Made by a program: the position numbers and the translations under genes
From: Candidatus Latescibacterota bacterium
GTDB taxonomy: Bacteria; Latescibacterota; UBA2968; UBA8231
Assembly (NCBI GenBank): GCA_965243025.1
Contig: CBDETY010000003.1
Coordinates: 3,552,001 to 3,616,000, forward strand
Direction: 5' to 3'
Length of the DNA stretch: 64,000 nt
Shown here: positions 1 through 64,000 of the stretch, piece by piece
Layout: every line of letters begins with the position of its first letter
How positions within the stretch are numbered: position 1 is the first letter of the stretch
Notes under the pieces: model-generated
The model's database searches: none
Told to the model about the DNA's origin: nothing
The model's input: the letters and a program-made list of their open reading frames with translations, nothing else

Positions 1-1
1 C

Positions 2-1349
<1,348 letters not shown>

Positions 1350-1357
<8 letters not shown>

Positions 1358-2786
1358 TTCGCAGACTCGTTGAATCGGTGGGTTTGAACTCGCAGTACAG
1401 GATATGCCTGGTCGACTGTGTGACGCGATGGCCGTGAGCGGTGCGCAAGCCGGCGACCCAGAGGATCTCCCGGCCGCGGGCGAGCAGCAGCGCTTCGTCG
1501 CGCAACAGGCGGGGATGGCCTGCCTCTGCCAGGAGGTCGCTGACCTTCTTGTGGCGTCCCTCGAGTCCGAAGGGCTGCAATCTGTCTCCCTCCTCGATCC
1601 CGCGCAGGCGCAACGGCTCCGACCCCAGCGAATCCGCGTCGAAAACCGCTTCCCAGGTTCCCAGCCGCGGCGCCAGATCGGCGAATGAGCTCCCCGGAAG
1701 GAAGCGCGAGCGGAACTCGAGCGAGCGCTCCGGGAGGGGTACGACTGCGGGGGCTTCGAAGGTCCGATCCACCTGGGCCGCCGCTCCCGCGGTCAGCACC
1801 AGACTGTCGCCCCGGCGCTGAGCCAGTATCCCCGAACCGAGATCGACGATCCCAGCGACCGCCCCCTGCGCCAGTTCGACGAGGGTGTCGACCGCGGCGC
1901 GACCAGCCTCCGAGCGAGGCGGGGAAATCGCTTGCAGCGAATGCCGTAACACCCTGCGCTGTATAGATGTATGATAGTTGGCAAGGATGTGGGCAGCAAG
2001 GACCATACGCGAGGAGTCGGCGCGCATGACAACCTCCGCAACCGCGGCTGAGGCCTCCCGGGCGAGCCGGTCGTCCTCGTCGCGAAGCAGCTCCGACGAG
2101 CGCGTCAGGGTCGGGACGATTTGCGGGTTGAACGAACGCAGCCGCGGGAGCAGCTCCCACCGCACCCTGTTGCGCAGGAACTTCGGATCGCGGTTGCTGG
2201 CGTCTTCGCGGTAGACGACTTCCCGATCTGCCGCGTAGCGGGCGAGAGTGCTGCGGGGGTAGCTCAGCAGCGGCCGCAGGTAACGGTTGCCGCGAACCGG
2301 CGCCATGCCGCCCAGACCGGAAGCACTGCCGCGCAGCAGACGCATGATCACGGTCTCGGCCTGGTCGTCGGCGTGGTGTCCCAGGGCGATGAACTCACAT
2401 CCCGCCTCCGACATGACGCGGTGCAGAAACTCGTAGCGCAACTCGCGAGAGGCCATTTCGAGGGAGATCCGCGCGCCGGCCGCCCGGCTTCTCACGTTTC
2501 CCGCTGCGGTCGTCAAAGGCAGGTCCCGCCTCGCGGCCTCCCCGGCGACGAAAGCCGCGTCGTCCCCGGACCCGGGCCGCAGCTGATGGTCGAAATGGGC
2601 CACGTGAAGCCGCGGCCGAAGCTCAGCGTCGCTCGCGAGAATATCGAGAAGCACCATGGAGTCCATCCCCCCGGACACCGCCACAACGACCCCGGCGCCG
2701 GATTCCCCGGTGGTTTCGCGGACCCACTGGCCGACTGCCGCGGCCAGTTCCTCCGGCGATGCAACCCCTTCCGTGATTCCACTCAT
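1350..2786 (-). CDS. tilS: tRNA(Ile)-lysidine synthetase
   Basis: PP-loop [40 protein letters not shown]....LRNRVR and C-terminal KKVSDLL domain. tilS-ftsH synteny. ATG at 2786 preferred over 2807. Confidence 0.96.
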
Positions 2787-2973
2787 TTCAGGACAACCCG
2801 GGGGCAAGCCGGGGCGCCGGGGGAACCCCTCTCGACGGAGGAAACCGTCTCAAGCACGGGATCCGGAATACCGACCGCACCCGAGGGACCTCCTCTGGCA
2901 GCCGCGACAATTGCGAACGCCGGGGCCAGCCCTCCATGTCCAGGGCCGCACCGGGGTTGTTTCAGGAGGACCT

Positions 2974-5900
2974 TTACTCCGACACCTTGACGCCCAACGG
3001 CGTCGTCCAGTCGCTTTCCCGCGATTCCGCGTCGACGGCCCGCACCCGGTAGTAGTAGGTCACTCCCCGTTCCACCGAATCGTCCTCGCGGCTGGTCCTG
3101 ATGTCGTTCCTGAGGCCGCTGGCCGCCCGGATTTCGGTGTAATCGGCGTCGTCGGTGCTGTTGGGAACCGTCGTCCTCTCCACCTCGTACCGCAGGATCA
3201 CCCCTTCCGACGCCTCCCAGGTGATCGTGACGACCGGATTCTTCGCCGGGTCGGACGGGGTTGTCGAGGAGAGCGAGACGTTCTTCGGGACTTCGACCCC
3301 CGAGGTCGTGGCGGCCTCTGTCGAAGATGGAACGCTGGCGTTGCCGGCCGGGTCGAGAGCCAGCACCCGGTAGTAGTAGGTCGTCCTCTGCTCGAGTTCG
3401 CTGTCCCGGTATTCGGCGGTCTCCGGGGCCCCTATCTCCTCGAACGGGCCGGAAGCGCTCTCCGCGCGGAACACAAGGTATCCCGACAGGCCGGTCAGCT
3501 CGGCCCCGCCGGCGTCGCTGGAGGGCGCCCGCCATTCCAGGAGGATGACCTCGGGATCTCCCACAACCGCCTCTCCTGACAGCAGGGTCGGGGCAGCGGG
3601 GGCGCGGGTATCCGATTCCACCGTGGCTCCCTCGAACTCCGACAGGTCGCTCTCCCCCCTGGAGGTGACGACGCTAACGCGGTAGAACAGGACCTCTCCC
3701 CCGACAAACCCGGTATCCACATAGGTGGTCTGCCCCGTGGTGAACGGCGTGCCCTCGACTCCCGGCAAACGCTCGAACGACTCGTCCGGACGCGGCGAGC
3801 GATACACGTTGTAGCCCACCAGGTCCGACTCGCCGCTCCCCAGCCAGCTCACCGTGATGCGCCCGATGCCCGATTGCGCCGACAATCCCGACGGAGGGGC
3901 CAGACCCCGGGTCGTCGCCGATACCGGACCCGTCAACTCACTCGCGTTACCCGAACCGTCCACCGCCGTCAGCGCATACGTGTAGACCACCGCCGACTCC
4001 AGATCCTCATCCACATACTCCGTCACCGACGCCGACACCGTGTCCACCGCCGCCCGCTCCGACAACCCCGACGACGAGCGGAAAATCACATACCCCGACA
4101 GACCCGTCAGCTCCCCCCCGTCCGCGTCATACCGCGGCGCACGCCAGCTCAAGCGAATCCCCGCCCCCGCCTCCAGGGCCGTCGCCACCAGCCCCCCCGG
4201 CGGCTCCGGAGCCGAGAGGTCCCCCTGAGACGCCCCGCTCACGTAGCCCGACAGCTCGCTTTCGAAAACCGACGATACCGACGACACCTTGTAGTAAAAA
4301 CGATCCCCGGACGTCAGGTTCGAATCCACGTAGCTCGTGCGCGCCGTCGTGTACGACGCCCCCGAGGACGATTCCAGACGCTCGAAATCCAGGTCCGGAC
4401 GCGGCGAGCGATACACGTTGTAGCCGATCAGATCCTCGTCTCCCACCGCCTCCCAGTTCACCTCGATACGGCCGATTCCGTCCCGGGCACGGACCCCCGA
4501 AGGAACCGACATCCCCTCCGTGCGCGCCCGGGACACCCCCGACTGAACCGACTCGTTGCCCCCGCCGTCGAACGCCGACACCGCATACCCATACTCCGTC
4601 AGCGAGCGCAAGCCCTCGTCCACATACTCCCGGGCCTCGGCGCCCAACGTCGCCACCGACACCAGCGAACCCGCGACCCCCTCCGAACGATACACCGTGA
4701 ATCCCGACAGACCCGTCAGCTCCCCCCCGTCCGCGTCCGTCGTCGGGGCGCTCCAGCGCACCGTGATACGGTCCGTGAATCCGGCCTCCGCCACGGCCGA
4801 CACGTTCCGCGGAACCCCGGGAGACACCTCGTCGGCAAGCGCCTCGCCACCCACCTGCGAGGACAGCTCCGAACGGTGGGTCCGGCCCACCGACTGCACC
4901 TTGTAGTAATACGCGCGACCCGCCTGCACGCTCGTGTCCACGTAGCTCGTGCGGCCCGTCGTGAACGGCGTGCCCTCGACTCCCGGCAAACGCTCGAACG
5001 ACTCGTCCGGACGCGGCGAGCGATACACGTCATACCCCAGAAGCTCCTCGTCTGCCACCGCCTCCCAGATCACCTCGATGCGGCCGATTCCGTCCCGGGC
5101 ACCGACCCCCGAAGGAACCGACATCCCCTCCGTGCGCGCCCGGGACACCCCCGACTGAACCGACTCGTTGCCCCCGCCGTCGAACGCCGACACCGCATAC
5201 CCATACTCCGTCAGCGAGCGCAAGCCCTCGTCCACATACTCCCGGGCCTCGGCGCCCAACGTCGCCACCGACACCAGCGAACCCGCGACCCCCTCCGAAC
5301 GATACACCGTGAATCCCGACAGACCCGTCAGCTCCCCCCCGTCCGCGTCCGTCGTCGGGGCGCTCCAGCGCACCGTGATACGGTCCGTGGATCCGGCCTC
5401 CGCCACGGCCGACACGTTCCGCGGAACTCCCGGTGACACCCGGTCCTCCCCCTGGGTCTTCACCCGCACCGGAACCGCACGACCCGACTCGTTGCCCGAA
5501 CCGTCCACCGCCGACACCGTGTAGTAATACGTCGTCGACTCCTCCAGGCCGGCGTCCGCATACCGCGGCTCCGACACCGCCGCCACCTGCACGAACGAGT
5601 CCGTCGTTCCCTGGGACCGGAACACCTGATACCCCGACAGGCCCGTCAGCTCTCCCCCGTCGTCGTCCACCAGGGGCGCGTTCCACGTCACCGACACCCG
5701 GCCGAATTCCGATTCGTCCGCCACCGCCGACAGATTGCGCGGGGACTCGGGCGCCACCTCGTCGGCCAGCGCCTCCCCGTCCACGAACACCGACAGCTCG
5801 GAACGGTAGGTCCGGCCCACCGACTGCACCCTGTAGTAATACGCGCGACCCACCTGCACGCTCGTGTCCACGTAGCTCGTGCGGCCCGTGGTGAACGGCG

Positions 5901-8900
5901 TGCCCTCGACTCCCGGCAAACGCTCGAAGTCCCCGTCCGAACGCGGCGAGCGATACACGTCATACCCCAGAAGCTCCTCGTCTGCCACCGCCTCCCAGCT
6001 CACCTCGATGCGGCCGATTCCGTCCCGGGCACCGACCCCCGAAGGAACCGACATCCCCTCCGTGCGCGCCCGGGACACCCCCGACTGAACCGACTCGTTG
6101 CCCCCGCCGTCGAACGCCGACACCGCATACCCATACTCCGTCAGCGAGCGCAAGCCCTCGTCCACATACTCCCGGGCCTCGGCGCCCAACGTCGCCACCG
6201 ACACCAGCGAACCGGTGACCCCCTCCGAACGATACACCGTGAATCCCGACAGACCCGTCAGCTCCCCCCCGTCCGCGTCCGTCGTCGGGGCGCTCCAGCG
6301 CACCGTGATACGGTCCGTGGATCCGGCCTCCGCCACGGCCGACACGTTCCGCGGAACTCCCGGTGACACCCGGTCCTCCCCCTGGGTCTTCACCCGCACC
6401 GGAACCGCACGACCCGACTCGTTGCCCGAACCGTCCACCGCCGACACCGTGTAGTAATACGTCGTCGACTCCTCCAGGCCGGCGTCCGCATACCGCGGCT
6501 CCGACACCGCCGCCACCTGCACGAACGAGTCCGTCGTTCCCTGGGACCGGAACACCTGATACCCCGACAGGCCCGTCAGCTCTCCCCCGTCGTCGTCCAC
6601 CAGGGGCGCGTTCCACGTCACCGACACCCGGCCGAATTCCGATTCGTCCGCCACCGCCGACAGATTGCGCGGGGACTCGGGCGCCACCTCGTCGGCCAGC
6701 GCCTCCCCGTCCACGAACACCGACAGCTCGGAACGGTAGGTCCGGCCCACCGACTGCACCCTGTAGTAATACGCGCGACCCACCTGCACGCTCGTGTCCA
6801 CGTAGCTCGTGCGGCCCGTGGTGAACGGCGTGCCCTCGACTCCCGGCAAACGCTCGAACGACTCGTCCGGACGCGGCGAGCGATACACGTTGTAGCCCAC
6901 CAGGTCCGACTCGCCGCTCCCCAGCCAGCTCACCGTGATGCGCCCGATGCCCGATTGCGCCGACAATCCCGACGGAGGGGCCAGACCCCGGGTCGTCGCC
7001 GATACCGGACCCGTCAACTCACTCGCGTTACCCGAACCGTCCACCGCCGTCAGCGCATACGTGTAGACCACCGCCGACTCCAGATCCTCATCCACATACT
7101 CCGTCACCGACGCCGACACCGTGTCCACCGCCGCCCGCTCCGACAACCCCGACGACGAGCGGAAAATCACATACCCCGACAGACCCGTCAGCTCCCCCCC
7201 GTCCGCGTCATACCGCGGCGCACGCCAGCTCAAGCGAATCCCCGCCCCCGCCTCCAGGGCCGTCGCCACCAGCCCCCCCGGCGGCTCCGGAGCCGAGAGG
7301 TCCCCCTGAGACGCCCCGCTCACGTAGCCCGACAGCTCGCTTTCGAAAACCGACGATACCGACGACACCTTGTAGTAAAAACGATCCCCGGACGTCAGGT
7401 TCGAATCCACGTAGCTCGTGCGCGCCGTCGTGTACGACGCCCCCGAGGACGATTCCAGACGCTCGAAATCCAGGTCCGGACGCGGCGAGCGATACACGTT
7501 GTAGCCGATCAGATCCTCGTCTCCCACCGCCTCCCAGTTCACCTCGATACGGCCGATTCCGTCCCGGGCACGGACCCCCGAAGGAACCGACATCCCCTCC
7601 GTGCGCGCCCGGGACACCCCCGACTGAACCGACTCGTTGCCCCCGCCGTCGAACGCCGACACCGCATACCCATACTCCGTCAGCGAGCGCAAGCCCTCGT
7701 CCACATACTCCCGGGCCTCGGCGCCCAACGTCGCCACCGACACCAGCGAACCCGCGACCCCCTCCGAACGATACACCGTGAATCCCGACAGACCCGTCAG
7801 CTCCCCCCCGTCCGCGTCCGTTGTCGGGGCGCTCCAGCGCACCGTGATACGGTCCGTGAATCCGGCCTCCGCCACGGCCGACACGTTCCGCGGAACCCCG
7901 GGAGACACCTCGTCGGCAAGCGCCTCGCCACCCACCTGCGAGGACAGCTCCGAACGGTGGGTCCGGCCCACCGACTGCACCTTGTAGTAATACGCGCGAC
8001 CCGCCTGCACGCTCGTGTCCACGTAGCTCGTGCGGCCCGTCGTGAACGGCGTGCCCTCGACTCCCGGCAAACGCTCGAACGACTCGTCCGGACGCGGCGA
8101 GCGATACACGTCATACCCCAGAAGCTCCTCGTCTGCCACCGCCTCCCAGATCACCTCGATGCGGCCGATTCCGGATTCGGCAACCAGGTTGGCAGGTACC
8201 GGCATTCCCGGCGTTGTCACCTGCACTATCTGTGAAAGGGAGCTCGTGTTTCCCGCCCCGTCGAAGGCGACCAGCGCATAGTTGTACGAGGTCAGGGGTT
8301 TCAGGCCGTCGTCTACGTACAGGCGGGTCTCCGCCTCGACGGTGTCCACGGGAACGGCTCCGCCCGTCCCCAGTTCTCCCCGCAGGATCGCGTACCCGGC
8401 CAACCCGGAAAGCTCGCCGCCGCCCGCGTCGCGGACCGGAGGGGTCCACACGAGAGTGATGCGCGGCTCGCTTTCGTCCGGGATCGCCGCCAGGCTCCGG
8501 GGCGGCTCGGGTGCGACCTTGTCCTCGAGCACCGTGGCGCCGACAAAACCGGAAGGCTCGCTCTGCAGTCCGGAGGTGTCGACCGCGGCGACCCGATAGA
8601 AAAAGGTCTTCCCCACGAATGCGTGCAGCGAGTCGACGTAGGAGGTCTTCCCGGTCGTGATGGTGGCGCCGCCGGGGCCCCGGCCCTGGAGGAAAGCGAA
8701 TACTCCGGCCGCGTCCTCAGACCGCAACAGGGCGTACCCCGCCAGGTCGCGGTCCTCTACCGCCTGCCAGCTCAGCCGCACCACCCCGACTCCCGGCTCG
8801 GCTGCCAACCCCCCAGGGGTGGATGGACGCTTGCGCGCGAAGTCTCCCTGGGGATCGAGCGGATTGCTGCGTTCCCTGTCGCAGCTCGTGCCGGTGAGGG

Positions 8901-8943
8901 CGACTGCGACGGCAGCTGTGAGACAGATTCTGCGCCCGGTCAT
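2974..8943 (-). CDS. Large surface lipoprotein with about 19 tandem fibronectin type III domains
   Basis: Signal peptide ending in a lipobox-like Cys (LTGTSC) followed by DRERSNPLDP. Repeated ~100-aa units P..P..L.A.......L.W......GY.VYRS....Y.D..L.....Y.Y.V.AVD..GNES. Confidence 0.92.
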   Translation of the reverse strand: MTGRRICLTAAVAVALTGTSCDRERSNPLDPQGDFARKRPSTPGGLAAEPGVGVVRLSWQAVEDRDLAGYALLRSEDAAGVFAFLQGRGPGGATITTGKTSYVDSLHAFVGKTFFYRVAAVDTSGLQSEPSGFVGATVLEDKVAPEPPRSLAAIPDESEPRITLVWTPPVRDAGGGELSGLAGYAILRGELGTGGAVPVDTVEAETRLYVDDGLKPLTSYNYALVAFDGAGNTSSLSQIVQVTTPGMPVPANLVAESGIGRIEVIWEAVADEELLGYDVYRSPRPDESFERLPGVEGTPFTTGRTSYVDTSVQAGRAYYYKVQSVGRTHRSELSSQVGGEALADEVSPGVPRNVSAVAEAGFTDRITVRWSAPTTDADGGELTGLSGFTVYRSEGVAGSLVSVATLGAEAREYVDEGLRSLTEYGYAVSAFDGGGNESVQSGVSRARTEGMSVPSGVRARDGIGRIEVNWEAVGDEDLIGYNVYRSPRPDLDFERLESSSGASYTTARTSYVDSNLTSGDRFYYKVSSVSSVFESELSGYVSGASQGDLSAPEPPGGLVATALEAGAGIRLSWRAPRYDADGGELTGLSGYVIFRSSSGLSERAAVDTVSASVTEYVDEDLESAVVYTYALTAVDGSGNASELTGPVSATTRGLAPPSGLSAQSGIGRITVSWLGSGESDLVGYNVYRSPRPDESFERLPGVEGTPFTTGRTSYVDTSVQVGRAYYYRVQSVGRTYRSELSVFVDGEALADEVAPESPRNLSAVADESEFGRVSVTWNAPLVDDDGGELTGLSGYQVFRSQGTTDSFVQVAAVSEPRYADAGLEESTTYYYTVSAVDGSGNESGRAVPVRVKTQGEDRVSPGVPRNVSAVAEAGSTDRITVRWSAPTTDADGGELTGLSGFTVYRSEGVTGSLVSVATLGAEAREYVDEGLRSLTEYGYAVSAFDGGGNESVQSGVSRARTEGMSVPSGVGARDGIGRIEVSWEAVADEELLGYDVYRSPRSDGDFERLPGVEGTPFTTGRTSYVDTSVQVGRAYYYRVQSVGRTYRSELSVFVDGEALADEVAPESPRNLSAVADESEFGRVSVTWNAPLVDDDGGELTGLSGYQVFRSQGTTDSFVQVAAVSEPRYADAGLEESTTYYYTVSAVDGSGNESGRAVPVRVKTQGEDRVSPGVPRNVSAVAEAGSTDRITVRWSAPTTDADGGELTGLSGFTVYRSEGVAGSLVSVATLGAEAREYVDEGLRSLTEYGYAVSAFDGGGNESVQSGVSRARTEGMSVPSGVGARDGIGRIEVIWEAVADEELLGYDVYRSPRPDESFERLPGVEGTPFTTGRTSYVDTSVQAGRAYYYKVQSVGRTHRSELSSQVGGEALADEVSPGVPRNVSAVAEAGFTDRITVRWSAPTTDADGGELTGLSGFTVYRSEGVAGSLVSVATLGAEAREYVDEGLRSLTEYGYAVSAFDGGGNESVQSGVSRARTEGMSVPSGVRARDGIGRIEVNWEAVGDEDLIGYNVYRSPRPDLDFERLESSSGASYTTARTSYVDSNLTSGDRFYYKVSSVSSVFESELSGYVSGASQGDLSAPEPPGGLVATALEAGAGIRLSWRAPRYDADGGELTGLSGYVIFRSSSGLSERAAVDTVSASVTEYVDEDLESAVVYTYALTAVDGSGNASELTGPVSATTRGLAPPSGLSAQSGIGRITVSWLGSGESDLVGYNVYRSPRPDESFERLPGVEGTPFTTGQTTYVDTGFVGGEVLFYRVSVVTSRGESDLSEFEGATVESDTRAPAAPTLLSGEAVVGDPEVILLEWRAPSSDAGGAELTGLSGYLVFRAESASGPFEEIGAPETAEYRDSELEQRTTYYYRVLALDPAGNASVPSSTEAATTSGVEVPKNVSLSSTTPSDPAKNPVVTITWEASEGVILRYEVERTTVPNSTDDADYTEIRAASGLRNDIRTSREDDSVERGVTYYYRVRAVDAESRESDWTTPLGVKVSE
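3734..5092. repeat. 1359-bp direct repeat, copy 1 (copy 2 at 6815-8173, offset 3081)
   Basis: Sequences match at both boundaries, and antisense ORFs 3874 and 6955 are identical except for one residue. One mismatch seen (4741 C vs 7822 T). Confidence 0.95.
4880..6890. repeat. Tandem duplication with 930-bp period (three Fn3 domains per unit), plus a 612-bp-offset sub-repeat
   Basis: ORF pairs 4949/5879, 5030/5960, 5168/6098 and 5433/6363 are identical or nearly so at offset 930. ORFs 4556/5168 match at offset 612. Confidence 0.93.
6815..8173. repeat. 1359-bp direct repeat, copy 2
   Basis: See copy 1 at 3734-5092. Confidence 0.95.
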
Positions 8944-9024
8944 GCGGTGATCTGGTTCGATGAAGGAAAGGGGATCAAATGTCAGGAGGTGCGATGGGGA
9001 AGGGAGAGCGGGGATCAGGAGCGA

Positions 9025-9510
9025 TCAGAAAAACGGCTTTGAAATCTCCAGAGCGAAATGCCGCCTCCAGGGATCGAGCCGGGTCTTCAACTTCCACAAC
9101 AACCGGGGTTTCGGAGCACCCTGGTCGCGGGACGCGCCGGCCGCCGGCGAGGGTTCGGACTCCCCGCGCGCACCCCCTTTGCGGTCCCCTGTTGCCAGGA
9201 GCCGCAGTCCGCCGATACCGCATGCGGCCCCCAGTGCCCAGCTTACCTGGGCCTTGATGTCGCGGTTGGTGGTCCGCTGATACAGCCTGTTGATTTCGAT
9301 CGGGTCGACGGCCTGCTGGTAGTCGGCGTAAAACGCGTCTGCCTCCCCGCGGTAATCGAACCCCTTGACCGCGAGGGCTGTGCCCGCTCCAAGGAACGCG
9401 AGGCCGAGGGTCCTCCGGACGTTGACGAAATCGCCGACCCCTGCCTCCACCTGCATGGCGATGGAGACGAACAGAAGAAAGGCGGCGTGTGCTGATGATT
9501 TTGCCGAGAT
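9025..9510 (-). CDS. Exported helical-hairpin protein ending in a beta-strand and Phe (DUF5683-like architecture); probable ATC start at 9510 (first ATG at 9456)
   Basis: Two hydrophobic helices flank an amphipathic segment, and the C-terminus is FALEISKPFF. In-frame upstream extension SAKSSAHAAFLLFVSIAMQVEA is a signal peptide, with GGAG 7 nt before ATC. Confidence 0.65.
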   Translation of the reverse strand: MSAKSSAHAAFLLFVSIAMQVEAGVGDFVNVRRTLGLAFLGAGTALAVKGFDYRGEADAFYADYQQAVDPIEINRLYQRTTNRDIKAQVSWALGAACGIGGLRLLATGDRKGGARGESEPSPAAGASRDQGAPKPRLLWKLKTRLDPWRRHFALEISKPFF

Positions 9511-9611
9511 GGCGGAACTCCGGTTTTTCGCAGGGCAGAATCGAACCGGAAATAATTGCTCGAACCGAGTGTGGTTGCGACAACTTGCACACTGTTTTTC
9601 GAGGCTTGGTT

Positions 9612-9640
9612 AGGGTATCGACAGGGGTGCACTTTGTCAA
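9612..9640 (-). promoter_or_regulatory. Sigma70-type promoter for the 9025 gene/Fn3 unit
   Basis: Minus strand TTGACA-17 nt-TACCCT. Confidence 0.6.
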
Positions 9641-9752
9641 TCGCTCCTCCGGGGATGAGCGTGAGTGCCAATGGTCCTGGCCCGGCGGATGTCCACATGA
9701 ACCTTCCGGACCGGGGAGACCCTGGTCGACTTGAAACTTTTTCCTCGGACGG

Positions 9753-9787
9753 GTTCATTGACAAATGAACTAATGTGCAGTAAATAT
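9753..9787 (+). promoter_or_regulatory. lexA promoter with overlapping candidate LexA operator(s)
   Basis: TTGACA (9758-9763) 17 nt from TAAATA (9781). Palindrome GTTCATT-GACA-AATGAAC (9753-9770) and GAAC-TAAT-GTGC (9767-9778) lie in an AT-rich patch. Confidence 0.6.
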
Positions 9788-9869
9788 ATGGTTACCGCCG
9801 TTTTCCCCCACATTCGGTGTCGGAACTGAGCGTGCGGCATTCCACGGAACGAACCGGGAGTTTTTCGGC

Positions 9870-10499
9870 ATGCGCAAAAGCCTGACGTCCAGACAGCAGA
9901 CCATCTTCGATTTCATCGCGGGAGTCATCCGCGGCCGTGGAGCGCCGCCGACGATACGGGAAATCATGGTGGAGTTCGGCATCTCTTCCACCAACGGCGT
10001 CCGCACCACCCTGGCGGCGCTTGAAAAGAAAGGATACATCCGACGGCATCCGCGGTTGTCGCGCGGGATCGAGCTGGTCGATTTCGCCGGTCACCGGCCG
10101 CGGACTGCCGACACCCTCGAGATCCCGCTGCTCGGCCGCGTCGCCGCGGGCGCGCCGATCCTGGCCGAGGAGAACGTGGAAACCACCTTGCAGGTCGACA
10201 GGACGATCGCCCCTGCCTCCGGGGACCTGTTCGCCCTGCGCGTGCACGGGGAGAGCATGCGGGATGCCGGTATCCTCGACGGCGACATCGTCGTCGCAAG
10301 GCACCAGGAAACCGCTGAACGAGGGGAGATCGTCGTCGCCCTGATCGACGACGAGGCCACGGTCAAACGCTTCCAGCGCGACGATGCGGAGGTCCGGCTT
10401 CTTCCCGAGAACGACGCCTTCTCCCCGATCGTCGTCACTGGAGAGAGCGGCGAGTTCCGCATTGCCGGCAAGGTCGTCGGCCTGATGCGGCAGTACTGA
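9870..10499 (+). CDS. lexA: SOS repressor LexA
   Basis: LT.RQ..IFDFI, PPTIREI wHTH, IPLLGRVAAGAP (Ala-Gly cleavage site), catalytic Ser GESM and Lys TVKR. Confidence 0.97.
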   Translation: MRKSLTSRQQTIFDFIAGVIRGRGAPPTIREIMVEFGISSTNGVRTTLAALEKKGYIRRHPRLSRGIELVDFAGHRPRTADTLEIPLLGRVAAGAPILAEENVETTLQVDRTIAPASGDLFALRVHGESMRDAGILDGDIVVARHQETAERGEIVVALIDDEATVKRFQRDDAEVRLLPENDAFSPIVVTGESGEFRIAGKVVGLMRQY

Positions 10500-10622
10500 G
10501 CCCATCCGCGGAATCCCTGGTGAGTACCTGCTCCGGACCGAAGCCGGGAAACCGGCTTCCGCAACGGCCTCGACCCGAATGAACCGGGCCCGGAATCCGC
10601 TCAGCCCGGGCTCGTTCTGCTG

Positions 10623-11978
10623 ATGCCGCATACCGGCGCATCCGCCTCCTCCGGGGCTGAGCAGCGGCGAGCCGATGCCTGCGAAATCTTCGCGGCGGCG
10701 GTAGCGGCGGCCGACCCCCGCCGGTGCGTGCTCGAGGCGTTGCGTGTCGATGGCGAACGACTCCTCGTCGGGGGCAGGTCTTACGACCTGGCCCGGTTCA
10801 CCGAAATACTGGTGATCGGAGCCGGCAAGGCGACCCCGGCGATGGCCGCCGCGGTGGAAGAACGCCTCGGGGACCGCATCACCGCGGGGGCGATCAACAC
10901 CAAGTACGGGCACGCGGTACCTCTCGAGCGCATCGAGACGACGGAAGCCGGGCACCCGCTGCCCGACGAAGCCGGCGTCGCCGGAACCCTGAAAATGCTG
11001 GAGCTCGCCGGCCGCTGCGGCGACTCGACCCTGCTCCTGTGTCTCTTCTCCGGCGGCGGATCGGCCCTGATGCCCGCTCCGGTTCCGGAGATATCCCTTG
11101 CCGAGAAGCAGCAGACGACCCGGGAACTGTTGGCCTGCGGCGCGGCCATCGGCGAGATAAACGCGGTTCGCAAGCACCTGTCCCGCGTCAAGGGGGGACG
11201 GCTCGCCCGTCTGTCGCACCCCGCCCCGACCGTGTCCCTGATGATCTCCGACGTCATCGGGGACCGGCTCGACACCATCGCATCGGGGCCGACCTACCCC
11301 GACTCGACCTCCTTTTCCGACTGCGACGCGATCTTCTCGCGCTACGGAATCGAGTCCCGGATTCCCCGGGCGGTTCTATCCTGTATCGAAGAGGGCCGGC
11401 TGGGGAATACAGCGGATACTCCCGGGGTCGGAGAGGACTGTTTCCGCAACACCCTCAATCTGGTGGTCGGGAACAACAGTCTCGCTGTCGGGGCGGCGGA
11501 GCGGAAGGCGCGCGAACTGGGTTACGAGCCGCTCGTGCTGTCCTCCCGGATCGCCGGCGAAACCCGGGAAGCGGCAGGGGTTCACGTCGCCATTGCCGAA
11601 GAGGCGGCCGCCGCCGGCAACCCGGTGTCCCCGCCCGCCTGCATCATCAGCGGCGGGGAAACCACGGTCGCGGTCAGGGGCACGGGAAAGGGGGGGCGCA
11701 ACCAGGAGTTCGCCCTCTCAGCGGCCCTGCTGCTGGACGGCAGCGAAGCGATCACGGTCCTGAGCGGGGGCACCGACGGCACCGACGGGCCTACCGATGC
11801 CGCCGGGGCGGTCTGTGACGGCCGCACCGCCGCCCGCGCCCGCGACCTCGGACTCGACCCCGCCGGCTTTCTCGACAACAACGACTCCTACCACTTCTTC
11901 CGGCCGCTCGGCGACCTTCTGATGACCGGGCCGACGGGCACCAATGTGATGGATCTGCGTCTAATGCTGGTCAGCTGA
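10623..11978 (+). CDS. gckA: Glycerate 2-kinase (GckA/TtuD, DUF4147 + MOFRL)
   Basis: GAGKA, AGHPLPD, SGGGSAL, INAVRKHLSRVKGGRLA, SDVIGD...IASGP, GGETTV, GKGGRNQE, GTDGTDGPT, TGPTGTNVMD. Confidence 0.93.
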   Translation: MPHTGASASSGAEQRRADACEIFAAAVAAADPRRCVLEALRVDGERLLVGGRSYDLARFTEILVIGAGKATPAMAAAVEERLGDRITAGAINTKYGHAVPLERIETTEAGHPLPDEAGVAGTLKMLELAGRCGDSTLLLCLFSGGGSALMPAPVPEISLAEKQQTTRELLACGAAIGEINAVRKHLSRVKGGRLARLSHPAPTVSLMISDVIGDRLDTIASGPTYPDSTSFSDCDAIFSRYGIESRIPRAVLSCIEEGRLGNTADTPGVGEDCFRNTLNLVVGNNSLAVGAAERKARELGYEPLVLSSRIAGETREAAGVHVAIAEEAAAAGNPVSPPACIISGGETTVAVRGTGKGGRNQEFALSAALLLDGSEAITVLSGGTDGTDGPTDAAGAVCDGRTAARARDLGLDPAGFLDNNDSYHFFRPLGDLLMTGPTGTNVMDLRLMLVS

Positions 11979-12031
11979 TCCGTCGCCGGCTTTCTTGACC
12001 CTCTCCGGGGGCCCTCATACACTTTTTTGCA

Positions 12032-12961
12032 ATGAAATTCTCCTCGATACTGCTCGCCGCCGGGATTGTGCTCCTTGGCCGCGAGCCGGTCCCCGCGGCA
12101 ACAGGGTTTGCCGGCGAGTTTCTCGCAGTCGGAGCCGGAGCTCGGGCCCTCGCCCTCGGGGGGGCCGGCCTGACCCTGGTCGACGACGCCACCGCCGGCT
12201 ACTGGAACCCCGCCGCCCTGACCGGCCTCGAACGCAGCGCCCACCTGATGCACTCGGAGCGCTACGGCGGCCTGGTATCCCACGATTTCGCCGCCGTCAA
12301 CGTCGAGCGCTTTCTCCTCTTCGACGGTTTCTCCGTCGGCATCCTGCGGCTGTCCGTCGGCGACATCCCCTTCACGGCGCTGCCCGATCCCGGGGCTCCT
12401 CCCAGCGCCGACAACCGGCCGTTGGTCTCCTCCACGGAAGTCAGTTCCGACTACGCCCTGTACCTTTCGGGGAGCCGCCGCGCCTCCGACCGCCTCGATC
12501 TCGGAGCGAGCGTGAAGGTCGTGTACAGAAGCGTGGCGAGCTTCAGCGCCTACGGAGCCGGGCTCGACCTCGGAGCGCGTTTCCGCCTGACTCCCGGGGT
12601 AGCGATCGCCGCGGTCCTGCGCGACGCCACGACCTCGCCGATTTCCTGGAACACCGGAACCAGCGACCGCGTCCGGCCTTCCCTGCTCCTCGCCGCCGGA
12701 ATCACCCGGACCGTGGGGCGCGGCCAGGCCAATCTGGCGCTCGGGGCCGCCAGCGGCGGCGACGCTTCCGGCGAGGCGGTCCCGATGCTTGTGGGAGCCG
12801 AGTACGACCTCGGCAAGCTCGCCCTGAGAGCGGGTCTCCAGGAGGAGCGCCAGGCTTACGGTATCGGCATCAGGGCGCACGACATGCTGCGCCTGGATCT
12901 CGCCTATCAGCAGCACGATCTCGAGGCGACCTACGTCTTCTCCGCGACCACGGACTTCTGA
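12032..12961 (+). CDS. PorV/PorQ (UPF0164/FadL-like) family outer-membrane barrel
   Basis: Signal peptide; EFLAVGAGARALALGGA...DDATAGYWNPAAL motif; GAGLDLGA; C-terminal Phe. Confidence 0.85.
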   Translation: MKFSSILLAAGIVLLGREPVPAATGFAGEFLAVGAGARALALGGAGLTLVDDATAGYWNPAALTGLERSAHLMHSERYGGLVSHDFAAVNVERFLLFDGFSVGILRLSVGDIPFTALPDPGAPPSADNRPLVSSTEVSSDYALYLSGSRRASDRLDLGASVKVVYRSVASFSAYGAGLDLGARFRLTPGVAIAAVLRDATTSPISWNTGTSDRVRPSLLLAAGITRTVGRGQANLALGAASGGDASGEAVPMLVGAEYDLGKLALRAGLQEERQAYGIGIRAHDMLRLDLAYQQHDLEATYVFSATTDF

Positions 12962-13908
12962 GCGCGCAAGCCAACGATTCCCCGCCCCCGTCCGGCGCCG
13001 CGCGCTGCGGCTACGTCGCCCTCGTCGGGCGGCCGAACGCCGGCAAATCGACCCTGTTCAACGCCTTCCTCGGACAGCGGCTGTCGATCGTCACCTCGAA
13101 GGCCCAGACGACGCGCTGCAGCATTCGCGGCATCCTCAGCCGTCCCGAAAGCCAGGTGATCTTCCTCGATACTCCCGGCCTGCTGGAGCCGAGCTCCCGC
13201 CTGCACGAGACCATGGGACGCCAGATCGACCGTTCGGCCCGCGACGCCGACGTGATCCTGCTGGTGGTCGACGCATCGCGGCCCCGCAACCGCGTCGACC
13301 TTGTCCGATCCTTCCTGGAACGATCCAGGACGCCGGTGGTGGCGGCGCTCAACAAGATCGATACGATCCCGGAGGGTTCCCGCGACCGGATTGGCGCCGC
13401 GGTCGCCGGCGACCTCGGACTCGACCGCCTGCGTGCGGTTTCAGCAGCCACCGGAGAGAACGTCCACCCGCTGCTGACCGAACTCGAAGCGGCGCTGCCG
13501 CTGGGGGCCAGGCTCTACCCGGACGAGGTCATCGCCGACCAGCCGGAGCGGTTCTTCGCCGGCGAGCTGGTCCGCGAGGCGGCGTTCGAACAGCTTTCAG
13601 AGGAACTGCCGTACTCGATCGCCGTCGACGTCGATGACTTCCGCGACCCCGGGACGGGGGGACCCGGCCAGGAGGATGCCCGGGGGCGGAAGAAGACCTA
13701 CGTAAGCGCGGTTCTCTACGTCGACCGGGAGAGCCAGAAGGGGATCGTCATCGGGCGCGGGGGGAGCATGCTCAAGCGGATCGGCAGCCGCGCCCGGGCG
13801 GGGATCGAGGATCTGCTCGACCGCGAGGTGTACCTCGATCTGCGGGTCAAGGTGCGCCGCGACTGGCGCAACCGCGACCGCGACCTCAAGGAGTTCGGAT
13901 ACGTTTAA
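12958..13908 (+). CDS. era: GTPase Era (probable CTG start overlapping the upstream TGA)
   Basis: G1 GRPNAGKS, G2 KAQTTR, G3 DTPG, G4 NKID, SA.TG, EELPYS, KH domain SQKGIVIG.GG.MLK.IG..AR. No ATG/GTG/TTG in frame between the porV-like stop and G1. Confidence 0.95.
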   Translation: MSAQANDSPPPSGAARCGYVALVGRPNAGKSTLFNAFLGQRLSIVTSKAQTTRCSIRGILSRPESQVIFLDTPGLLEPSSRLHETMGRQIDRSARDADVILLVVDASRPRNRVDLVRSFLERSRTPVVAALNKIDTIPEGSRDRIGAAVAGDLGLDRLRAVSAATGENVHPLLTELEAALPLGARLYPDEVIADQPERFFAGELVREAAFEQLSEELPYSIAVDVDDFRDPGTGGPGQEDARGRKKTYVSAVLYVDRESQKGIVIGRGGSMLKRIGSRARAGIEDLLDREVYLDLRVKVRRDWRNRDRDLKEFGYV

Positions 13909-13949
13909 ACGGGCAGGCCTCCTGCCCCCAATCACGAGGAGACCGCTGC

Positions 13950-15266
13950 ATGAAGGTGTTGATCGTTGGCAAAGGCGGACGGGAGCACGCCCTCGCCTGG
14001 AAGATCGCCAGGAGTCCGCTCGTATCGGAAATCCACGCGGCGCCAGGAAGCCCAGGGATGGCGGCGCTGGCGACCTGCCTCCCCGACATTCGAGTCGACA
14101 CCCCTTCCTCCGACATGGAGAGGCTGCGCTCCGAGATCCTCCGGCTGCGCGACTTCGCATCCGAACAGCGGATCGACCTGACCGTCGTCGGTCCCGAGGA
14201 CGCCCTCGCCGGCGGTCTCGTCGACGAGTTCAACGCCGCGGGACTGCCGGTGTTCGGCCCGACCGCCGCGGCGGCCCGCATCGAGACCGACAAGAGATTC
14301 TCGAAAGAGCTGATGGCCCGGATCGGAGTGCCGACCGCCGCCCACCGCACCTTCACCGACAGCGGGGAAGCGATCGCTTACGTCGAGGCGCGGGGAACGC
14401 CGATCGTCGTAAAGGCTACCGGCCTGGCCGCGGGAAAGGGCGTTGCCGTCTGCCACCGGCAGGAGGAGGCGGTCGCTGCCGTGCGGGAGCGCATGGTCGA
14501 CCGGCAGTTCGGCGACGCCGGCTCCGAGGTCGTCATCGAGGATTTCATGGAGGGGGAAGAGGCCTCGCTGTTTGCGGTCACCGACGGCCACGGTTTCATC
14601 AGCCTCGTTTCCGCCCAGGATCACAAGCCGATCTTCGAGGGGGACCGGGGGCCGAATACCGGAGGCATGGGATCCTACGCCCCGGCCCCCGTTATGACCG
14701 CGGCGATGACCGCCCGCGTCGAAGCGGAAATCGTGGCGCCGGTGCTGGGCGAGATGGCCCGCCTCGGCTGTCCCTTCCGGGGGGTGCTTTTCGTCGGCCT
14801 CATGATAGTGGAAGGCCGGCCCGAGGTAGTGGAGTTCAACTGCCGTTTCGGCGATCCCGAGGCCCAGGTCGTCCTGCCCCTGCTCGAGTCCGACCTCGTG
14901 GAGCTGTTGCTGGCTTCCGCTCAGGGAGACATCGGCAAGGTCCGCGGCGGCGTGCGCACCGGGGACGGGGCTGCTGTCTGCGTCGTGCTCGCCTCCGAAG
15001 GCTACCCGGGATCCTACGAAACCGGGAAGGAAATCTGCGGCCTCGACCGGTTCGACGGCCGGGAGGATGTGGTCGCCTTCCACGCCGGCACCGAGCTGGC
15101 CGGGGGGAAGCTGCTGACTGCGGGAGGACGGGTTCTCGGCGTCACTGCGCTCGCTCCCGGAGTTGCCGCCGCCGTCGGCAAGGCGTACGAGGCGGTCGAT
15201 GCGGTTTCCTTCGAAGGGAAGTACTGCCGCCGCGACATCGGCCACCGGGCGCTCGGCCGGTTGTAG
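13950..15266 (+). CDS. purD: Phosphoribosylamine--glycine ligase
   Basis: MKVLIVG.GGREHALAW, VVGPE, KA.GLAAGKGV, QDHK...GD.GPNTGGMG.Y, EFNCRFGDPE.Q, FHAGT, T.GGRVL, R.DIG. Confidence 0.98.
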   Translation: MKVLIVGKGGREHALAWKIARSPLVSEIHAAPGSPGMAALATCLPDIRVDTPSSDMERLRSEILRLRDFASEQRIDLTVVGPEDALAGGLVDEFNAAGLPVFGPTAAAARIETDKRFSKELMARIGVPTAAHRTFTDSGEAIAYVEARGTPIVVKATGLAAGKGVAVCHRQEEAVAAVRERMVDRQFGDAGSEVVIEDFMEGEEASLFAVTDGHGFISLVSAQDHKPIFEGDRGPNTGGMGSYAPAPVMTAAMTARVEAEIVAPVLGEMARLGCPFRGVLFVGLMIVEGRPEVVEFNCRFGDPEAQVVLPLLESDLVELLLASAQGDIGKVRGGVRTGDGAAVCVVLASEGYPGSYETGKEICGLDRFDGREDVVAFHAGTELAGGKLLTAGGRVLGVTALAPGVAAAVGKAYEAVDAVSFEGKYCRRDIGHRALGRL

Positions 15267-15271
15267 GCGGC

Positions 15272-15536
15272 CTACTTCGAAACGCCGACTTCGAGGCGCT
15301 GGTTGGCCGGCACGTCAGTGAGAAGGCGTTTATGGCCGCCCGGCCAGAGAACCTCGAGCGTATCTACTGATGAATGGTGCCTCAACCCGAACCAGGCGGC
15401 CGGTTCGCCTTCCGACAGGTAGCTCTTGCCGGCGCTGATCTGCCGGAATTGAGACCTTCCTCCGGTGACGACCCGCAGGCGCACGCCGACGTTGTCGTAC
15501 CGGCCACTCACTCCACGGGGCTCGACCAGCAGCCGT
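15272..15536 (-). pseudogene. C-terminal ASPIC/UnbV domain remnant of a CRTAC1-like FG-GAP protein
   Basis: LLVEPRGVSGRYDNVGVRLRV.TGG..Q.RQI.AG.SYLS......FGL....VD.LEV.WP.G matches the ASPIC/UnbV pattern. No upstream propeller or signal peptide. Confidence 0.65.
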
Positions 15537-15540
15537 CGGG

Positions 15541-16902
15541 GAAGGTGACGAAGGGGACTACATCGTCCTCCATGGAACCGTCCTCCACGATCCCGCGGAC
15601 GACCTCTACAAAATCTGGTACATGGGCGCCCAGGGTTATCACTACGCCGCCAGCAGGGACGGCCTGACCTGGGAGAAACCGGACCTCGGTGTCTTCGCAG
15701 ACCGCCGTCGCCCCGACAATGCGGTTTTCCGGGGGGCCTGGCCGCAGCAGTACGCCGCGCACGAGGTGATCATCCAGGGCGTTTCTGTCATCCTCGACGA
15801 ACACGCCCCGGTTCCGCATGAGCGCTTCAAGCTCTTCACATTCTGCACGGCTCCCGCGCACGTGCAGGAGAAGCTCGGCGGGCGCTGCGAATACGGCTAT
15901 TACACCGCCACCTCGGCCGACGGCATCCACTGGTGTTGCGCCGATGCGCCGGTGCTCTCCAAACGCGGCAACGACCCGCGCATGAGCGATTGCAACACCT
16001 GCATGTACGATCCCCTCGGCAACCGCTTCATCGCCTTCACGAAGCGCCATATCCCCCGCGGCGACGGCACGGGCGACCAGGATATACACCACCGCGCCCG
16101 CGGCGTTTCCTTCAGTGAAGACTTCGTCAAGTGGAGCAACCCCGTCACCTGTCTGTACGCGGACGAATTCGATCCGGCGGACATGCAGCTCTACCGCCAG
16201 AACGGCTGGGCCTACGAGGGCATGTACCTGGGCTTGGTCGAGCCCTACTACAGCTCCCGCCACAACCCGACCATGCCGATGTGCCGCGACACCCAGCTCG
16301 TCTCCAGCCGAGACGGCGAGCACTGGTTCCGGGCGGGCAACCGGAAGACGTTCATACCGATCGGCGGGCCTGGAACATGGGACGCGTTCATGATAGATAC
16401 CCCTTCCAACGGCCCTTTCGCAAAGGGCGACGAGCTGTGGTTCTATTACGGCGGCCGCCGGAAGCACCACAATTTCCAGGAGGGCTTTTTTGCGACCGGA
16501 GACGACGAGGAGCGGGCGGCTATCGGACTGGCGACCCTGCGGCGGGACGGCTTCGTGTCGTATGATGCGGGCGACGAGACGGGGGTGCTGAGGACGAGGC
16601 CGGTCATCTTTCCAGCAGGTCGCCAACTGCGCGTCAATGTCGATGCCTCACGCGGTTCGCTTCAGGTTGAAATCATCACCGTCACTGAGGACCCCGACGC
16701 CCAGCTGCTGGATTGGGGCATCCGCTACGGAGAGCCGCTTGCCGGGTTCGACCTCCCGTCGACCCTGCCCCTGACAGCCGACTCGACCGACTGCCCCGTG
16801 CGGTGGACTCACGGCACCGACATTTCCGGGCTCGGCGGTCGCCTTCTCGCCTTTCGATTCCACCTTCGCAACGCCTCGCTCTACGGTTTCTGGATCGACT
16901 GA
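15541..16902 (+). CDS. Five-bladed beta-propeller glycoside-hydrolase-like protein (GH32/43/130 clan-like), probably 5'-truncated (first ATG 15622)
   Basis: Asp-box repeats S.DG.(T/H)W (SRDGLTWEKP, SADGIHW, SEDFVKW, SRDGEHW), YEGMYLG, ELWFYYGG, IGLATLRRDGFVS, L.VN.DA. Family-like text (GTVLHDPADDLYKIWYM) continues upstream of the first ATG without a start codon. Confidence 0.75.
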   Translation, partial: EGDEGDYIVLHGTVLHDPADDLYKIWYMGAQGYHYAASRDGLTWEKPDLGVFADRRRPDNAVFRGAWPQQYAAHEVIIQGVSVILDEHAPVPHERFKLFTFCTAPAHVQEKLGGRCEYGYYTATSADGIHWCCADAPVLSKRGNDPRMSDCNTCMYDPLGNRFIAFTKRHIPRGDGTGDQDIHHRARGVSFSEDFVKWSNPVTCLYADEFDPADMQLYRQNGWAYEGMYLGLVEPYYSSRHNPTMPMCRDTQLVSSRDGEHWFRAGNRKTFIPIGGPGTWDAFMIDTPSNGPFAKGDELWFYYGGRRKHHNFQEGFFATGDDEERAAIGLATLRRDGFVSYDAGDETGVLRTRPVIFPAGRQLRVNVDASRGSLQVEIITVTEDPDAQLLDWGIRYGEPLAGFDLPSTLPLTADSTDCPVRWTHGTDISGLGGRLLAFRFHLRNASLYGFWID

Positions 16903-16934
16903 AAGAGAACTTCGAAGCGCTGCCGGCCGGAATG

Positions 16935-17070
16935 GTTTGACAATTCCAGCGGAAGGGTTTCAATTGACATCCGTTTGTTTGACTTGCCAAACTTTTGATT
17001 GGTTGTATATTCATGCGGTTGCCTTTCCAATCGTATATTTGGCATGCAAATCAAATGATTGGCAAAGACT
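16935..17070 (+). promoter_or_regulatory. AT-rich promoter/operator region of the porin-imelysin-DHOR operon
   Basis: TTGCCA-16-TATATT (16984-17011). Nested inverted repeats TTGCCAA/TTGGCAA and TTTGATT/AATCAAA, plus ATTTG-GCATG-CAAAT. Confidence 0.5.
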
Positions 17071-17201
17071 ACCGGAGCTGGAAACTGCACTCCCGCCCCC
17101 CGGGACGCCTGCCAGATTCCCTGGCGGGAAAACGCGGGATTGCCCCGGCTCCCCGGTATGGGACTCTTGCCCGCCGACTGCCCTGACAAAGGACCGCAGG
17201 G

Positions 17202-17348
17202 ATGAATGTCATTACGGAAAACACCCGCCGATGGACAGCCGTTTACCGCTGTGATGCCGGCGGTATCCACCCGGTGTACCAGAACGTCAACATCGGCATG
17301 ACATGCTCGGAATTCCTCGTCCTGAACCGGAGCCTCCAGAAGGTATGA
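17202..17348 (+). CDS. 48-aa small protein leading the operon (not in ORF track)
   Basis: MNVITENTRRWTAVYRCDAGGIHPVYQNVNIGMTCSEFLVLNRSLQKV. Upstream AAAGGA, and ATGA overlap with the porin start. Confidence 0.6.
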   Translation: MNVITENTRRWTAVYRCDAGGIHPVYQNVNIGMTCSEFLVLNRSLQKV

Positions 17349-18574
17349 GAACCCGGGTCGCCGCCACCGCCTGCTTCCTGTTCGCCGCGCCGCTGCTTGC
17401 GGCCCCCGGGGAGACGCCGTTGCGGCTGAGCGGCTACGGGGAGATCAACTACTGGCGCTTCGATTACGGCCCCGACCAGAAGAGCCTCCCCGAGGGTTCG
17501 GCTCCCGACAACCGCGCCCTGATCGACGTCACCAGGCTCGCCCTGGAATTCGAGGCGGAGCTGCTGCCCCGCCTTGAGCTGGAAGCGGAAGTGGAGTTCG
17601 AGCACGGGGGGACCGGGGGCGCCCTCGAGCTGGAGTACGAGGAGTTCGGCGAGTTCGAGCAGGAGGTCGGGAAAGGGGGCGAGGTGATCCTGGAGGAGCT
17701 GTACGTCAAGCGCTCCTTCGGCGACGACCTCGCCCTCAGCGCCGGCCACTTCTACGTCGCCGTCGGCCTGCTCTCCAGCCGCTACCACCCACTCGATTTC
17801 TACGGCACCGTGCGCTCGGAGGCGGAAACGTCGATGATCCCCGCCTTGTGGCACGAGACCGGGATCGAGGCGTCCGGCCGGACTCGGGGCTGGCGCTGGC
17901 GCCTGCAGGTGATCAACGGACTGGACGCCACCGGGTTCAGCTCCCAGAGGTGGGTTGCCGGCGGACATCAGCTGCGTTTCGAGCAGGTCAGGGCCGACGG
18001 CCTCGCCCTCGCAGGCCGGGTCGATTACGAGCCGGCCCCGGGAACCCTGATCGGCGCCTCCCTCTACCGGGGCGACAGCGCCGGAAACCGCCCCAAACCG
18101 GACATGAAGGGGACCTCCGCTCACGTCACCATCTCCGACATCCACGCCCACTTCACGGGCAGGCGTCTGCGCGCCCGCGGCCTGTTCCTCTACGGGCATC
18201 TCGAAAACGCCGCGGCTGTCAGCGCCCGCAACCGCACCCTTTCCAACAATCTCGACGTGCTGCGCAGCCCCGTGGCAAGCGCCGCGAACGCCCTCTACCT
18301 CGAGGCGGGCTGCGATATCCTGCCCTGGCTTGCCGCCCGGCCGGGGGAGCGGCTCGACCTGTTCGTCCGCTACGACGACTACGACACCATGGCCGAGGTG
18401 CCGGACGGGTTCTTCGACAATCCCCGTTTCGACCGTCGGGTTTACACGGTCGGCTTCAACTACGCCGTCGCGGGCAAGGTCGTGGTCAAGGCCGATTACG
18501 CCATGCGCCGGCTCGGTGCGGCGCGCTTCAATGACGAAAACACCCTTGGACTGGCACTCGGATTCCAGTTCTGA
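17345..18574 (+). CDS. Outer-membrane porin (OprO/OprP-like, imelysin-associated)
   Basis: Signal peptide; LSGYGE, E.EFEHGG.G...E.EYEEFGEFE.EV.KGGEV.LE, IP..WHETG; terminal LGFQF. Confidence 0.85.
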   Translation: MRTRVAATACFLFAAPLLAAPGETPLRLSGYGEINYWRFDYGPDQKSLPEGSAPDNRALIDVTRLALEFEAELLPRLELEAEVEFEHGGTGGALELEYEEFGEFEQEVGKGGEVILEELYVKRSFGDDLALSAGHFYVAVGLLSSRYHPLDFYGTVRSEAETSMIPALWHETGIEASGRTRGWRWRLQVINGLDATGFSSQRWVAGGHQLRFEQVRADGLALAGRVDYEPAPGTLIGASLYRGDSAGNRPKPDMKGTSAHVTISDIHAHFTGRRLRARGLFLYGHLENAAAVSARNRTLSNNLDVLRSPVASAANALYLEAGCDILPWLAARPGERLDLFVRYDDYDTMAEVPDGFFDNPRFDRRVYTVGFNYAVAGKVVVKADYAMRRLGAARFNDENTLGLALGFQF

Positions 18575-18610
18575 AGGTGGTTCATTCACCCTGTAACCGG
18601 AGAGACTCCC

Positions 18611-19684
18611 ATGTTGCACCGCTCCAGACTCCTCCTTGCCTTGCTGGCGTCCGCGCTCGTTTTCACAGCCTGCGGAGACGACGACAAAAGCCTCACCGGC
18701 CCCGGCGGCGAATCGTACGACTTCGGACCGATCCTCGAGGATTTCGCCAACAACGTCGTCATCCCCACCTACCGCGACCTGGATGCCGCCGCGGCAACGC
18801 TGGCAGCCGCCGTGGCCGCCCTGCGGGACAACCCGACCGACGCCACCCTTGAAGCGGCGCGCGACGCCTGGGTCGCCGCCCGCGTCCCCTGGGAGGCGAG
18901 CGAAGGCTTTCTTTTCGGACCCGTAGACTTCAACGGCTACGACCCCGCCCTCGACAGCTGGCCCGTCAACCGCACCGACCTCGACGGAGTGATGGCCAGC
19001 GACAACGACCTCGGCGCCGAGTACGTCAACGGCCTGGACGGGACCTTGAAGGGGTTCCATACCATCGAGTACCTGCTGTTCGACGAGGGGGGCAGCAAGA
19101 CCCCGGCGGACTTCACCGAGCGCCAGTTCGACTACCTCGTCGCCAGCACCCGCGTCCTCGAGCAGACGGCCTCCGACCTGCACGACAGCTGGATTCCCTC
19201 GGGCGGCAACTTCGTCTCCAAGGTCGTCGGGGCCGGCAGCGGAAGCGACATCTACCCCTCCCAGCGGTCCGCGGTCCAGGAAATCGTCAACGGCATGATC
19301 GGCATCTGCGACGAGGTGGCCAACGGCAAGATCGCCGACCCCTTCAGCGAGCAGGATCCGCGGCTCGTGGAATCCCAGTTCAGCTTCAACTCCCTCGAGG
19401 ACTTCCAGAACAACATGCGCAGCGTCCGGAACGCCTACACCGGGGACTACCACGGCAGCGAGGGGACCGGCCTCGACGAATTCGTCGCCCTGCGCAACGC
19501 CGACCTCGACAGCCGGCTGAAGAGGGAGGTCGAGGCCGCCATCGACGAGATCGGCAGGATCAGCAACCCCTTCCGGGACGCCATCGCCAGCGACGCCGAC
19601 CAGATCGAGAAGGCGCAGCAGGCGATAGCCAGGGTGCAGCAGACCCTGGAGGAGGACGTCCTTACCCTGGTGCTCGGACAGTAA
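18611..19684 (+). CDS. Imelysin (peptidase M75/IrpA-like) iron-regulated lipoprotein
   Basis: Lipobox FTAC; ARDAW..AR.PWE.SE.F.FGP, LDSWP, GFH.IEYLL (GxHxxE), ESQFS.NS..DF.NN. Confidence 0.92.
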   Translation: MLHRSRLLLALLASALVFTACGDDDKSLTGPGGESYDFGPILEDFANNVVIPTYRDLDAAAATLAAAVAALRDNPTDATLEAARDAWVAARVPWEASEGFLFGPVDFNGYDPALDSWPVNRTDLDGVMASDNDLGAEYVNGLDGTLKGFHTIEYLLFDEGGSKTPADFTERQFDYLVASTRVLEQTASDLHDSWIPSGGNFVSKVVGAGSGSDIYPSQRSAVQEIVNGMIGICDEVANGKIADPFSEQDPRLVESQFSFNSLEDFQNNMRSVRNAYTGDYHGSEGTGLDEFVALRNADLDSRLKREVEAAIDEIGRISNPFRDAIASDADQIEKAQQAIARVQQTLEEDVLTLVLGQ

Positions 19685-19715
19685 GGGCACGGAGTCGGGC
19701 AGGGGCACGCGTGAC

Positions 19716-21101
19716 ATGAACCGGGGCCTGTACGCCTGCGCTCTCGCCGGCTTTCTTCTCTGCGGCTGCGGCGACGGCGGCCCCACGGCTCCCCTCGCCT
19801 CCCGGGAGGACAAGGCGCTTTCCGGAGGTGGGGCGACCGTTTTCGACGCCGCCAGCACCGCCTTCGAGAACCCGGTGCCCGGCCTCGAGGCGGACCAGAT
19901 GGCCCGCTTCCTCGCCGGCGACGCCGCCTTCGAAGCGGTGTTCGTCAGCGCCCCTGCGGAGGTCAACGGCGGGCTCGGTCCGGTCTTCAACCAGACCTCG
20001 TGCGTCGGTTGCCACGGCCGCGACGGCCGCGGCCGGTCCGGGTTCGGGGAGACCGCGCCTTTCATCGGCTCGGCGCTGATGCAGGTCAGCCTGCCGGGAG
20101 CCGGCTCCGAGCATCCCGGGGCACCTGAGCCGGTTCCCGGCTTCGGCCTGCAGATCGGGGACCGGGCGATCTTCGGGGTGGAACCCGAAGGGCGGGTGGA
20201 GACGAGCTGGTTCGAGGAGGAAGGCCGCTTCGCCGGCGGCGGAACCTACACCCTCCGGCAGCCGGCCTACGAGCTGACCGACACCTACATCGACCTTCCG
20301 GCAGGCGTTCTCACTTCGGTGCGAATGGCCCCCCCCGTCTTCGGCCGCGGCCTCCTCGAGGCGGTCGACGAGTCGGAGATTCTCGCCCTCGCCGACCCGG
20401 GGGACACGGACGGGGACGGCATCTCCGGAAGGCCCAACTACGTCTTCGACGTCCAGGCCGGGCGCACGGTGCTCGGCCGCTTCGGCTGGAAGGCGAACAA
20501 CCCCACCCTGCTGCAGCAGGTGGCCACGGCCTACAGGGAGGACATGGGCGTTACCACTCCCTATTTCCCCGGGGAGTCCACGGCCGGCCAGCCGCAGGCC
20601 GACGGCCTCGCCGACGATCCCGAGCTCTCCCCGGAGATTCTCGACGACGCCGTCTTCTACATCGTCACCCTTGCCGTTCCGGCGCGGCGCGACCTCGACG
20701 ACCCCGTCGCCCTGAAGGGGGAGAAGCTGTTCGCCGACGCCGGCTGCGCCGCCTGCCACGTCCCCACGCTGCACACCGGGCCGCACGAGGTGGCGGCCCT
20801 GTCGAACCAGGTCATCCACCCCTACACCGACCTGCTGCTGCACGACATGGGTGACGAGCTGGCCGACCACCGGCCGGACTACGAGGCGGACGGCCGCGAG
20901 TGGCGGACCCCGCCCCTGTGGGGCATCGGCCTGACGGCAACGGTCAACGGCGTTCCCGCCTACCTCCACGACGGCCGCGCCGCCACCCTGATGGAGGCGG
21001 TCATGTTCCACGGAGGGGAAGCGGAAACGGCGAGAGAGGCGGTGAGGGAGATGAGCGCGGAGGACCGCCGGGCGCTGATCGCCTTCCTCAACTCGCTGTA
21101 G
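19716..21101 (+). CDS. Di-heme oxidoreductase (DHOR/DUF1111) lipoprotein
   Basis: GLGP.FN..SCVGCH..DGRG, P.FG.GLLEA, D.DGISGR.N, GRFGWKA, second CAACH, PYTDLLLHDMG, WRTPPLWGIG, YLHDGRA. Confidence 0.94.
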   Translation: MNRGLYACALAGFLLCGCGDGGPTAPLASREDKALSGGGATVFDAASTAFENPVPGLEADQMARFLAGDAAFEAVFVSAPAEVNGGLGPVFNQTSCVGCHGRDGRGRSGFGETAPFIGSALMQVSLPGAGSEHPGAPEPVPGFGLQIGDRAIFGVEPEGRVETSWFEEEGRFAGGGTYTLRQPAYELTDTYIDLPAGVLTSVRMAPPVFGRGLLEAVDESEILALADPGDTDGDGISGRPNYVFDVQAGRTVLGRFGWKANNPTLLQQVATAYREDMGVTTPYFPGESTAGQPQADGLADDPELSPEILDDAVFYIVTLAVPARRDLDDPVALKGEKLFADAGCAACHVPTLHTGPHEVAALSNQVIHPYTDLLLHDMGDELADHRPDYEADGREWRTPPLWGIGLTATVNGVPAYLHDGRAATLMEAVMFHGGEAETAREAVREMSAEDRRALIAFLNSL

Positions 21102-21394
21102 CGCTCCGCCGGCGGGACCTCGTCCATGCGCCCCGGGAGAACCGGGGCACCGCGCCATGGGTCTCCAGGCCGTTCCCCCATTCGGACGGCATGTCCGTGC
21201 AGTCCGGGAGGTTGCCACCTGCGGCCTGTACCCGTATTCATCACTCCCGACGTCAACGGCTGCTTCCCGATCCTTCGACCGAAAAGTCGCCCTGAATGAT
21301 GCCGGGCGTCCGCGGCCGGTTCGAACGCACCGGACGACTTGACCGTGAGGATCGGAACCGCCACAGGAAACCGAAATCCGCCCGTCGAGACCCG

Positions 21395-21751
21395 ATGACC
21401 TACTCCCTGCGCCTTCACGACCTGCGGTTCTTCGGCCACCACGGGGTTCATCCCGGGGAACAGGCCCTCGGCCAGGAGTTCCAGGTCGACGTCGAGCTTG
21501 AACTGCCGCTGACGGCGGACCCGGATTCGCCGGAGAGCACCGTGGATTACGTCGAGGTTTTCCGGCTGGTCGAGGAGACCGTGGAAAAGGAGCGCTTCAG
21601 GCTGATCGAGGCCCTGGCCGCGGAGATCCTCCGCCGCATCGGCGACCGTTTCGCCCCCCCGCTGGTGACGGTGCGGGTGCGCAAGCCGCACCCGCCGATC
21701 GCCGCACAGCTCGACAGTGTCGAAGTCGAAATCACGAAATCCTTCGCCTGA
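21395..21751 (+). CDS. folB: Dihydroneopterin aldolase
   Basis: L.F.GHHGV...E...GQ.F.VD, TVDY, F.LIE.LA, V.VRKP..PI; adjacent to folK. Confidence 0.94.
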   Translation: MTYSLRLHDLRFFGHHGVHPGEQALGQEFQVDVELELPLTADPDSPESTVDYVEVFRLVEETVEKERFRLIEALAAEILRRIGDRFAPPLVTVRVRKPHPPIAAQLDSVEVEITKSFA

Positions 21752-22289
21752 GGAGGCTTTCGTCGGTCTCGGCTCAAACCTGGGGGACCGGCGCGGGTTC
21801 ATCGCCTCCGGAGTGGCGGCGATCCGCAGGCTGCCCGGGGTCGAGCTCTGTGTGCCCTCTTCCCTCTACGAAACCGACCCGGTCGGCCTGGAGGACCAGC
21901 CGCGCTTCCTGAATGCAGTCGCCCTCGTGCGCACCAGCCTGTCGCCCTCCCGGCTGCTGCGGTCCCTGCTCGCCATCGAGCAGGAGCACGGCAGGCAGCG
22001 GCCGATCCCCGACGGTCCGCGCACCCTCGATCTCGACCTGCTGCTGCACGGAAGCCGCGTCGCCGCCGATGCGGACCTGCAGGTTCCCCATCCCCGCATG
22101 ACCGGGCGCTGCTTCGTGCTCAGACCCCTGCTCGAGCTGGCACCCGGCCTCGTGCATCCCGGGACCGGTGAACGGCTTTCCGACTGCCTCGACAGGTGCG
22201 ACTGTTCGGGGGTTCGCCCGGCGGGAAGGCTTCCCGGCAGGAGTGCCGGGGATTCGGGGATCGCGGAGCCCGGACCCCTCTCTACCTGA
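21717..22289 (+). CDS. folK: 2-amino-4-hydroxy-6-hydroxymethyldihydropteridine diphosphokinase
   Basis: GLGSNLGDR, SSLYET.P, QP.FLNAV, GPRTLDLDLL, PHPRM..R.FVL.PL. Confidence 0.95.
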   Translation: MSKSKSRNPSPEEAFVGLGSNLGDRRGFIASGVAAIRRLPGVELCVPSSLYETDPVGLEDQPRFLNAVALVRTSLSPSRLLRSLLAIEQEHGRQRPIPDGPRTLDLDLLLHGSRVAADADLQVPHPRMTGRCFVLRPLLELAPGLVHPGTGERLSDCLDRCDCSGVRPAGRLPGRSAGDSGIAEPGPLST

Positions 22290-24291
22290 CGAGGGTCACC
22301 GGGGTGCGGTGGCCGGACCTGGAGCCGCCGCGGTCGGAGGCCGCCTTCGCTCTCGCGACGATCCAGTAGACTCCGCTGGCCGCAAGCCGTCCGCCCCGGT
22401 CGAGGCCGTCCCAGGCGATCTCGCGCGAGCCGGACGGAGGGGCCAGGTCCCTGATGCGCTGGCCCAGGGCGTTGTACACGGAGATCTCCAACCCCTCGGT
22501 ATCCCCGGTGAAGGGGATGCGGACCTCGGCGTTGAAGGGATTGGGGAACCCGGGGCCGAGTCTGAAAACCGGGCTGGCGGCGGCGACCGCCGGGCCCGGC
22601 CGGCCGCGGGCGTCCAGCGGTCCGACCGCGACTACTCGCATCCCGCCGCCCAGGGTCAGCTCCAGGACCTGACGCCGACCGCGGTTGAGTGGAATGCTGT
22701 GCCACCGTCCCACGACCTTGCCCTCGGAGGTGAGGGCGCGGGCCTGGTAGAAACCGGTGACCCGGTCGGTGCTGGAGATGGTCAGGGCCACCCGGCCCGC
22801 CGCGTCGGTGACCGCGCTCCAGGCGTAGTCGCGCCGGCGCCCGGCAATGGCGCGGGAGAACTCGACGGTCAAACCCTCGACCGCGTCGCCCAGGACCGTG
22901 GCCTCCACCCCCGTGCGGCGCGCGGCGACCGGCTGCAGGTGGCGCGCCGATATCTCGAACTCCCCAATTACAGCGGAGGTTCTGCCGACGATCAGCGCCA
23001 TGCTGTCGATCTCCGCCGCAATCGCGGAGCCCCGGTTCGAGGCATCGAGCTCGAGCTCGCGAAACTCGCTTCCCCCGGCGCGCATCGACCGTGTCCAGAC
23101 CCGGTACCGCCCCCCTTCCTTTCCGGCGAACTCCAACTGAACACTCCCCGGGGTTCGCAACAGAATGGCGATCGTTCCCCACCGATCCTCGACGCTGCCC
23201 ATGCGGCTCTCCAGCGGCAGCCTGTCGATCGGGTACCAGAGCGCCCGCCGTCCCCTCAGCGCCCCGTAGGTGATCTCATCCCCTTCCGCGGCGTAGTTGC
23301 CGAGGATCCACCCCGACCAGGCCTCCTCGAAGTCCCCGCGCAGGCCGAGACCGGCAAAGGCGGCGTCGATGCCGGGGATGCCGTTCTCCTGCTCCGCCAC
23401 GACGGCGCGGATCAGGTCCCCGCCGTAACGCTCGGCCAGAAAAGCCGAAAACAGGTAGGTCGATCCGTAGTTCCAGGCCCGGTTTTCCCACGCGGTCAGG
23501 CCGGCGCCCGGGCGCCGCAGGAACGCGCCGACGACGGTCGAATCCGCCTCGGGAAACCCGGTCAGGGCCTCGGCGTACCCCGACATCCCCTCGTTCACCC
23601 AGATCTCCTCGTCCATGTCGTGGCCCCAGTGGATGAGGTGCTGGAACTCGTGCGCGAGGGTGCCGCGCGCCAGGTACGTCTGGCGGCGCAGGTACCACTC
23701 GTCGACGTAGAGGATGTCCCTGCGCATTTCGGGAACCTCGTGCCCGGCGACCCGGGCGTCGAAGAACCCGACCAGGCGGGAATCGGGGATGTCGAGAATC
23801 AGCAGGAACACCTGGGGGTAGCCGTCGACGTCGGGAACAGCGCCGAAGGCCTCGGTGCACAGGTCGTGGATGCCGCGGCCGGGATCGGCCGGGGTGGCGC
23901 GCTCGAACAGGTCGGCGACGACGTCTACGTGGGATTGCAGTATCGAGCCGCCGTTGGTGTCCCACTGGCGGTCCTCGACGAACACGAACACCCGTTCTCC
24001 GGCGTAGCGGCAGGTCGCCTGCACAAGGCGCGGGTTGCCGGCGACGGGGAACTCCTGCCGGGTCCCGACGCCGATCTCCGGGAGATCCTGCCGGGCGTCA
24101 GCGCTCCCGGCCGGTTTGGCGGCCCGGAGCGGATGGTCCGGAAGCGGGAACTCCGTGGCAAGCAGCTCGACGAGGCGCGTGCCGCACTGGTACGGGGCCG
24201 CGGCCGACCCCTGGTCCGGGCGCACGCCGACGGCGCCAAGGACAACCGCGAAAAGGAAAACGACTCCTGGCCTGTCCGTGGCGACCTGCAT
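22282..24291 (-). CDS. Secreted zinc metallopeptidase (M30/hyicolysin-like) with an uncharacterised inserted domain and C-terminal T9SS/FlgD-Ig sorting domain
   Basis: Signal peptide; FG..PDVDG; TLAHEFQHLI...E..W.NEG.S; CTD FPNPFN..V.I.F...VYN.LGQ.IR.L...WDG.D..G....SGVY. Confidence 0.85.
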   Translation of the reverse strand: MQVATDRPGVVFLFAVVLGAVGVRPDQGSAAAPYQCGTRLVELLATEFPLPDHPLRAAKPAGSADARQDLPEIGVGTRQEFPVAGNPRLVQATCRYAGERVFVFVEDRQWDTNGGSILQSHVDVVADLFERATPADPGRGIHDLCTEAFGAVPDVDGYPQVFLLILDIPDSRLVGFFDARVAGHEVPEMRRDILYVDEWYLRRQTYLARGTLAHEFQHLIHWGHDMDEEIWVNEGMSGYAEALTGFPEADSTVVGAFLRRPGAGLTAWENRAWNYGSTYLFSAFLAERYGGDLIRAVVAEQENGIPGIDAAFAGLGLRGDFEEAWSGWILGNYAAEGDEITYGALRGRRALWYPIDRLPLESRMGSVEDRWGTIAILLRTPGSVQLEFAGKEGGRYRVWTRSMRAGGSEFRELELDASNRGSAIAAEIDSMALIVGRTSAVIGEFEISARHLQPVAARRTGVEATVLGDAVEGLTVEFSRAIAGRRRDYAWSAVTDAAGRVALTISSTDRVTGFYQARALTSEGKVVGRWHSIPLNRGRRQVLELTLGGGMRVVAVGPLDARGRPGPAVAAASPVFRLGPGFPNPFNAEVRIPFTGDTEGLEISVYNALGQRIRDLAPPSGSREIAWDGLDRGGRLAASGVYWIVARAKAASDRGGSRSGHRTPVTLVR

Positions 24292-24302
24292 TGCGCGATG
24301 CG

Positions 24303-24953
24303 TCAGAAGCGGTGGATCAGGGACACGGCCGTCCCCCGCGGAAGGAGTACCAGGTCCAACTCCACCGCTCGCTCCGGCGCCCGGGCGGCAGCCTCCGCGT
24401 CATGGGAGCTCATTGACCGGCGGGCGGCGTGGACCGCGGCAACGAGATGGTTGGCGATGATCAGCCCGGTCGCCATCACGGCGTTGCGGTCGGCGCCCCG
24501 GGCGGAATTCCGCAGCTCGCGGAAGCGCAGGCGCGACTCGGCCCGGTCCCATTCCCAGAAGAACTCGCCGCTGTCGGGGTACAGCTGCGCCGAGGCCCCC
24601 TCTTCCACCGCGGCGTAGCGGTTGTGCTGATGGAAACTCTCGTAGAACCCGAGGTCGTCGAAGTACTGCTTCGACTTCCCCGACGGTCTGGCGCCGGCGT
24701 GAACCGCGGCGTGGGTCCGGAAGTTCCGCTCGCGGATATCGGCGACCCGTCGAAATCCAAGGTAGCTCCCCCAGAGGGCGGCCTCGAAGCCGAGAAAGCG
24801 GGCGGCCGCCGTCGAGTGGCCGTTCAGGTACTGGCCGGCCCCCGGAAGCAGCAGCGACGACCAGAAGGCCCTGGCCGCGGATGTCCCGGCATGGGCGGGA
24901 GCCGCCAGCACCAGCAGGGCGAGAACCCCTGGAGCGAGGGCGCGCAGCGCCAT
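24303..24953 (-). CDS. DUF5683-like exported/membrane protein
   Basis: A.W.SLLLPG.GQY.NG motif; YFDDLG.Y; NH.VAAV.A; C-terminal Phe. Confidence 0.75.
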   Translation of the reverse strand: MALRALAPGVLALLVLAAPAHAGTSAARAFWSSLLLPGAGQYLNGHSTAAARFLGFEAALWGSYLGFRRVADIRERNFRTHAAVHAGARPSGKSKQYFDDLGFYESFHQHNRYAAVEEGASAQLYPDSGEFFWEWDRAESRLRFRELRNSARGADRNAVMATGLIIANHLVAAVHAARRSMSSHDAEAAARAPERAVELDLVLLPRGTAVSLIHRF

Positions 24954-25907
24954 TCAGAAAAGCGGCCTCCAGGCGAGGATCATCGGGGTCTTTCCCGACG
25001 GGCCGCCGCGGACGAAGGCGAGCCTCGTGCGGCGCTGAAGCGTTGCCTTGTCGGCGCCGCGGGCAGCGAGGCGGGCGGCCCGGGAGGCGTCGATGGCGCT
25101 GATGACGTGGTTGACGAGGATCAGGCCCGCTACGTTGGTCGCTCTTTTCAGGAACCTGTTGCTTTCGTTCCGCTGGTCCTCGTAGGCGAAGCGCTGCTCG
25201 GAAACGAAGTTCTCGGCCGAGTCGATCTCGGTCGGCTGAACGAGGTTGCCGCCCCGGTCCCTGACGTCTTCCCATCCGGAGACGAACTGGTCGTACTTCC
25301 CGATCAGCTCGTAGTACTGCTGCCTCTCGACCTCGGGGCACTGGGAAATCCCCTCTCCACCGACGACGAAGGTGCTGCACGGCAGGGCGTGGGTGATCGA
25401 TGAATTGCGCGAGATCGTCGACCCTCTCCAGTCCATGTACCGGAGGACGTCCCACTGCTCGTCGGCGACCCCCCTGAAATCCTCCTCGATATCCTTGCCC
25501 TTGCCGTTCCAGGAGAAATACAGCCCCCAGGCCGCCGCTTCCAGGCCGAAGAACAGGACCGCCCTTTTCCGGGCCCCGGCGTACAACTCGCCGAATCCGG
25601 GCAGCATTGCCGAATAGAGCAGCGCACGCCCCGGCGACTTGGGCGGCTTCGGCTCCGGGGATACTGCCGCGGGACCTTCCGCGCTGTCCGCCTGCGCCAG
25701 CATTCGCGGCCGGACGCTGCCGTCCGCAACCGACGCGAACAGCCGCGGCAGCTGCCCGTTCACGGTCAGGGAGGACTTCCCGTGCTGCGGCGGAGCAGGG
25801 CTTGCGGTCCCCTCTTCGGCCCCTGCAGCACCGGCGAGGAAGCAGAAGAGCGCCAGCACCGGGGTGCTTCTGCGGGCGGCATTTCCTCCGGCACTCGGAA
25901 TCAGCAT
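24954..25907 (-). CDS. DUF5683-like exported/membrane protein (paralog)
   Basis: KSP.RA.L.SA.LPG.GE.Y; QQYYELIGKYDQF..GW; NHVISAIDA; C-terminal Phe. Confidence 0.8.
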   Translation of the reverse strand: MLIPSAGGNAARRSTPVLALFCFLAGAAGAEEGTASPAPPQHGKSSLTVNGQLPRLFASVADGSVRPRMLAQADSAEGPAAVSPEPKPPKSPGRALLYSAMLPGFGELYAGARKRAVLFFGLEAAAWGLYFSWNGKGKDIEEDFRGVADEQWDVLRYMDWRGSTISRNSSITHALPCSTFVVGGEGISQCPEVERQQYYELIGKYDQFVSGWEDVRDRGGNLVQPTEIDSAENFVSEQRFAYEDQRNESNRFLKRATNVAGLILVNHVISAIDASRAARLAARGADKATLQRRTRLAFVRGGPSGKTPMILAWRPLF

Positions 25908-25920
25908 CGCGACATCCTTT

Positions 25921-28900
25921 CTACAGATAACCGAACAGCACGGTGAGGTAGAATTTCCAGGGGGAGCGTCCGGGCAGCTCGTCGATCCCGCGGGCGAGAT
26001 CGGCCTGTGCCCGGGTGGGCAAACTGTAATACGAGATCGAATCGAGGCGCAACTGAAACCCGATGTCGCGCAACGGCCCGGAGCGGCCGTAGAAGGGGTC
26101 GAGATCGCCGAACTCCCCGTCCCAGGCTTTGCCGAGGCTGCCGTAGACCGCCCCGTACAGCTTGTCGAGGTAGATGTGAAAGAGCCGCTTCCGCATGTCC
26201 GGCAGCAGCGGAAAGCGGAACAGCGCCGATCCCATCGCCGCCTTGCGGCCCTCGATGCTGTAAAAGGTGTACCCCTTCATGTACTGCAGGCCGCCGATGT
26301 GGTAGTCGAAGAAGTCGTTGACGCGGTCGTCGTCGTCGACCTCGCCGCTGTCGATCCACCCCCCGAAGAAACGCAGCTCCAGGGCGGTGCCGAACGGCGT
26401 GCCGAGGTATTCCTTCCAGTCGAGCTCCCACTGGTTGTAGAAAAGCCCGAGGTACACCTCCTCGAGGAAGGAGGCGTTGCTGCGGTTGAACTCCTCGAGG
26501 AAGTAGTTGAACACGCGGTCGTAGCGGAACCTGATGCGCCGGCCCCCGCGAGGGTTTATGTCCCTGTCGCGGCGCCGCTCCACCGCCTGGTAATCGTAGC
26601 GTGCCCCGAGGGCGAAGCCGTTCAGGTAGGTGTAGCCGATCGGCTTCATGCGGCGGCGCTCGAACCCGGGGGCGCCGTCGCTGCGGGGAACGAAGGCTTC
26701 CCAGTCGAGGCCGGCGTCGTAGCGGTCGTAGGTCAGCGACAGGGTGAGCTGCCGCCTCAGGGAGGGCCGCTCGTCCCCGATCCGCAGGCCGGCAGCGACC
26801 TGGTTGAGGCTGAAGTTCATCCCGGTGATTATGGCGTCCCGGGCTTCGCTGCTGTCGCCGCGGCTGGTGTGGCGTTTCTGGTGGTAGTACTCGAGAAAGA
26901 GGGTCGGCCGCCAGCGGCGGTGCTCGTACAGGGCGAAGAGCTCGCGGTCGCCGTTGCCCGGTGCGATGGCGAAGCCGCCGAACAGGCTCTGCTTCCGCAG
27001 GACGTCGGAAGAGGAGGCGTACGCTCCCCCCTTTACGCGGCCCTCGTCCCACACCAGGCGCGGCAGCACCATTGTCCTGAGCAGCTCTCCTCCGTACGCC
27101 CGCGGGGCGGAAATCCCTGTGGGGGCTGCCGCCGAAGTCTGCTGCGCAAGTACTCCTGCTTCCGGAGAGGCCGGGGTCGGTCGGGCAAACTCTGTGCCCC
27201 CGGCCCGGGCGTCGAGGCCTGCTGCCGGCCTTGAGAAGGATTGCGAGGCAGCGGCCGGGTGCGCCGAGGCGGTTGGCGTCCCGGCGCTCGACAGCCTTCC
27301 CGTCCCCTCTCGCGCTCCCGGATCAGCTACGGTGCGCAGACGGAACCCGTCCGCTCCGTAGGCGGAGAAGACCACGCTGCCGCCGGGACCGGCCGCCGGA
27401 TTGATCGCGCCCCCGACCACGTTGGTTATCCGGCGGATCCCTCCCTCCACGACAGAAATCGCGTAGATATTGAAAATCCCGGTCGCGTCGGAGGCGAACA
27501 GGATCTCTCCACCCGTCGTCCAGGCCGGATCGCGTTCGGTTGCCCCGGTGGCCACCAGCGGCCGCATGGGACCGGCGAGGCCCGTGTCGGTGTGAATCGC
27601 AGGTCCGCTCGACGGCTTCCCGTCACCTTCCCTCAGCTTCCCGGCAGCCGCCTCGATCCCGCCGCGCTCGAGGTCGACCAGGACGATGTCCCGCTGCCCC
27701 CCGCGGGAGACCGACAGGGCCAGGGTCCCTCCGTCCGGCGACCAGGCAGGGGTGTAGAGCTCGGTGCCGTCGGCGAAATCGGTGAGGTAGAGGACGATGT
27801 CCCCAACGGCGCTGAGCAGGCCGAGGTTGTTCGAGCCGCCCTGGTTGCGGATGAACGCCAGCCACTCGCCGTCCGGGGACCAGGCCGGGTAGAAGGCGCG
27901 CAGTCCGGCGGAAAGCTGCTCCACCCGTTCCGGTTCCGGAGAGTAGGAGAGGACCATTCCAGGGAGCGCCCAGGACAGCTTCGACAGCAACCCCGGCTCA
28001 TCGCCGTCGAGGTCGCAGGTGAACAGGTCCGCCTGGCGCGAGCCGTACCTGTCGGCGCTGTGCTTGCGCACGTAGGCGATCCTGCGTCCGTCGGGCGACC
28101 AGGCCGGACGCGACACCACGCCGCCGGCGACGACTTCATCCTCGCCGGTCTCGAGGTCGCGGATGACGAGCCGGTGGGGTCCGTACTCCCCCGCTCCGGT
28201 GGACAGGAAGGCGAGCCGGTCTCCTGCGGGCGCGTACACGGGATGGATGTTGGAGAACCCCGAGTCGGTGATCTCCTCCCCTTCCCGCAGCTCCCCGAGC
28301 CCTGCGAGCTGCCTGGTGTAGACCTCGCGAAGATGCCGCCGCCACCCATCGTAGAGCTGGCCGGCGGTGATGCCGAGCACTTCCTCGACAGGGCCGTCGA
28401 TCTCGAGGGTGCGCCAGTCGGAGAGAGCGGCGCAGAGCTGCCGCAGGGCGTCGTCGCCGTGCTCGGCGGCGATGTAGCGGACCAGGGCGTAGCCGTGGTC
28501 GTAGACGAACTCGTTGCCGAAACCGGATTTGCCGAACACTCCCATCTGATCGAAGGACAGCAGCTCCTCCTCGAGCGCGGCGACGCGCAGCACCATGTCG
28601 CGGTTGGCGTCCCAGCGGTCGTGCCTTGCGGCGGCCACCTGGTACTGCGCCACCCCCTCGGCGAACCACATCGGGAAGACCGTGGCCGCCAGGGGATAGG
28701 AGACCAGCAGGTCGGGGAACCCGGTCAGGATATCGGGGCGGTTGCGCTCCCGCTGGTACCCGAAATGCTGGAGGTAAAGCGCCGGGGTGCGCTGCCATGC
28801 CTTGCGCGCCGCCCCGAGGGAGACGATGTGCACGAACTCGTGGGTGATGACGTTTGCCAGCCAGTCGCAGGTGCCGCGCAGGTCGAAGTCGTGATCGAGG

Positions 28901-29205
28901 GGAGTGGTCCAGATCTCGATGGCGTCGTGATAGAAGAAGGCGGCGCCGTTGGCGTAGTCGTCGTAGTCCTTGAGAACGATGCGCACCCTGCCGCCGGGGC
29001 GGTAGCGGTAGAGCTCGGTCACCGGACCGTACGCGGCCTCGGCGATCTCGGCCGCCCTCCCGGCAGCCCGGCGCAGACCGTCGTGGTAGAAAACCTCGAA
29101 GTGGGGGGTCTGCAGGACCTCCCACTGCAGCTCGGGGTGGTTCTGTGCCCGGGAGGCTCCCTGCCAGAACAGCAGGACGAGGAGGGCCGGGGCCGCCTTC
29201 CTCAT
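25921..29205 (-). CDS. Gluzincin (MA-like) peptidase + TolB/PD40 propeller + C-terminal outer-membrane barrel protein
   Basis: Signal peptide MRKAAPALLV; HPELQW...TPHF.V.YH; VITHEFVH...WFAEG.A; repeated P(A/V)WSPDG; C-terminal amphipathic strands ending FYLTVLFGYL. Confidence 0.85.
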   Translation of the reverse strand: MRKAAPALLVLLFWQGASRAQNHPELQWEVLQTPHFEVFYHDGLRRAAGRAAEIAEAAYGPVTELYRYRPGGRVRIVLKDYDDYANGAAFFYHDAIEIWTTPLDHDFDLRGTCDWLANVITHEFVHIVSLGAARKAWQRTPALYLQHFGYQRERNRPDILTGFPDLLVSYPLAATVFPMWFAEGVAQYQVAAARHDRWDANRDMVLRVAALEEELLSFDQMGVFGKSGFGNEFVYDHGYALVRYIAAEHGDDALRQLCAALSDWRTLEIDGPVEEVLGITAGQLYDGWRRHLREVYTRQLAGLGELREGEEITDSGFSNIHPVYAPAGDRLAFLSTGAGEYGPHRLVIRDLETGEDEVVAGGVVSRPAWSPDGRRIAYVRKHSADRYGSRQADLFTCDLDGDEPGLLSKLSWALPGMVLSYSPEPERVEQLSAGLRAFYPAWSPDGEWLAFIRNQGGSNNLGLLSAVGDIVLYLTDFADGTELYTPAWSPDGGTLALSVSRGGQRDIVLVDLERGGIEAAAGKLREGDGKPSSGPAIHTDTGLAGPMRPLVATGATERDPAWTTGGEILFASDATGIFNIYAISVVEGGIRRITNVVGGAINPAAGPGGSVVFSAYGADGFRLRTVADPGAREGTGRLSSAGTPTASAHPAAASQSFSRPAAGLDARAGGTEFARPTPASPEAGVLAQQTSAAAPTGISAPRAYGGELLRTMVLPRLVWDEGRVKGGAYASSSDVLRKQSLFGGFAIAPGNGDRELFALYEHRRWRPTLFLEYYHQKRHTSRGDSSEARDAIITGMNFSLNQVAAGLRIGDERPSLRRQLTLSLTYDRYDAGLDWEAFVPRSDGAPGFERRRMKPIGYTYLNGFALGARYDYQAVERRRDRDINPRGGRRIRFRYDRVFNYFLEEFNRSNASFLEEVYLGLFYNQWELDWKEYLGTPFGTALELRFFGGWIDSGEVDDDDRVNDFFDYHIGGLQYMKGYTFYSIEGRKAAMGSALFRFPLLPDMRKRLFHIYLDKLYGAVYGSLGKAWDGEFGDLDPFYGRSGPLRDIGFQLRLDSISYYSLPTRAQADLARGIDELPGRSPWKFYLTVLFGYL

Positions 29206-32200
29206 CGGGCGACCGCCATGCGCACGATGACGTGGCCGCGGCTGCCGTCGGCGGCGCTCGCCTCGAGCCGGCACAGGTAAAGCCCGCTTTCGTAGTCGCC
29301 GGTCCCCCAGGTGATTTCGTTTTCCCCGGGTTCCGCCTGCGGCGATCCGGCGTTCCACCGCCGCTTTTCCACCCGCCTTCCGATGGCGTCGAACACCTCG
29401 AGCTCGAGATCGGCCGGCCGGCTCAGAAAAAAGCGCAGGTGGGCGCGGTCCAGCGAACCGACCGGATTGGGGTAGCAATAGGCCCTGTCGGCCGGCAGCA
29501 GGGCGATCCCGGGCAGGGCGGCCGGGGAGCGTCCTCCGCGCACGGCGCGGCTCCCCTGCGCGTCAGCGGCGCCCTGGCCCCAGGCGGCGGTTCCGCTCCC
29601 GCCCAGTGCGGGAGAAAGGCTCTCCGCATCCCATGCATAAGCGAAATCTCCGGCCAGGGCGGCGATCTCCAGCCCTCCGTCGCCGTCGAGGTCGGAGGCG
29701 ACCGGCGTCGAGCCGACTGCCGCTGCCGTCAGCACCGGGAAGCCGCCGAGCTGACCGCCGCCGTCGTCGATGGCGGCGATCGCACCGGCGCTCGCCGCCA
29801 CGAGGATCTCCTGTCTTCCGTCCCCGTCGAGGTCGGCCAGCAGCGGCTCCCACTCGGTAGTTCCCAGCTTCTGGTGCCTCGGGAACTCCACCGGAAACGA
29901 CGGCATCCGGTGGCCGTTCTCCCGCAACAGATCGACGGCGGCTCCGGAAGCGACGGCAATCTCGAGGGAACCGTCGCCGTCGACGTCTCCGAGGGCGGCG
30001 GGGGCGTCAGCTCCGTGCGGCAGCATCGCCTGCCAGAGGACCTCCCCTTCCCCGCTCAGGGCGGTGACCCTGCCGCCGGCGTCGACGGAGATGATCTCCC
30101 CGCCGCTGTCGCCGCCCAGGTCCCCGGCGACGCTCGGCAACAGCGGGCCTTCGCCTCCAGGTTCCCAGATCCTGCGGGGTCCCTCCGGCCCCAGGCCGGA
30201 AACCGCGTCCGGCGTGGTGACCAGCAGCAGCGCGGATCCCCCGCCGTCGGGCAGCAGGCCGAGGGCCACCGCTCCGGTGAGGCCGGCACCAGCCAGTACC
30301 TCGCCGGTACCCGCCTTCAGCAACTCGATTCTCGAGCCGGTTGCCACGGCCAGGACCGCCTCGGGCGACAGGCCCCCCGGACCGCTGTAAAGCCCGAGAA
30401 CCGCCTCTTCGCCGAGACTCGCCGACCACAGCGGCCCGTCTTGCAGCGGAAGGGATGCGGCGACTTCCCCTCCTGAGGCCACGAACACCGGACCGGGTTC
30501 CCCCGGCCTCCCGGCAGCGGCGGCGAGGTAGGCGCCGGTAAAGGAATCGGAAACGGTTGCCCGACCCCCGGCGAACAGGTGAACGCCCCGGTCGTTTTGC
30601 GCCAGCAGCTCAGCGGCCCCGTCGCCGTCGAGGTCGACCGCCTGCAGCCGCGCCCCCGCCGGCAGGCTTCCCGGCCAGCCCGGAAGGGGGCCGTCGAAGC
30701 TGATTCCGACCGTCATCACGTCCTCGAGAGAGGAGATTACTTCGATGCGAATGCCGCTGGCGACCCCGGTGTTGGCGCCGCTGTTCGGCGTCGTGCCGGG
30801 ACCGAACAGGGTCTTCGACCGGATGCCGCCTCGCCCTTCCCCGGCAAAGAAGGGATCGGCCGGACTGCCTTCGGTGACGTCCTGGCGGTCGAAGAAGGCG
30901 TTGCCGATGTCGCGCCCGCCGTCCGCCTCCTCCAGCGCGATCCCGGGGAAGACGCGGTCGTTGTTGATTCCGCCCTCCGCTTCCCGGGCGGCGATCACCG
31001 CCTCGTCGACGTGCCAGATCAGGATCCCGGACCCTGGAACGAAGGCGTCGTACTCCTCGACCCCGAGCCAGACCCCGGCCATGTCGCCCCCATCCGAATC
31101 GCCCGACCCGGAAAACTCCACCTGATCCGGCTCGATCCAGGTCACCGCGGTTCCCGCGAAGGGCGGCTCGACCCCCTCGGGCAGGTCGGCGTTGCCGCGG
31201 CGCTGGCGGTTCCCGATCAGGAAATACTCCGTCGCCGAAACCGGCACCTGCACCGCCTTGTGCTGTCCCGGCGCAACCGTGCGGTCCGTCGCCGCCACCG
31301 CGACCGCGGTATCCCGCCGCACGACGAGCGGTTCGATCCAGCCGAGACGGGCCTTGCTCCAGGCCATCGGGTGGGGGGGCACGAACCCGAACAGAGTCTC
31401 CAGCTCCCCTCCCTGCAGCAGGAAACCGACCCGGTTGGGACCGACGTCCATCAGGCTCCAGCCTCCCGCACCCGGCAGACCGGCGGCGAAGTTCGACATG
31501 CCCGGCAGCCCGAGCTGGTGGCCGAAGAACTTCGCCATCAGGCCGTTGAGCCCGGCGCGGCCGCGGTCGTCGGCCGCCTCCGGGAGGATCCACGCCTCGC
31601 GGATCCCGGCGCCGTCGGCGAGAACCGGACCCCCTGCGGCACTGCTCTCGAAGTCGTCCGCCGACAGGAACACCGAGAGTATGTCATTCAGATTCTGTCC
31701 GGTCTCGTGCCCGTAGCCGGCATGCAGGAACAGATAGCTGTCGAACCGGGAAAAATCGGGACCCCCGGGATCGGCCCGGGCCAGCTCGACGGCGTCGCGC
31801 ACGAGCTGAACCCACTTGTCGTTTATCTCCTGCGGCGAGCGGCCGTTGCCGTACTGCAGGGCCGGCTCAGGCAGGGTGTAGGCGTCGTTCAGGCCAGCCG
31901 GGAAAACCTCGTGCTCGATGGCGACGCGGCCTTCCGAAACGGTCCGGTAGTAGCGGCCGAGAGCCTCGAGATGGCGCTCGAAATAGAGGCGGTCGTGGGG
32001 TGGAAGATCGTAGGGGAATTCGTAGTCCTGGAGCGCTTCGGAGCTCGTGCGCAGGTCGAATTTACCCAGGCCGGAGGTCGAAGGTTCGTCCGGCTCCTCG
32101 AGCGGGAAGTCGACCCGGATCGCCAGGACGCGCCACGTCGCGGCCCCGTCCTCCTGTCCTCCGGCCCCGGTCGCGAGGAGGAGGGCAGCCGCCAGTGCAG

Positions 32201-32237
32201 GCGCGCGTCTGCCCGGATGTCCGCGGAGCCTCCTCAG
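29202..32237 (-). CDS. M6 (immune inhibitor A)-like pseudo-peptidase + FG-GAP/VCBS repeats + T9SS CTD; probable CTG start at 32237
   Basis: Frame is open 145 codons upstream of the track start and encodes a signal peptide plus VLAIRVDF..PPHD..YF...L...YY..VS.G. Also FLHAG.G, WSLMD.G, AWSK..LGW, EYFL..NR, GILIWHVDE, multiple DLDGDG repeats and YPNP CTD. HExxH is replaced by KFFGH. Confidence 0.85.
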   Translation of the reverse strand: MRRLRGHPGRRAPALAAALLLATGAGGQEDGAATWRVLAIRVDFPLEEPDEPSTSGLGKFDLRTSSEALQDYEFPYDLPPHDRLYFERHLEALGRYYRTVSEGRVAIEHEVFPAGLNDAYTLPEPALQYGNGRSPQEINDKWVQLVRDAVELARADPGGPDFSRFDSYLFLHAGYGHETGQNLNDILSVFLSADDFESSAAGGPVLADGAGIREAWILPEAADDRGRAGLNGLMAKFFGHQLGLPGMSNFAAGLPGAGGWSLMDVGPNRVGFLLQGGELETLFGFVPPHPMAWSKARLGWIEPLVVRRDTAVAVAATDRTVAPGQHKAVQVPVSATEYFLIGNRQRRGNADLPEGVEPPFAGTAVTWIEPDQVEFSGSGDSDGGDMAGVWLGVEEYDAFVPGSGILIWHVDEAVIAAREAEGGINNDRVFPGIALEEADGGRDIGNAFFDRQDVTEGSPADPFFAGEGRGGIRSKTLFGPGTTPNSGANTGVASGIRIEVISSLEDVMTVGISFDGPLPGWPGSLPAGARLQAVDLDGDGAAELLAQNDRGVHLFAGGRATVSDSFTGAYLAAAAGRPGEPGPVFVASGGEVAASLPLQDGPLWSASLGEEAVLGLYSGPGGLSPEAVLAVATGSRIELLKAGTGEVLAGAGLTGAVALGLLPDGGGSALLLVTTPDAVSGLGPEGPRRIWEPGGEGPLLPSVAGDLGGDSGGEIISVDAGGRVTALSGEGEVLWQAMLPHGADAPAALGDVDGDGSLEIAVASGAAVDLLRENGHRMPSFPVEFPRHQKLGTTEWEPLLADLDGDGRQEILVAASAGAIAAIDDGGGQLGGFPVLTAAAVGSTPVASDLDGDGGLEIAALAGDFAYAWDAESLSPALGGSGTAAWGQGAADAQGSRAVRGGRSPAALPGIALLPADRAYCYPNPVGSLDRAHLRFFLSRPADLELEVFDAIGRRVEKRRWNAGSPQAEPGENEITWGTGDYESGLYLCRLEASAADGSRGHVIVRMAVAR

Positions 32238-33286
32238 AACGTCAGGTTCAGGGAGAAACGGGTGTTGTCCTCCATCGGCGTGTCGTCACCCGTCACGTAC
32301 GCCACGTCGACCTGGAACATGTTGTATTTCAGTCCCATCCCGAACGTGGGGAATTTGAGCTCGCCGTCGTGGTCCCACCTGTATCCGGCCCGCAGCGCGA
32401 GAAACGACTGGTCCTGCTGGGCAGACAGGCCGTAGCGGTACTCCCCGCCCACGTGGAAGTCCATTTCCTCGATCTCGTTGCCGAGGCCCTCGTCCGCCCA
32501 CGCCTTCACCAGGTTGCCGGCGAACGAGCCGTCGGCGATCAGGGGTTTGTAGAGATCGAATGCGAGCAGGACGTCGTGGTACTCGGCGTCGAGCAGCTCG
32601 TAGGCGAAGCCGGCGACGATATGCTGCGGAAGGGGATCGGCCTGGCTCGGGTCGATGTAGGCCATCTTGGGGCCGAGATAGCGGAGCGCCGAGCCGAACG
32701 TAAGGGCCGGTGTGATGTCCCAAAGCATACCGAGGTCGGCGGCAAAGCTGCTGCCGACTCCCTTGCCGCGCTCGATTCCCGCACCCTGTTCGGGAGAGAG
32801 GCGGCTGTGGATGAACTTCAGGCCGACGCCCGCCTTCATGTTGTCGGAGACGTCCGCGCCGTAGGCGACGCTGACCGCGAACTCGTTGCTCGAGAAGGTC
32901 CCGAGCACGTCGTCGGGCCGCTCACCCATTCGCGTCTGCTCCCCGAGATTCATCCAGATTCCGTTGATACCGACGTTCCCCCAGCCCTCGACCGGTTGCG
33001 AGTAGGCGACGAACTCGTACGACATGTCGTCGGCGAGACCGGGAAGCCACTTCGCATGAGTCAGGTGGAGCTTGCGCTCGGTCTGCCCGGCGAGGGCGGC
33101 AGGGTTGAAGTAGCTGGCGTTGTCCTCGACAGCGACGTACGACTCCCCCATCGCTATGGACCGCGCATCCGGCTTTATCAGGAGGAAGATGACAGTGGCG
33201 CGGCTCTCCGAGGTAGCCGAGGCGGGTTCGGCCGCGGCGGCCAGCAGGGAGACGGTCACGCACCAGGCGGCGAGTTTGTCAAGCAC
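32234..33286 (-). CDS. porV: Type IX secretion outer-membrane shuttle PorV
   Basis: FLLI.PDAR...MGE...A.....YFNPA.L, H..WLP.L..DM, G.....DLG, ALRAGY, P..NT.RFSL..F; immediately downstream of porU. Confidence 0.85.
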   Translation of the reverse strand: MLDKLAAWCVTVSLLAAAAEPASATSESRATVIFLLIKPDARSIAMGESYVAVEDNASYFNPAALAGQTERKLHLTHAKWLPGLADDMSYEFVAYSQPVEGWGNVGINGIWMNLGEQTRMGERPDDVLGTFSSNEFAVSVAYGADVSDNMKAGVGLKFIHSRLSPEQGAGIERGKGVGSSFAADLGMLWDITPALTFGSALRYLGPKMAYIDPSQADPLPQHIVAGFAYELLDAEYHDVLLAFDLYKPLIADGSFAGNLVKAWADEGLGNEIEEMDFHVGGEYRYGLSAQQDQSFLALRAGYRWDHDGELKFPTFGMGLKYNMFQVDVAYVTGDDTPMEDNTRFSLNLTF

Positions 33287-33440
33287 TTGTGGTTTCCTCC
33301 TGAGGTTTCACTTCGAAATCTGCTTCCGCTTCGTTACCGCCCTGAAACGGGTGCCGGGCATTCGTTTGCCCGGGCCGGCGGCAGGAAAGGTCCGCGCCTT
33401 CCTTCGTTTCCGCGATCGGGACTTTCCCCGGGCGCAGCGG

Positions 33441-36400
33441 TCATTTCATCACCTGGATGGCGGCCTTCCTCTCGATGCGCCAGCCATCGGCGAGCTCGAC
33501 CTCTACCTGGTACAGGTAGGTGCCGTTGGCGAGCTCCCCGGGAGGAGTCCAGGCCACCTGGTTGAAGTCGGCATGCCCCGTGCCGGAAAGCTCGTCGACG
33601 AGCGTTCCGGCGAGCGAGAACACCCTGATGCGGACAGATTCCGCTGCATCTTCGAGAGTGTACGTGAAGTCGCCCCTGTCCCGCATCGGGTTCGGGTGGA
33701 ACAGCAGCCGGGAAAGCACCCCGTCCTCCGCCTCCGAGACACGCACTTCCGCCTCGACCTGCGACGAGTTGTTGAACGTGTCCCAGGCCTTGAGACGCAA
33801 GGTATGGGTACCCGGTTCCATGGCGGGCAGCGGGAACTCGAGGAGGCCGCTGCGGTAGTCCCCGGTATTGTGGAAGTGCTCGGTGACGATGAAGCGCGCA
33901 CCGTCCACCCGGAGCTCCATTTCGTGCCCGGTTTCCCCGGTTATGTTGATGCCGTTCCGATCGCTGATCACAGCTTCGAGGACCGCTTCGCCGGGGATGG
34001 TGTCCCCGCTTTTGAAACCATCCTTCCCCTTGAATCCAATCGCAATCTCGGGTCCGGTCTCGTCGGCGGAAACGCCGGTCGCCGTGCCGGCGAGAACCAG
34101 GCTGTCGACCGACCCGAAAGCGGCCCGGGCATGGTCACTCCAAACATAGGCACTGACCCGGCCGTTGTCCTCCTTGTAGCTGATGTCCTTGGGCACGCGG
34201 AAGGCGGTCTCGAAACGGCCCCCTGCAACCGGTACCAGGCCGCGGAAAATCGGATTCCCGATTCGGTCGTAGGAGATATCGTCCAGCTTGCTCCTCGTAG
34301 TGGAGTCGAACGCCTGCACGAGGGCGGTTCCGGTGAAGTCTTCCACCGGCCGTCCGTCGGAGTCGAGAATCCGGCCGGCGACGCGGACCTCCTCGAGCGC
34401 CCGGACCGAATCCGGCACCTCGATGGCGACGACGTACCGGGGTCTGGCGAGGCGCAGCGCCGGGTCGCCGATCAGGCAGTAGCGCTGCATGTTGGTGCGG
34501 TCGTCCTCGTTGCCTGTGATGTTCTGCTTGGCGATCGTCAGCGCCAGTCCGAGAGGCAGGTGACTCTCCCCCGATCTGTACATCAGCCGGTGGAACTCCC
34601 GGGCGAGGTACATGTTGCTGCTGTGGAATCCTACCCGGGCGGCCGATATGAACCCGATCACCCCGCCGTCGGCGCGGTTCATCAGAACCTCCGGGATCGA
34701 CTGCTGGTTCGGATCGTCGAACACCCCGACCTGGCTCGCGGCCGTGTACATGAACGGCAACCGCCTGCCGTTGTCGATCAGGTCGGCGTCCCTTGAAAGC
34801 AGGAACATCTTCTCGTGGGCGAGCACGTCGAGGCTCCCGTGTCCGAGGTAGGTGACAATCAGCGCTCCCTCGTTGAAGCGGCGCACGAAGGCATCCCTTG
34901 CCTGCGGCTTGGTGCTCCCCTCGAGCGGAAACTGGGCGATGTAGAGCTTGACGAGATCGAGGTCGGCAGGGAAGAAGCGCTTCGCCAGCGACTCGGCGTC
35001 GAGGATGAAGTAGGATTCCCTGAGTTCCAGTTTCGACGGATGGCGCAGGTCGTCCGCCACCAGCAGCACCCGGCTCTGCCATGGACCGACCTCCGGGTCC
35101 GAGTCGTACGAGATCAGCTTGTCGACCACCCCCTCCGCCTCCGTTGCCGACTGCACCGGCAATCTGCCGATGGCCAGGTCGGGAATCCGGTCCTCTCCTT
35201 CGACCCGCACGTACCATTCGTCGAACATGCTTATGCCTTCCTGGTACGCCGGCATCCAGTTCGGGTGGCTGGTGCCCGTGCTGTTCTTGTAGTCGTAGGT
35301 CCCGTCACCCATCAGGCAGATGAACCAGGGAGCAGGGTCCCAGTTGTCGACCGCGTAGTTGACGAACGACCGGATCGCCATCGGATCGACCAGCCCCCCG
35401 GAGAACTCGTCGTACACGTCCTCGACGTCGACCGAAATCGCCCGCATCGGTCCGAAACGGTCCCCGGCGGCGCGCCACTCCGCCAGGCGGTCGGCGGCGG
35501 CGCGGAAATCGGCATGGGTGAGAACGATGTAGTCCGCGCCGTTTCCCGGGGTGCGCAACCTGCTGGGGAAATCGAGCCGTATGTTTGCCGGCCGCTTCCA
35601 CCGGGAGGGCGCACTGGCGATGTATCGAGGCGGAATTCCCCCGCCTTCGAACCGGTCCTGGAAGACCGCGGTTCCCGCGGTCCCGTCCCAGTCGAAACCG
35701 ACGATTTCCCTCGGCCACCCCAGCCCGGAGATCGCGAAGATCCGGGGTTTTCCCTCTTCGGCGAACCCCGACAGAACAAACTCCGCCGTTACCGCGTCCT
35801 CATTCTCAAGCATCGCCGACGGCGGCCAGGCGAAGGTCAGCTCGCCCCCCTCAGCCGACAGCCGGCGGTCGAATTCGACCTCGATCCAGTCCAGGCGCGT
35901 CCCCTTGTTGTCGCGCTGGAAGATTCCGAGCTGATTCAGGCCCTCCTTCGGGCCCTGCGGGGCCCGCGCCCGGAGGGTGGCCACGAACATGCTGTCCATC
36001 CTTGCCTGTCCTGCCAACTCGTCGTTCCAGTACAGATCGAACCTGTGGACGGCTCTCTTCGATCCCCAGAAACGGACCCGGATGTCGACGGGGGTCCCCG
36101 GGACCGCTTCGCGCACGATCACGGAAAAGTTGCGGGCGTTCCCCCCGAAGTCCTCCCAGTACCAGTCGTAACCGGTCTTTATGCTCCACGTCAGCAACCG
36201 GATCATGCGGTCGTCCTCGAGATGGATCCGCTCGCGGTAGCTGTCGATCCGGCGCGCCGAACCGTTGTCCAGAGCTCCGCTGCTTCGACTCATCCTGAGA
36301 CCCTCCACCTCGGCGCCGGTATCGAGGAAGTAGACGTTCTCCTCGGTGAAGGGATTCTGCCGCCAGAAATACTGCTTCGCGTCGCGCCCGTACTCCCAGC

Positions 36401-37379
36401 GTTGGGTCGCCTCGCCGTAGAACAGCAGGAAGTCGTCCGCGTCGAAGCGGCCGTCGCCGCCGTCCTCGACCAGGACCGGGATTTCGCGGCGGGAGATACC
36501 TGGGATTACGGCGCGCTGGAGACCCAGAACCCGGCCCCCTCCGTACAGCATGCGCAGGCGTTCCGGGGCAACCGTCTCCAGATCGATGCCCGCTTCGGCC
36601 AGGGCGGCCCCGGTGACTTTGTACATGCCGTTGCTGCGGACCGTGAGCCTGAGCACCTCGCCGCTCAGCGTCTGCTCATCGGTTGCCTTGCCGGCCCCGG
36701 GGCTCCCCGCCGGGAGACGCCAGGACCTCGCCTGCTCGTAGTTGACGAGGGTGTTGCGGTACAGCAGCTCCCCCCACTTGTCGGGCCGGGAACGCCGTTT
36801 CGATCCCGGAGAGCTGGAAAAGCGCAGCTCGACCTCGATGCGGTCGAAAACGGTGAGTTCCTCGCCGTCGAGCCGGGGTCCGAACCCGACGGCAACTACT
36901 TCCTGCCTTCGCAGAAGGCCGCGTTCCCCGAGCGCGACCGGGCCCTGGACCAGACCCGCGAAGTGCTCCACCGCCCCGGGCGCGTGGACTCGTGCGGCGA
37001 CGCGGGCTTCGATGACCTCCATCTCGACTTCGCTGTCCGGGGGAATGCCGACGGTGCAGCTGCGGTGGAGGTCGCGGAGGTGATCGAAGGCGATCGGCTC
37101 GACCGAAGCGGGACCGGATGGAGTCTCGGGCCCGGCCTCGTAGAGAAGGCGCACGCTGCCGGGACCGTGCCCGGTCATTTCGGCAGACGCCGTCCAGGAA
37201 CTGGCCAGGACGGCTCGGGCATGGGAAAGCTGCCCGGCGAGTCCGGCGGGGGTTTCAGGCCCGCGGGGCGGGGGTGAGTCCATTGCCGGCCAGGGGGGCT
37301 GCGCTTCCACCGCCGCGGTCAGGGCCGCGAGCGAGAGGACGAGCGCAATCCCGTCCCGCGGAGTACGGTTGAAGATCAC
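33441..37379 (-). CDS. porU: Type IX secretion sortase PorU (peptidase C25/gingipain family) with CTD
   Basis: G.YKVTG..L, L.YGGG, FYG...W.Y, ADYI...F..AA.RLA..R, VYDEFSGG..DP.AIR.F, GDG.YDYK, IGRLPV, YLGHG, LIGDPA, D..GPEI, L.LKAWD..NNS, PNP CTD. Confidence 0.9.
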   Translation of the reverse strand: MIFNRTPRDGIALVLSLAALTAAVEAQPPWPAMDSPPPRGPETPAGLAGQLSHARAVLASSWTASAEMTGHGPGSVRLLYEAGPETPSGPASVEPIAFDHLRDLHRSCTVGIPPDSEVEMEVIEARVAARVHAPGAVEHFAGLVQGPVALGERGLLRRQEVVAVGFGPRLDGEELTVFDRIEVELRFSSSPGSKRRSRPDKWGELLYRNTLVNYEQARSWRLPAGSPGAGKATDEQTLSGEVLRLTVRSNGMYKVTGAALAEAGIDLETVAPERLRMLYGGGRVLGLQRAVIPGISRREIPVLVEDGGDGRFDADDFLLFYGEATQRWEYGRDAKQYFWRQNPFTEENVYFLDTGAEVEGLRMSRSSGALDNGSARRIDSYRERIHLEDDRMIRLLTWSIKTGYDWYWEDFGGNARNFSVIVREAVPGTPVDIRVRFWGSKRAVHRFDLYWNDELAGQARMDSMFVATLRARAPQGPKEGLNQLGIFQRDNKGTRLDWIEVEFDRRLSAEGGELTFAWPPSAMLENEDAVTAEFVLSGFAEEGKPRIFAISGLGWPREIVGFDWDGTAGTAVFQDRFEGGGIPPRYIASAPSRWKRPANIRLDFPSRLRTPGNGADYIVLTHADFRAAADRLAEWRAAGDRFGPMRAISVDVEDVYDEFSGGLVDPMAIRSFVNYAVDNWDPAPWFICLMGDGTYDYKNSTGTSHPNWMPAYQEGISMFDEWYVRVEGEDRIPDLAIGRLPVQSATEAEGVVDKLISYDSDPEVGPWQSRVLLVADDLRHPSKLELRESYFILDAESLAKRFFPADLDLVKLYIAQFPLEGSTKPQARDAFVRRFNEGALIVTYLGHGSLDVLAHEKMFLLSRDADLIDNGRRLPFMYTAASQVGVFDDPNQQSIPEVLMNRADGGVIGFISAARVGFHSSNMYLAREFHRLMYRSGESHLPLGLALTIAKQNITGNEDDRTNMQRYCLIGDPALRLARPRYVVAIEVPDSVRALEEVRVAGRILDSDGRPVEDFTGTALVQAFDSTTRSKLDDISYDRIGNPIFRGLVPVAGGRFETAFRVPKDISYKEDNGRVSAYVWSDHARAAFGSVDSLVLAGTATGVSADETGPEIAIGFKGKDGFKSGDTIPGEAVLEAVISDRNGINITGETGHEMELRVDGARFIVTEHFHNTGDYRSGLLEFPLPAMEPGTHTLRLKAWDTFNNSSQVEAEVRVSEAEDGVLSRLLFHPNPMRDRGDFTYTLEDAAESVRIRVFSLAGTLVDELSGTGHADFNQVAWTPPGELANGTYLYQVEVELADGWRIERKAAIQVMK

Positions 37380-37619
37380 TTGGGTGGGAACTTCAAGGTC
37401 TGGAGAGAGTTACCGGTTCGTATCTCGAAAGGACGCTCGAGCCTGGCGCGGGATCCACAATTTCGGGAATGCCTCCGGCCGCCGACAGATTCCGCACCGC
37501 CTCCGATCCGTCCGGCCCGGCGATTTTCCGCCTCGAGGCGACTCCCCCCGCAGCCTTGGGCCTGCCGGTTCATCGGCGGCGTTCGCCCTCTGAGTACGTT
37601 GGCCCAGGAGACCCCGCCT

Positions 37620-37661
37620 GTCAAGGCGTTCCTTGACGTATCTTCTTGTCTCCTCTATGTT
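37620..37661 (+). promoter_or_regulatory. rpmB promoter within a palindrome of back-to-back -35 elements
   Basis: TTGACG (37633)-17-TATGTT (37656). GTCAAGG-CGTT-CCTTGAC palindrome also gives TTGACA on the minus strand toward porU. Confidence 0.6.
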
Positions 37662-37685
37662 TCTGTCTCTTCAGGAGGTCGAAAA

Positions 37686-37913
37686 ATGGCTCGTGTGTGC
37701 CAGGTAACGGGCAAGAAGGGAATGGTTGGCAACCATGTCAGCCACTCCCAGCGCAAGACAAAGCGGGTTCAGCTGCCGAATCTCGTCAAGAAGCGGATTT
37801 ACATACCCGAGAAGGACCGCACAATCACCCTCAAGCTTACGGCCCGGACGCTGCGGACGATGAACAAGAAGGGGGCTCTCCGGGTTCTCCAAGAGAACGG
37901 AATCAAAGTGTGA
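37686..37913 (+). CDS. rpmB: 50S ribosomal protein L28 (lacking zinc-ribbon cysteines)
   Basis: MARVCQVTGKK..VGN.VSHS.RKTKR..LPNL; AGGAGG RBS. Confidence 0.97.
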   Translation: MARVCQVTGKKGMVGNHVSHSQRKTKRVQLPNLVKKRIYIPEKDRTITLKLTARTLRTMNKKGALRVLQENGIKV

Positions 37914-37956
37914 CGCCGGCCGGACGGTTCCGGCCCCGCCTCTGATTGTTTCTGCT

Positions 37957-37992
37957 GCCCGGGGATGCCTGGTCCTCGGGCTTTTTCTTTTT
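37957..37992 (+). terminator. Intrinsic terminator of rpmB
   Basis: GCCCGGGGA/TCCTCGGGC stem followed by TTTTTCTTTTT. Confidence 0.85.
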
Positions 37993-38127
37993 CGGGTAGG
38001 CCGCGCCAGGCTGGTGACGCTCCGCGCCCGGTTAACCCGGGTCGGTCTCCGCTCCGTACCGGCGATTCGGGGATTCCCGAGGTTCCGTCAAGCCTCCCGC
38101 GATCCTGCCGGCCGCATTCTTCCCAGC

Positions 38128-38433
38128 TCAGGAAACCAGGTCCCTGATCTCGCGCTCGATCCGCTCCTCGCGGACCTGGTCGATCACCTCCTTGAAGCAC
38201 CGCGCCGCCCCGGAGGCGATCAGGCGTTCGACGGCCTCGATCTCTTCCTCGGAGTACAGCCCCGATTCCCTTGCCAGTCTCATGTATTCGCGCCTCTCGC
38301 CGTCGTCCAGACTGCATATCGATCCGAGCATGTCGAAGAGCTTGTAGGCCGCCTCGCTTTCCAGGCAGCGATCGACGATGAGCGCAAGACGTTCCCTGCG
38401 AACCTCCGCTGAATCCTGGTCGACCGGTTCCAC
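38128..38433 (-). CDS. Small acidic helical hypothetical protein (101 aa)
   Basis: GTG start after GGAAAGGGG; host-like codon usage limited to the 3' part of the 245-aa track ORF. Confidence 0.65.
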   Translation of the reverse strand: MEPVDQDSAEVRRERLALIVDRCLESEAAYKLFDMLGSICSLDDGERREYMRLARESGLYSEEEIEAVERLIASGAARCFKEVIDQVREERIEREIRDLVS

Positions 38434-38794
38434 TGCATGCCCCTTTCCGTGGATGGCTCGTATCCGGCGGAAGCCGCGGCCTGGCCGCCGACTCCCCGGC
38501 CGGCATCCAGCAAGGTCCGGACCCGAGAGGGGCATTCGGTTTCTCCCAGCACAATTCCGATCTTTATTTATTTTGTAACCTTTTGTTTTTATTGAGAAAC
38601 AGGTATTTTGATCCGGTGGCGCTTCCGCCAATTTCGAGGGAAACTGTTTCAGAAGCGCCGTTCTCCACCAGGGAAACAACAACCCCCCTGTGGGAAGATC
38701 TTTCCGCTGCTTGTTCCCCGGGGTGGCCCCTTCTAAATTCAAGCCCCCACTTCCGAGGTTTGGAACCAGTTCCCCGCGGAGAATTCGCAACATC

Positions 38795-39064
38795 ATGATA
38801 GACAAGGAGTTGCTCGACATTCTGGCCTGCCCTGAGACCAAGGAACCGGTGCACCTGGCAGACACCGGACTGATCGAAGAACTGAACGCCCTGATAGAGC
38901 GGGGGCAGGTCTCGAACCGGGGAGGCGGGAAGGTGGAGAAGAAGGTGGACGGCGGGCTTGTGCGGGAGGACGGAGCCTTTCTCTACCCCGTCGAGGACGG
39001 CATACCGATCATGCTGATCGACGAGGCGATACCGATCGGCGAGCTGGGATTGAAGGAAGGGTAG
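38795..39064 (+). CDS. Trm112-like (UPF0434) protein
   Basis: MIDKELLDILACPETK...YPVEDGIPIMLIDEA. Confidence 0.9.
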   Translation: MIDKELLDILACPETKEPVHLADTGLIEELNALIERGQVSNRGGGKVEKKVDGGLVREDGAFLYPVEDGIPIMLIDEAIPIGELGLKEG

Positions 39065-39085
39065 CGTCCCGGGAGGCAGCCCCCT

Positions 39086-40078
39086 TCAGATCGACCCGCC
39101 CCCCCACTCGAGCAGCACCCCCACCATGGACGGGTCCCGGTTTTTCAGCCCCTCGTAGGCCTCGGCCGCCTGCGTTGCGGGAAAGCGGTGAGAGACCAGG
39201 TGACCGACCTGCAGGCGCCCGTGGCGGAGCAGCTGCAGCACGGTCAGGGCGTCGTCGGCCAGGGTCCACCCGCCGTGCCGGGAGCTTTCCGGCCTGGCGC
39301 TGTTGTGGGCGCCGTGGACGACGTTTCCCTTCATGTGCACGGTGGTGTAGAAATTGACCTCGGTGCTGCCGCGGGTGCTCGCGAGCAGCACCACCCTCCC
39401 ATGGGGACGGACGATCTCGAAGGCGGTGTTGATCGGCTCCGGGTGGCCCGTCGCCTCGATGACGACCGCGGGGCCTCCGTCGAGATCGCGCACCAGCGAC
39501 TGCAGCCGCTCCCGGTCGGCGCCGTCCACGAGAACGTCGGCGCCGCTGCGGCGGCTCACCTCGAGCCGCGAGGCGTCCGTGTCGATGGCGATCGCCGGCA
39601 GCGCCCCGTGCAGCCGCGAAAGCTGCAGGGCCATCAGCCCGACGAGCCCCTGGCCGATCACCGCAACCGGTTCCCCGAGCTCGATCCCCGGGCGCCGCAC
39701 ACCCTGCAGGGCGATGGCCCCCATGAAGAAGAAGACGGCCTCCCCGGTGGCGAGGCCGTCGGGAATGGGAAAGACCTCGGAGGCCGCACGCACCGCGTGC
39801 CGGGCGTGGGGCGCGGTGCTCACGACCCGGTCTCCCACGGCGAAGCCGTCGACCTCCGCGCCGACCGCGGCGACGCGCCCGGCAAAGTTGTACCCCGTCT
39901 GCCTCGGGAAAACCGATGCGGTGTTCGGCATGGCGAGGAACCAGGCGCGCTCGGTGCCCGGGCTGATCAAGGTGCACTCCGCTTCCAGCAGCAGGTCGGC
40001 CGGCCCGGGCTCGGGAAGCTCGTGGCTGCGCACCTCGACTTCCCCTGCGGCCGGCCAGATCACGGCTGTCGTCTTCAC
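39086..40078 (-). CDS. Medium-chain dehydrogenase/reductase (BchC-like subgroup)
   Basis: ISPGTE, GY...G.V, GDRV...H, V.VIGQGLVG, VIEATG; GTG start at 40078. Confidence 0.88.
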   Translation of the reverse strand: MKTTAVIWPAAGEVEVRSHELPEPGPADLLLEAECTLISPGTERAWFLAMPNTASVFPRQTGYNFAGRVAAVGAEVDGFAVGDRVVSTAPHARHAVRAASEVFPIPDGLATGEAVFFFMGAIALQGVRRPGIELGEPVAVIGQGLVGLMALQLSRLHGALPAIAIDTDASRLEVSRRSGADVLVDGADRERLQSLVRDLDGGPAVVIEATGHPEPINTAFEIVRPHGRVVLLASTRGSTEVNFYTTVHMKGNVVHGAHNSARPESSRHGGWTLADDALTVLQLLRHGRLQVGHLVSHRFPATQAAEAYEGLKNRDPSMVGVLLEWGGGSI

Positions 40079-40311
40079 GTCTCCGCCTTTCTCTCGATGG
40101 ACATGGACCCTGCTTCGGTGTCTCCGGCCGGCCCCGGCAGGACCCCCCCTTTTCGGGCAGAACCTCGAACGGTTGGTCCACGGCGATCGGGCTTGCGGCA
40201 ATCGGACCCGCAGTCTCCGGAGTGAACGGGAACGGGGTGCCGCCGGCCATCTTCATCCGCTCTTGAGCTGCCCGGGTTCCCCCTGGAAATTACCCGGAGC
40301 CATGCCCGGCC

Positions 40312-41196
40312 GTGGAAAATACGGACGATGTCGCCCCGACCCAGTTCGGGATGCTGTGCAACCCCCGCAGGGACCGCGGGCCCGCGGACTGGCACCGCGA
40401 CATCCGCCCGGAAGCCCACGGCCCGGTAGAGGCGTTGTTCACCGACTTTCTCGCCAACCCCCCGAACTACACCCAGTGGAACATCCCGCTCTTCGACGAC
40501 GACGTACTCTGGGTCGTCCCGGGGAGCCACCGCCGCTTCAACACCGAGCGGGAAAACCGGCAGCTCGCCGTCAGCGAACACCGGAAAATCGACGGCGGCG
40601 TGCAGATCGAGCTGGCTGCCGGGGACGGCATCGTCTACCTGACGCCGATCCTCCACTGGGGCAGCGACTACAGCGGCAGGCACCGGCGCACCCTGCACTT
40701 CCGCTACCGCGCCTTCAACAACGGCAGCCTGACCCACGCTCATGTGTTCCACTGGCTCCCGCGGCTGGCCGAGGTCCTGCCCCGGCGCCACGCCTCGAGG
40801 TTCCGGGGGTTTCTCGACCTGCGCGACCGGGAATGCGACGCCATGGAGCGGGCCTTCCGCGCCATGATCGGCCGGGACGCCGCGGTTTTTTGCGAGGCCC
40901 TCGAAGAGCTCCACTCCGGGGAGGTGGGCCGCGTCTCCTGTCTGGTCCAGCTGTCCAAGGTTGCCAGGGCCGCCCTGCGGGGAAGAGGCCCGGTGGGCAG
41001 CCGCTTCACCGCCGCCGAAGCGGAACTCCTGTGGCGGCGCTTCGAGACTTTCGACCGCCTCCTCCAGGTCGAGGAGCCGCACCTGGTTCCCGGCTTCCAG
41101 GGGAAGCAGCCGTCGACCTACAGGTTCCAGGAGATGCCCGGCATCGACGTCGCCGGTTTCATCGCCGGCTGGCAGGACGGCGCCCCGGCCCGGTAA
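40312..41196 (+). CDS. Phytanoyl-CoA dioxygenase (PhyH) family Fe(II)/2OG enzyme, possibly 5'-truncated
   Basis: WHRD, QWNIPL.DD..LWVVPGSH.R, L.AGDG....ILHWGS, RRTLH. The usual N-terminal 'F...GY' strand is missing. Confidence 0.8.
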   Translation: MENTDDVAPTQFGMLCNPRRDRGPADWHRDIRPEAHGPVEALFTDFLANPPNYTQWNIPLFDDDVLWVVPGSHRRFNTERENRQLAVSEHRKIDGGVQIELAAGDGIVYLTPILHWGSDYSGRHRRTLHFRYRAFNNGSLTHAHVFHWLPRLAEVLPRRHASRFRGFLDLRDRECDAMERAFRAMIGRDAAVFCEALEELHSGEVGRVSCLVQLSKVARAALRGRGPVGSRFTAAEAELLWRRFETFDRLLQVEEPHLVPGFQGKQPSTYRFQEMPGIDVAGFIAGWQDGAPAR

Positions 41197-41289
41197 GGGA
41201 ATCCCGACCCCGATGGTTCCCAGGAAGCTTCCCGGGCCGTTCCCCCGCCCTTCAGAGAGTCCCGACTGAGCCTGCCCCCCGGATTCGCG

Positions 41290-43236
41290 CTACGGGGTGT
41301 AGTACCACAGGCGCCGCTTCTTCGGTTCGGTGTTGGGCTCGTACGCCCTGGTCCGCTCCTCGTTGAAGAAGAGCTCGACCAGCGTCAGGGGCGCCTCGTC
41401 GCCGAACTCCCGCTTCCACTCGCGCGCCAGGTACTTACACAGCAGGGGGCGGTAGTCCTTCTTCTCCTTCTTGCGCAGCGACATCATGTACTTGCGCCAG
41501 CGCGGCCCGCGGAAGCTCTCGACAAGGCGATTCGGGCGGTCCCATGAGACCTCGGGCGACTCCTCCCCGAAGACGACGTGGCGGTAGAGATCGACCTGCG
41601 TTCCGTCCTCCAGGGTGCCGACGACCACGTACCAGCCGATGATGCGTGGCGGCTTCGGCGCGAACATCCGCCAGGACTGGCCTACTCCCAGGATACGGCC
41701 GTACCAGCGGCGGTCGACCCGGTTCCCCTCCCCGTCGTCCTTGCTGTAAATCCAGCTCGCCGACGCCGCCGAGAACCTGCCGCCGACCGAGTCGGCGGCG
41801 AAGACCTCCTTGTTGTGCAAGATGCGGGCGTTCCAGAGCAGGATGTAGGCGAGGGTGGCCAGCAGAAAGCCGTTCCGCAGCCAGACGAGGGGCCGGCGCA
41901 CCTGCCTGTCCCGGCGCGGACGGATCCAGCCGGTCAGGCGGCCCATCAGCTCGCGGCGGTTCGCCGTCTGTTCGTACAGCCAGGTGCCCGGTCTCCGGAA
42001 CACCGCCCTCCCGAGGACCTTCCCCGCGGGCCAGGCCCACGGGGACCGGGAGAGCACGTAGCTGAATGCCTCGAACTTGAAGCGGCGCTTCCCCTCGGGG
42101 TCGGTTACCACCCACGAGTTGCGGGCCCGCATGTCGCGCTCGATCTCCGCGTCCTCCCGGGCCTCGGCGATGCGCGTTTCGGGAAGCAGGAAGAAGCTTC
42201 TCAGCAGCAGGACCATGCGGAGGCAGAAGCCGCAGTCGGCGTCGTAGTGGATGGTCATACCGAGCCGCTCCGGATCGCGCCGGAAGCGCGCGAAGAGCCT
42301 GTCCCAGACCCAGGGCGGCAGGAGGGCGAGCCACATGGCGCTGCATATGTACGAGAAGAGCCCGATTTGAAGGGTCGCCGCGAACCCCAGGTGCATGGCG
42401 ATCATGACGACGCAGGCGGCCAGCCGCAGCGGGCCGACGAGGAACGGAATCCAGATCAGCACCGGCACGAGGAACTCGACGTGGAGGGTCGTGCGGGTCA
42501 TTAGCTCGAGCCATGCGGCCGGCAGCTCCCGCATCAGGACCGCGAGCGGCAGGGCAATGTAGTCGAGCTGGAGGGTGTACCAGACCGCGGTCCGTTCCGA
42601 AATCCAGATCGGGTGGTTCTTCAACAGCGCCGTCGCCCAGTATACGATCGTGACCTGCGCCAGGAAGCAGAAAGCGGGGACCGACCAGGTGCGGTCGCTG
42701 CCTTTCTCCGGGCGGTCACGGGCCGGTTCCCGCATCGCCGCGTCGACGGAGCAGCGCGCCCCGAGGGGGAGGAACAGCGACCAGAAGAGGATCACCCGGA
42801 ACAGCATATCGCCGGCGTTGAGGATGGTGGGGTTCCGGTTGTGGAGCGACACCAGAAGCACCCAGCTGAGAAAGGTGAAGAGCCGGGTCCGGTGGCCGAT
42901 CAGCAGGCAGAAGGCGCAGCAGGCGGCGACAGCGAAGAGGAGGAGCTGCACCCCCCAGAGGCCGCTCAGCATGTGCAGGGACACCAGCCACGGAGTCGAG
43001 CCGGTGGCGACCCGGCCCAGCAGATCGACCCGCGGCAGCACCCCGGCGTCGGAGTAGAAGACCCGCAGATCGGTCAGCCGGGCGGCCAGGTCGACGAGCA
43101 GGAGCAGGCCGAGCAGGATGCGGAAGAGGGCCAGCGACCTCAGGTCGAGGCCGAAGCGCTCGCGCCAGCCGCGGAGCAGATTCCTGAGCCGGGCGATAGT
43201 GGAGTTCGAGGGGGAAGCCGCGGCCGGTCCGTCCAT
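41290..43236 (-). CDS. HTTM-domain membrane protein fused with DCC1-like (DUF393) thiol-disulfide module
   Basis: DLRSLALFRI.LG, SL.NRNP...GD, LPLG...S.D, MH.GF, YDADCGFC, Q.W.MFAP.P, RWRKY. Confidence 0.88.
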   Translation of the reverse strand: MDGPAAASPSNSTIARLRNLLRGWRERFGLDLRSLALFRILLGLLLLVDLAARLTDLRVFYSDAGVLPRVDLLGRVATGSTPWLVSLHMLSGLWGVQLLLFAVAACCAFCLLIGHRTRLFTFLSWVLLVSLHNRNPTILNAGDMLFRVILFWSLFLPLGARCSVDAAMREPARDRPEKGSDRTWSVPAFCFLAQVTIVYWATALLKNHPIWISERTAVWYTLQLDYIALPLAVLMRELPAAWLELMTRTTLHVEFLVPVLIWIPFLVGPLRLAACVVMIAMHLGFAATLQIGLFSYICSAMWLALLPPWVWDRLFARFRRDPERLGMTIHYDADCGFCLRMVLLLRSFFLLPETRIAEAREDAEIERDMRARNSWVVTDPEGKRRFKFEAFSYVLSRSPWAWPAGKVLGRAVFRRPGTWLYEQTANRRELMGRLTGWIRPRRDRQVRRPLVWLRNGFLLATLAYILLWNARILHNKEVFAADSVGGRFSAASASWIYSKDDGEGNRVDRRWYGRILGVGQSWRMFAPKPPRIIGWYVVVGTLEDGTQVDLYRHVVFGEESPEVSWDRPNRLVESFRGPRWRKYMMSLRKKEKKDYRPLLCKYLAREWKREFGDEAPLTLVELFFNEERTRAYEPNTEPKKRRLWYYTP

Positions 43237-43279
43237 CGGGTCGGTTTTCTTCAGAGTTTGGCTGCGCCTCTCACGGCCG

Positions 43280-44254
43280 TCAGGGAGACTGCACCATGCC
43301 GGCGCTCGGGGCCCCGTCCCTCCCGTCCATCGCCTTCTGGACGCGGTCGATGATCCCCATCACCGGCAGCACCTCGGAGCAGCTGGTCAGGGCCTTGCGC
43401 CCCTCGCGGACGGCGGCGAAGAACTCCCCGTCCTGGGCCTCGACTCCGGAGGGCCCCTCCGGCAGGGGCAGTTCGTTCCCCCGGTGATCCCGCAGCCCGG
43501 CGCCGCCGGTCACGTACGTCTCCTCCTCGCCGATGAACCGCCACTCCCCCTGTATCGGACCGTGGTTGTTGAACGACTGGGCGGCGCTGACCAGGCAGCC
43601 GTCGGCGGAGCGCAGGGAGATGCAGATGTCCATGGGCACCCCCAGCCGCTCGTGCACCGGCCCGCAGCGCCCCCATGCCTCCATGCCGGGGTCGCCGAGG
43701 AGCCAGTAGACCATGTCGATCATGTGGCAGGCCTGGTGCCACAGCAGGTCGTCGGTCCAGATGCGAGGCCTGCCGAAGCGGTTCTCGTTGACGCGGCGGA
43801 AGAAGTAGGTCTGCTGCACGATGTGGTGCAGGCGCAGGTCCCCGGTTTCGATCATCTGGTGCACCCTGCGAAATTCGGGGCGGTAGCGCTGGGTGTGGCA
43901 CATCATCGCCACCTTCCCCGACCTCTCCTCGGCCTCGACCACGCGCCGGGACTCCGCCAGCGACAGTCCCATCGGCAGCTCGAGGAGGACGTGCCTGCCC
44001 CGTTCCAGGGCGGTCACCGCCTGTTCGCAGTGGAGCTGGTTGGGGCTGGTGATCAACGCGGCCTCGACCCCGGGTTGGTCGAGGCACTCCTCGAGATCGG
44101 TGGAGACGTGGCCGATGCCTTGCTCGCGGGCGAAGGCCTCGGCGTCGGCGGCGATGCCTCCGGCCAGGCTGACCACCTCGACGCCCTCCATCCCGCGCAG
44201 CGCCTCCATGTGGGTCAGGCCCTGGGCCCCCTCCCCCACCAGACAGACCTTCAT
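43280..44254 (-). CDS. Gfo/Idh/MocA oxidoreductase (LigC-like)
   Basis: VG.GA.G..H, SP...H, HVL.E.P, HT.R, FFRR.N....G.PR.WTD.LLWH.ACH..D. Confidence 0.88.
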   Translation of the reverse strand: MKVCLVGEGAQGLTHMEALRGMEGVEVVSLAGGIAADAEAFAREQGIGHVSTDLEECLDQPGVEAALITSPNQLHCEQAVTALERGRHVLLELPMGLSLAESRRVVEAEERSGKVAMMCHTQRYRPEFRRVHQMIETGDLRLHHIVQQTYFFRRVNENRFGRPRIWTDDLLWHQACHMIDMVYWLLGDPGMEAWGRCGPVHERLGVPMDICISLRSADGCLVSAAQSFNNHGPIQGEWRFIGEEETYVTGGAGLRDHRGNELPLPEGPSGVEAQDGEFFAAVREGRKALTSCSEVLPVMGIIDRVQKAMDGRDGAPSAGMVQSP

Positions 44255-44379
44255 CGCCGTCTCCTCTCGTTGTTCGGTTCGTTCCTGTTCGGGCGGACGC
44301 CGCTCAAGCTACGGAAGGGATCCTTCAACTCCTACCCCGCCCCGGGCGGGCGAGCCAGCTTGCCCCCCCGGCCCCCGCG

Positions 44380-44404
44380 GAAACCCCCGCCCCGGTTGCG
44401 CGTC
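44380..44404 (+). promoter_or_regulatory. Candidate ECF sigma factor promoter
   Basis: GAAAC-N16-CGTC upstream of the VWA gene. Confidence 0.35.
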
Positions 44405-44598
44405 TCATCAGAAAGGTCATGGCAGAATCGATGGCCCTCGCTCCCCGGACAACCAGAAGCAGCCCACCGCACCGTCCTGCCGGAACAACTGCGTCTTCGA
44501 CAGCCGACCTGCAGCTCCCGCCCTCCGGGCACCTGTCCTCGTTGCGGCAACCCAGGGTGCCGCTCGCCTCGCAACCCCTTCACTCCACAGGCGATCTC

Positions 44599-46215
44599 AT
44601 GAACTCGAAACCCAACCCCCCCTGCCGGCCCGCCCCTTTCGCCAGATCGGGCTGGCCCCTTCTCGGCCTCCTCGCCTTTGCCTCGTGCACGGGCAATACC
44701 GGCAAGCCCGTGGCAGCGCCCGAGTCGGCTGCCTACGCTCCTTTGGCGGCCGCCGATTACAGGCACATATCTCCCACCTACTACTACAACACCGAGTCGT
44801 ACGCCCACATCGAGGAGAACGGCTTCCAGCTCGTGAGCGAGGCCCCGCTCTCGACCTTCGCCATCGACGTCGACCGCGCGTCGTACGCCAACGTGCGCCG
44901 CTTCATCGAGGACGGGCAGCGGCCGCCGGTAGATGCGGTCCGCATCGAGGAGATGATCAACTACTTCCCGTACGAGTGGGATGAGGTGCATGGAGAGCAC
45001 CCCTTCGCGGTGACCACCGAGGTCTGGGAGGCGCCCTGGAAGCCGGAACACCGGCTGGTACGCATCGGCCTCAGGGCGCGGTCGATCGACACCGGGGACC
45101 TGCCGCCCGGCAACCTCGTCTTCCTGATCGATGTGTCGGGTTCGATGAAGTCGCCCGACAAGCTCCCCCTGCTGAAGAAGGCGTTCGCGCTCCTCGTCGA
45201 GCAGCTCAGGGCCGAGGACCGGGTGGCGATCGCAGTCTACTCCGGCGCCGCCGGGCTGGTTCTGCCCTCGACACCGGGAGACGCCCGGGAGGAGATCCTC
45301 GCCGCCCTGGAAAACCTCCGCGCCGGCGGCAGCACCGCGGGCGGAGCCGGAATCAGGCTCGCCTACGAGGTCGCGAAAGAGAACCACATCGACGGCGGCA
45401 ACAACCGCGTCATCCTGGCGACGGACGGAGACTTCAACGTCGGCGCCTCGAGCGACGGGGAGATGGTCCGCCTCATCGAGAAGGAGCGGGAGAGCGGGAT
45501 ATTCCTGACGGTCCTCGGGTTCGGCACCGGCAACCTGAAGGACTCGAAGATGGAGCAGATGGCCGACCACGGGAACGGCAACTTCCACTACGTCGACAGC
45601 CTCCTGGAGGCCAGGAAGGTCCTGGTGGAGGAGATGGGAGGAACCCTCCTCACCCTTGCCAAGGATGTGAAGGTGCAGGTCGAGTTCAACCCTTCCCAAG
45701 CGGCCGGATACCGCCTGATCGGCTACGAGAACCGGCTGCTGGATCCCGAGGACTTCAACGACGACACCGAGGACGCCGGCGAGCTGGGGGCAGGACACAC
45801 GGTGACGGCCCTGTACGAGGTCGTGCCCGAAGGTGTCCCGGTTCCCGGAGGCTCGGTGGACGACCTTCGCTATCAACCGGAAGCCGAAGGGGAAACGGCC
45901 GTCGAGAGCGGTTTCGACGAGGAGCTGATGTACGTGAAGGTCCGCTACAAGGATCCTGACGGCTCGGTCAGCCGCCTGATGGCGCAGCCGGTCGTGGAGG
46001 CGCCTGCCGGGCCCTCAACCGATCTCCGTTTCGCCGCCGCGGTGGCCGGCTTCGGCATGCTGCTCCGCGACTCGCCCCATGTCGGCGACTACACGCTGGA
46101 CGACGTAATCGGGCTTGCCGAGCGGGGCCAGGGGTATGACCCGAGGGGCTACCGGGGGGAGTTCCTCCGGCTTGTCGAGACAGTGCGGGATCTGCGGCTG
46201 CTGGGGAGGGGCTGA
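44599..46215 (+). CDS. YfbK-like von Willebrand factor A lipoprotein (vWF_A + VWA + DUF3520)
   Basis: Lipobox FASC; PLSTF.IDVD.ASY.N.RRF, VR.EE.INYF.Y, MIDAS DVSGSM, ILATDGDFNVG, YRLIGYENR.L...DF.DD..DAGE.GAGH.VTALYE. Confidence 0.93.
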   Translation: MNSKPNPPCRPAPFARSGWPLLGLLAFASCTGNTGKPVAAPESAAYAPLAAADYRHISPTYYYNTESYAHIEENGFQLVSEAPLSTFAIDVDRASYANVRRFIEDGQRPPVDAVRIEEMINYFPYEWDEVHGEHPFAVTTEVWEAPWKPEHRLVRIGLRARSIDTGDLPPGNLVFLIDVSGSMKSPDKLPLLKKAFALLVEQLRAEDRVAIAVYSGAAGLVLPSTPGDAREEILAALENLRAGGSTAGGAGIRLAYEVAKENHIDGGNNRVILATDGDFNVGASSDGEMVRLIEKERESGIFLTVLGFGTGNLKDSKMEQMADHGNGNFHYVDSLLEARKVLVEEMGGTLLTLAKDVKVQVEFNPSQAAGYRLIGYENRLLDPEDFNDDTEDAGELGAGHTVTALYEVVPEGVPVPGGSVDDLRYQPEAEGETAVESGFDEELMYVKVRYKDPDGSVSRLMAQPVVEAPAGPSTDLRFAAAVAGFGMLLRDSPHVGDYTLDDVIGLAERGQGYDPRGYRGEFLRLVETVRDLRLLGRG

Positions 46216-46375
46216 ACACCCATTCATAAGTGGGTATCCATCGAACCCGCCTACGGAAAGACTTCAAACTCCCACCCCTTTCGCCGCAAGTTCCACCTTG
46301 GCGAGCACAGTTCCGTCCCGTATTCCGCAAGGGCCGGCACACCAATCTCCCCGGCGAGGCCGGAAGCCCCAAGGC

Positions 46376-46453
46376 GGTGATGCTGCTCGAGGAGGAAGGC
46401 GCAGTAATGACAATGCCTTGCATCACCGCATCATCGGCATTAGCATCTGATGC
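46376..46453. promoter_or_regulatory. vapBC operator array (GCATCA repeats and palindrome)
   Basis: GCATCA 46420, GCATCA 46428, GCATTA 46437, palindrome GCATCTGATGC 46443-46453, inverted copy GGTGATGC near 46376. Confidence 0.6.
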
Positions 46454-46469
46454 AAACAAGGATAATCCT

Positions 46470-46700
46470 ATGAGAACGACACTCGATATCGACGATCCCG
46501 TCCTCCGCGAGCTGAAGCGGCTTCAAGCGAAGGAGGGCAAGTCCCTGGGCAGGCTCGTGTCCGATCTTCTGGCGCGAACGCTGAAGGAGGATGCAACGCC
46601 TGACGCCGCCTCTCCTCCCTTGCAATGGATCGCCAGACCGATGGGGGCTCGCCTCAACCTGTCCGACAAGGATGCGGTATACCGCGCCCTGGACCGCTGA
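46470..46700 (+). CDS. vapB: VapB-type RHH antitoxin
   Basis: MRTTLDIDD.VL..LK......GKSLG.LVS.LL; directly upstream of a PIN toxin. Confidence 0.88.
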   Translation: MRTTLDIDDPVLRELKRLQAKEGKSLGRLVSDLLARTLKEDATPDAASPPLQWIARPMGARLNLSDKDAVYRALDR

Positions 46701-46724
46701 CCGCGGAGGAGCCTGGGCGTTGCC

Positions 46725-47156
46725 ATGAGCTACTCCCTCGACGTCAACCTCCTTCTCTATTCGTCGGACAGCTCCAGTCCGCTCCACGCCGAAGCCAGGA
46801 GTTTTCTGCAATCCTGCATGACCGGACGCGACATACTCTATCTGAGCTGGCCGACGATCATGAGTTACCTGAGGATCTCCACCCACCCGTCGATTTTCGA
46901 TGAACCGCTGACCCCCGAAGAAGCGATGGCGAACGTCGAGACCCTGCTCAATCTTCCTCACTCCCGCTGCCTCGCCGAAGAGGACGGATTCTGGGAAACC
47001 TGGCGCGCCACGGCCGGCGAGGCAGCGCGTGGAAACCAGGTGCCGGACGCCCATCTCGCCGCGCTTCTCCGCTTCCACGGGGTGCGCAGGATCTACACGC
47101 ATGACCGGGACCTGAGGAGGTTCGACTTCCTCGACGTGCAGGATCCGTTCGCCTGA
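46725..47156 (+). CDS. vapC: VapC PIN-domain ribonuclease toxin
   Basis: DVNLL.Y, RI.THP.IF..PL...EA, GN.VPDAHLAAL...G...I.T.DRD..RF. Confidence 0.92.
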   Translation: MSYSLDVNLLLYSSDSSSPLHAEARSFLQSCMTGRDILYLSWPTIMSYLRISTHPSIFDEPLTPEEAMANVETLLNLPHSRCLAEEDGFWETWRATAGEAARGNQVPDAHLAALLRFHGVRRIYTHDRDLRRFDFLDVQDPFA

Positions 47157-47302
47157 CGCGCGGGTACCGGGCCGGAGGACGGAAAGCGCCGGCGACCTGC
47201 TCCTTGCCGGACCGGGTCATCCTCGCGCGGTCTTTTCCGCGCTGGTGGTCCCCTTGCCGTGGCGAGCCCGTCTGAAGACTCAGGATCCCATTCGTCCCAG
47301 CC

Positions 47303-48493
47303 ATGAAGATCACCGACATCCGCGTCGTCAGCCGCGGCTTCCCCCGGGACTTCCCCCTCGTCGAGGTCGACACCGACGCCGGCATCACCGGTATCGGCGC
47401 CACCTCCTCCTGGACCCGCCCGGTTTCGGCGCTGCTCGACTCCGTCCCGGAGCTGCCCGGCCCGGAGCCGCCGTTCCGCGGCCTCCTTCTCGGCGCCGAC
47501 CCGGCGCGGCCGGCCGAGCTCTGGGGGCGCCTGTGCGACGGGGGCTGGTTCGGCCGCGGCGACGAGGGAGGCATCGCCGTCAACGCCCTCGCCGCGGTCG
47601 ACATCGCCCTCTGGGACATCGCCGGCAAGGCGGCCGGGATGCCGATTCACCGGCTCCTCGGCGACGTCGTCCGGAACCGGATCATGGTCTACGCCAGCAG
47701 CAGCGCCTTCCCGCACGACTGGGACCGGGAGGCCCCCCGGCGGCGGACCGCGCCGGAGATGATCGCCGAGTGCCTCACCTACCGGGAGCGCGGTTTCAAG
47801 GCGGTGAAACTCGGCTGGGGCAATCACTTCTCCGCCGAGGACGAGGAGACCCTCGCCGCCGTTCGCGAAGGGATCGGCCCGGAGATGCTGCTGATGCTCG
47901 ACTTCGGCTGCCCGGCCTACCTCGACCCCGGCCACACCGTCGATGACGCGCTACGCGCCGCCGAGGTCGCGGACAAGTACAGAGTCCACTTCCTCGAGGA
48001 GGCGCTGCGGCCCCGGGACGTCGACGGGTTCGCAGAGCTGACGCGGCGCTCCCCGGTACGCATCGCCACCGGCGAGAGCCTCGCCCTCGCCGCGGACTTC
48101 CAGGACTTCATCGACAGGAAGGCGGCCCACATCCTGCAGCCGGACGCCCAGCAGGTCGGGATCACCCAGTTCGTCGACGTCGCCGGGCGCATCGAGGAGG
48201 CCGGCCTGCTCTGCATCCCCCACTGCCCCTGGAGCCCGATCGCAATCGCCGCCCATCTCCAGGTGCTGTGCACGACCTCCTGCGGGGTCATGATCGAGTA
48301 CCCGGCCCTGGCGTTCGCGCCGCCCGGATCCTTCCGGCACACCTGGCTCGACACCGTTCACCGCCGCATGATCGAGCACCCTCTCGCAGTCGAAGACGGG
48401 TACCTGCAACTGCCGGAAGGCCCGGGACTCGGGCTGGGCGGCTTCGTGCCGGAGGTGATCGCCGAGATGGCGCGCATGAAACCGGGAGGGTGA
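47303..48493 (+). CDS. Mandelate racemase/muconate lactonizing enzyme family protein
   Basis: V.V.TDAGITG.G, A.DIALWDI.GK..G.P...LLG, FKAVK, LEE, ATGE, QPD, PH, P..PGLG. Confidence 0.92.
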   Translation: MKITDIRVVSRGFPRDFPLVEVDTDAGITGIGATSSWTRPVSALLDSVPELPGPEPPFRGLLLGADPARPAELWGRLCDGGWFGRGDEGGIAVNALAAVDIALWDIAGKAAGMPIHRLLGDVVRNRIMVYASSSAFPHDWDREAPRRRTAPEMIAECLTYRERGFKAVKLGWGNHFSAEDEETLAAVREGIGPEMLLMLDFGCPAYLDPGHTVDDALRAAEVADKYRVHFLEEALRPRDVDGFAELTRRSPVRIATGESLALAADFQDFIDRKAAHILQPDAQQVGITQFVDVAGRIEEAGLLCIPHCPWSPIAIAAHLQVLCTTSCGVMIEYPALAFAPPGSFRHTWLDTVHRRMIEHPLAVEDGYLQLPEGPGLGLGGFVPEVIAEMARMKPGG

Positions 48494-49470
48494 CCGTGCC
48501 GGCCGTAAACAAGGTGGTCGCGACCTGGAGCGGCTGGTCGGACCGGTTCCGCGCCGAAGCGGTTGCCCGGGGTCGCGCCGGCCTGACAATCCACTGCGCC
48601 GACGACCGCGGCGACCTTCTCCGCCACCTCGCCGGCGCCGACGCCGCCATCGTCGGCCCCTGGGACGCCGGCCTTCTCGCCGCGGCCCCGCGGCTGCGGT
48701 GGGTGCAGGCGGCCAGCGGGGGCGTCGAGGGGTACCTCTTCCCGGAATTCGTCGCCAGCCCCGTGCCCTTCACCTGCCTGAAGCCGGTCTTCGGAACCAT
48801 CGCCGCCGAGCACGCCCTCGCCTCCATGCTGATCTTCGCGCGGGGCTACCACCACGCCCTGGCCCGGCCCCTGACTCCGTGGGACGATGCTTACGGGAGC
48901 GGCGGAGACGCCGTCGAGCTGGCAGGCAAAACCGCCGGGATCGTCGGGTTCGGAACCATTGGCAGGGCGCTCGCCATCCGGGTCAGGGCTTTCGACATGA
49001 AGGTGATCGCCGTGGCCCGGAATCCCCGCGAAGCGCCTCCCGAGGTCGAGCGGCTGGTCACCCCCGAACGGCTGTCCGAGGTGCTCGCCGCCTCCGACTA
49101 CGTCGTCAACTGCGTCCCGTCGACCCCGGAAACCCGCAACCTCGTCGGCACGGAGTTCCTCGCGGCGATGAGGCCCGGGGCCTGTCTGATAGACTGCTCG
49201 GGACGCAAGGCGGTTCTGGATTTCGACGCCCTGGTGCGCGCCGTCGAGGAAGGATGGATCGCCGGCGTCAGTCTCCAGCCGGGCGCGGGAGAGGGGGTGC
49301 CCCCTGCGGACAGCCCGTTCTGGAAACGGGACAACGTCCTCGTCTCCCCGTTCCGGACCACCTCGCACGAGGGCAACGAGCGCGCCGTCGGCCTGTTCTT
49401 CGACAACCTCGAGCGCCTCGAGCAGGGGCGGCCCCTGCTGGGGCTGGTCGACAAGCAGGCGGGGTACTGA
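48490..49470 (+). CDS. D-2-hydroxyacid dehydrogenase family protein with divergent active site
   Basis: LRWVQ..S.GV, AEHA, GIVG.G.IG, P.TPET..L, L.GLVDK.AGY; GTGA overlap with the upstream gene. Confidence 0.85.
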   Translation: MTVPAVNKVVATWSGWSDRFRAEAVARGRAGLTIHCADDRGDLLRHLAGADAAIVGPWDAGLLAAAPRLRWVQAASGGVEGYLFPEFVASPVPFTCLKPVFGTIAAEHALASMLIFARGYHHALARPLTPWDDAYGSGGDAVELAGKTAGIVGFGTIGRALAIRVRAFDMKVIAVARNPREAPPEVERLVTPERLSEVLAASDYVVNCVPSTPETRNLVGTEFLAAMRPGACLIDCSGRKAVLDFDALVRAVEEGWIAGVSLQPGAGEGVPPADSPFWKRDNVLVSPFRTTSHEGNERAVGLFFDNLERLEQGRPLLGLVDKQAGY

Positions 49471-49583
49471 CCGGACTGCCGGCCCCTGGGGGCGGGAGCA
49501 ATCCTCGAAAAAACCGCGCATCTTATGGCCGCACCGCGCGTCATACGGACAAGCGCCTCGCCTCAGGTTGGAAAGGGACCGCA

Positions 49584-50681
49584 ATGAAGCGCACCGCACT
49601 CGTTCTCCCGCTCCTGCTGGCCGGCGGGGCCGCCGCCCTGGAGTGGGTCCAGCTGCATCCCGAAGGGGAAGCCCCCGTTGCCCGCTCCAACGCCGCGGCG
49701 GTCTACGACCCGGCCGGACACCGCGTCCTCCTCTTCGGGGGGCTGAGAGCCGGGGGCGACCTCAACGACGTCTGGGAGCTCGGCCTCTCCCCCCCGGCCT
49801 GGAGGAAGATCACCCCCGGTTCCGGTCCGGCCCCCCACACCCGCTGGTCCCACAACGCCGTGTACGACCCGGCCGGCCGCCAGATGCTCGTCTGGTCCGG
49901 CCGCCATCTCGGCGACTTCTTCAACGACGTCTGGGCCTTCGACCTCAGCGACCACACCTGGCGCCGGTTCTCCCCCGAAACCCGGCCCGCCTCCCGCTAC
50001 GGAACCGCGGCGGTCTTCGACCCCCGCGCCGGCCGCCTCGTCAGCTTCGCCGGGTTCACCGACCTCGGCCGCTTCGACGACACCTGGGCATTCGACCCGG
50101 CCGCGTCGGTCTGGACCGACATCAGCACCGACCCCAGGCCCCTGGCCCGCTGCCTGCACACCGCGGCCTACGATCCGGTCGGCTACCGCATGCTCATGTT
50201 CGGCGGCCAGGGGGGCGGCAACGCCCTGAACGACCTGTGGGCCTTCGACCTCGACACCGGGGCCTGGAGCGACATCACCCCGGAGAGCGGCCCCGGGGGA
50301 CGCACCTTTGCCGCGAGCGTGTACGACCCGGGGAGCCACCGGTTCGTCATCTTCGGAGGCGCCGGGATAGGGGGCCTCGGGGCCAGGAGCGACGATACCT
50401 GGGCTTTCGATCTCGCCGCCGGCGCCTGGAACCTGCTGCAACCGGAAGGCGCCGCGCCGGAACCGCGCAGCGGGGCCGCGGCGGTCTACATCGAGGGAGA
50501 GAACCGCGCCCTGTTCATCGGTGGGGCCAAGGAGGTCGGCCTTTTCAACGAGGTCTGGGCGCTGGAAAGGCTGGACCCCACCGCGGTCGTGCACCGGAGC
50601 TGGGGCCGGGTGAAACGGTTGCTGAGCGGCGATCCGGCAGCGGCCGGGACCGCCGGACCGAAGCGAACCGGGGGTCGATAG
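49584..50681 (+). CDS. Secreted Kelch-repeat beta-propeller with C-terminal AV...SWG.VK tail
   Basis: Signal peptide; six repeats P.AR....AVYDP...R...FGG......ND.WAFDL....W. Confidence 0.9.
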   Translation: MKRTALVLPLLLAGGAAALEWVQLHPEGEAPVARSNAAAVYDPAGHRVLLFGGLRAGGDLNDVWELGLSPPAWRKITPGSGPAPHTRWSHNAVYDPAGRQMLVWSGRHLGDFFNDVWAFDLSDHTWRRFSPETRPASRYGTAAVFDPRAGRLVSFAGFTDLGRFDDTWAFDPAASVWTDISTDPRPLARCLHTAAYDPVGYRMLMFGGQGGGNALNDLWAFDLDTGAWSDITPESGPGGRTFAASVYDPGSHRFVIFGGAGIGGLGARSDDTWAFDLAAGAWNLLQPEGAAPEPRSGAAAVYIEGENRALFIGGAKEVGLFNEVWALERLDPTAVVHRSWGRVKRLLSGDPAAAGTAGPKRTGGR

Positions 50682-50739
50682 CTCTCGCGGTATCCTCCCT
50701 GGGCGAGTCCTCCTGCGGGGCCAACGGCGGCCACCTCAC

Positions 50740-50790
50740 TTCGGCTTCCGTAAGCGCCATTGCTCTACGGAAGCGGAGTATGCTGCTTTT
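50740..50790 (+). terminator. Stem-loop after Kelch gene, possible terminator
   Basis: GCTTCCGTA/TACGGAAGC perfect 9-bp stem with further pairing; T-run lies a few nt downstream. Confidence 0.4.
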
Positions 50791-50868
50791 TGCGCCGGAA
50801 AGAGCAACGGGGTCGCCTGGCCGGCGAGGAGCGATTCACCCCCCTCCAGAATCCATCGAGGTCTGACC

Positions 50869-52506
50869 ATGGGCATGGGCATCGACACCTACACCGTGAA
50901 CCACTGGAACGAGGCGACGCACGCGCACGAGCCGTCGATCCTCACCATAGAGCAGAACTTCGCCTTCGACGCGCTCGGGTTCCTCGTGCTGCCGCAGCTC
51001 CTCAGCCAGGCCGAGTTGTCCGCGTGCCGCGACAGCGGAGATGGGCTGGGCGATCTCTGCAGCGAGGCCGGCGCCGTCGGACGCTACGTGCGCGAGCTGT
51101 GCGGCGATGGCTTTCGCCAGGACGGCCCTGCGAGGCACGTCCCCGCCGCCGCCTCGGGAGGGTACGACGAAGCCTCGCTGCCACTGGCAGGCGGGGCCCA
51201 CACGCTGGACCGGGCATACATCAACCTGACGGGGTGGAATGGCCGCAACGCCGACGGAACTTCGCTTTCGCGGGCCGGCGGCGCCTGGGAAGAGGTCCGC
51301 ATCCGGCAGTGCCAGGGGCTGGTGGTGGCCATCGCCCTCACGGACTCCGCAGAAGGCAGGTGCCCGCTGGTGGTCGTGCCCTCCTCGCACAAGAGCGGGC
51401 TGCCCGCCCCCCCGCTTCCATCCTCCAGCCGCTTCGCCGAGCGCCCGGCGCTGGCGGCGGGCGACGTGCTGCTGTGCGCCGCCAGCGCGCTGCACGGGGT
51501 CTGCCCGCAGGGTGACGGCGGCGAGCTGCTCGTGGTGGATTTCATCTCGCGCACGGCCCGGCCACAGGGGCCGCCCGACCAGCGGGACGAGCAGCCCCTG
51601 CCCGCATGGGCGGAAGGGCTGGGCGAGGCCGAGCAGACCGTGCTGGCGGGCGGCGACTCGCGTCGCCTGCTCCTGTCGGACGGCGCGACCACCTGGCTCA
51701 CCTCCGCCGACGATGCCGACGCGGCGCAGAGGTCCTCCTCGGCCATCGAGTTCGAACGGCGGGATGATCATGCCGAGCGCTGGGCGTTTGACACCCAGGG
51801 CTTCCTGTTGGTCGAGGGCGTCATGGACGATGATTGGGTCGATGCGGCCGTGGCGGGCATCGACGCCAACCTCGACCGGCTGGTGTACCGGGGCGCAGGC
51901 GACAAGCTCGACGGGGACGTGACGCTTGCCGACATCCCCGGGGCACCGACGATCTCGGGCACGGGCCGGCCGGACCTGAAGGACTTGTTTCAGCTGCCGG
52001 CGCCGCACAATGCGCCTTTCCTCAAAATGCTGGCGCATCCGGCCGTCATCCAGCGCCTGAACTGGATGATTGGACCCGGGTACAGGGTGACTCAGAACAC
52101 GGCCCTGTGCCACGTCAAAGGCTCGAGCGGGCAGATGCTGCACGCGGGGAACGCCAACCCTACCAGCATCGGCAAGCACTACGAGATGGTAAACGGGCGC
52201 GTGCACACGAGGTCGGGCATCAACGTCGCCTGGCAGCTCAACGACGTCGGGCCCGGCGATGGCGGCTTTGTCGTAGTGCCGGGCAGTCACAAGTCCTGCT
52301 ACCCCTTGCCGCATTCGGTGCGGGTCTGCAACGAGCGCGCGCCGATCCGCCACATTCCAATGCGCCGCGGGTCTGTTCTCTTCTTCCTGGGGGGAACGGT
52401 CTGCCACGGGGCGTACCGCTGGGAGGCTGAGTCACCGAGGCGGACAGCGCTCTTCACGTACGGGCACGACGGCCGGCGCCCTTTTGCATGGCCCTCGAGG
52501 ATCTGA
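50869..52506 (+). CDS. Tandem two-domain PhyH-family protein; C-terminal domain has H-x-G iron motif
   Basis: Two FD..GFL..(V)VPGSHKS-type units. Domain 2 has LHAG, V.WQL.D..PGDGGF.VVPGSHK, GS.LFF....HG, RR. Confidence 0.85.
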   Translation: MGMGIDTYTVNHWNEATHAHEPSILTIEQNFAFDALGFLVLPQLLSQAELSACRDSGDGLGDLCSEAGAVGRYVRELCGDGFRQDGPARHVPAAASGGYDEASLPLAGGAHTLDRAYINLTGWNGRNADGTSLSRAGGAWEEVRIRQCQGLVVAIALTDSAEGRCPLVVVPSSHKSGLPAPPLPSSSRFAERPALAAGDVLLCAASALHGVCPQGDGGELLVVDFISRTARPQGPPDQRDEQPLPAWAEGLGEAEQTVLAGGDSRRLLLSDGATTWLTSADDADAAQRSSSAIEFERRDDHAERWAFDTQGFLLVEGVMDDDWVDAAVAGIDANLDRLVYRGAGDKLDGDVTLADIPGAPTISGTGRPDLKDLFQLPAPHNAPFLKMLAHPAVIQRLNWMIGPGYRVTQNTALCHVKGSSGQMLHAGNANPTSIGKHYEMVNGRVHTRSGINVAWQLNDVGPGDGGFVVVPGSHKSCYPLPHSVRVCNERAPIRHIPMRRGSVLFFLGGTVCHGAYRWEAESPRRTALFTYGHDGRRPFAWPSRI

Positions 52507-52637
52507 GAATCGCTTCTCTCTGCCGTGGAATGCCGTCGCCGTGTCCCGCAGGGGCGGGGGCGGCCTGGGAGCCGGAGCGCCTGGAGGGCCGATAGTCAAG
52601 CCCAACGGAGGTCGCCCCTCGCGGACACCCTTAGCGG

Positions 52638-52667
52638 TTGTCCGATCCCTGGAGGCAGTGGTATAAT
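52638..52667 (+). promoter_or_regulatory. Sigma70 promoter with extended -10
   Basis: TTGTCC-18-TATAAT with TG at the extended -10 position. Confidence 0.65.
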
Positions 52668-52726
52668 CGCCGTCACATCCTCTTGCTGCTCCGGAACAGC
52701 CTGATCTTTCCCGGAACCCCTGACCG

Positions 52727-53758
52727 ATGGACGTATCCGCGGAAAACCTCTACTTCACCGACGTGGGCAACCACAGCCTGCGCGCCGTCGATCTCGCCAC
52801 CGGGATCATCGCCACGGTCGCCGGCGGCCGCCCGCCCGAGACGGGGGCCAGCCCCGCCGGGGACGGCGGACCGGCCGCCGCGGCTGCCTTCTCCACCCAC
52901 CCGATGCGCGTCGCCCTCGACGGCCTCGGCCATCTCTACGTCACCGACGCCCACCAGAACCGGGTGCGCCGCATCGACGCGGCGAGCGGGGTCATCACCA
53001 CCGTCGCCGGCAACGGCGAGGAGGCCTTCGCGGGGGACGGCGGCCCCGCCACCGAAGCGAGTCTCGCGGTGCCGCACGGTTGCCGCTTCGACAGGGACGG
53101 CAACTTCTACATTGCCGACACGCGCAATCACCGCATTCGCCGGGTGGACGCGGCGACCGGGGTCATCACCACCTGCGCCGGGACCGGGGAGGAGGGGTAC
53201 TCCGGGGAAGGCCAGCCGGCACTGGAGTCGAAGCTGTACGCCCCCCTCGCCGTCGACGTCGCCGCCAACGGCGACCTCTACATCGTCGACACCGACAACC
53301 TGCGCTTCCGTTGCCTCGAGGCGGCAACCGGCATCCTGCGCACCGTCGCCGGCTGCGGCGGGATGGGGCCGACGGAAACCGGCATCCCCGCCCTCTGGGC
53401 GAAGTTCGGACGCCCCCGGGACATCCGCGTGCGCGGCGGCCAGGCCTACCTCGTCGACGGCAACAACTCCAGCCTCTTCCGCCTCGACCTCGGCAGCGGC
53501 CTGCTGCACCGGGTGGCAGGGGACGGAAGCAGCGGCTTCTCCGGAGACGGCGGACCGGCGGCCGATGCGCAGCTCGACCACTGCTACAGCATGGCGATCG
53601 ATCCGGTGGGGAACATCTACGTCAAGGACAGCGGCAACCGGAGAATCCGCCGCGTCGACGCCGGGAGGGGCCTGATCTCCACGGTTGCCGGAAGGGGCGA
53701 GCGCGGCTTCTCCGGCGACGGCGGCCCCGCCCTCGAGGCGGCGCTCGACATCGGCTGA
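52727..53758 (+). CDS. NHL-repeat (teneurin-like) beta-propeller protein
   Basis: Repeats G..Y..D..N.RIRRVD..TG.I.TVAG.G..GFSGDGGPA..A.L. Confidence 0.92.
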   Translation: MDVSAENLYFTDVGNHSLRAVDLATGIIATVAGGRPPETGASPAGDGGPAAAAAFSTHPMRVALDGLGHLYVTDAHQNRVRRIDAASGVITTVAGNGEEAFAGDGGPATEASLAVPHGCRFDRDGNFYIADTRNHRIRRVDAATGVITTCAGTGEEGYSGEGQPALESKLYAPLAVDVAANGDLYIVDTDNLRFRCLEAATGILRTVAGCGGMGPTETGIPALWAKFGRPRDIRVRGGQAYLVDGNNSSLFRLDLGSGLLHRVAGDGSSGFSGDGGPAADAQLDHCYSMAIDPVGNIYVKDSGNRRIRRVDAGRGLISTVAGRGERGFSGDGGPALEAALDIG

Positions 53759-53769
53759 GGAGAAATCCT

Positions 53770-54558
53770 TTGGAGCTGAGCGACTCGCAGGCAGCGGCGT
53801 TCGCCGACCGGGGGTACCTGTTCTTCCCCGGGCTGCTGTCCACCGCCGAGGCGGCTCCGCTGCAGTCGGCGGTCCCGGAGATACTGGCGCGCCAGGGGCC
53901 CGAGATCGTGCGCGAGCAGGAGGATCCCACCGCCGCCCGCCTCGCCTTCGGGTCCCACATCTACTCGGAGCCGTTCCGGCGCCTCGCCCTGCTGCCGCGG
54001 CTGCTGAACCCGGTGCGCCGGCTGCTGCAGGACGAGGTGTACCTGCACCAGAGCCGCCTCAACCCCAAGCAGGGGTTCGGCTCCGGGGCTTCCTGGACCT
54101 GGCACCAGGACTTCCCGCCCTGGCACAGCATCGACGGCATGCCGGAACCGCGCTGCATCATGGCCTCGGTCTTCGTCGACGACTGCACCGTAGCGAAATC
54201 CCCGCTGCTGATCCTGCCCGGCTCGCACCGCCGCGGCCTGCTCGACTCGAAGCCGCACGAGGACTCCGTGGGCAAGGAGTACGAGCTCCACCACATCGGC
54301 CGCGAGGAGTTCGGGCGCCTCGCCGACGAACACGGCATCGAGCCGCTGGTCGGCCCGGCCGGCTCCGTCTGCTTCGTCCACTGCAACATCATCCACGGCT
54401 CGGCGGACAACGTCTCCCCCTGGCGGCGGGCGATTCTGTACCTGATCTACAACGCCGTCAGCAATGCCTGCACCGGCAGCGCGCGGGACTGGTACCACAA
54501 CAACCGCGACTTCACTCCGCTGCAAGCCGTCTCCGACGACGCCCTGCTCACCCTGTAG
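53770..54558 (+). CDS. PhyH-family Fe(II)/2OG dioxygenase (EctD/proline-hydroxylase-like)
   Basis: TTG start after GAGGAG; F...GY, VY.HQSRLNPK.GF, W.WHQDF..WH..DGMP, PGSH, G.AGSV...HCN..HGS..N.SPW.R. Confidence 0.88.
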   Translation: MELSDSQAAAFADRGYLFFPGLLSTAEAAPLQSAVPEILARQGPEIVREQEDPTAARLAFGSHIYSEPFRRLALLPRLLNPVRRLLQDEVYLHQSRLNPKQGFGSGASWTWHQDFPPWHSIDGMPEPRCIMASVFVDDCTVAKSPLLILPGSHRRGLLDSKPHEDSVGKEYELHHIGREEFGRLADEHGIEPLVGPAGSVCFVHCNIIHGSADNVSPWRRAILYLIYNAVSNACTGSARDWYHNNRDFTPLQAVSDDALLTL

Positions 54559-54669
54559 GCCCGGGGCGGGCATTCCCCAAGTTCCGCCGCTGCATCCCGG
54601 CTCAGGGCCGGTTTCAAGTTCTCCGGGGGACGTAGTCCGTGGGAAGCGGCCTTGGCCCCCGCCGGCGTC

Positions 54670-54723
54670 GTGACAGTTCCGTAACAATTCCGCACCAGTT
54701 CCGTAACCTCGGCGTCACCGTCC
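54670..54723 (+). promoter_or_regulatory. Five tandem 11-bp Pho-box-like direct repeats
   Basis: GTGACAGTTCC GTAACAATTCC GCACCAGTTCC GTAACCTCGGC GTCACCGTCC upstream of a phytase operon. Confidence 0.75.
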
Positions 54724-54791
54724 GGGGACACTGCGGGGGTTCCTTTGATGCAGGACGGATTTCACCGTCCTCATCGAAAAGGAAAAGAGGA

Positions 54792-57587
54792 ATGTTCTCT
54801 CGAACTGTTCTGCCTGCCCTGCTGATGCTGGCGGCCGCGACGATCGCCGATGCCGGCAGCGGAATCGTCAGCGGCAGGGTCGTCGATGCCGGTTCCGGGT
54901 TCCCGCTGCCGGGAGCCCACGTCATGCTCAACGGCGGGGAACCGGGCGCCGTCAGCGACCAGGACGGCCGCTTCAAGTTCACCGGCGCCGCTCCCGGGGA
55001 TCACGAGATCACCGTCACCTACATCGGCTACACACCCGCGGCCGCCCCGGTAACCGTGTCGGGATCGCGGGTCGCCTCCCTGGAAATCGAGCTCGCCCCC
55101 GGGGTGATAGTCGCCGACGAGGTCGTCGTCGTCAGCGAGCGCCTGCAGGGCCAGGCCCGCGCCCTCAACCAGCAGAAGCAGAGTCCGAACATCACCAACG
55201 TCGTCGCCGCCGATCAGGTGGGCCGGTTCCCCGACGCCAACATCGGCGACGCCATCAAGCGGATTCCCGGCATCGTCGTCGCCAACGACCAGGGGGAAGC
55301 CCGCTTCGGGCTGATCCGCGGCACCGAGGCCCGCCTCAACTCCATCACGCTCAACGGCGAGCGCGTCCCCTCCGCCGAAGGGGAAGTGCGGGCGGTGCAG
55401 CTCGACCTCGTGCCCGCGGACATGATCCAGACCATCGAGGTCAACAAGGCGCTCACTCCCGACATGGACGCCGACGCCATCGGCGGCGCGGTCAACCTAG
55501 TCACCCGCGCGGCCCCCGGCAGCCAACGCCTTTCAGGGACCCTGGGAAGCGGGTTCAACTTCCTCTCCGGTCAGCCGATGGGACTCTCCTCGGTGGTGGC
55601 GGGCAGCCGCTTCCTCGACGGCAGGCTCGGCGCCATCGTCAGCGCCTCCTACCACAACCACAAGCTCGGCTCGGACAACATCGAGGCGGAGTGGGACGAG
55701 GAGGACGGCGCCGTCTACATGTCGGAGTTCCAGCTTCGCAAGTACGACGTCGACCGCGTCCGCAGCAGCCTCAGCGGCGCCCTCGACTACCGGCTCGACG
55801 ACCGCAACGAGCTCTACCTCAGCGCCATGTTCAACCAGCGGGACGACTACGAGAACCGCTACCGCCTGACCGTCCGGGACCTCGAGCTGCCCGAAGACGG
55901 GGTGACCCCCGAGGGGCAGATCCGGCGCCAGACCAAGGGGGGCAGCAGCGACATCGGCGACGCCCGCCTCGAGGACCAGGCCACCGCGAGCATGGCCGTC
56001 GGGGGGGAGCACCTCCTCGGCGCCGCCTTCGAAGTCGACTGGTCGGCGTCCTGGGCAAAGGCTTCCGAGGAGCGGCCGGATGAGCGCTACATCCAGTACC
56101 GGGTCAGGGACGTAGGGGTGCTGCCCGACATCGGCGACCCGGAGAGGCCTGGCTGGTCCGCCGCCGACGAAGCCGAGATCGCCCTGTCGGAGTTCGAGCT
56201 CCACGAGATCACCGAGGAGAACCAGTTCACCGAGGAGGAGGACCTCAACGCCCGGGTCGATTTCTCCTTCCCCTGGCTGCAGGGAGAAAGCGGCAACCGC
56301 GTGCAGTTCGGCTTCCGCTACCGCGGCAAGGAGAAGCTGCGGGACAACGATTTCTTCGAGTACGAGCCGATCGACGAGGACGGCTTCGCCTCGCTCGGGA
56401 CGGTTGCCCGCAGGGACTACTCCGACACCGGTTTCCTCGCCGGCGACTACCTGGCCGGGGAGTTCGTCACCGAGGAGTTCCTCGGCGGCCTCGCTCTCGA
56501 CGACCCGGAACAATTCGAGCGCAGCGACCTGCCCGAGGAGTACGTGGCGGGCAACTACGAGGCCCGGGAGACGGTGACCGGCGGCTACCTGATGGTCGAG
56601 CAGGCGCTCGGTCCCCGGCTCGACCTGCTGCTCGGGCTGCGCGTCGAGGACACCCGCATCGAGTACACCGGCAACGAGCTGTTCGTCGACCCGGACGCCG
56701 ACGAGGAGATCGCCACGCGCCCGGTGACCGGGGACGACGGCTACATGCACCTGCTTCCAGGACTGCACGCCCGCTACCGCCTCGACGACGCCACGGCGCT
56801 CCGCTTCGCCTGGACCAACACCCTGGCGCGGCCCAACTACTACGACCTGGTGCCCTACCGCGAGGTGCTGATCGAGGACGAGGAGCTGTTCGAGGGAAAC
56901 CCCGCTCTCGATCCGACCACGTCGATGAACTTCGACCTCATGGCCGAGCGCTACTTCTCGACGGTCGGACTGGTCTCGGCGGGGCTGTTCTACAAGGACA
57001 TCAGCGACTTCATATTCAAGTACGCGGAGAAGGATTACGCCGACCCGGTCAGCGACCGCCTGTTCGCAGACTACGTGCATCCGCTCAACGGCAGCAGCGC
57101 CTCGGTCTCCGGCTTCGAGTTCGCCTTCCAGCGGCAGCTCGACTTCCTGCCGTCGGTCTGGCGCGGCATCGGCCTATACACCAACTACACCTGGACCCGC
57201 TCCAGCCTGGAGGGGCTTCCCGTGGAGGGCCGGGAAGAGGAGGACCTTCCCCTTCCCGGGTCGGCCCCCCACTCCTTCAACGGCTCCCTGTCGTACGACA
57301 TGTCCGCCCTCTCGCTGCGGCTCTCCGTCAACTACGCCGCCGCCCACCTCGACGCCGGCGAGGGGGAGATCGGCGAGTCGGCTTTCTACGACCGCTACTA
57401 CGACACGGCCACCCACGTCGACCTCAACGGCTCCTACCGGATCACCCCGCAGCTGCGCGCCTTCTTCGAGGCGAGCAACCTGACCGACCAGCCGCTGCGC
57501 TTCTACCAGGGGGTGAAGGAACGCACCATGCAAACGGAGTACTACGACCGCCGTTTCACCGCGGGACTGAAGTTTGACCTGCTGTAA
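54792..57587 (+). CDS. TonB-dependent receptor (phytase-associated) with N-terminal carboxypeptidase-regulatory-like domain
   Basis: G.V.D..SG.PLPGA.V, QARALNQQK, G.FPD.N...A.KRIPG, DQGEAR....RG, K..TPDMDADAIGG.VN, N.TD.P.R.Y.G. Confidence 0.93.
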   Translation: MFSRTVLPALLMLAAATIADAGSGIVSGRVVDAGSGFPLPGAHVMLNGGEPGAVSDQDGRFKFTGAAPGDHEITVTYIGYTPAAAPVTVSGSRVASLEIELAPGVIVADEVVVVSERLQGQARALNQQKQSPNITNVVAADQVGRFPDANIGDAIKRIPGIVVANDQGEARFGLIRGTEARLNSITLNGERVPSAEGEVRAVQLDLVPADMIQTIEVNKALTPDMDADAIGGAVNLVTRAAPGSQRLSGTLGSGFNFLSGQPMGLSSVVAGSRFLDGRLGAIVSASYHNHKLGSDNIEAEWDEEDGAVYMSEFQLRKYDVDRVRSSLSGALDYRLDDRNELYLSAMFNQRDDYENRYRLTVRDLELPEDGVTPEGQIRRQTKGGSSDIGDARLEDQATASMAVGGEHLLGAAFEVDWSASWAKASEERPDERYIQYRVRDVGVLPDIGDPERPGWSAADEAEIALSEFELHEITEENQFTEEEDLNARVDFSFPWLQGESGNRVQFGFRYRGKEKLRDNDFFEYEPIDEDGFASLGTVARRDYSDTGFLAGDYLAGEFVTEEFLGGLALDDPEQFERSDLPEEYVAGNYEARETVTGGYLMVEQALGPRLDLLLGLRVEDTRIEYTGNELFVDPDADEEIATRPVTGDDGYMHLLPGLHARYRLDDATALRFAWTNTLARPNYYDLVPYREVLIEDEELFEGNPALDPTTSMNFDLMAERYFSTVGLVSAGLFYKDISDFIFKYAEKDYADPVSDRLFADYVHPLNGSSASVSGFEFAFQRQLDFLPSVWRGIGLYTNYTWTRSSLEGLPVEGREEEDLPLPGSAPHSFNGSLSYDMSALSLRLSVNYAAAHLDAGEGEIGESAFYDRYYDTATHVDLNGSYRITPQLRAFFEASNLTDQPLRFYQGVKERTMQTEYYDRRFTAGLKFDLL

Positions 57588-58659
57588 TTCCGGACCGCGG
57601 CTGTTCCGGGCGGCTTCCTGGCTGGGGGCGGCCCTGTTTCTCGTCCAGTGCCAGGACGGCCCGCGGTCTTCGCAGGCCCCGCCCAGGGAAGCGGCAATCA
57701 CTGTCGCCGAGAGCTTTCTCACCGAGCGCCGGGAAACCGACAACGTCGACTCCCCGGCGGTCTGGCACGGCCCCGGAGACCGCCACTGGCTGCTGTCGAC
57801 CGCCAAGTCCACCCACCAACTGCTCGTGCACGACGCCGCCGACGGAAAGCTGATCCGCCGGGTCGGCGGACCGGGGACCGGGGCGGGAACCTTTCTGCGC
57901 CCCAACGGCGTCGCCGTGATCGGGGACTTCGCCGTCGTCGTCGAGCGCGACAACCACCGCCTGCAGGCCCTGTCGCTGCCGGATTTCGAGCCGGCCGCCA
58001 CGATCGGAGCCGAGGTGCTGCGCCGGCCGTACGGAGTCGCCGCCGCCCCCGGCGAGGGCGGCTGGGACGTCTGGGTCACCGACAACTACGAGCCGACCTC
58101 GGCCTCGGCCCCGGCCGCGGAGATGGGAGAGCGGCTGCGGCGGTTCCGCCTGCAGGTGACTGAGACCGGGCTGACCGGGGAGTACGCCGGCGCCTTCGGA
58201 GACACCACGGAAGCCGGCTGCCTGCGGAAGGTCGAAACGGTCGCGGTCGACCCCCTTCACGGCAGGGTGCTGGTCGCCGAGGAGGCGGAACGGGTGCTCA
58301 AGGTCTACGACCTCGAGGGGCGCTTCACCGGAGAACTGGCCGGAGCCGGCCTGTTCCGCTACGAACCGGAGGGGGTGGCGCTGCTGGAATGCGGGGAGGG
58401 AGGCGGCTACTGGTTCGCCACCGACCAGGATGATGCGGACAACCGCTTCCTGGTGCTGGACCGGGAGAGTCTCGCCGGCCTGGGGGCCTTCTCCGGAGCC
58501 GTCACCGCCAACACCGACGGCGTCGCCCTGACCGGCCGCGGCTTCGGCCCCTTCAGCCGCGGCGCCTTCTACGCCGTGCACGACGACGGCAACGTCGCCG
58601 CCTTCGACCTGGCTGAGATCGTCAGGGCCCTGGGGCTCGACTGCCCCCCTTCTCGGTAG
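57574..58659 (+). CDS. Beta-propeller phytase (3-phytase)
   Basis: DNVDSPAVW, TAK....L.V.DA.DG, RPNG, ERDNHR.Q, PYG, V.VTDNY, EPEG.AL, TDQ, NTDG, F..G.F.AVHDD. Confidence 0.85.
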   Translation: MTCCNSGPRLFRAASWLGAALFLVQCQDGPRSSQAPPREAAITVAESFLTERRETDNVDSPAVWHGPGDRHWLLSTAKSTHQLLVHDAADGKLIRRVGGPGTGAGTFLRPNGVAVIGDFAVVVERDNHRLQALSLPDFEPAATIGAEVLRRPYGVAAAPGEGGWDVWVTDNYEPTSASAPAAEMGERLRRFRLQVTETGLTGEYAGAFGDTTEAGCLRKVETVAVDPLHGRVLVAEEAERVLKVYDLEGRFTGELAGAGLFRYEPEGVALLECGEGGGYWFATDQDDADNRFLVLDRESLAGLGAFSGAVTANTDGVALTGRGFGPFSRGAFYAVHDDGNVAAFDLAEIVRALGLDCPPSR

Positions 58660-58782
58660 TTTCCCATCGGTCTCGACCTGCCCCCCGGTAGATGATGGCC
58701 GGGGACAGTGCCGAAACCTTCCTGATTCGGGCCTCTCCCGCTCTGTCTTTTCCGCCGCGGGGCCGGGGCGGCAGGGGCGCCT

Positions 58783-59877
58783 TCACCGCTCTTTCAGGTG
58801 ACTGCAATCCAGCCGCGCCACCTGCAGGGGCCGCTTCCCGGACTTCGTCTTCAGCCTTCGATCCGCCCCCAGGATTATGAGCACCTCGGCCGCTTCGAGT
58901 TTGCCCTCGTACGCCGCCCTGTGGAGCGGGGTGCGCCCCTTCCTGTCCTGAGCGTCGAGACCGGCGCCGTTCTCCGCCAGCAGCCAGACCGCCTCGACGT
59001 TCCCCCTCTCCGCCGCCAGGTGAAGCGGGGTCCGAGCGGAGACGGTTTCGGCATCGACCTCGGCGCCGCGCCGCAGCAGCCATTTCAGGCAGGTGGTTGA
59101 ACCGGAGCGGGCGGCCCAGTGCAGGGGCGTCATGTCCGCCTCCCCCCTCTTCGGGACCACCGCGGCATCCTCTCCGGCCAGCTCGCGCACCCGCTCGAGG
59201 TCGTCCATGCCGCACGCCGAGAAGATGTCGTAGCGCGCCCCGTGCCCGAGAAGGGCGCGGACCGTACCGGCGACGTCGGAGTTCCAGCGGTCGGTGCCGA
59301 AACGGGCCGCGGCCTCCTGCAACGGGGTGTTGCCGCGCTCGCCGTTGCCCGAGAACGGCGCTTCCGGGTCGGCGCCGTGCTCAAGGGCGAACTCCGTGTA
59401 CTCGACCGGCCTGCCGACCGCCCAGAACAGCAGCGAGGTGTTGGCCGGCCACCCGACGTGCGACGTGCTGATGACGGATGCATTGCTGACGCCGGCCTCG
59501 AATACCGTGCGCAGGGTCTCGAAGTTCCCGTGGTAGAAGGACTTGGTCACCGGCTCGTGCTGGTGCTTCCTGTAGAGCCCGGTCTCGCAGTCGTAGAACT
59601 CGCGGACGCCGCGGTCGAGCAGGAAGCGGACCGCGTCCAGGGTGCCGAAGTAGGAGGCCGCCATCGACAGGGCGACGGAACCGACCGATTCGAGCAGGGT
59701 CGGCCGCTCCCGCAGCAGGGCTTCCATTCGCGGGACGTCGCAGCTGGCGTGGCTCAGGTCGGCGGCGCCGTGCGCCGCCGCGGTCAGGAACCGCTTCTCG
59801 AGAGCGCTGAACTTCCTCCCCTCCCTCATCTCGAAGGCCCTGGCCATCTTCTGCATCAGGTAGTCGGTATCGTTCAC
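58783..59877 (-). CDS. Ankyrin-repeat protein
   Basis: G.TPL..AA, TPLHWAA..G....LL..GA.VDA, TPLHLAA, GRTPLHRAA. Confidence 0.92.
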   Translation of the reverse strand: MNDTDYLMQKMARAFEMREGRKFSALEKRFLTAAAHGAADLSHASCDVPRMEALLRERPTLLESVGSVALSMAASYFGTLDAVRFLLDRGVREFYDCETGLYRKHQHEPVTKSFYHGNFETLRTVFEAGVSNASVISTSHVGWPANTSLLFWAVGRPVEYTEFALEHGADPEAPFSGNGERGNTPLQEAAARFGTDRWNSDVAGTVRALLGHGARYDIFSACGMDDLERVRELAGEDAAVVPKRGEADMTPLHWAARSGSTTCLKWLLRRGAEVDAETVSARTPLHLAAERGNVEAVWLLAENGAGLDAQDRKGRTPLHRAAYEGKLEAAEVLIILGADRRLKTKSGKRPLQVARLDCSHLKER

Positions 59878-59886
59878 GGCTGCATC

Positions 59887-60072
59887 TCAGGGAATATTCC
59901 GGGTGCGATGATAACGCTCGACGATATGAGGGACGGCTTCACTCGCCGGGCGCATGCGCGCCGTCTCTTCCGATGTCAATTCCCGCGTGTCCGGATCGGA
60001 GGCGATGCCGGCCCGGATGGCTGAATCTTCTTCCTTTGACGGGTAAGCGATTTCACGCTTGGCTTTGGACAT
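59887..60072 (-). pseudogene. brnA: BrnA antitoxin N-terminal fragment (RHH domain lost)
   Basis: P..EED.AI.AGI..DPD..ELT.E..ARMRPA.E..P.IVERY, ending before the RG.QK.PTK/RL..DV..F domain. Confidence 0.7.
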
Positions 60073-60124
60073 AATCTCCGACCTCTCTTCTTGTGGCTTT
60101 GCGCAAGCTGATGATGCGGAACAC
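60053..60124 (-). pseudogene. brnT: BrnT toxin C-terminal remnant (23 aa)
   Basis: VFRIISLRKATRREVGDYVQSQA* matches the BrnT C-terminal RIISxRKAxxRE motif and overlaps the brnA start. Confidence 0.7.
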
Positions 60125-60160
60125 GCAATGTCAAGAACGTTTCATACCGGAGGATCGCCG

Positions 60161-60568
60161 ATGCGTTTTCCAGCTGTGATTCACAAAGACGAAGAGACCG
60201 GATATGGAGTCACCGTGCCGGATCTGCCCGGCTGCTTTTCGGCCGGAGATACACTCGAAGAGGCTATCGAATCCGCTCACGAGGCGGTAGCCTGCCACAT
60301 CGAGGGATTGCTCATGGACGGCGAGCAGATCCCGGAGCAGGCGCCACTGGAGATACACCAGGCCAACGAGGACGGGGATGGGATCTGGGCGCTGGTTGCA
60401 GTCGACATCTCCAAGCTGTCGAGCAAGGCAAAGCGGATCAACATCACCGTGCCCGCCCGGGTGCTGGCGATCCTGGACGAGGCCGCCGCCCGGGAAGGGG
60501 AGACGCGGTCCGGGCTGCTCGCTCGCGCTGCCCTCAGCTATGTGCAGCGACGATCGACCGACACCTGA
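60161..60568 (+). CDS. hicB: HicB antitoxin (orphan; RHH C-terminus)
   Basis: F.AVIHKD....YGVTVPDLPGCFSAGDT.EEA...A.EA...HIE; RINIT.P...L..LD..A.....RSG.LA.AA. Confidence 0.92.
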   Translation: MRFPAVIHKDEETGYGVTVPDLPGCFSAGDTLEEAIESAHEAVACHIEGLLMDGEQIPEQAPLEIHQANEDGDGIWALVAVDISKLSSKAKRINITVPARVLAILDEAAAREGETRSGLLARAALSYVQRRSTDT

Positions 60569-60588
60569 GGCGAGGAGAATTGCAAGCG

Positions 60589-61701
60589 ATGGATGAAAAG
60601 CCGACCCGCTTCGGCATCATCGGCGCGGTGCGCCGCGGCGGCAGCTTCGCCAACGGCCTGCAGGCCAACCCGGACGCCGCCATCGTTGCCCTCTGCGACG
60701 TCGCCGAAGAGGAGCTGGCCCGGTCCGCGGCCGGGCTCGGCGTCGAGCGGACCTTCACCGACGCCGAGGCGATGCTCGACTCCGGCCTCGTCGACGCCGC
60801 GGTGATCGGCACCCCGATGCAGTTCCACGCGCCCCAGGCGATCATGGCCCTCGAGCGCGGCATCCACGTCCTCAGCGAGGTGACCGCCGGGGTCTCCCTC
60901 GAGGAGTGCGAGGAGCTCGTGGGCGCCGCCCGGCGCAGCAGCGCGGTCTACATGATGGGGGAGAACTACACCTACACGAAGCCGAACGTCCTCGTCCGGG
61001 AGATCGCCCGCCGCGGCCTCTTCGGCGAGCTCTACTACGCCGAGGGGGCCTACATCCACGAGCTCAAGCAGCTCAACGAGATCACCCGGTGGCGGCGGCG
61101 CTGGCAGACCGGCGTCAACGCCTGCACCTACCCCACCCACAGCCTCGGTCCGGTGCTGCAGTGGTTCGACCCGCACCGGGTCGTGTCGGTCTGCGCGGTC
61201 GGCAGCGGCCATCACTACCGCGACCCGCGCGGCGACCAGTACGAGATGGAGGACTCGGTCACCATGATGTGCCGCCTGTCAAACGGCGGCCTCGCCCACA
61301 TCCGGGTCGACATGCTCTCGGACCGGCCCCACAACATGACCCACTACGCCCTGCAGGGAACCGACGGCGCCTACGAGTCCTCCGACCGTTTCAGGGGAGT
61401 CGACAGGATCTGGCTGCGCAGCCGCAACGAGGCCCCGGCCTGGGAGGCCCTGGAGAACCTCGAGGAGGAGTTCCTGCCGGAGTTCTGGAAGCATCCCCCG
61501 GAAGAGGCGGTCCGGGCCGGACACGGCGGCGGCGACTACTGGCAGGTGCAGGACTTCGTCACCGCGGTCCGCGAGGGAAACGAGCCCCCTATCGGCATCG
61601 ATCAGGCTATGGACATGACCCTGCCGGGCCTGGTGAGCCGGCAGTCGATCGCCGCCGGCTCTGTCTGGGTCGACGTCCCGGATTCCCGGGACTGGAAATA
61701 A
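60589..61701 (+). CDS. Gfo/Idh/MocA oxidoreductase (GH109-like)
   Basis: G..GA..RG, TP...HA...AL..G.HVLSEV.A, YMM.ENY, G.FGE..YAEG.Y.H, YPTHSLGP, GHGGGD. Confidence 0.9.
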   Translation: MDEKPTRFGIIGAVRRGGSFANGLQANPDAAIVALCDVAEEELARSAAGLGVERTFTDAEAMLDSGLVDAAVIGTPMQFHAPQAIMALERGIHVLSEVTAGVSLEECEELVGAARRSSAVYMMGENYTYTKPNVLVREIARRGLFGELYYAEGAYIHELKQLNEITRWRRRWQTGVNACTYPTHSLGPVLQWFDPHRVVSVCAVGSGHHYRDPRGDQYEMEDSVTMMCRLSNGGLAHIRVDMLSDRPHNMTHYALQGTDGAYESSDRFRGVDRIWLRSRNEAPAWEALENLEEEFLPEFWKHPPEEAVRAGHGGGDYWQVQDFVTAVREGNEPPIGIDQAMDMTLPGLVSRQSIAAGSVWVDVPDSRDWK

Positions 61702-61857
61702 CCCCCATTCCTGGCAGGCGCAGCCGGCACCTCGACGCCCAATTCCCGAATCCCCCGGGTACGCCAGTCCGGACTGAAACCCACACCGGCGACGCCTTCC
61801 AGACCAGCGGGACTACGCGCGCAGGCACACTTGCCCGCCCCCGTGTAACCCGGGATT

Positions 61858-64000
61858 TCAGAAATACAGCTTGTGCAGCACCCGCAGGTTGCGGCCCGGC
61901 TCCGGCAGGATCTCCTTGACCCGGTTGAGGTGGCGGCGATAGACCGCGTTCGTGGCGTTTTCGAGGGTCGCCGAAAAAGCGTGCAGGCGTCCCCCCCAAC
62001 TGGCGAGGTACTGCCCGGACAGGTCGAGCACGGCGTAGCCGTCGGTCGGTTGCTCGAACTCGCCGGGACGGTCCTGGGCGGCGGCGAGGCGAAGCCCGAC
62101 CGTGCCGCTCAGGGACTCCCGTCCCCCGGTCAGACTGAAGCGCCCCTGGAGCGGAGGCAGGCGGGGAAGCGGCTCGTCGCCGCGGTCGCTCAACACCCCG
62201 CGAACCTGGCTGGCGGTGATCGTGGTCTTCAAGCTCCGCCACAGGTCCCAGTCGAGGGCGACCTCGGCGCCGCGCATGTCGACGCGTTCACCGACCGTCC
62301 GGTAGAGAAACAGGTCCGCCCGCCGCGGACTGAGCACGCCGGTATTCCTTTGGAAGATGAAACCGTCGATGTCGTTGCGGAATACGGCGAGACGGAGATG
62401 CCCCCGGGTGTGGCGGTAGTCGGCGAACAGCTCGATCCCCTGTCCGCGCTCGCTGTCGAGGGCCCCGTTGCCGACTTCGTAGGAGTAGGCGGCCAGGTGC
62501 GGCCCCTCCGAGAACAGCTCCTCGAGTCCGGGGGGCCGGAAGGTGCGCATCAGGGTGGTGCCGAGGGTCAGAGCTTCCACGGGGCGAAAGTGAGCGGACA
62601 GGCCCCCTGACAATCCGGCGAAGTCCCGCCGCTGTATGCGCCCGACCTGGTTGGAATGACGCTCCTCCCGCGGCTGGACGCGGCGCACGTCGAAGCGGAC
62701 GGCCCCTTTCGCTGCCCAGTCTCCGCGGTTCCACTCCTGGTAGGTGAAGCAGGCGCCGGCGTACTCGGTTGTCGGAGGGGTGAAGTTGAGGCCGGCGGCG
62801 GCGTAGTTCCGGTATTCGTACCAGACCCCGGCGGCGCCGTTCTCGAAAGGACCCACCGGGTTCAGGCGGGCGAGGCTCGCGAGGTGGTGGGTCAGGAGGC
62901 CGAACTCCAGGCCCAGCGATCCGTTGGCCTCGAACTCCCCGTGTTGGTAGCGGGAGAAGGTGTGGTGCAGCTCGAGCTGTCTGATCCGGTCCGAAACGGC
63001 CCGAAAATCGGCTCGCGATTCAAGGTGCTGGCGCTCCAGGAGAATCGATATCCCCAACGGGTGGCCCCCCTCCGGATCGGGAGGGATGCCGTACTCGGAA
63101 TCGTAGAGGCTGCCGGATACCCCGAGGTGGCCCCACGGCCGCACCAGGCTGACCCCCAGCGATCCGTTGCCGGTGCGGATGTCGGTGTTGACCAAGGGGC
63201 CGCGCGGGGTCGCGACATCCCCGGCACTGCGCAGGCTGCTGTCGAAGCGCATGGCCAGCGGCCCCAGCGGCTGTTCGAACGCCAGGCCGGCGGACAGGCC
63301 GCCGGTTACGCTTTCCGCTTGCCAGGTGAAGGAACCGTTGCGCCCCTGCGGCTGCTCGGAAGGGACGTATCCGCGGACGACGTTGACCACGCCTCCCAAT
63401 GCGTTGGAGCCGTACAGCATGGTTCCCGGACCCCGCACCACCTCGATGCGCTCGGTGGTCATCGGTTCGATCGCCACCGCGTGGTCCGCACACGACGCCG
63501 ACAGGTCGCCGGTGCGCTCCCCGTCCTCGAGCACGAGCAGGCGGTCGCCGCTCAGTCCGCGCAGCACGGGACGCGCCGGCGCCGGACCCATGGTGCGCTG
63601 CGCCACCCCGGGCTCGTAGTCCATGGTCTCGGCAATGGTGCGGCTCAGGTTCTGGCGGAGCTTGCTGCCGCTGAAAACGACTTCCGGTTTCTGCAGCGGG
63701 GAAAGCGGCCGCTCGCGATCGTCCTCGACCACGGTCTCGTCCATGTGCAGGGGTTCATGGCCGATCCGGAGATCGACGCGGGTGGTGTCCCCCGGTTCGA
63801 TGCGCACCTCGAAACGGGCGTCGCGGTATCCGAGGTGCAGCGTCTGCAGGGTGTACACCCCCGGGGTCAGGGCGGGGAAGAGGAAATACCCTCCGGTGTC
63901 GCTGACGCGGCCGCGGTTGATCCCCTCCACGACCACGGTTGCCCAGGGCACCGGCTCGCCCGTGTCGGAGTCGACGACGCGGCCGGCCAGCGCCCCTGTT
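61858..64000 (-). CDS. TonB-dependent receptor (ZnuD-like), 5' end outside window
   Basis: T.AET....PGV.....GP...RPV.RGL.GDR, DHAV.IEP....RIEVVRGP...LYG.NA.GGVVN, EELFS.GPH.A...YE.G, EPGRN. Confidence 0.9.
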   Translation of the reverse strand, partial: TGALAGRVVDSDTGEPVPWATVVVEGINRGRVSDTGGYFLFPALTPGVYTLQTLHLGYRDARFEVRIEPGDTTRVDLRIGHEPLHMDETVVEDDRERPLSPLQKPEVVFSGSKLRQNLSRTIAETMDYEPGVAQRTMGPAPARPVLRGLSGDRLLVLEDGERTGDLSASCADHAVAIEPMTTERIEVVRGPGTMLYGSNALGGVVNVVRGYVPSEQPQGRNGSFTWQAESVTGGLSAGLAFEQPLGPLAMRFDSSLRSAGDVATPRGPLVNTDIRTGNGSLGVSLVRPWGHLGVSGSLYDSEYGIPPDPEGGHPLGISILLERQHLESRADFRAVSDRIRQLELHHTFSRYQHGEFEANGSLGLEFGLLTHHLASLARLNPVGPFENGAAGVWYEYRNYAAAGLNFTPPTTEYAGACFTYQEWNRGDWAAKGAVRFDVRRVQPREERHSNQVGRIQRRDFAGLSGGLSAHFRPVEALTLGTTLMRTFRPPGLEELFSEGPHLAAYSYEVGNGALDSERGQGIELFADYRHTRGHLRLAVFRNDIDGFIFQRNTGVLSPRRADLFLYRTVGERVDMRGAEVALDWDLWRSLKTTITASQVRGVLSDRGDEPLPRLPPLQGRFSLTGGRESLSGTVGLRLAAAQDRPGEFEQPTDGYAVLDLSGQYLASWGGRLHAFSATLENATNAVYRRHLNRVKEILPEPGRNLRVLHKLYF

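Follow-up and report, generated by a model that had tools for sequence, protein, structure and literature searches.

The window analysed here, a 64-kb stretch of DNA from an uncultured non-Bacteroidota lineage, contains on its minus strand (22282-37379) seven genes of the same orientation that abut or overlap: porU, porV, and five genes that we designate, in order, g5, g4, g3, g2, and g1. All seven have the codon-position GC composition typical of real genes (GC3 0.83-0.87), and all seven products carry signal peptides. The gaps amount to 154 nt between porU and porV, 13 nt between g4 and g3, 0 nt between g3 and g2, and 11 nt between g2 and g1. The conserved g5 signal peptide is not preceded by any ATG, GTG, or TTG; g5 probably begins at a CTG, the sole plausible start, which overlaps the porV stop codon as CTGA. 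The first canonical g5 start (31802) was ruled out, as it would remove 145 conserved residues. The start codon of g4 and the stop codon of g5 overlap as ATGA; a longer g4 open reading frame (to 29478) is an artefactual extension. The CTGA and ATGA overlaps suggest translational coupling and were counted in favor of a single module. Judged from its sequence, this seven-gene unit is a real operon; an earlier, sequence-only reading had described the same run of genes, the coordinates of which are refined here.

Sorting Genes and CTD-Bearing Proteins

[quoted passage not shown] It scores as canonical PorU (NF033707, 614.5 bits; cutoff 420) and matches Peptidase_C25 (PF01364; E 7e-74), which bears out its earlier identification. 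In an alignment to the structure of Porphyromonas gingivalis PorU (PDB 6za2; E 4.6e-61), TAASQVG lies over TATCDFA: Ser882 occupies the position of the catalytic Cys690, and His847 is retained. Serine stands at this position in 32 of 32 operon copies of PorU, every codon being AGY (AGC/AGT, 18/14). Among 142 database homologues, 140 have Ser here and 2 have Cys. Serine at this position, in the operon copies and in nearly all of these homologues, is a new observation of this study.

The substitution could alternatively mean that PorU has lost the ability to cleave. PorU would then be a non-catalytic scaffold, by reason of the lost Cys nucleophile, leaving CTD removal to the co-encoded zinc peptidases, of which g1 would act on the cell surface and g4 in the outer membrane. 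The occurrence of Ser throughout the lineage is consistent with this, as are the report in PMC5121618 that C690A abolishes the activity of P. gingivalis PorU and the predicted co-encoding of two gluzincins with intact motifs and one pseudo-peptidase. However, only Ser or Cys, both nucleophiles, occurs at the position in 174 sequences; the catalytic His and the surrounding TAASQVGVFDDP motif are strictly retained; the synonymous AGC/AGT split points to purifying selection on Ser; and the two Cys-form homologues belong to different Ser-type subclades, showing reversion to Cys in each. We consider a scaffold role improbable, and favor a PorU that would cut off the CTD via an acyl-enzyme of the Ser-His and not the Cys-His type, and would then release or attach the cargo.

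The gene porV (32234-33286; 350 aa) encodes a PorV-family outer-membrane shuttle barrel, as had been proposed: it scores 222.6 bits against PorV_fam (NF033709; cutoff 90) and 147.2 bits against T9SS_OM_PorV (cutoff 250), and matches the PorV of PDB 6h3i_F at E 2.2e-17. The second PorV/PorQ-family gene noted earlier is also real. Its product, a 309-aa barrel encoded on the plus strand (12032-12961) outside the operon yet syntenic, scores 130.4 bits against PorVQ2 (cutoff 325), 75.7 against PorV_fam (cutoff 90), and 49 against PorQ (cutoff 220), and aligns by hhalign to the operon PorV family with 99.8% probability. The PorVQ2 and PorQ models match 20 of 20 orthologues of this barrel and the PorV model 7 of 20; we regard it as a candidate PorQ-like anchor.

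The protein g5 (29202-32237; 1011 aa) combines a signal peptide, an inactivated M6-like domain, an FG-GAP beta-propeller region, and a CTD, the composition originally read from its sequence. It matches T9SSA_dep_M6i (NF052323) at 307.5 bits (cutoff 600) over profile positions 42-544 of 1043, TIGR03296 at 82.8 bits, and FG-GAP_3 at E 1e-12, and aligns to InhA 4yu5 at E 0.013. AKFFGHQLGLPG stands where HExxH would be expected, and none of 28 orthologues has the HExxH motif; all 28 match the NCBI T9SS-dependent inactivated M6 family (best E 3e-98). By these profile matches g5 falls in a family already curated by NCBIfam as "T9SS-dependent M6-like inactivated metalloprotease" (NF052323). In its propeller, g5 is similar to FG-GAP propellers that bind sugars, those of PVL lectins (E 1e-4) and of polysaccharide lyases.

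An HMM trained on CTD sequences from the operon proteins and from their orthologues matches exactly three window ORFs, PorU, g5 (88.7 bits), and g1, in line with the three CTD-bearing proteins counted earlier. All three are in the training set, and the independent result is therefore the absence of a fourth match in the window. Their TIGR04183 scores (18.2, 16.8, and 19.0) are all under the cutoff of 23; g1 also matches FlgD_ig (28.3 bits; cutoff 27). Bearing T9SS-type CTDs, PorU, g5, and g1 should therefore be T9SS substrates themselves.

The Peptidase-Barrel Protein and the Downstream Genes

From its sequence, g4 (25921-29205; 1094 aa) is predicted to comprise a signal peptide, an intact HExxH gluzincin, a TolB/PD40-like propeller, a low-complexity linker, and an Omp85-type C-terminal barrel, in keeping with its first description as a gluzincin, PD40, and barrel protein. 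Its domain matches are to PD40, Peptidase_MA_2 (weak), and Omp85 (20.1 bits; cutoff 24), and it matches TolB structures at E 5e-18. The gluzincin motif is HEFVH with a downstream Glu; H122, E123, H126, and E183 do not vary among 40 sequences. PF01103 is present in 24 of the 30 nearest named clusters in the atlas, an L6-like M(K/R)GY motif in 40/40 sequences, and YxDxG in 27/40; the barrel ends LFGYL.

The product of g3 (24954-25907; 317 aa) has a signal peptide, a DUF5683-like N-terminal motif (PGxGE), an invariant Cys pair inside a conserved soluble region, an amphipathic helix, and a hairpin-like tail; no PDB relative of it was found. That of g2 (24303-24953; 216 aa) is a shorter paralogue with a tail ending in Phe (BLASTP E 6e-11, 27% identity across 187 aa). 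Their reading as paralogous DUF5683-like proteins holds, at scores below the PF18935 cutoff of 26.7 (22.2 bits for g3, confined to profile positions 3-47, and 16.7 bits for g2); PF18935 is matched at E<=0.01 by 16 of 22 g3 family members, and by 14 of 23 g2 family members. The terminal Phe that had been pointed out is present in both window proteins and common among g2 orthologues (19/30; terminal aromatic, 27/30), but is not conserved in g3 (4/32).

The last gene, g1 (22282-24291; 669 aa), encodes a secreted gluzincin (HEFQHLIHW ... NEGMSGYAE; H214, E215, H218, and E234 invariant) with a T9SS-type CTD, preceded in the window copy by an additional insert of ~100 aa. It scores 33.9 bits against NF045524 (cutoff 140). 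The term "M30-like," applied to it earlier, is unsupported: PF10460 (M30) matches 0 of 23 family members, whereas Peptidase_MA_2 weakly matches 20 of 23. Zinc-peptidase motifs are thus intact in g4 and g1 and lost in g5.

Conservation of the Neighborhood

The gene order is kept across 43 species-level genomes. PorU-PorV-g5 precede g4, in order, in all 22 loci with at least 8 kb upstream of g4, and g3-g2-g1 follow it in 27 of the 28 loci with at least 3.8 kb downstream. The 44 related loci, all from public MAGs, are labeled Latescibacterota (18), Gemmatimonadota-type (20), or Handelsmanbacteria (1), or have no label (5); none is labeled Bacteroidota. Named homologues of g4 and PorU bear labels from the same set. 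The g4 and PorU homologues in the protein database lie on same-sized contigs (e.g., 3589874, 126159, 5317192, and 63872). These nearest relatives uphold the suggestion of a non-Bacteroidota genome. The expectation of a conserved neighborhood is borne out for gene order, but within one lineage only, and with housekeeping neighbors (L28, folK, and folB) syntenic as well.

The arrangement might accordingly have been kept only because a narrow clade inherited it, with functional meaning limited to PorU-PorV: a single lineage stands behind all 44 loci, among which g4 is 49-63% identical in full-length matches (<=70% in one truncated match), and the housekeeping neighbors behave likewise. Gene order outside operons, however, is usually lost at 45-60% protein identity. 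The flanks have also been remodelled: a 6-kb insert separates purD and folB in the window, a gap of ~5.5 kb follows g1 in one locus (L042), and the window-specific neighbors (a di-haem oxidoreductase, an imelysin, a porin-like protein, and a dehydrogenase) occur in 0/44 loci; rearrangement has therefore taken place around the operon, and seldom within it. In contrast to the flanks, the seven genes remain packed with overlapping stops and starts, and we regard shared descent as a highly improbable explanation.

An unlikely but more serious alternative is that one transcript carries two unrelated modules: a PorU-PorV-g5 sorting unit and a g4-g3-g2-g1 outer-membrane protease module that would serve the quality control of envelope proteins or scavenge peptides and whose sole tie to the T9SS is the export of g1. 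The g4 family extends far beyond the operon (2766 clusters at E<=1e-30), most of 149 representatives hold peptidase, propeller, and barrel together, and MAGs labeled Nitrospirota and Pseudomonadota are among the named members; the architecture, which resembles a BamA-BamB fusion, was described without a T9SS link (PMC4104836). The genes g3-g2-g1 are separable, being absent within 10 kb in a complete-looking locus that keeps PorU-PorV-g5-g4 (L020), and in three loci (L016, L023, and L036) an inserted methyltransferase separates g4 from g3. Against two modules, g4 never parts from PorU-PorV-g5 (22/22), its start overlaps the g5 stop, its named family members come chiefly from taxa of the FCB group, which holds the T9SS, and g1, with which the second module would end, bears the T9SS CTD.

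A Proposed Sorting Module and Known Systems

We favor, with a probability of about 0.5, the reading that this single operon encodes a lineage-specific T9SS sorting/attachment (cargo-processing) module with non-homologous accessory parts. PorV would bring exported cargo to PorU for processing. By analogy, g5, a pseudo-protease with a lectin-like FG-GAP propeller and a CTD, would take the non-catalytic accessory role of Porphyromonas PorZ, and the PorQ/PorV2-like 12032 barrel may hold it. The g4 peptidase, which its predicted Omp85-type barrel would anchor in the outer membrane, could trim or clear cargo, stalled substrates, or cleaved CTDs beside the machine; g3 and g2 may assist g4 or the sortase complex as accessory proteins of the envelope, and g1 may be a dedicated secreted peptidase cargo. 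Counting against this reading, the 64-kb window contains no T9SS core genes (SprA, GldKLMN, or PorW), and the CTDs score below the TIGR04183 cutoff. The operon partners had been held to differ from known T9SS subunits, and none reaches a curated cutoff for PorZ, PorQ, or any other named subunit; yet g5 and the 12032 barrel may fill the PorZ and PorQ roles, in which case the logic could be canonical and the parts non-homologous. Of the undescribed variant machine suggested by the sequence-only reading, the conserved order stands, but the g5 family is already in NCBIfam and the g4 architecture in PMC4104836.

With the PorU/PorV/PorQ/PorZ attachment complex of P. gingivalis, the system shares a PorV barrel and a C25-type PorU whose CTD is of the retained type, and its genome likewise encodes a second barrel of the PorV/PorQ superfamily; g5 resembles PorZ as an apparently non-catalytic, CTD-bearing accessory protein with a propeller. 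PorZ, as portrayed in PMC5121618 and PMC10202324, retains its own CTD and supplies A-LPS. Unlike in P. gingivalis, PorU has Ser in place of the Cys nucleophile; g5 joins an M6-like pseudo-peptidase to an FG-GAP propeller, whereas PorZ has two seven-bladed propellers and no detected sequence similarity to g5; the second barrel scores below the PorQ cutoff; and three or four more operon proteins (g4, g3, g2, and g1) have no counterpart.

From their names and consecutive numbers, we infer that NF052323, NF052324, and NF052325 (inactivated M6, PorU2, and PorV2) represent one cassette. The inactivated-M6 model covers the N-terminal half of g5 in 28/28 orthologues, and PorV2 is the best match of the 12032 barrel. 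Unlike these equivalogs, however, both score below the cutoffs (307 vs 600 and 130 vs 325), the FG-GAP C-terminal half of g5 lies outside the model, and PorU scores as canonical PorU (614 vs 420) and not as PorU2 (140 bits vs 450).

The proteins g3 and g2 share an N-terminal PGxGQ/E helix-pair motif with Pfam DUF5683, an example of which, P. gingivalis PG0140, is placed in outer-membrane vesicles by PMC13744359, but they match only about the first 45 of 151 profile positions, at sub-cutoff scores, and have in addition a domain with a Cys pair and a hairpin-like tail at the C-terminus. The architecture of g4, a single chain that unites a BamA-like barrel with an aminopeptidase-like domain and a TolB-like propeller, was catalogued in 2014 as "WD40-like Omp85" (Heinz & Lithgow, PMC4104836), where the best fold matches of supplement row H1XQ58 are BamA, TolB, and tricorn-factor F3; that study proposes only a BamA-BamB-like platform and reports no T9SS link or gene context. 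Like the PlpD-type passenger-Omp85 fusions of type Vd secretion, g4 joins an N-terminal enzyme to a C-terminal Omp85-type barrel; unlike them, it has no detected POTRA domain between passenger and barrel, and its passenger is a peptidase plus a propeller.

Operon layout and conservation of gene order

The window has a G+C content of about 68%, and the seven minus-strand frames between 22282 and 37379 that the sequence-only reading had presented as co-oriented genes all show codon-position GC as in real genes. In the direction of transcription, these encode PorU (33441–37379), a sortase with a C25 domain and a predicted C-terminal sorting domain (CTD) of type IX secretion system (T9SS) cargo; PorV (32234–33286), a PorV-family barrel; g5 (29202–32237), an inactivated M6-like protein with an FG-GAP region and a CTD; g4 (25921–29205), an HExxH peptidase with a PD40 propeller and an Omp85-like C-terminus; the DUF5683-like paralogues g3 (24954–25907) and g2 (24303–24953); and g1 (22282–24291), a gluzincin with a CTD. 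A signal peptide is found at the N-terminus of all seven products. Scans for promoters and terminators gave results not above chance, and Rfam returned no match in the window.

The starts of g4 and g5 were corrected. The ATG of g4 overlaps the g5 stop as ATGA; a longer frame was rejected, excluding 91 codons upstream of this ATG, at which a typical signal peptide starts. No ATG, GTG, or TTG lies in the window ahead of the signal peptide and conserved N-terminus of g5, and its sole plausible start is a CTG (window 32235–32237) overlapping the porV stop in the sequence CTGA. The equivalent site offers only TTG or CTG in about 25 of 35 orthologues, which suggests that initiation is weak and coupled and that the amount of g5 is low relative to PorV.

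Scanning species-representative genomes with the g4 alignment yielded 44 loci from 43 MAGs, labelled Latescibacterota (18), Gemmatimonadota-type (20), or Handelsmanbacteria (1), or carrying no name (5). The neighborhood, whose conservation the earlier reading had made decisive, is conserved in loci with Latescibacterota and with Gemmatimonadota-type labels: PorU, PorV, and g5 precede g4 in that order at all 22 loci with enough sequence, and g3, g2, and g1 follow it at 27 of 28. At L020 (L020:13045–23027, on a 5.6-Mb contig) the operon stops after g4, and g3, g2, and g1 are not found within 10 kb; next come genes for a hydrolase, a homocysteine methyltransferase, and MnmG. At L016 (13051–14834), L023, and L036, a D12-class DNA adenine methyltransferase and a winged-helix (HTH) protein are encoded between g4 and g3, the rest of the operon being undisturbed. 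Given these orders, the truncation at L020, and the insertions, the tightest unit is PorU-PorV-g5-g4, and g3-g2-g1 is a usually attached second block. The separability of that block fits the main rival to a single attachment machine, namely that g4-g3-g2-g1 form an independent outer-membrane protease module merely carried on a shared transcript; the same rival must contend with the invariable PorU-PorV-g5-g4 block, which g4 itself completes, and with the ATGA overlap that ties g4 to g5.

Synteny also extends to L28 on one side and to folK, folB, and a second PorV-like gene on the other. Spacing in these flanks varies among the 44 loci, and the other window neighbors that were queried occur in none of them. 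Between purD and folB, the interval 15622–21101 encodes an uncharacterised 426-aa protein, a porin-like protein, an imelysin (M75), and a di-haem oxidoreductase, a set that has the look of a locus for iron uptake; the porin-like protein, the imelysin, and the oxidoreductase, the three that were queried, were found at 0 of the 44 loci. A VapC-family PIN toxin gene lies at 46701–47156 on the plus strand (TIGR00028, 126.6 bits; cutoff 73.6).

PorU, PorV, and the sorting signals

Judged by its sequence, the identity of PorU is unambiguous: it matches NF033707 over its full length (614.5 bits; cutoff 420), the C25 family PF01364 (E 7e-74), and PDB entry 6za2 (E 4.6e-61), and public annotation already calls these proteins PorU. 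Two papers describe Porphyromonas gingivalis PorU as relying on a Cys/His dyad, with C690 as the catalytic cysteine and an accepted mechanism via a thioester (PMC5121618, PMC10202324). This dyad is absent from the window PorU, in which Ser882 (TAASQVG; codon AGC, window 34734–34736) aligns with the catalytic cysteine (TATCDFA) and the histidine is kept (GHG). All 32 operon copies of PorU have serine at the Cys690 position, encoded by AGC in 18 and AGT in 14, one step from TGY. Among 142 database homologues, serine occupies the position in 140 and cysteine in two (P0365 and P0454), counts that cover a single lineage, from which all matches in the PorU and P0365 searches came. Each cysteine form is closest to a different serine-type sequence. 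The catalytic region of P0365 shares 78% identity with that of P0349, and P0365 is nested in a well-supported serine clade; P0454 shares 72% identity with P0458 across the greater part of its length. With nothing but serine or cysteine found at this position of an invariant motif, a working nucleophile is more likely than a dead enzyme. A serine PorU appears to be new, no mention of one having been found in literature searches that took in passages of PMC5121618, PMC10202324, and PMC11285876.

PorV passes the subfamily model NF033709 (222.6 bits; cutoff 90), falls below the equivalog model NF033710 (147.2 bits; cutoff 250), and matches the Flavobacterium PorV structure in the PDB (E 2.2e-17). 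A second PorV/PorQ-family gene had been proposed outside the operon (12032–12961, plus strand), and its product is a true member of the superfamily (hhalign 99.8% versus the operon PorV family). This barrel is closest to the NCBI PorV2 and PorQ models and scores under every cutoff (PorVQ2, 130.4 versus 325; PorV_fam, 75.7 versus 90; PorQ, NF033711, 49 versus 220); against the PDB it gives only a weak match to PorV (E 0.16).

A CTD model derived from the proteins of this operon and from orthologues of these, with PorU, g5, and g1 in its training set, matches those three products and no others in the window. They are the three for which CTDs had been claimed, and PNP...G..V..L...G.Y motifs are visible in them. 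TIGR04183 gives 18.2, 16.8, and 19.0 bits on the three, all under its cutoff of 23, and PF18962 matches weakly in 20 of 23 g1 members. The CTD on g1, a signal of T9SS cargo, is a further point against an independent protease module. The window also encodes, at 2974–8943 on the minus strand in a region of strong G-C skew (-0.26), a 1989-aa lipoprotein with the lipobox LTGTSC and fibronectin type III repeats, which lacks a T9SS CTD by this model. No SprA/Sov, GldK/L/M/N, or PorW was found within the 64-kb window. That T9SS also occurs beyond Bacteroidota is treated as likely in PMC11285876; literature searches found no paper that joins Latescibacter and T9SS and, for T9SS in other FCB phyla, nothing on operon structure.

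The partner proteins g5 to g1

The N-terminal half of g5 matches NF052323 (T9SS-dependent M6-like inactivated metalloprotease) and the M6 domain model TIGR03296 (82.8 bits). The NF052323 match, 307.5 bits over profile positions 42–544 of 1043, reaches neither the equivalog cutoff of 600 nor full-length coverage; g5 does have that model's feature set, an M6-like domain whose zinc motif has degenerated and a predicted type A sorting domain. Where InhA carries the zinc motif HxFGH...LGLPDEY, all 28 g5 orthologues have AKFFG(H/N/F/Y)Q. The middle of g5 is a predicted FG-GAP propeller region whose nearest matches of known structure are lectins and polysaccharide lyases, and its C-terminus is the CTD. 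PorZ has a two-propeller structure (5M11), whereas g5 combines a pseudo-M6 domain with its FG-GAP region; searches with the single g5 sequence and with a profile of 28 sequences matched no PorZ chain up to E 10. PorZ is a surface protein that keeps its CTD, and g5 likewise bears one. A literature search on PorU2, PorV2, type IX sorting, and M6-like proteins produced no true mention.

In g4, an HExxH motif and a downstream glutamate are invariant (H122, E123, H126, E183), and the PD40 propeller is TolB-like (E 5e-18 to TolB). The C-terminal region, of about 390 aa, lies behind a low-complexity linker and ends in LFGYL. It matches PF01103 weakly (20.1 bits; gathering score 24); many homologues have precomputed PF01103 assignments, as do 24 of the 30 closest Atlas clusters. 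Omp85 proteins carry the lid-lock motifs (V/I)RG(Y/F) and (F/G)xDxG (PMC4490367), and g4 has lid-lock-like counterparts: (M/L)(K/R)GY in 40 of 40 sequences, with Arg in 10, and YxDxG in 27 of 40, the window copy having Ser; these were assigned to loop L6 and strand 13, respectively, from motif order. Pfam scans found no POTRA domain ahead of the barrel, and a PDB search with the barrel profile gave no match. Taken together, the weak Pfam match, the homologue names, the Atlas clusters, the lid-lock-like motifs, and the LFGYL terminus are several weak signs of a putatively Omp85-like region.

The g4 family is widespread. The best 120 matches are at least 51% identical, nearly all spanning at least 95% of the query, and a profile search across 1.84 billion representatives returned 2766 clusters at E ≤ 1e-30. 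The peptidase, the propeller, and the barrel all persist in most of 149 representatives examined, whose HExxH lies near residue 120. Members that carry a name trace to Latescibacteria, KSB1, a "Chlorobi" MAG, Marinimicrobia, FCB-group bacteria, Rhodothermales, and Fibrobacterota, and to two MAGs labelled Nitrospirota and Pseudomonadota. So wide a distribution is what an independent protease module would lead one to expect. Heinz and Lithgow had already catalogued the same architecture as "WD40-like Omp85", listing BamA, TolB, and an aminopeptidase as fold matches of H1XQ58 and reporting no T9SS link (PMC4104836); here the architecture is encoded beside PorU, PorV, and g5. H1XQ58 belongs to a cultured strain of Caldithrix abyssi, a member of Calditrichota.

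The paralogy of g3 and g2 is supported at E 6e-11. DUF5683 (PF18935) scores 22.2 bits on g3 and 16.7 on g2, below the gathering cutoff of 26.7 and over profile positions 3–47 of 151 only; at E ≤ 0.01 it is found in 16 of 22 g3 and 14 of 23 g2 members. In addition, g3 has a conserved domain in which a pair of cysteines is invariant; g2 has one strongly hydrophobic helix, and g3 has none. Both end in hairpin-like tails (window 24303–24360 for g2, ...LVRRF; 24954–25020 for g3, ...PMLMAYKPF), made of two short segments that look like strands and finish in an aromatic residue or Pro-Phe; in sequence they resemble an outer-membrane beta-signal or a candidate barrel-docking strand. A PDB sequence search gave no match for either protein. 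Language-model features place g3 relatives in Eisenbacteria and Krumholzibacteriota clusters, as a lead only, and the DUF5683 literature, in the portions searched, offered no tie to T9SS.

The MA-clan gluzincin motif of g1 is intact (H214, E215, H218, E234 invariant). Peptidase_MA_2 scores 24.3 on g1 and 13.7 on g4, under the cutoff of 32.4. The earlier label of g1 as M30-like (hyicolysin) was dropped, PF10460 matching 0 of 23 family members at E ≤ 1, and close paralogy of g1 and g4 was rejected, a profile comparison having aligned the HExxH region only, at 5% probability. In the window g1, about 100 extra residues precede the CTD (residues ~462–560, window ~22600–22900); none of the 22 aligned orthologues has them.

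A possible variant attachment machine

Folds, topology, and binding of the operon proteins are inferred throughout the following model, which starts from the observed gene content, sorting signals, active-site states, frame coupling, and order conservation. PorV would pass cargo to a Ser-His PorU. PorZ docks on PorQ, and g5 may be a PorZ-like noncatalytic accessory that could bind sugars and may dock in a similar way on the barrel encoded at 12032. Tethered in the outer membrane, g4 would act on cargo, on substrates that have stalled, or on CTDs after their cleavage; g3 and g2 could be envelope partners of g4 or of the sortase, and g1 a dedicated secreted peptidase. We give roughly one chance in four to the full reading, a T9SS attachment machine distinct in both chemistry and architecture, in which PorU acts through a serine oxy-ester in place of a thioester, the pseudo-M6/FG-GAP protein replaces PorZ, and the zinc peptidase with an Omp85 barrel and its two DUF5683-like partners are integral, processing cargo or recycling PorV by destroying cleaved CTDs.

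The partners had been described as uncharacterised. The conserved seven-gene combination does appear to be new, but the g5 family is already curated as T9SS-dependent and g4 is catalogued as an Omp85 variant. The operon would give a first functional context to the widespread "WD40-like Omp85" proteins and to DUF5683-like proteins, and the Ser/Cys switch in PorU is directly testable with recombinant protein.

To our knowledge, the cleavage, release, and attachment of T9SS cargo are understood only in a few Bacteroidota, and an operon conserved this deeply in a different phylum could help to tell the universal parts of the attachment step from the replaceable ones. Attachment in Bacteroidota, as set out in PMC5121618 and PMC10202324, depends on the Cys-His thioester chemistry of PorU and on delivery of A-LPS by PorZ; on the reading proposed here, the operon retains PorU and PorV, swaps the nucleophile, replaces PorZ with an unrelated pseudo-protease/propeller protein, and adds a barrel-tethered zinc peptidase.

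Follow-up and report, generated by a model that had tools for sequence, protein, structure and literature searches.

Sequence comparison identifies one Latescibacterota-like lineage in which the catalytic Cys of PorU, the enzyme that completes type IX secretion, is swapped for a strictly conserved Ser. Either the caspase/gingipain fold has here its first enzyme with a serine nucleophile, or the protein is a scaffold that is conserved but does not catalyse; these are the two alternatives (a serine-nucleophile enzyme or a dead scaffold) that the initial annotation of this DNA had put forward, and they are the right pair. Of the two we favour the former, at a little better than evens: the protein would be an active Ser-His CTD peptidase/sortase rather than a scaffold. 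No mention of a Ser-type PorU was found in the literature on the PorU nucleophile and the T9SS, as far as the matches listed and the excerpts of them extend, and no literature was found on a T9SS in Latescibacter.

The window (the whole 64,000-nucleotide stretch of DNA that was analysed) carries the gene at 33441..37379 on the minus strand, as an open frame encoding a protein of 1312 aa (P0001). Its identity as a porU ortholog is given by the NF033707 profile (614.5 bits against a cut-off of 420, over residues 239-1296) and by a phmmer search against PDB chains, in which P. gingivalis PorU (6za2) matches residues 616-1297 with an E-value of 4.6e-61; the PorU2 profile NF052324 gives 140.5 bits, below its cut-off of 450. 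The protein comprises an N-terminal region, a C25 catalytic domain, Ig-like domains and a C-terminal T9SS-type tail. The Peptidase C25 domain (gingipain/caspase-like, clan CD) spans residues 617-977 (34449..35531, minus strand) and scores 249.7 bits over positions 1-374 of the 374 in PF01364. The tail, a putative T9SS type-A-like sorting domain of PorU itself, lies at residues 1229-1294 (33498..33695, minus strand); it is sub-threshold with both TIGR04183 (18.2 bits, cut-off 23) and FlgD_ig (19.5 bits, cut-off 27), and aligns with the CTD of 6za2.

The catalytic His is present as His847 (CAC, at 34839..34841 on the minus strand and hence read from 34841 to 34839), in the motif YLGHG. Thirty-five residues past it, the catalytic Cys expected of PorU is replaced by Ser882 (34734..34736, minus strand), in the motif TAASQVGVFDD, with a codon, AGC, that is one base different from TGC; the minus-strand translation around the two residues reads IVTYLGHGSLDVLAHEKMFLLSRDADLIDNGRRLPFMYTAASQVGVFDDP. 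In the phmmer alignments the segment 'ytaaSqvgvfdd' pairs with 'itatCdfanyd' of P. gingivalis PorU (6za2), and also with 'fdvaCvngdf' of RgpB (1cvr), so that Ser882 takes the column of the catalytic Cys and His847 that of the catalytic His; that the spacing between His and nucleophile is 35 here, as against 33 in P. gingivalis PorU, is due to two alignment gaps. The catalytic His of the P. gingivalis protein is, we assume, His657. Its nucleophile is Cys690, C690A being the catalytic mutant (PMC5562754). A further landmark is Arg915 (34635..34637, minus strand), for which the alignment places 'sttRv' of 6za2 on 'saaRv' of the query, making it the equivalent of the PorU-specific Arg722 of P. gingivalis; the latter, located 32 residues past the Cys, is the 'sortase Arg', for which a role has been proposed in an earlier paper (PMC4560394). 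Conservation of Arg915 within the Ser clade is 98% or higher, and the position is conserved in the Ser and Cys sets alike. A relocated Cys nucleophile was also considered and ruled out, since no other Cys is conserved across the 121 homologues; the three Cys of P0001 itself are found in 31, 13 and 9 of these sequences, and none is conserved as a substitute. The initial annotation had described a PorU with an intact His motif and with Ser replacing Cys 35 residues after the His, at a codon one base from TGC, and all of this was borne out, the Ser lying in the Cys position of a (T/A)-x-C-x4-[FY]D context.

Such a replacement could be an artefact, produced by an error in sequencing or assembly or by the decay of a pseudogene, and the fact that AGC is only one base off TGC, in an assembly with an estimated contamination of 6%, might be thought to invite it. 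As against this, the frame is open across all 1312 aa, the identical codon occurs in contigs of independent runs, a second porU copy in the window's genome likewise has Ser, and AGY is found at 99 of 99 loci read in relatives, leaving this explanation with a vanishingly small probability. The Ser codon is not an assembly error. The check in reads that the initial annotation had called for confirmed the base: in Logan contigs of runs from different studies (one of which may be the window's source sample) no other letter appears at 34734-34736 among the differences listed. Contig X1 record 3 (34659-34821) and contig X5 record 16 (34591-34790) both cover the Ser codon with 0 differences, while contig X6 record 24 (34516-35200) has 6 differences, none of them listed at 34734-34736; the closest variant among those listed is 34737 C>G, a synonymous change in the codon of Ala881. 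Contigs from one RNA run (X20) span 34761-35042 and other parts, the Ser codon not among them, and show several differences from the window; they could be DNA carry-over or come from a relative, and are no evidence of expression.

The Ser is a property of a whole clade. It occupies the nucleophile column in 120 of the 121 closest protein clusters, all 121 of which have the His. Within the phylum every one of the 74 genomes of the window's family that were read has it, as do 2 of 2 in one other family, while nine other Latescibacterota families keep Cys (TGY at 31 of 31 loci). The 99 Ser codons that were read in relatives are AGY without exception (51 AGC and 48 AGT), and TCN codons number 0 among the same 99 loci. 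Clade-wide conservation, for which the initial annotation had proposed a check, was found in both the clusters and the family genomes; the mixture of AGY and TCN codons that it had suggested as a sign of selection was absent. As there has been no crossing to TCN, the strongest codon-level sign of selection is lacking; an invariant Ser across synonymous flips between AGC and AGT nevertheless shows purifying selection. Going by run labels, bacteria with Ser-type PorU appear to be common in metagenomes of sponge, coral and marine origin.

A MAFFT set of 260 domains contained Ser in 127 cases, Cys in 132 and neither in 1, and the Ser proteins form a single clade (SH-aLRT 100, 40 rows). Two rows have Cys. 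One, P0129 (which reads YTAACAVGQFDH), is a single residue off the Ser motif and sits at the unresolved base of the tree. The other, P0041 (which reads YTVTCQVGAFDD), is nested within Ser subclades with a support of 98, and its Cys is a reversal from Ser; a metagenome scan for the corresponding DNA gave only relatives of at most 56% identity. The initial annotation had regarded Cys in close relatives as telling against its reading: there is none in the Ser clade, with the exception of this one nested revertant. The sole replacement for Ser that was observed is, then, Cys, the other nucleophile. A separate single-domain survey of genome contigs reached relatives of at most 43% identity and found His and Cys in the tblastn column at 76 of 79 loci, while at the other 3 the alignment has slipped and a 'TCLN' motif can be made out.

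The surroundings of Ser882 are among the best conserved parts of the protein: the most conserved stretch is that of the 11-mers centred on 882-885 (mean entropy 0.35, median 1.67), the 11-mer around Ser882 itself ranking 5th of 1301. There is no sign of decay: Cys-type PorU has 60 positions with a conservation of 80% or higher, and in the Ser type 55 of these are retained at a level of at least 90%, GHG, E856, D888 and R915 among them. Residues specific to the Ser clade are Thr843 (for Asn), Ala881 (for Thr/Ser), Gln883, Val886 and His919. An AF2 model of residues 600-1000 (pLDDT 79.6, pTM 0.84) gave as its best Foldseek match RgpB (1cvr, E 8e-16, TMq 0.70), followed by Kgp (6i9a), PorU, separase and caspases. 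In the model His847 and Ser882 end the strands 242-247 and 277-282, respectively, at their C-terminal ends, and these strands are predicted to be neighbours, as in clan CD; the loops immediately after the His and the Ser (model residues 252-257 and 285-289) have pLDDT values below 50.

It must be asked whether so well preserved a site still cuts anything. Cys-to-Ser substitution is the standard way of inactivating clan CD enzymes (a C2029S structure of separase is, by its title, among the Foldseek matches), and with this in mind, and given the C690A catalytic mutant, a bare swap would be expected to kill activity unless it were compensated. Ser-type PorU might then be a pseudoenzyme that has kept the fold, the substrate groove and a place in the PorV/PorZ/PorQ attachment complex and that acts as a CTD receptor or scaffold without cutting, in which case CTDs would be retained, or else be cut off by an unrelated protease. 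A conserved binding groove could account for the strong conservation near Ser882, which would fit CTD binding without cleavage just as well, and work on the P. gingivalis attachment complex assigns structural roles to PorU (PMC5562754). There is also a precedent for clan CD pseudo-variants with Ser at the Cys position, namely the pseudo-orthocaspases, in which Tyr-Ser replaces His-Cys across a lineage and activity is presumed lost (PMC6426788). These known variants have, however, lost the His as well, whereas Ser-type PorU has the Ser (120 of 121) together with the His (121 of 121), which like the remainder of the site is invariant, so that a definition requiring both dyad residues to be replaced does not describe it. 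The retention of 55 of the 60 conserved positions, the PorU-specific Arg included, speaks against a pseudoenzyme too, as does the observation that the only replacement seen is Cys, for which a dead site would have no reason to show a preference. Finally, five single-contig genomes of genus g12 (G128, G130, G132, G142 and G146) have one C25 gene each, of the Ser type, and no other, and in the two of them that were checked, G130 and G132, there are 28 and 59 matches to T9SS CTDs, respectively (E<=1e-6). On balance a non-cutting role seems to us unlikely, if by no means negligible.

The genes around porU, and elsewhere in the genome, are those of a T9SS. Directly downstream lies a gene for an outer-membrane beta-barrel of the PorV/PorQ family (32234..33286, minus strand; NF033709, 222.6 bits against a cut-off of 90), the product of which also gives 147 bits with the PorV profile NF033710 (below the cut-off of 250) and 45 bits with the Pfam PorV profile; 33441..37379 followed by 32234..33286, both on the minus strand, thus constitutes a porU-porV pair in the window. 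The window's genome has 99 T9SS CTD matches, and its SprA translocon scores 598 bits in sum. The ORF after porV (29202..31802, minus strand) has an M6-like domain, FG-GAP repeats and a CTD-like tail; it matches NF052323 at 241.7 bits, below the cut-off of 600. The initial annotation had suggested that, if PorU were dead, a metallopeptidase of the operon would remove the CTDs, if they were removed at all. The idea of such a metallopeptidase received no support: the translation of 29202..31802 contains no HExxH, the partial match is to a family that NCBI names 'inactivated' M6-like, and the product is probably T9SS cargo, while the ORFs further along that do have HExxH resemble ordinary cargo of a T9SS.

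PorZ requires separate comment, the best PorZ_N match in the window's genome being 24 bits, below the cut-off of 27. The idea that PorZ is absent and that Ser-type PorU is hence a pure hydrolase was dropped, as a phylum-wide search found PorZ-like ORFs in 73 of 75 genomes of the window's Ser family and in 2 of 2 in the second family with Ser. Several of these genes adjoin a Ser-porU paralog.

The window's genome contains a third C25 gene (L175:6298-11826), which encodes a protein of 1842 aa whose His...Cys dyad is intact (TGC). This raises the question of a division of labour, in which the long (~1850-aa) Cys paralog would be the true CTD peptidase/sortase and Ser-type PorU a mere adaptor; the long paralog adjoins genes with T9SS tails, and three families of the same class (f2-f4) have the long Cys type only, in 5 of 5 genomes checked. 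Yet it is absent from the five single-contig g12 genomes, where the sole Pfam C25 match is Ser-type PorU, and most g12 genomes have one match only. It also scores below the cut-offs for both PorU (300.8 against 420) and PorU2 (225.7 against 450), and no porV-like neighbour of it was seen among the ORFs scanned. Such an arrangement is accordingly given little credence here.

Comparison with known systems helps to define what is unusual. With P. gingivalis PorU (PG0026, the T9SS C-terminal signal peptidase/sortase, MEROPS C25) the protein shares its architecture over residues 616-1297, the catalytic His, the Arg722 equivalent R915, an [FY]D four residues past the nucleophile, a putative C-terminal sorting tail of its own, a porV-family neighbour, a SprA translocon and some 100 CTD cargo genes. 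It differs in having Ser882 for Cys690, in the spacing of 35 rather than 33, in the five clade-specific residues listed above, and in its host, a Latescibacterota-type bacterium rather than one of the Bacteroidota. The Cys-type PorU proteins of other Latescibacterota families, and the basal sister P0129, have 34-49% domain identity to it, the same architecture and length (~1300 aa) and 55 of 60 conserved positions in common, and differ by their Cys (TGY in the other families). Structurally, the modelled domain is matched best by the gingipains RgpB and Kgp, with His and nucleophile likewise placed at neighbouring strand ends in the prediction. Their sequence identity is only about 17%, and they have Cys244 as nucleophile and an Asp/S1 pocket that accepts Arg or Lys. 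The PorU-specific Arg is described as missing from gingipains (PMC4560394).

For interchange of the nucleophile as such, the obvious analogy is clan PA. There, chymotrypsin-like Ser and picornain-like Cys enzymes share one fold and a His base and use either nucleophile, but that interchange concerns different folds with a full catalytic triad, unlike clan CD. We know of no natural Cys/Ser nucleophile interchange described for clan CD, nor of any serine-nucleophile member of it.

Under the reading that we favour, PorU would keep its enzyme function with a serine hydroxyl instead of a thiol as nucleophile. A single T-to-A change (TGY to AGY) would have occurred once, near the base of one PorU lineage, the Ser thereafter being held by selection. 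CTD-bearing cargo would be passed to PorU by PorV; His847 would act as general base for Ser882, which would attack the bond preceding the CTD, giving an acyl-ester intermediate in place of the thioester. This could be resolved by water, so releasing the cargo, or by an amine from a PorZ-like partner, so anchoring it. Arg915 and the other conserved pocket residues would have the same roles as in Cys-type PorU, and Thr843, Ala881, Gln883 and His919 may serve to adapt the site to a nucleophilic hydroxyl. Taken as a whole, i.e. as a working enzyme that would be the first natural Ser-nucleophile peptidase/transpeptidase of clan CD, acting through an acyl-ester on some 100 cargo proteins per genome, and arising by one TGY to AGY change plus tuning, with at least one reversion, this scheme has in our estimation about an even chance of being correct.

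The accepted sortase-like model is underlain by the Cys-His chemistry of PorU and a thioester intermediate (PMC4560394, PMC10202324). A lineage-wide Ser under strong selection, together with one natural reversal to Cys, amounts to a natural experiment, which makes two questions testable: whether the clan CD fold can operate on a hydroxyl nucleophile, and how the nucleophile bears on whether cargo is released by hydrolysis or anchored by aminolysis. If Ser-type PorU is inactive, some 100 CTD cargoes would be handled by a T9SS without a canonical sortase, which would be equally unexpected. If it is active, a clan hitherto taken to consist of cysteine enzymes only would have to be given a serine branch in the classification of proteases, and annotation by family, where it marks such proteins as non-peptidases, would be mistaken in the case of Ser-type PorU.

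The minus-strand ORF at 33441-37379, which encodes a protein of 1312 aa in a window of roughly 67% G+C, scores 614.5 bits against NCBIfam NF033707 ('type IX secretion system sortase PorU'; cut-off 420), and its Peptidase_C25 domain covers residues 617-977 (Pfam, 249.7 bits). The top match among PDB sequences is P. gingivalis PorU 6za2 (E 4.6e-61, residues 616-1297), with gingipains following as weak matches. In the PDB sequence alignment His847 (codon CAC, 34841-34839, minus strand) occupies the catalytic-His column and Ser882 (AGC, 34736-34734, minus) that of the catalytic Cys of both PorU ('itatCdf') and RgpB ('dvaCvng'), and Arg915 is aligned to Arg722 of P. gingivalis PorU, a PorU-specific Arg that is likened to the sortase Arg in the part of Gorasia et al. 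(PMC4560394) consulted here. Next after porU comes a PorV/PorQ-family barrel gene (32234-33286, minus; NF033709, 222.6 bits), beyond which lie an M6-like ORF without HExxH and, further on, two HExxH ORFs, at least one having a T9SS-like tail; these are probably secreted metallopeptidases, one (25921-29478, minus) with HEFVH at residue 213 and PD40/TolB-like repeats, the other (22282-24291, minus) with HEFQH at residue 214 and a FlgD-Ig/T9SS-like tail. Taken together, the HMM matches, the PDB alignment and the neighbouring genes mean that the initial annotation, which had described a PorU with an intact His and with Ser in place of the catalytic Cys, was right in every detail. At 41290-43236 (minus) lies a 648-aa ORF with a Pfam match of 33 bits (cut-off 27.7) to the HTTM domain, which is vitamin K-dependent gamma-carboxylase-like.

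That the Ser codon might be an artefact is scarcely credible. Logan contigs from runs of different studies, one run possibly being the window's own source sample, span the codon, two of them being identical to the window across it over 163 and 200 bases, and among the differences listed, which leave out 93 others, there is no alternative letter at 34734-34736. A second porU copy in the same genome (L001, G000:C3:6050608-6056781, ORF 787-4725), some 2.5 Mb distant on the same contig, is 94.9% identical over 4012 nt and likewise reads TAASQ; the similarity between the copies ends at the gene boundaries, and the ORF listing gives no PorV-sized ORF within 1.4 kb downstream of the second. The stretch 34400-35200, in whole or in most of its sampled words, occurs in 20 runs belonging to 13 studies, with sponge, coral and marine metagenomes as the visible labels. 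At 34697-34750, the block around the Ser codon, summed contig depth rises about 4-15-fold in the three non-RNA runs (X1, X5, X6), where this ultra-conserved stretch alone is matched by short contigs of other organisms present in those samples.

A search of 5.8 billion proteins gave 505 matches, of which the best 120 (domain identity 59-98%) were aligned with the query: His is present in 121/121 sequences (one with GHA in place of GHG) and Ser in 120/121, the sole exception being the Cys-bearing homologue P0041. By source name, most homologues belong to Candidatus Latescibacterota/Latescibacteria and some to Gemmatimonadota. Among the best 150 of 15,842 matches (E<=0.001) in a library of 50%-identity representatives, 146 rows cover the nucleophile column; Cys is found in 131 of these, including P0194 (a seeming non-Cys in BLAST, which is one residue off; MAFFT places the Cys), and 12 full-length rows and two fragments, all at least 48% identical to the query, have Ser. 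One row of the 146, P0149 (1709 aa), is without the catalytic His, having 'GGGN' where GHG is expected and a nucleophile that is not clear in the BLAST alignment, and is perhaps a genuine pseudoenzyme in another part of the family.

Within the phylum, where 163 of 168 genomes have a match, Ser-type PorU occurs in 74/74 genomes of the window's own family, f1, with the codon read (of 76; G160 and G163, 76% and 87% complete, were left out) and in 2/2 of family f9. In families f5-f8 and f10-f14 the residue is Cys (TGY) at 31/31 loci, and f2-f4, of the same class as f1, have only a longer, different C25 protein (1905-1991 aa) with Cys (5/5 genomes checked). Outside the phylum His and Cys stand in the aligned column at 76 of 79 C25 loci; the other three, with a visible 'TCLN' motif, are alignment slips. 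Ser-type PorU is real and clade-wide, as the initial annotation had asked to be checked. Literature searches for Ser-type PorU, the PorU nucleophile and Latescibacteria T9SS found no description of it. The suggested sign of selection, a mixture of AGY and TCN codons, did not appear: the 99 Ser codons read (one per locus, genome and metagenome loci not being de-duplicated against each other) comprise 51 AGC, 48 AGT and no TCN. The metagenome contig locus L192 (6181 nt) holds two Ser-type C25 domains, one AGC and one AGT, which look like tandem porU paralogs.

An IQ-TREE 'quick' tree was built from 60 catalytic domains, hand-chosen from both protein searches and including two long outgroups, which the long-branch warnings therefore concern. 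One clade (SH-aLRT 100) unites 38 Ser rows with two Cys rows, P0129 ('YTAACAVGQFDH') at its unresolved base and P0041 ('YTVTCQVGAFDD') nested within Ser subclades (support 98). Well-supported branches force a minimum of two nucleophile changes, and the simplest history would be a single transversion (TGY to AGY) that turned Cys into Ser near the base, followed by one reversal.

The window's genome has a third C25 gene (L175:6298-11826; G000:C3, about 5.086-5.092 Mb, minus), encoding 1842 aa with His...Cys intact (TGC), and it is very doubtful that the system depends on this long Cys-type paralog. Neighbouring ORFs carry T9SS tails of types A and B, and the long type is the sole C25 gene in 5/5 checked genomes of the sister families f2-f4; the protein falls below the cut-offs for PorU (300.8 vs 420) and PorU2 (225.7 vs 450), and the PorZ_N profile is found in 0/56 of f2-f4. 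In five single-contig genomes of genus g12 the sole C25 gene is of the Ser type, which speaks for a live site, two of them having T9SS tails that number 28 and 59 at E<=1e-6. PorZ-like ORFs accompanying Ser-PorU in 73/75 and 2/2 genomes, at times adjoining it, count likewise, as do the 99 T9SS tail matches and SprA translocon of the window's genome. Several relatives may have a porZ-porU module besides the porU-porV pair: on contigs G156:C57, G157:C20, G105:C2 and G158:C120 a second Ser-type porU paralog, more divergent in sequence (52-56% identical to the query), has a PorZ-like ORF of roughly 740-820 aa at a distance of 3-4 kb.

Conservation around the site also favours a live one. In the 121-sequence alignment the least variable of 1301 11-residue windows are those centred on residues 882-885 (mean entropy 0.35 vs a median of 1.67). 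Across 132 Cys-type domains 60 positions are conserved to at least 80%, and in 127 Ser-type domains 55 of these retain their residue at 90% or above; the other five are the nucleophile, N843T and three with a partial change. The Ser type has 26 clade-specific positions, Thr843, Ala881, Gln883, Val886 and His919 being among those flanking the site. No other conserved Cys was found in the 121 sequences, which speaks against a relocated Cys nucleophile and counts for the live site too, as does the AF2 model of the domain, a gingipain fold (pLDDT 79.6, pTM 0.84) with neighbouring strands ending C-terminally at His and Ser; low confidence in the loops that follow these residues counts against it. 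So does the fact that clan CD enzymes are usually inactivated by mutating Cys to Ser; the fold matches of the modelled domain include a separase C2029S entry. A conserved non-catalytic scaffold, for which a CTD-binding role without cleavage would equally predict groove conservation, is a possible but rather unlikely reading. On all the criteria tested but the defining nucleophile the protein qualifies as a PorU ortholog, and we lean slightly towards the Ser-His PorU being active as an enzyme.
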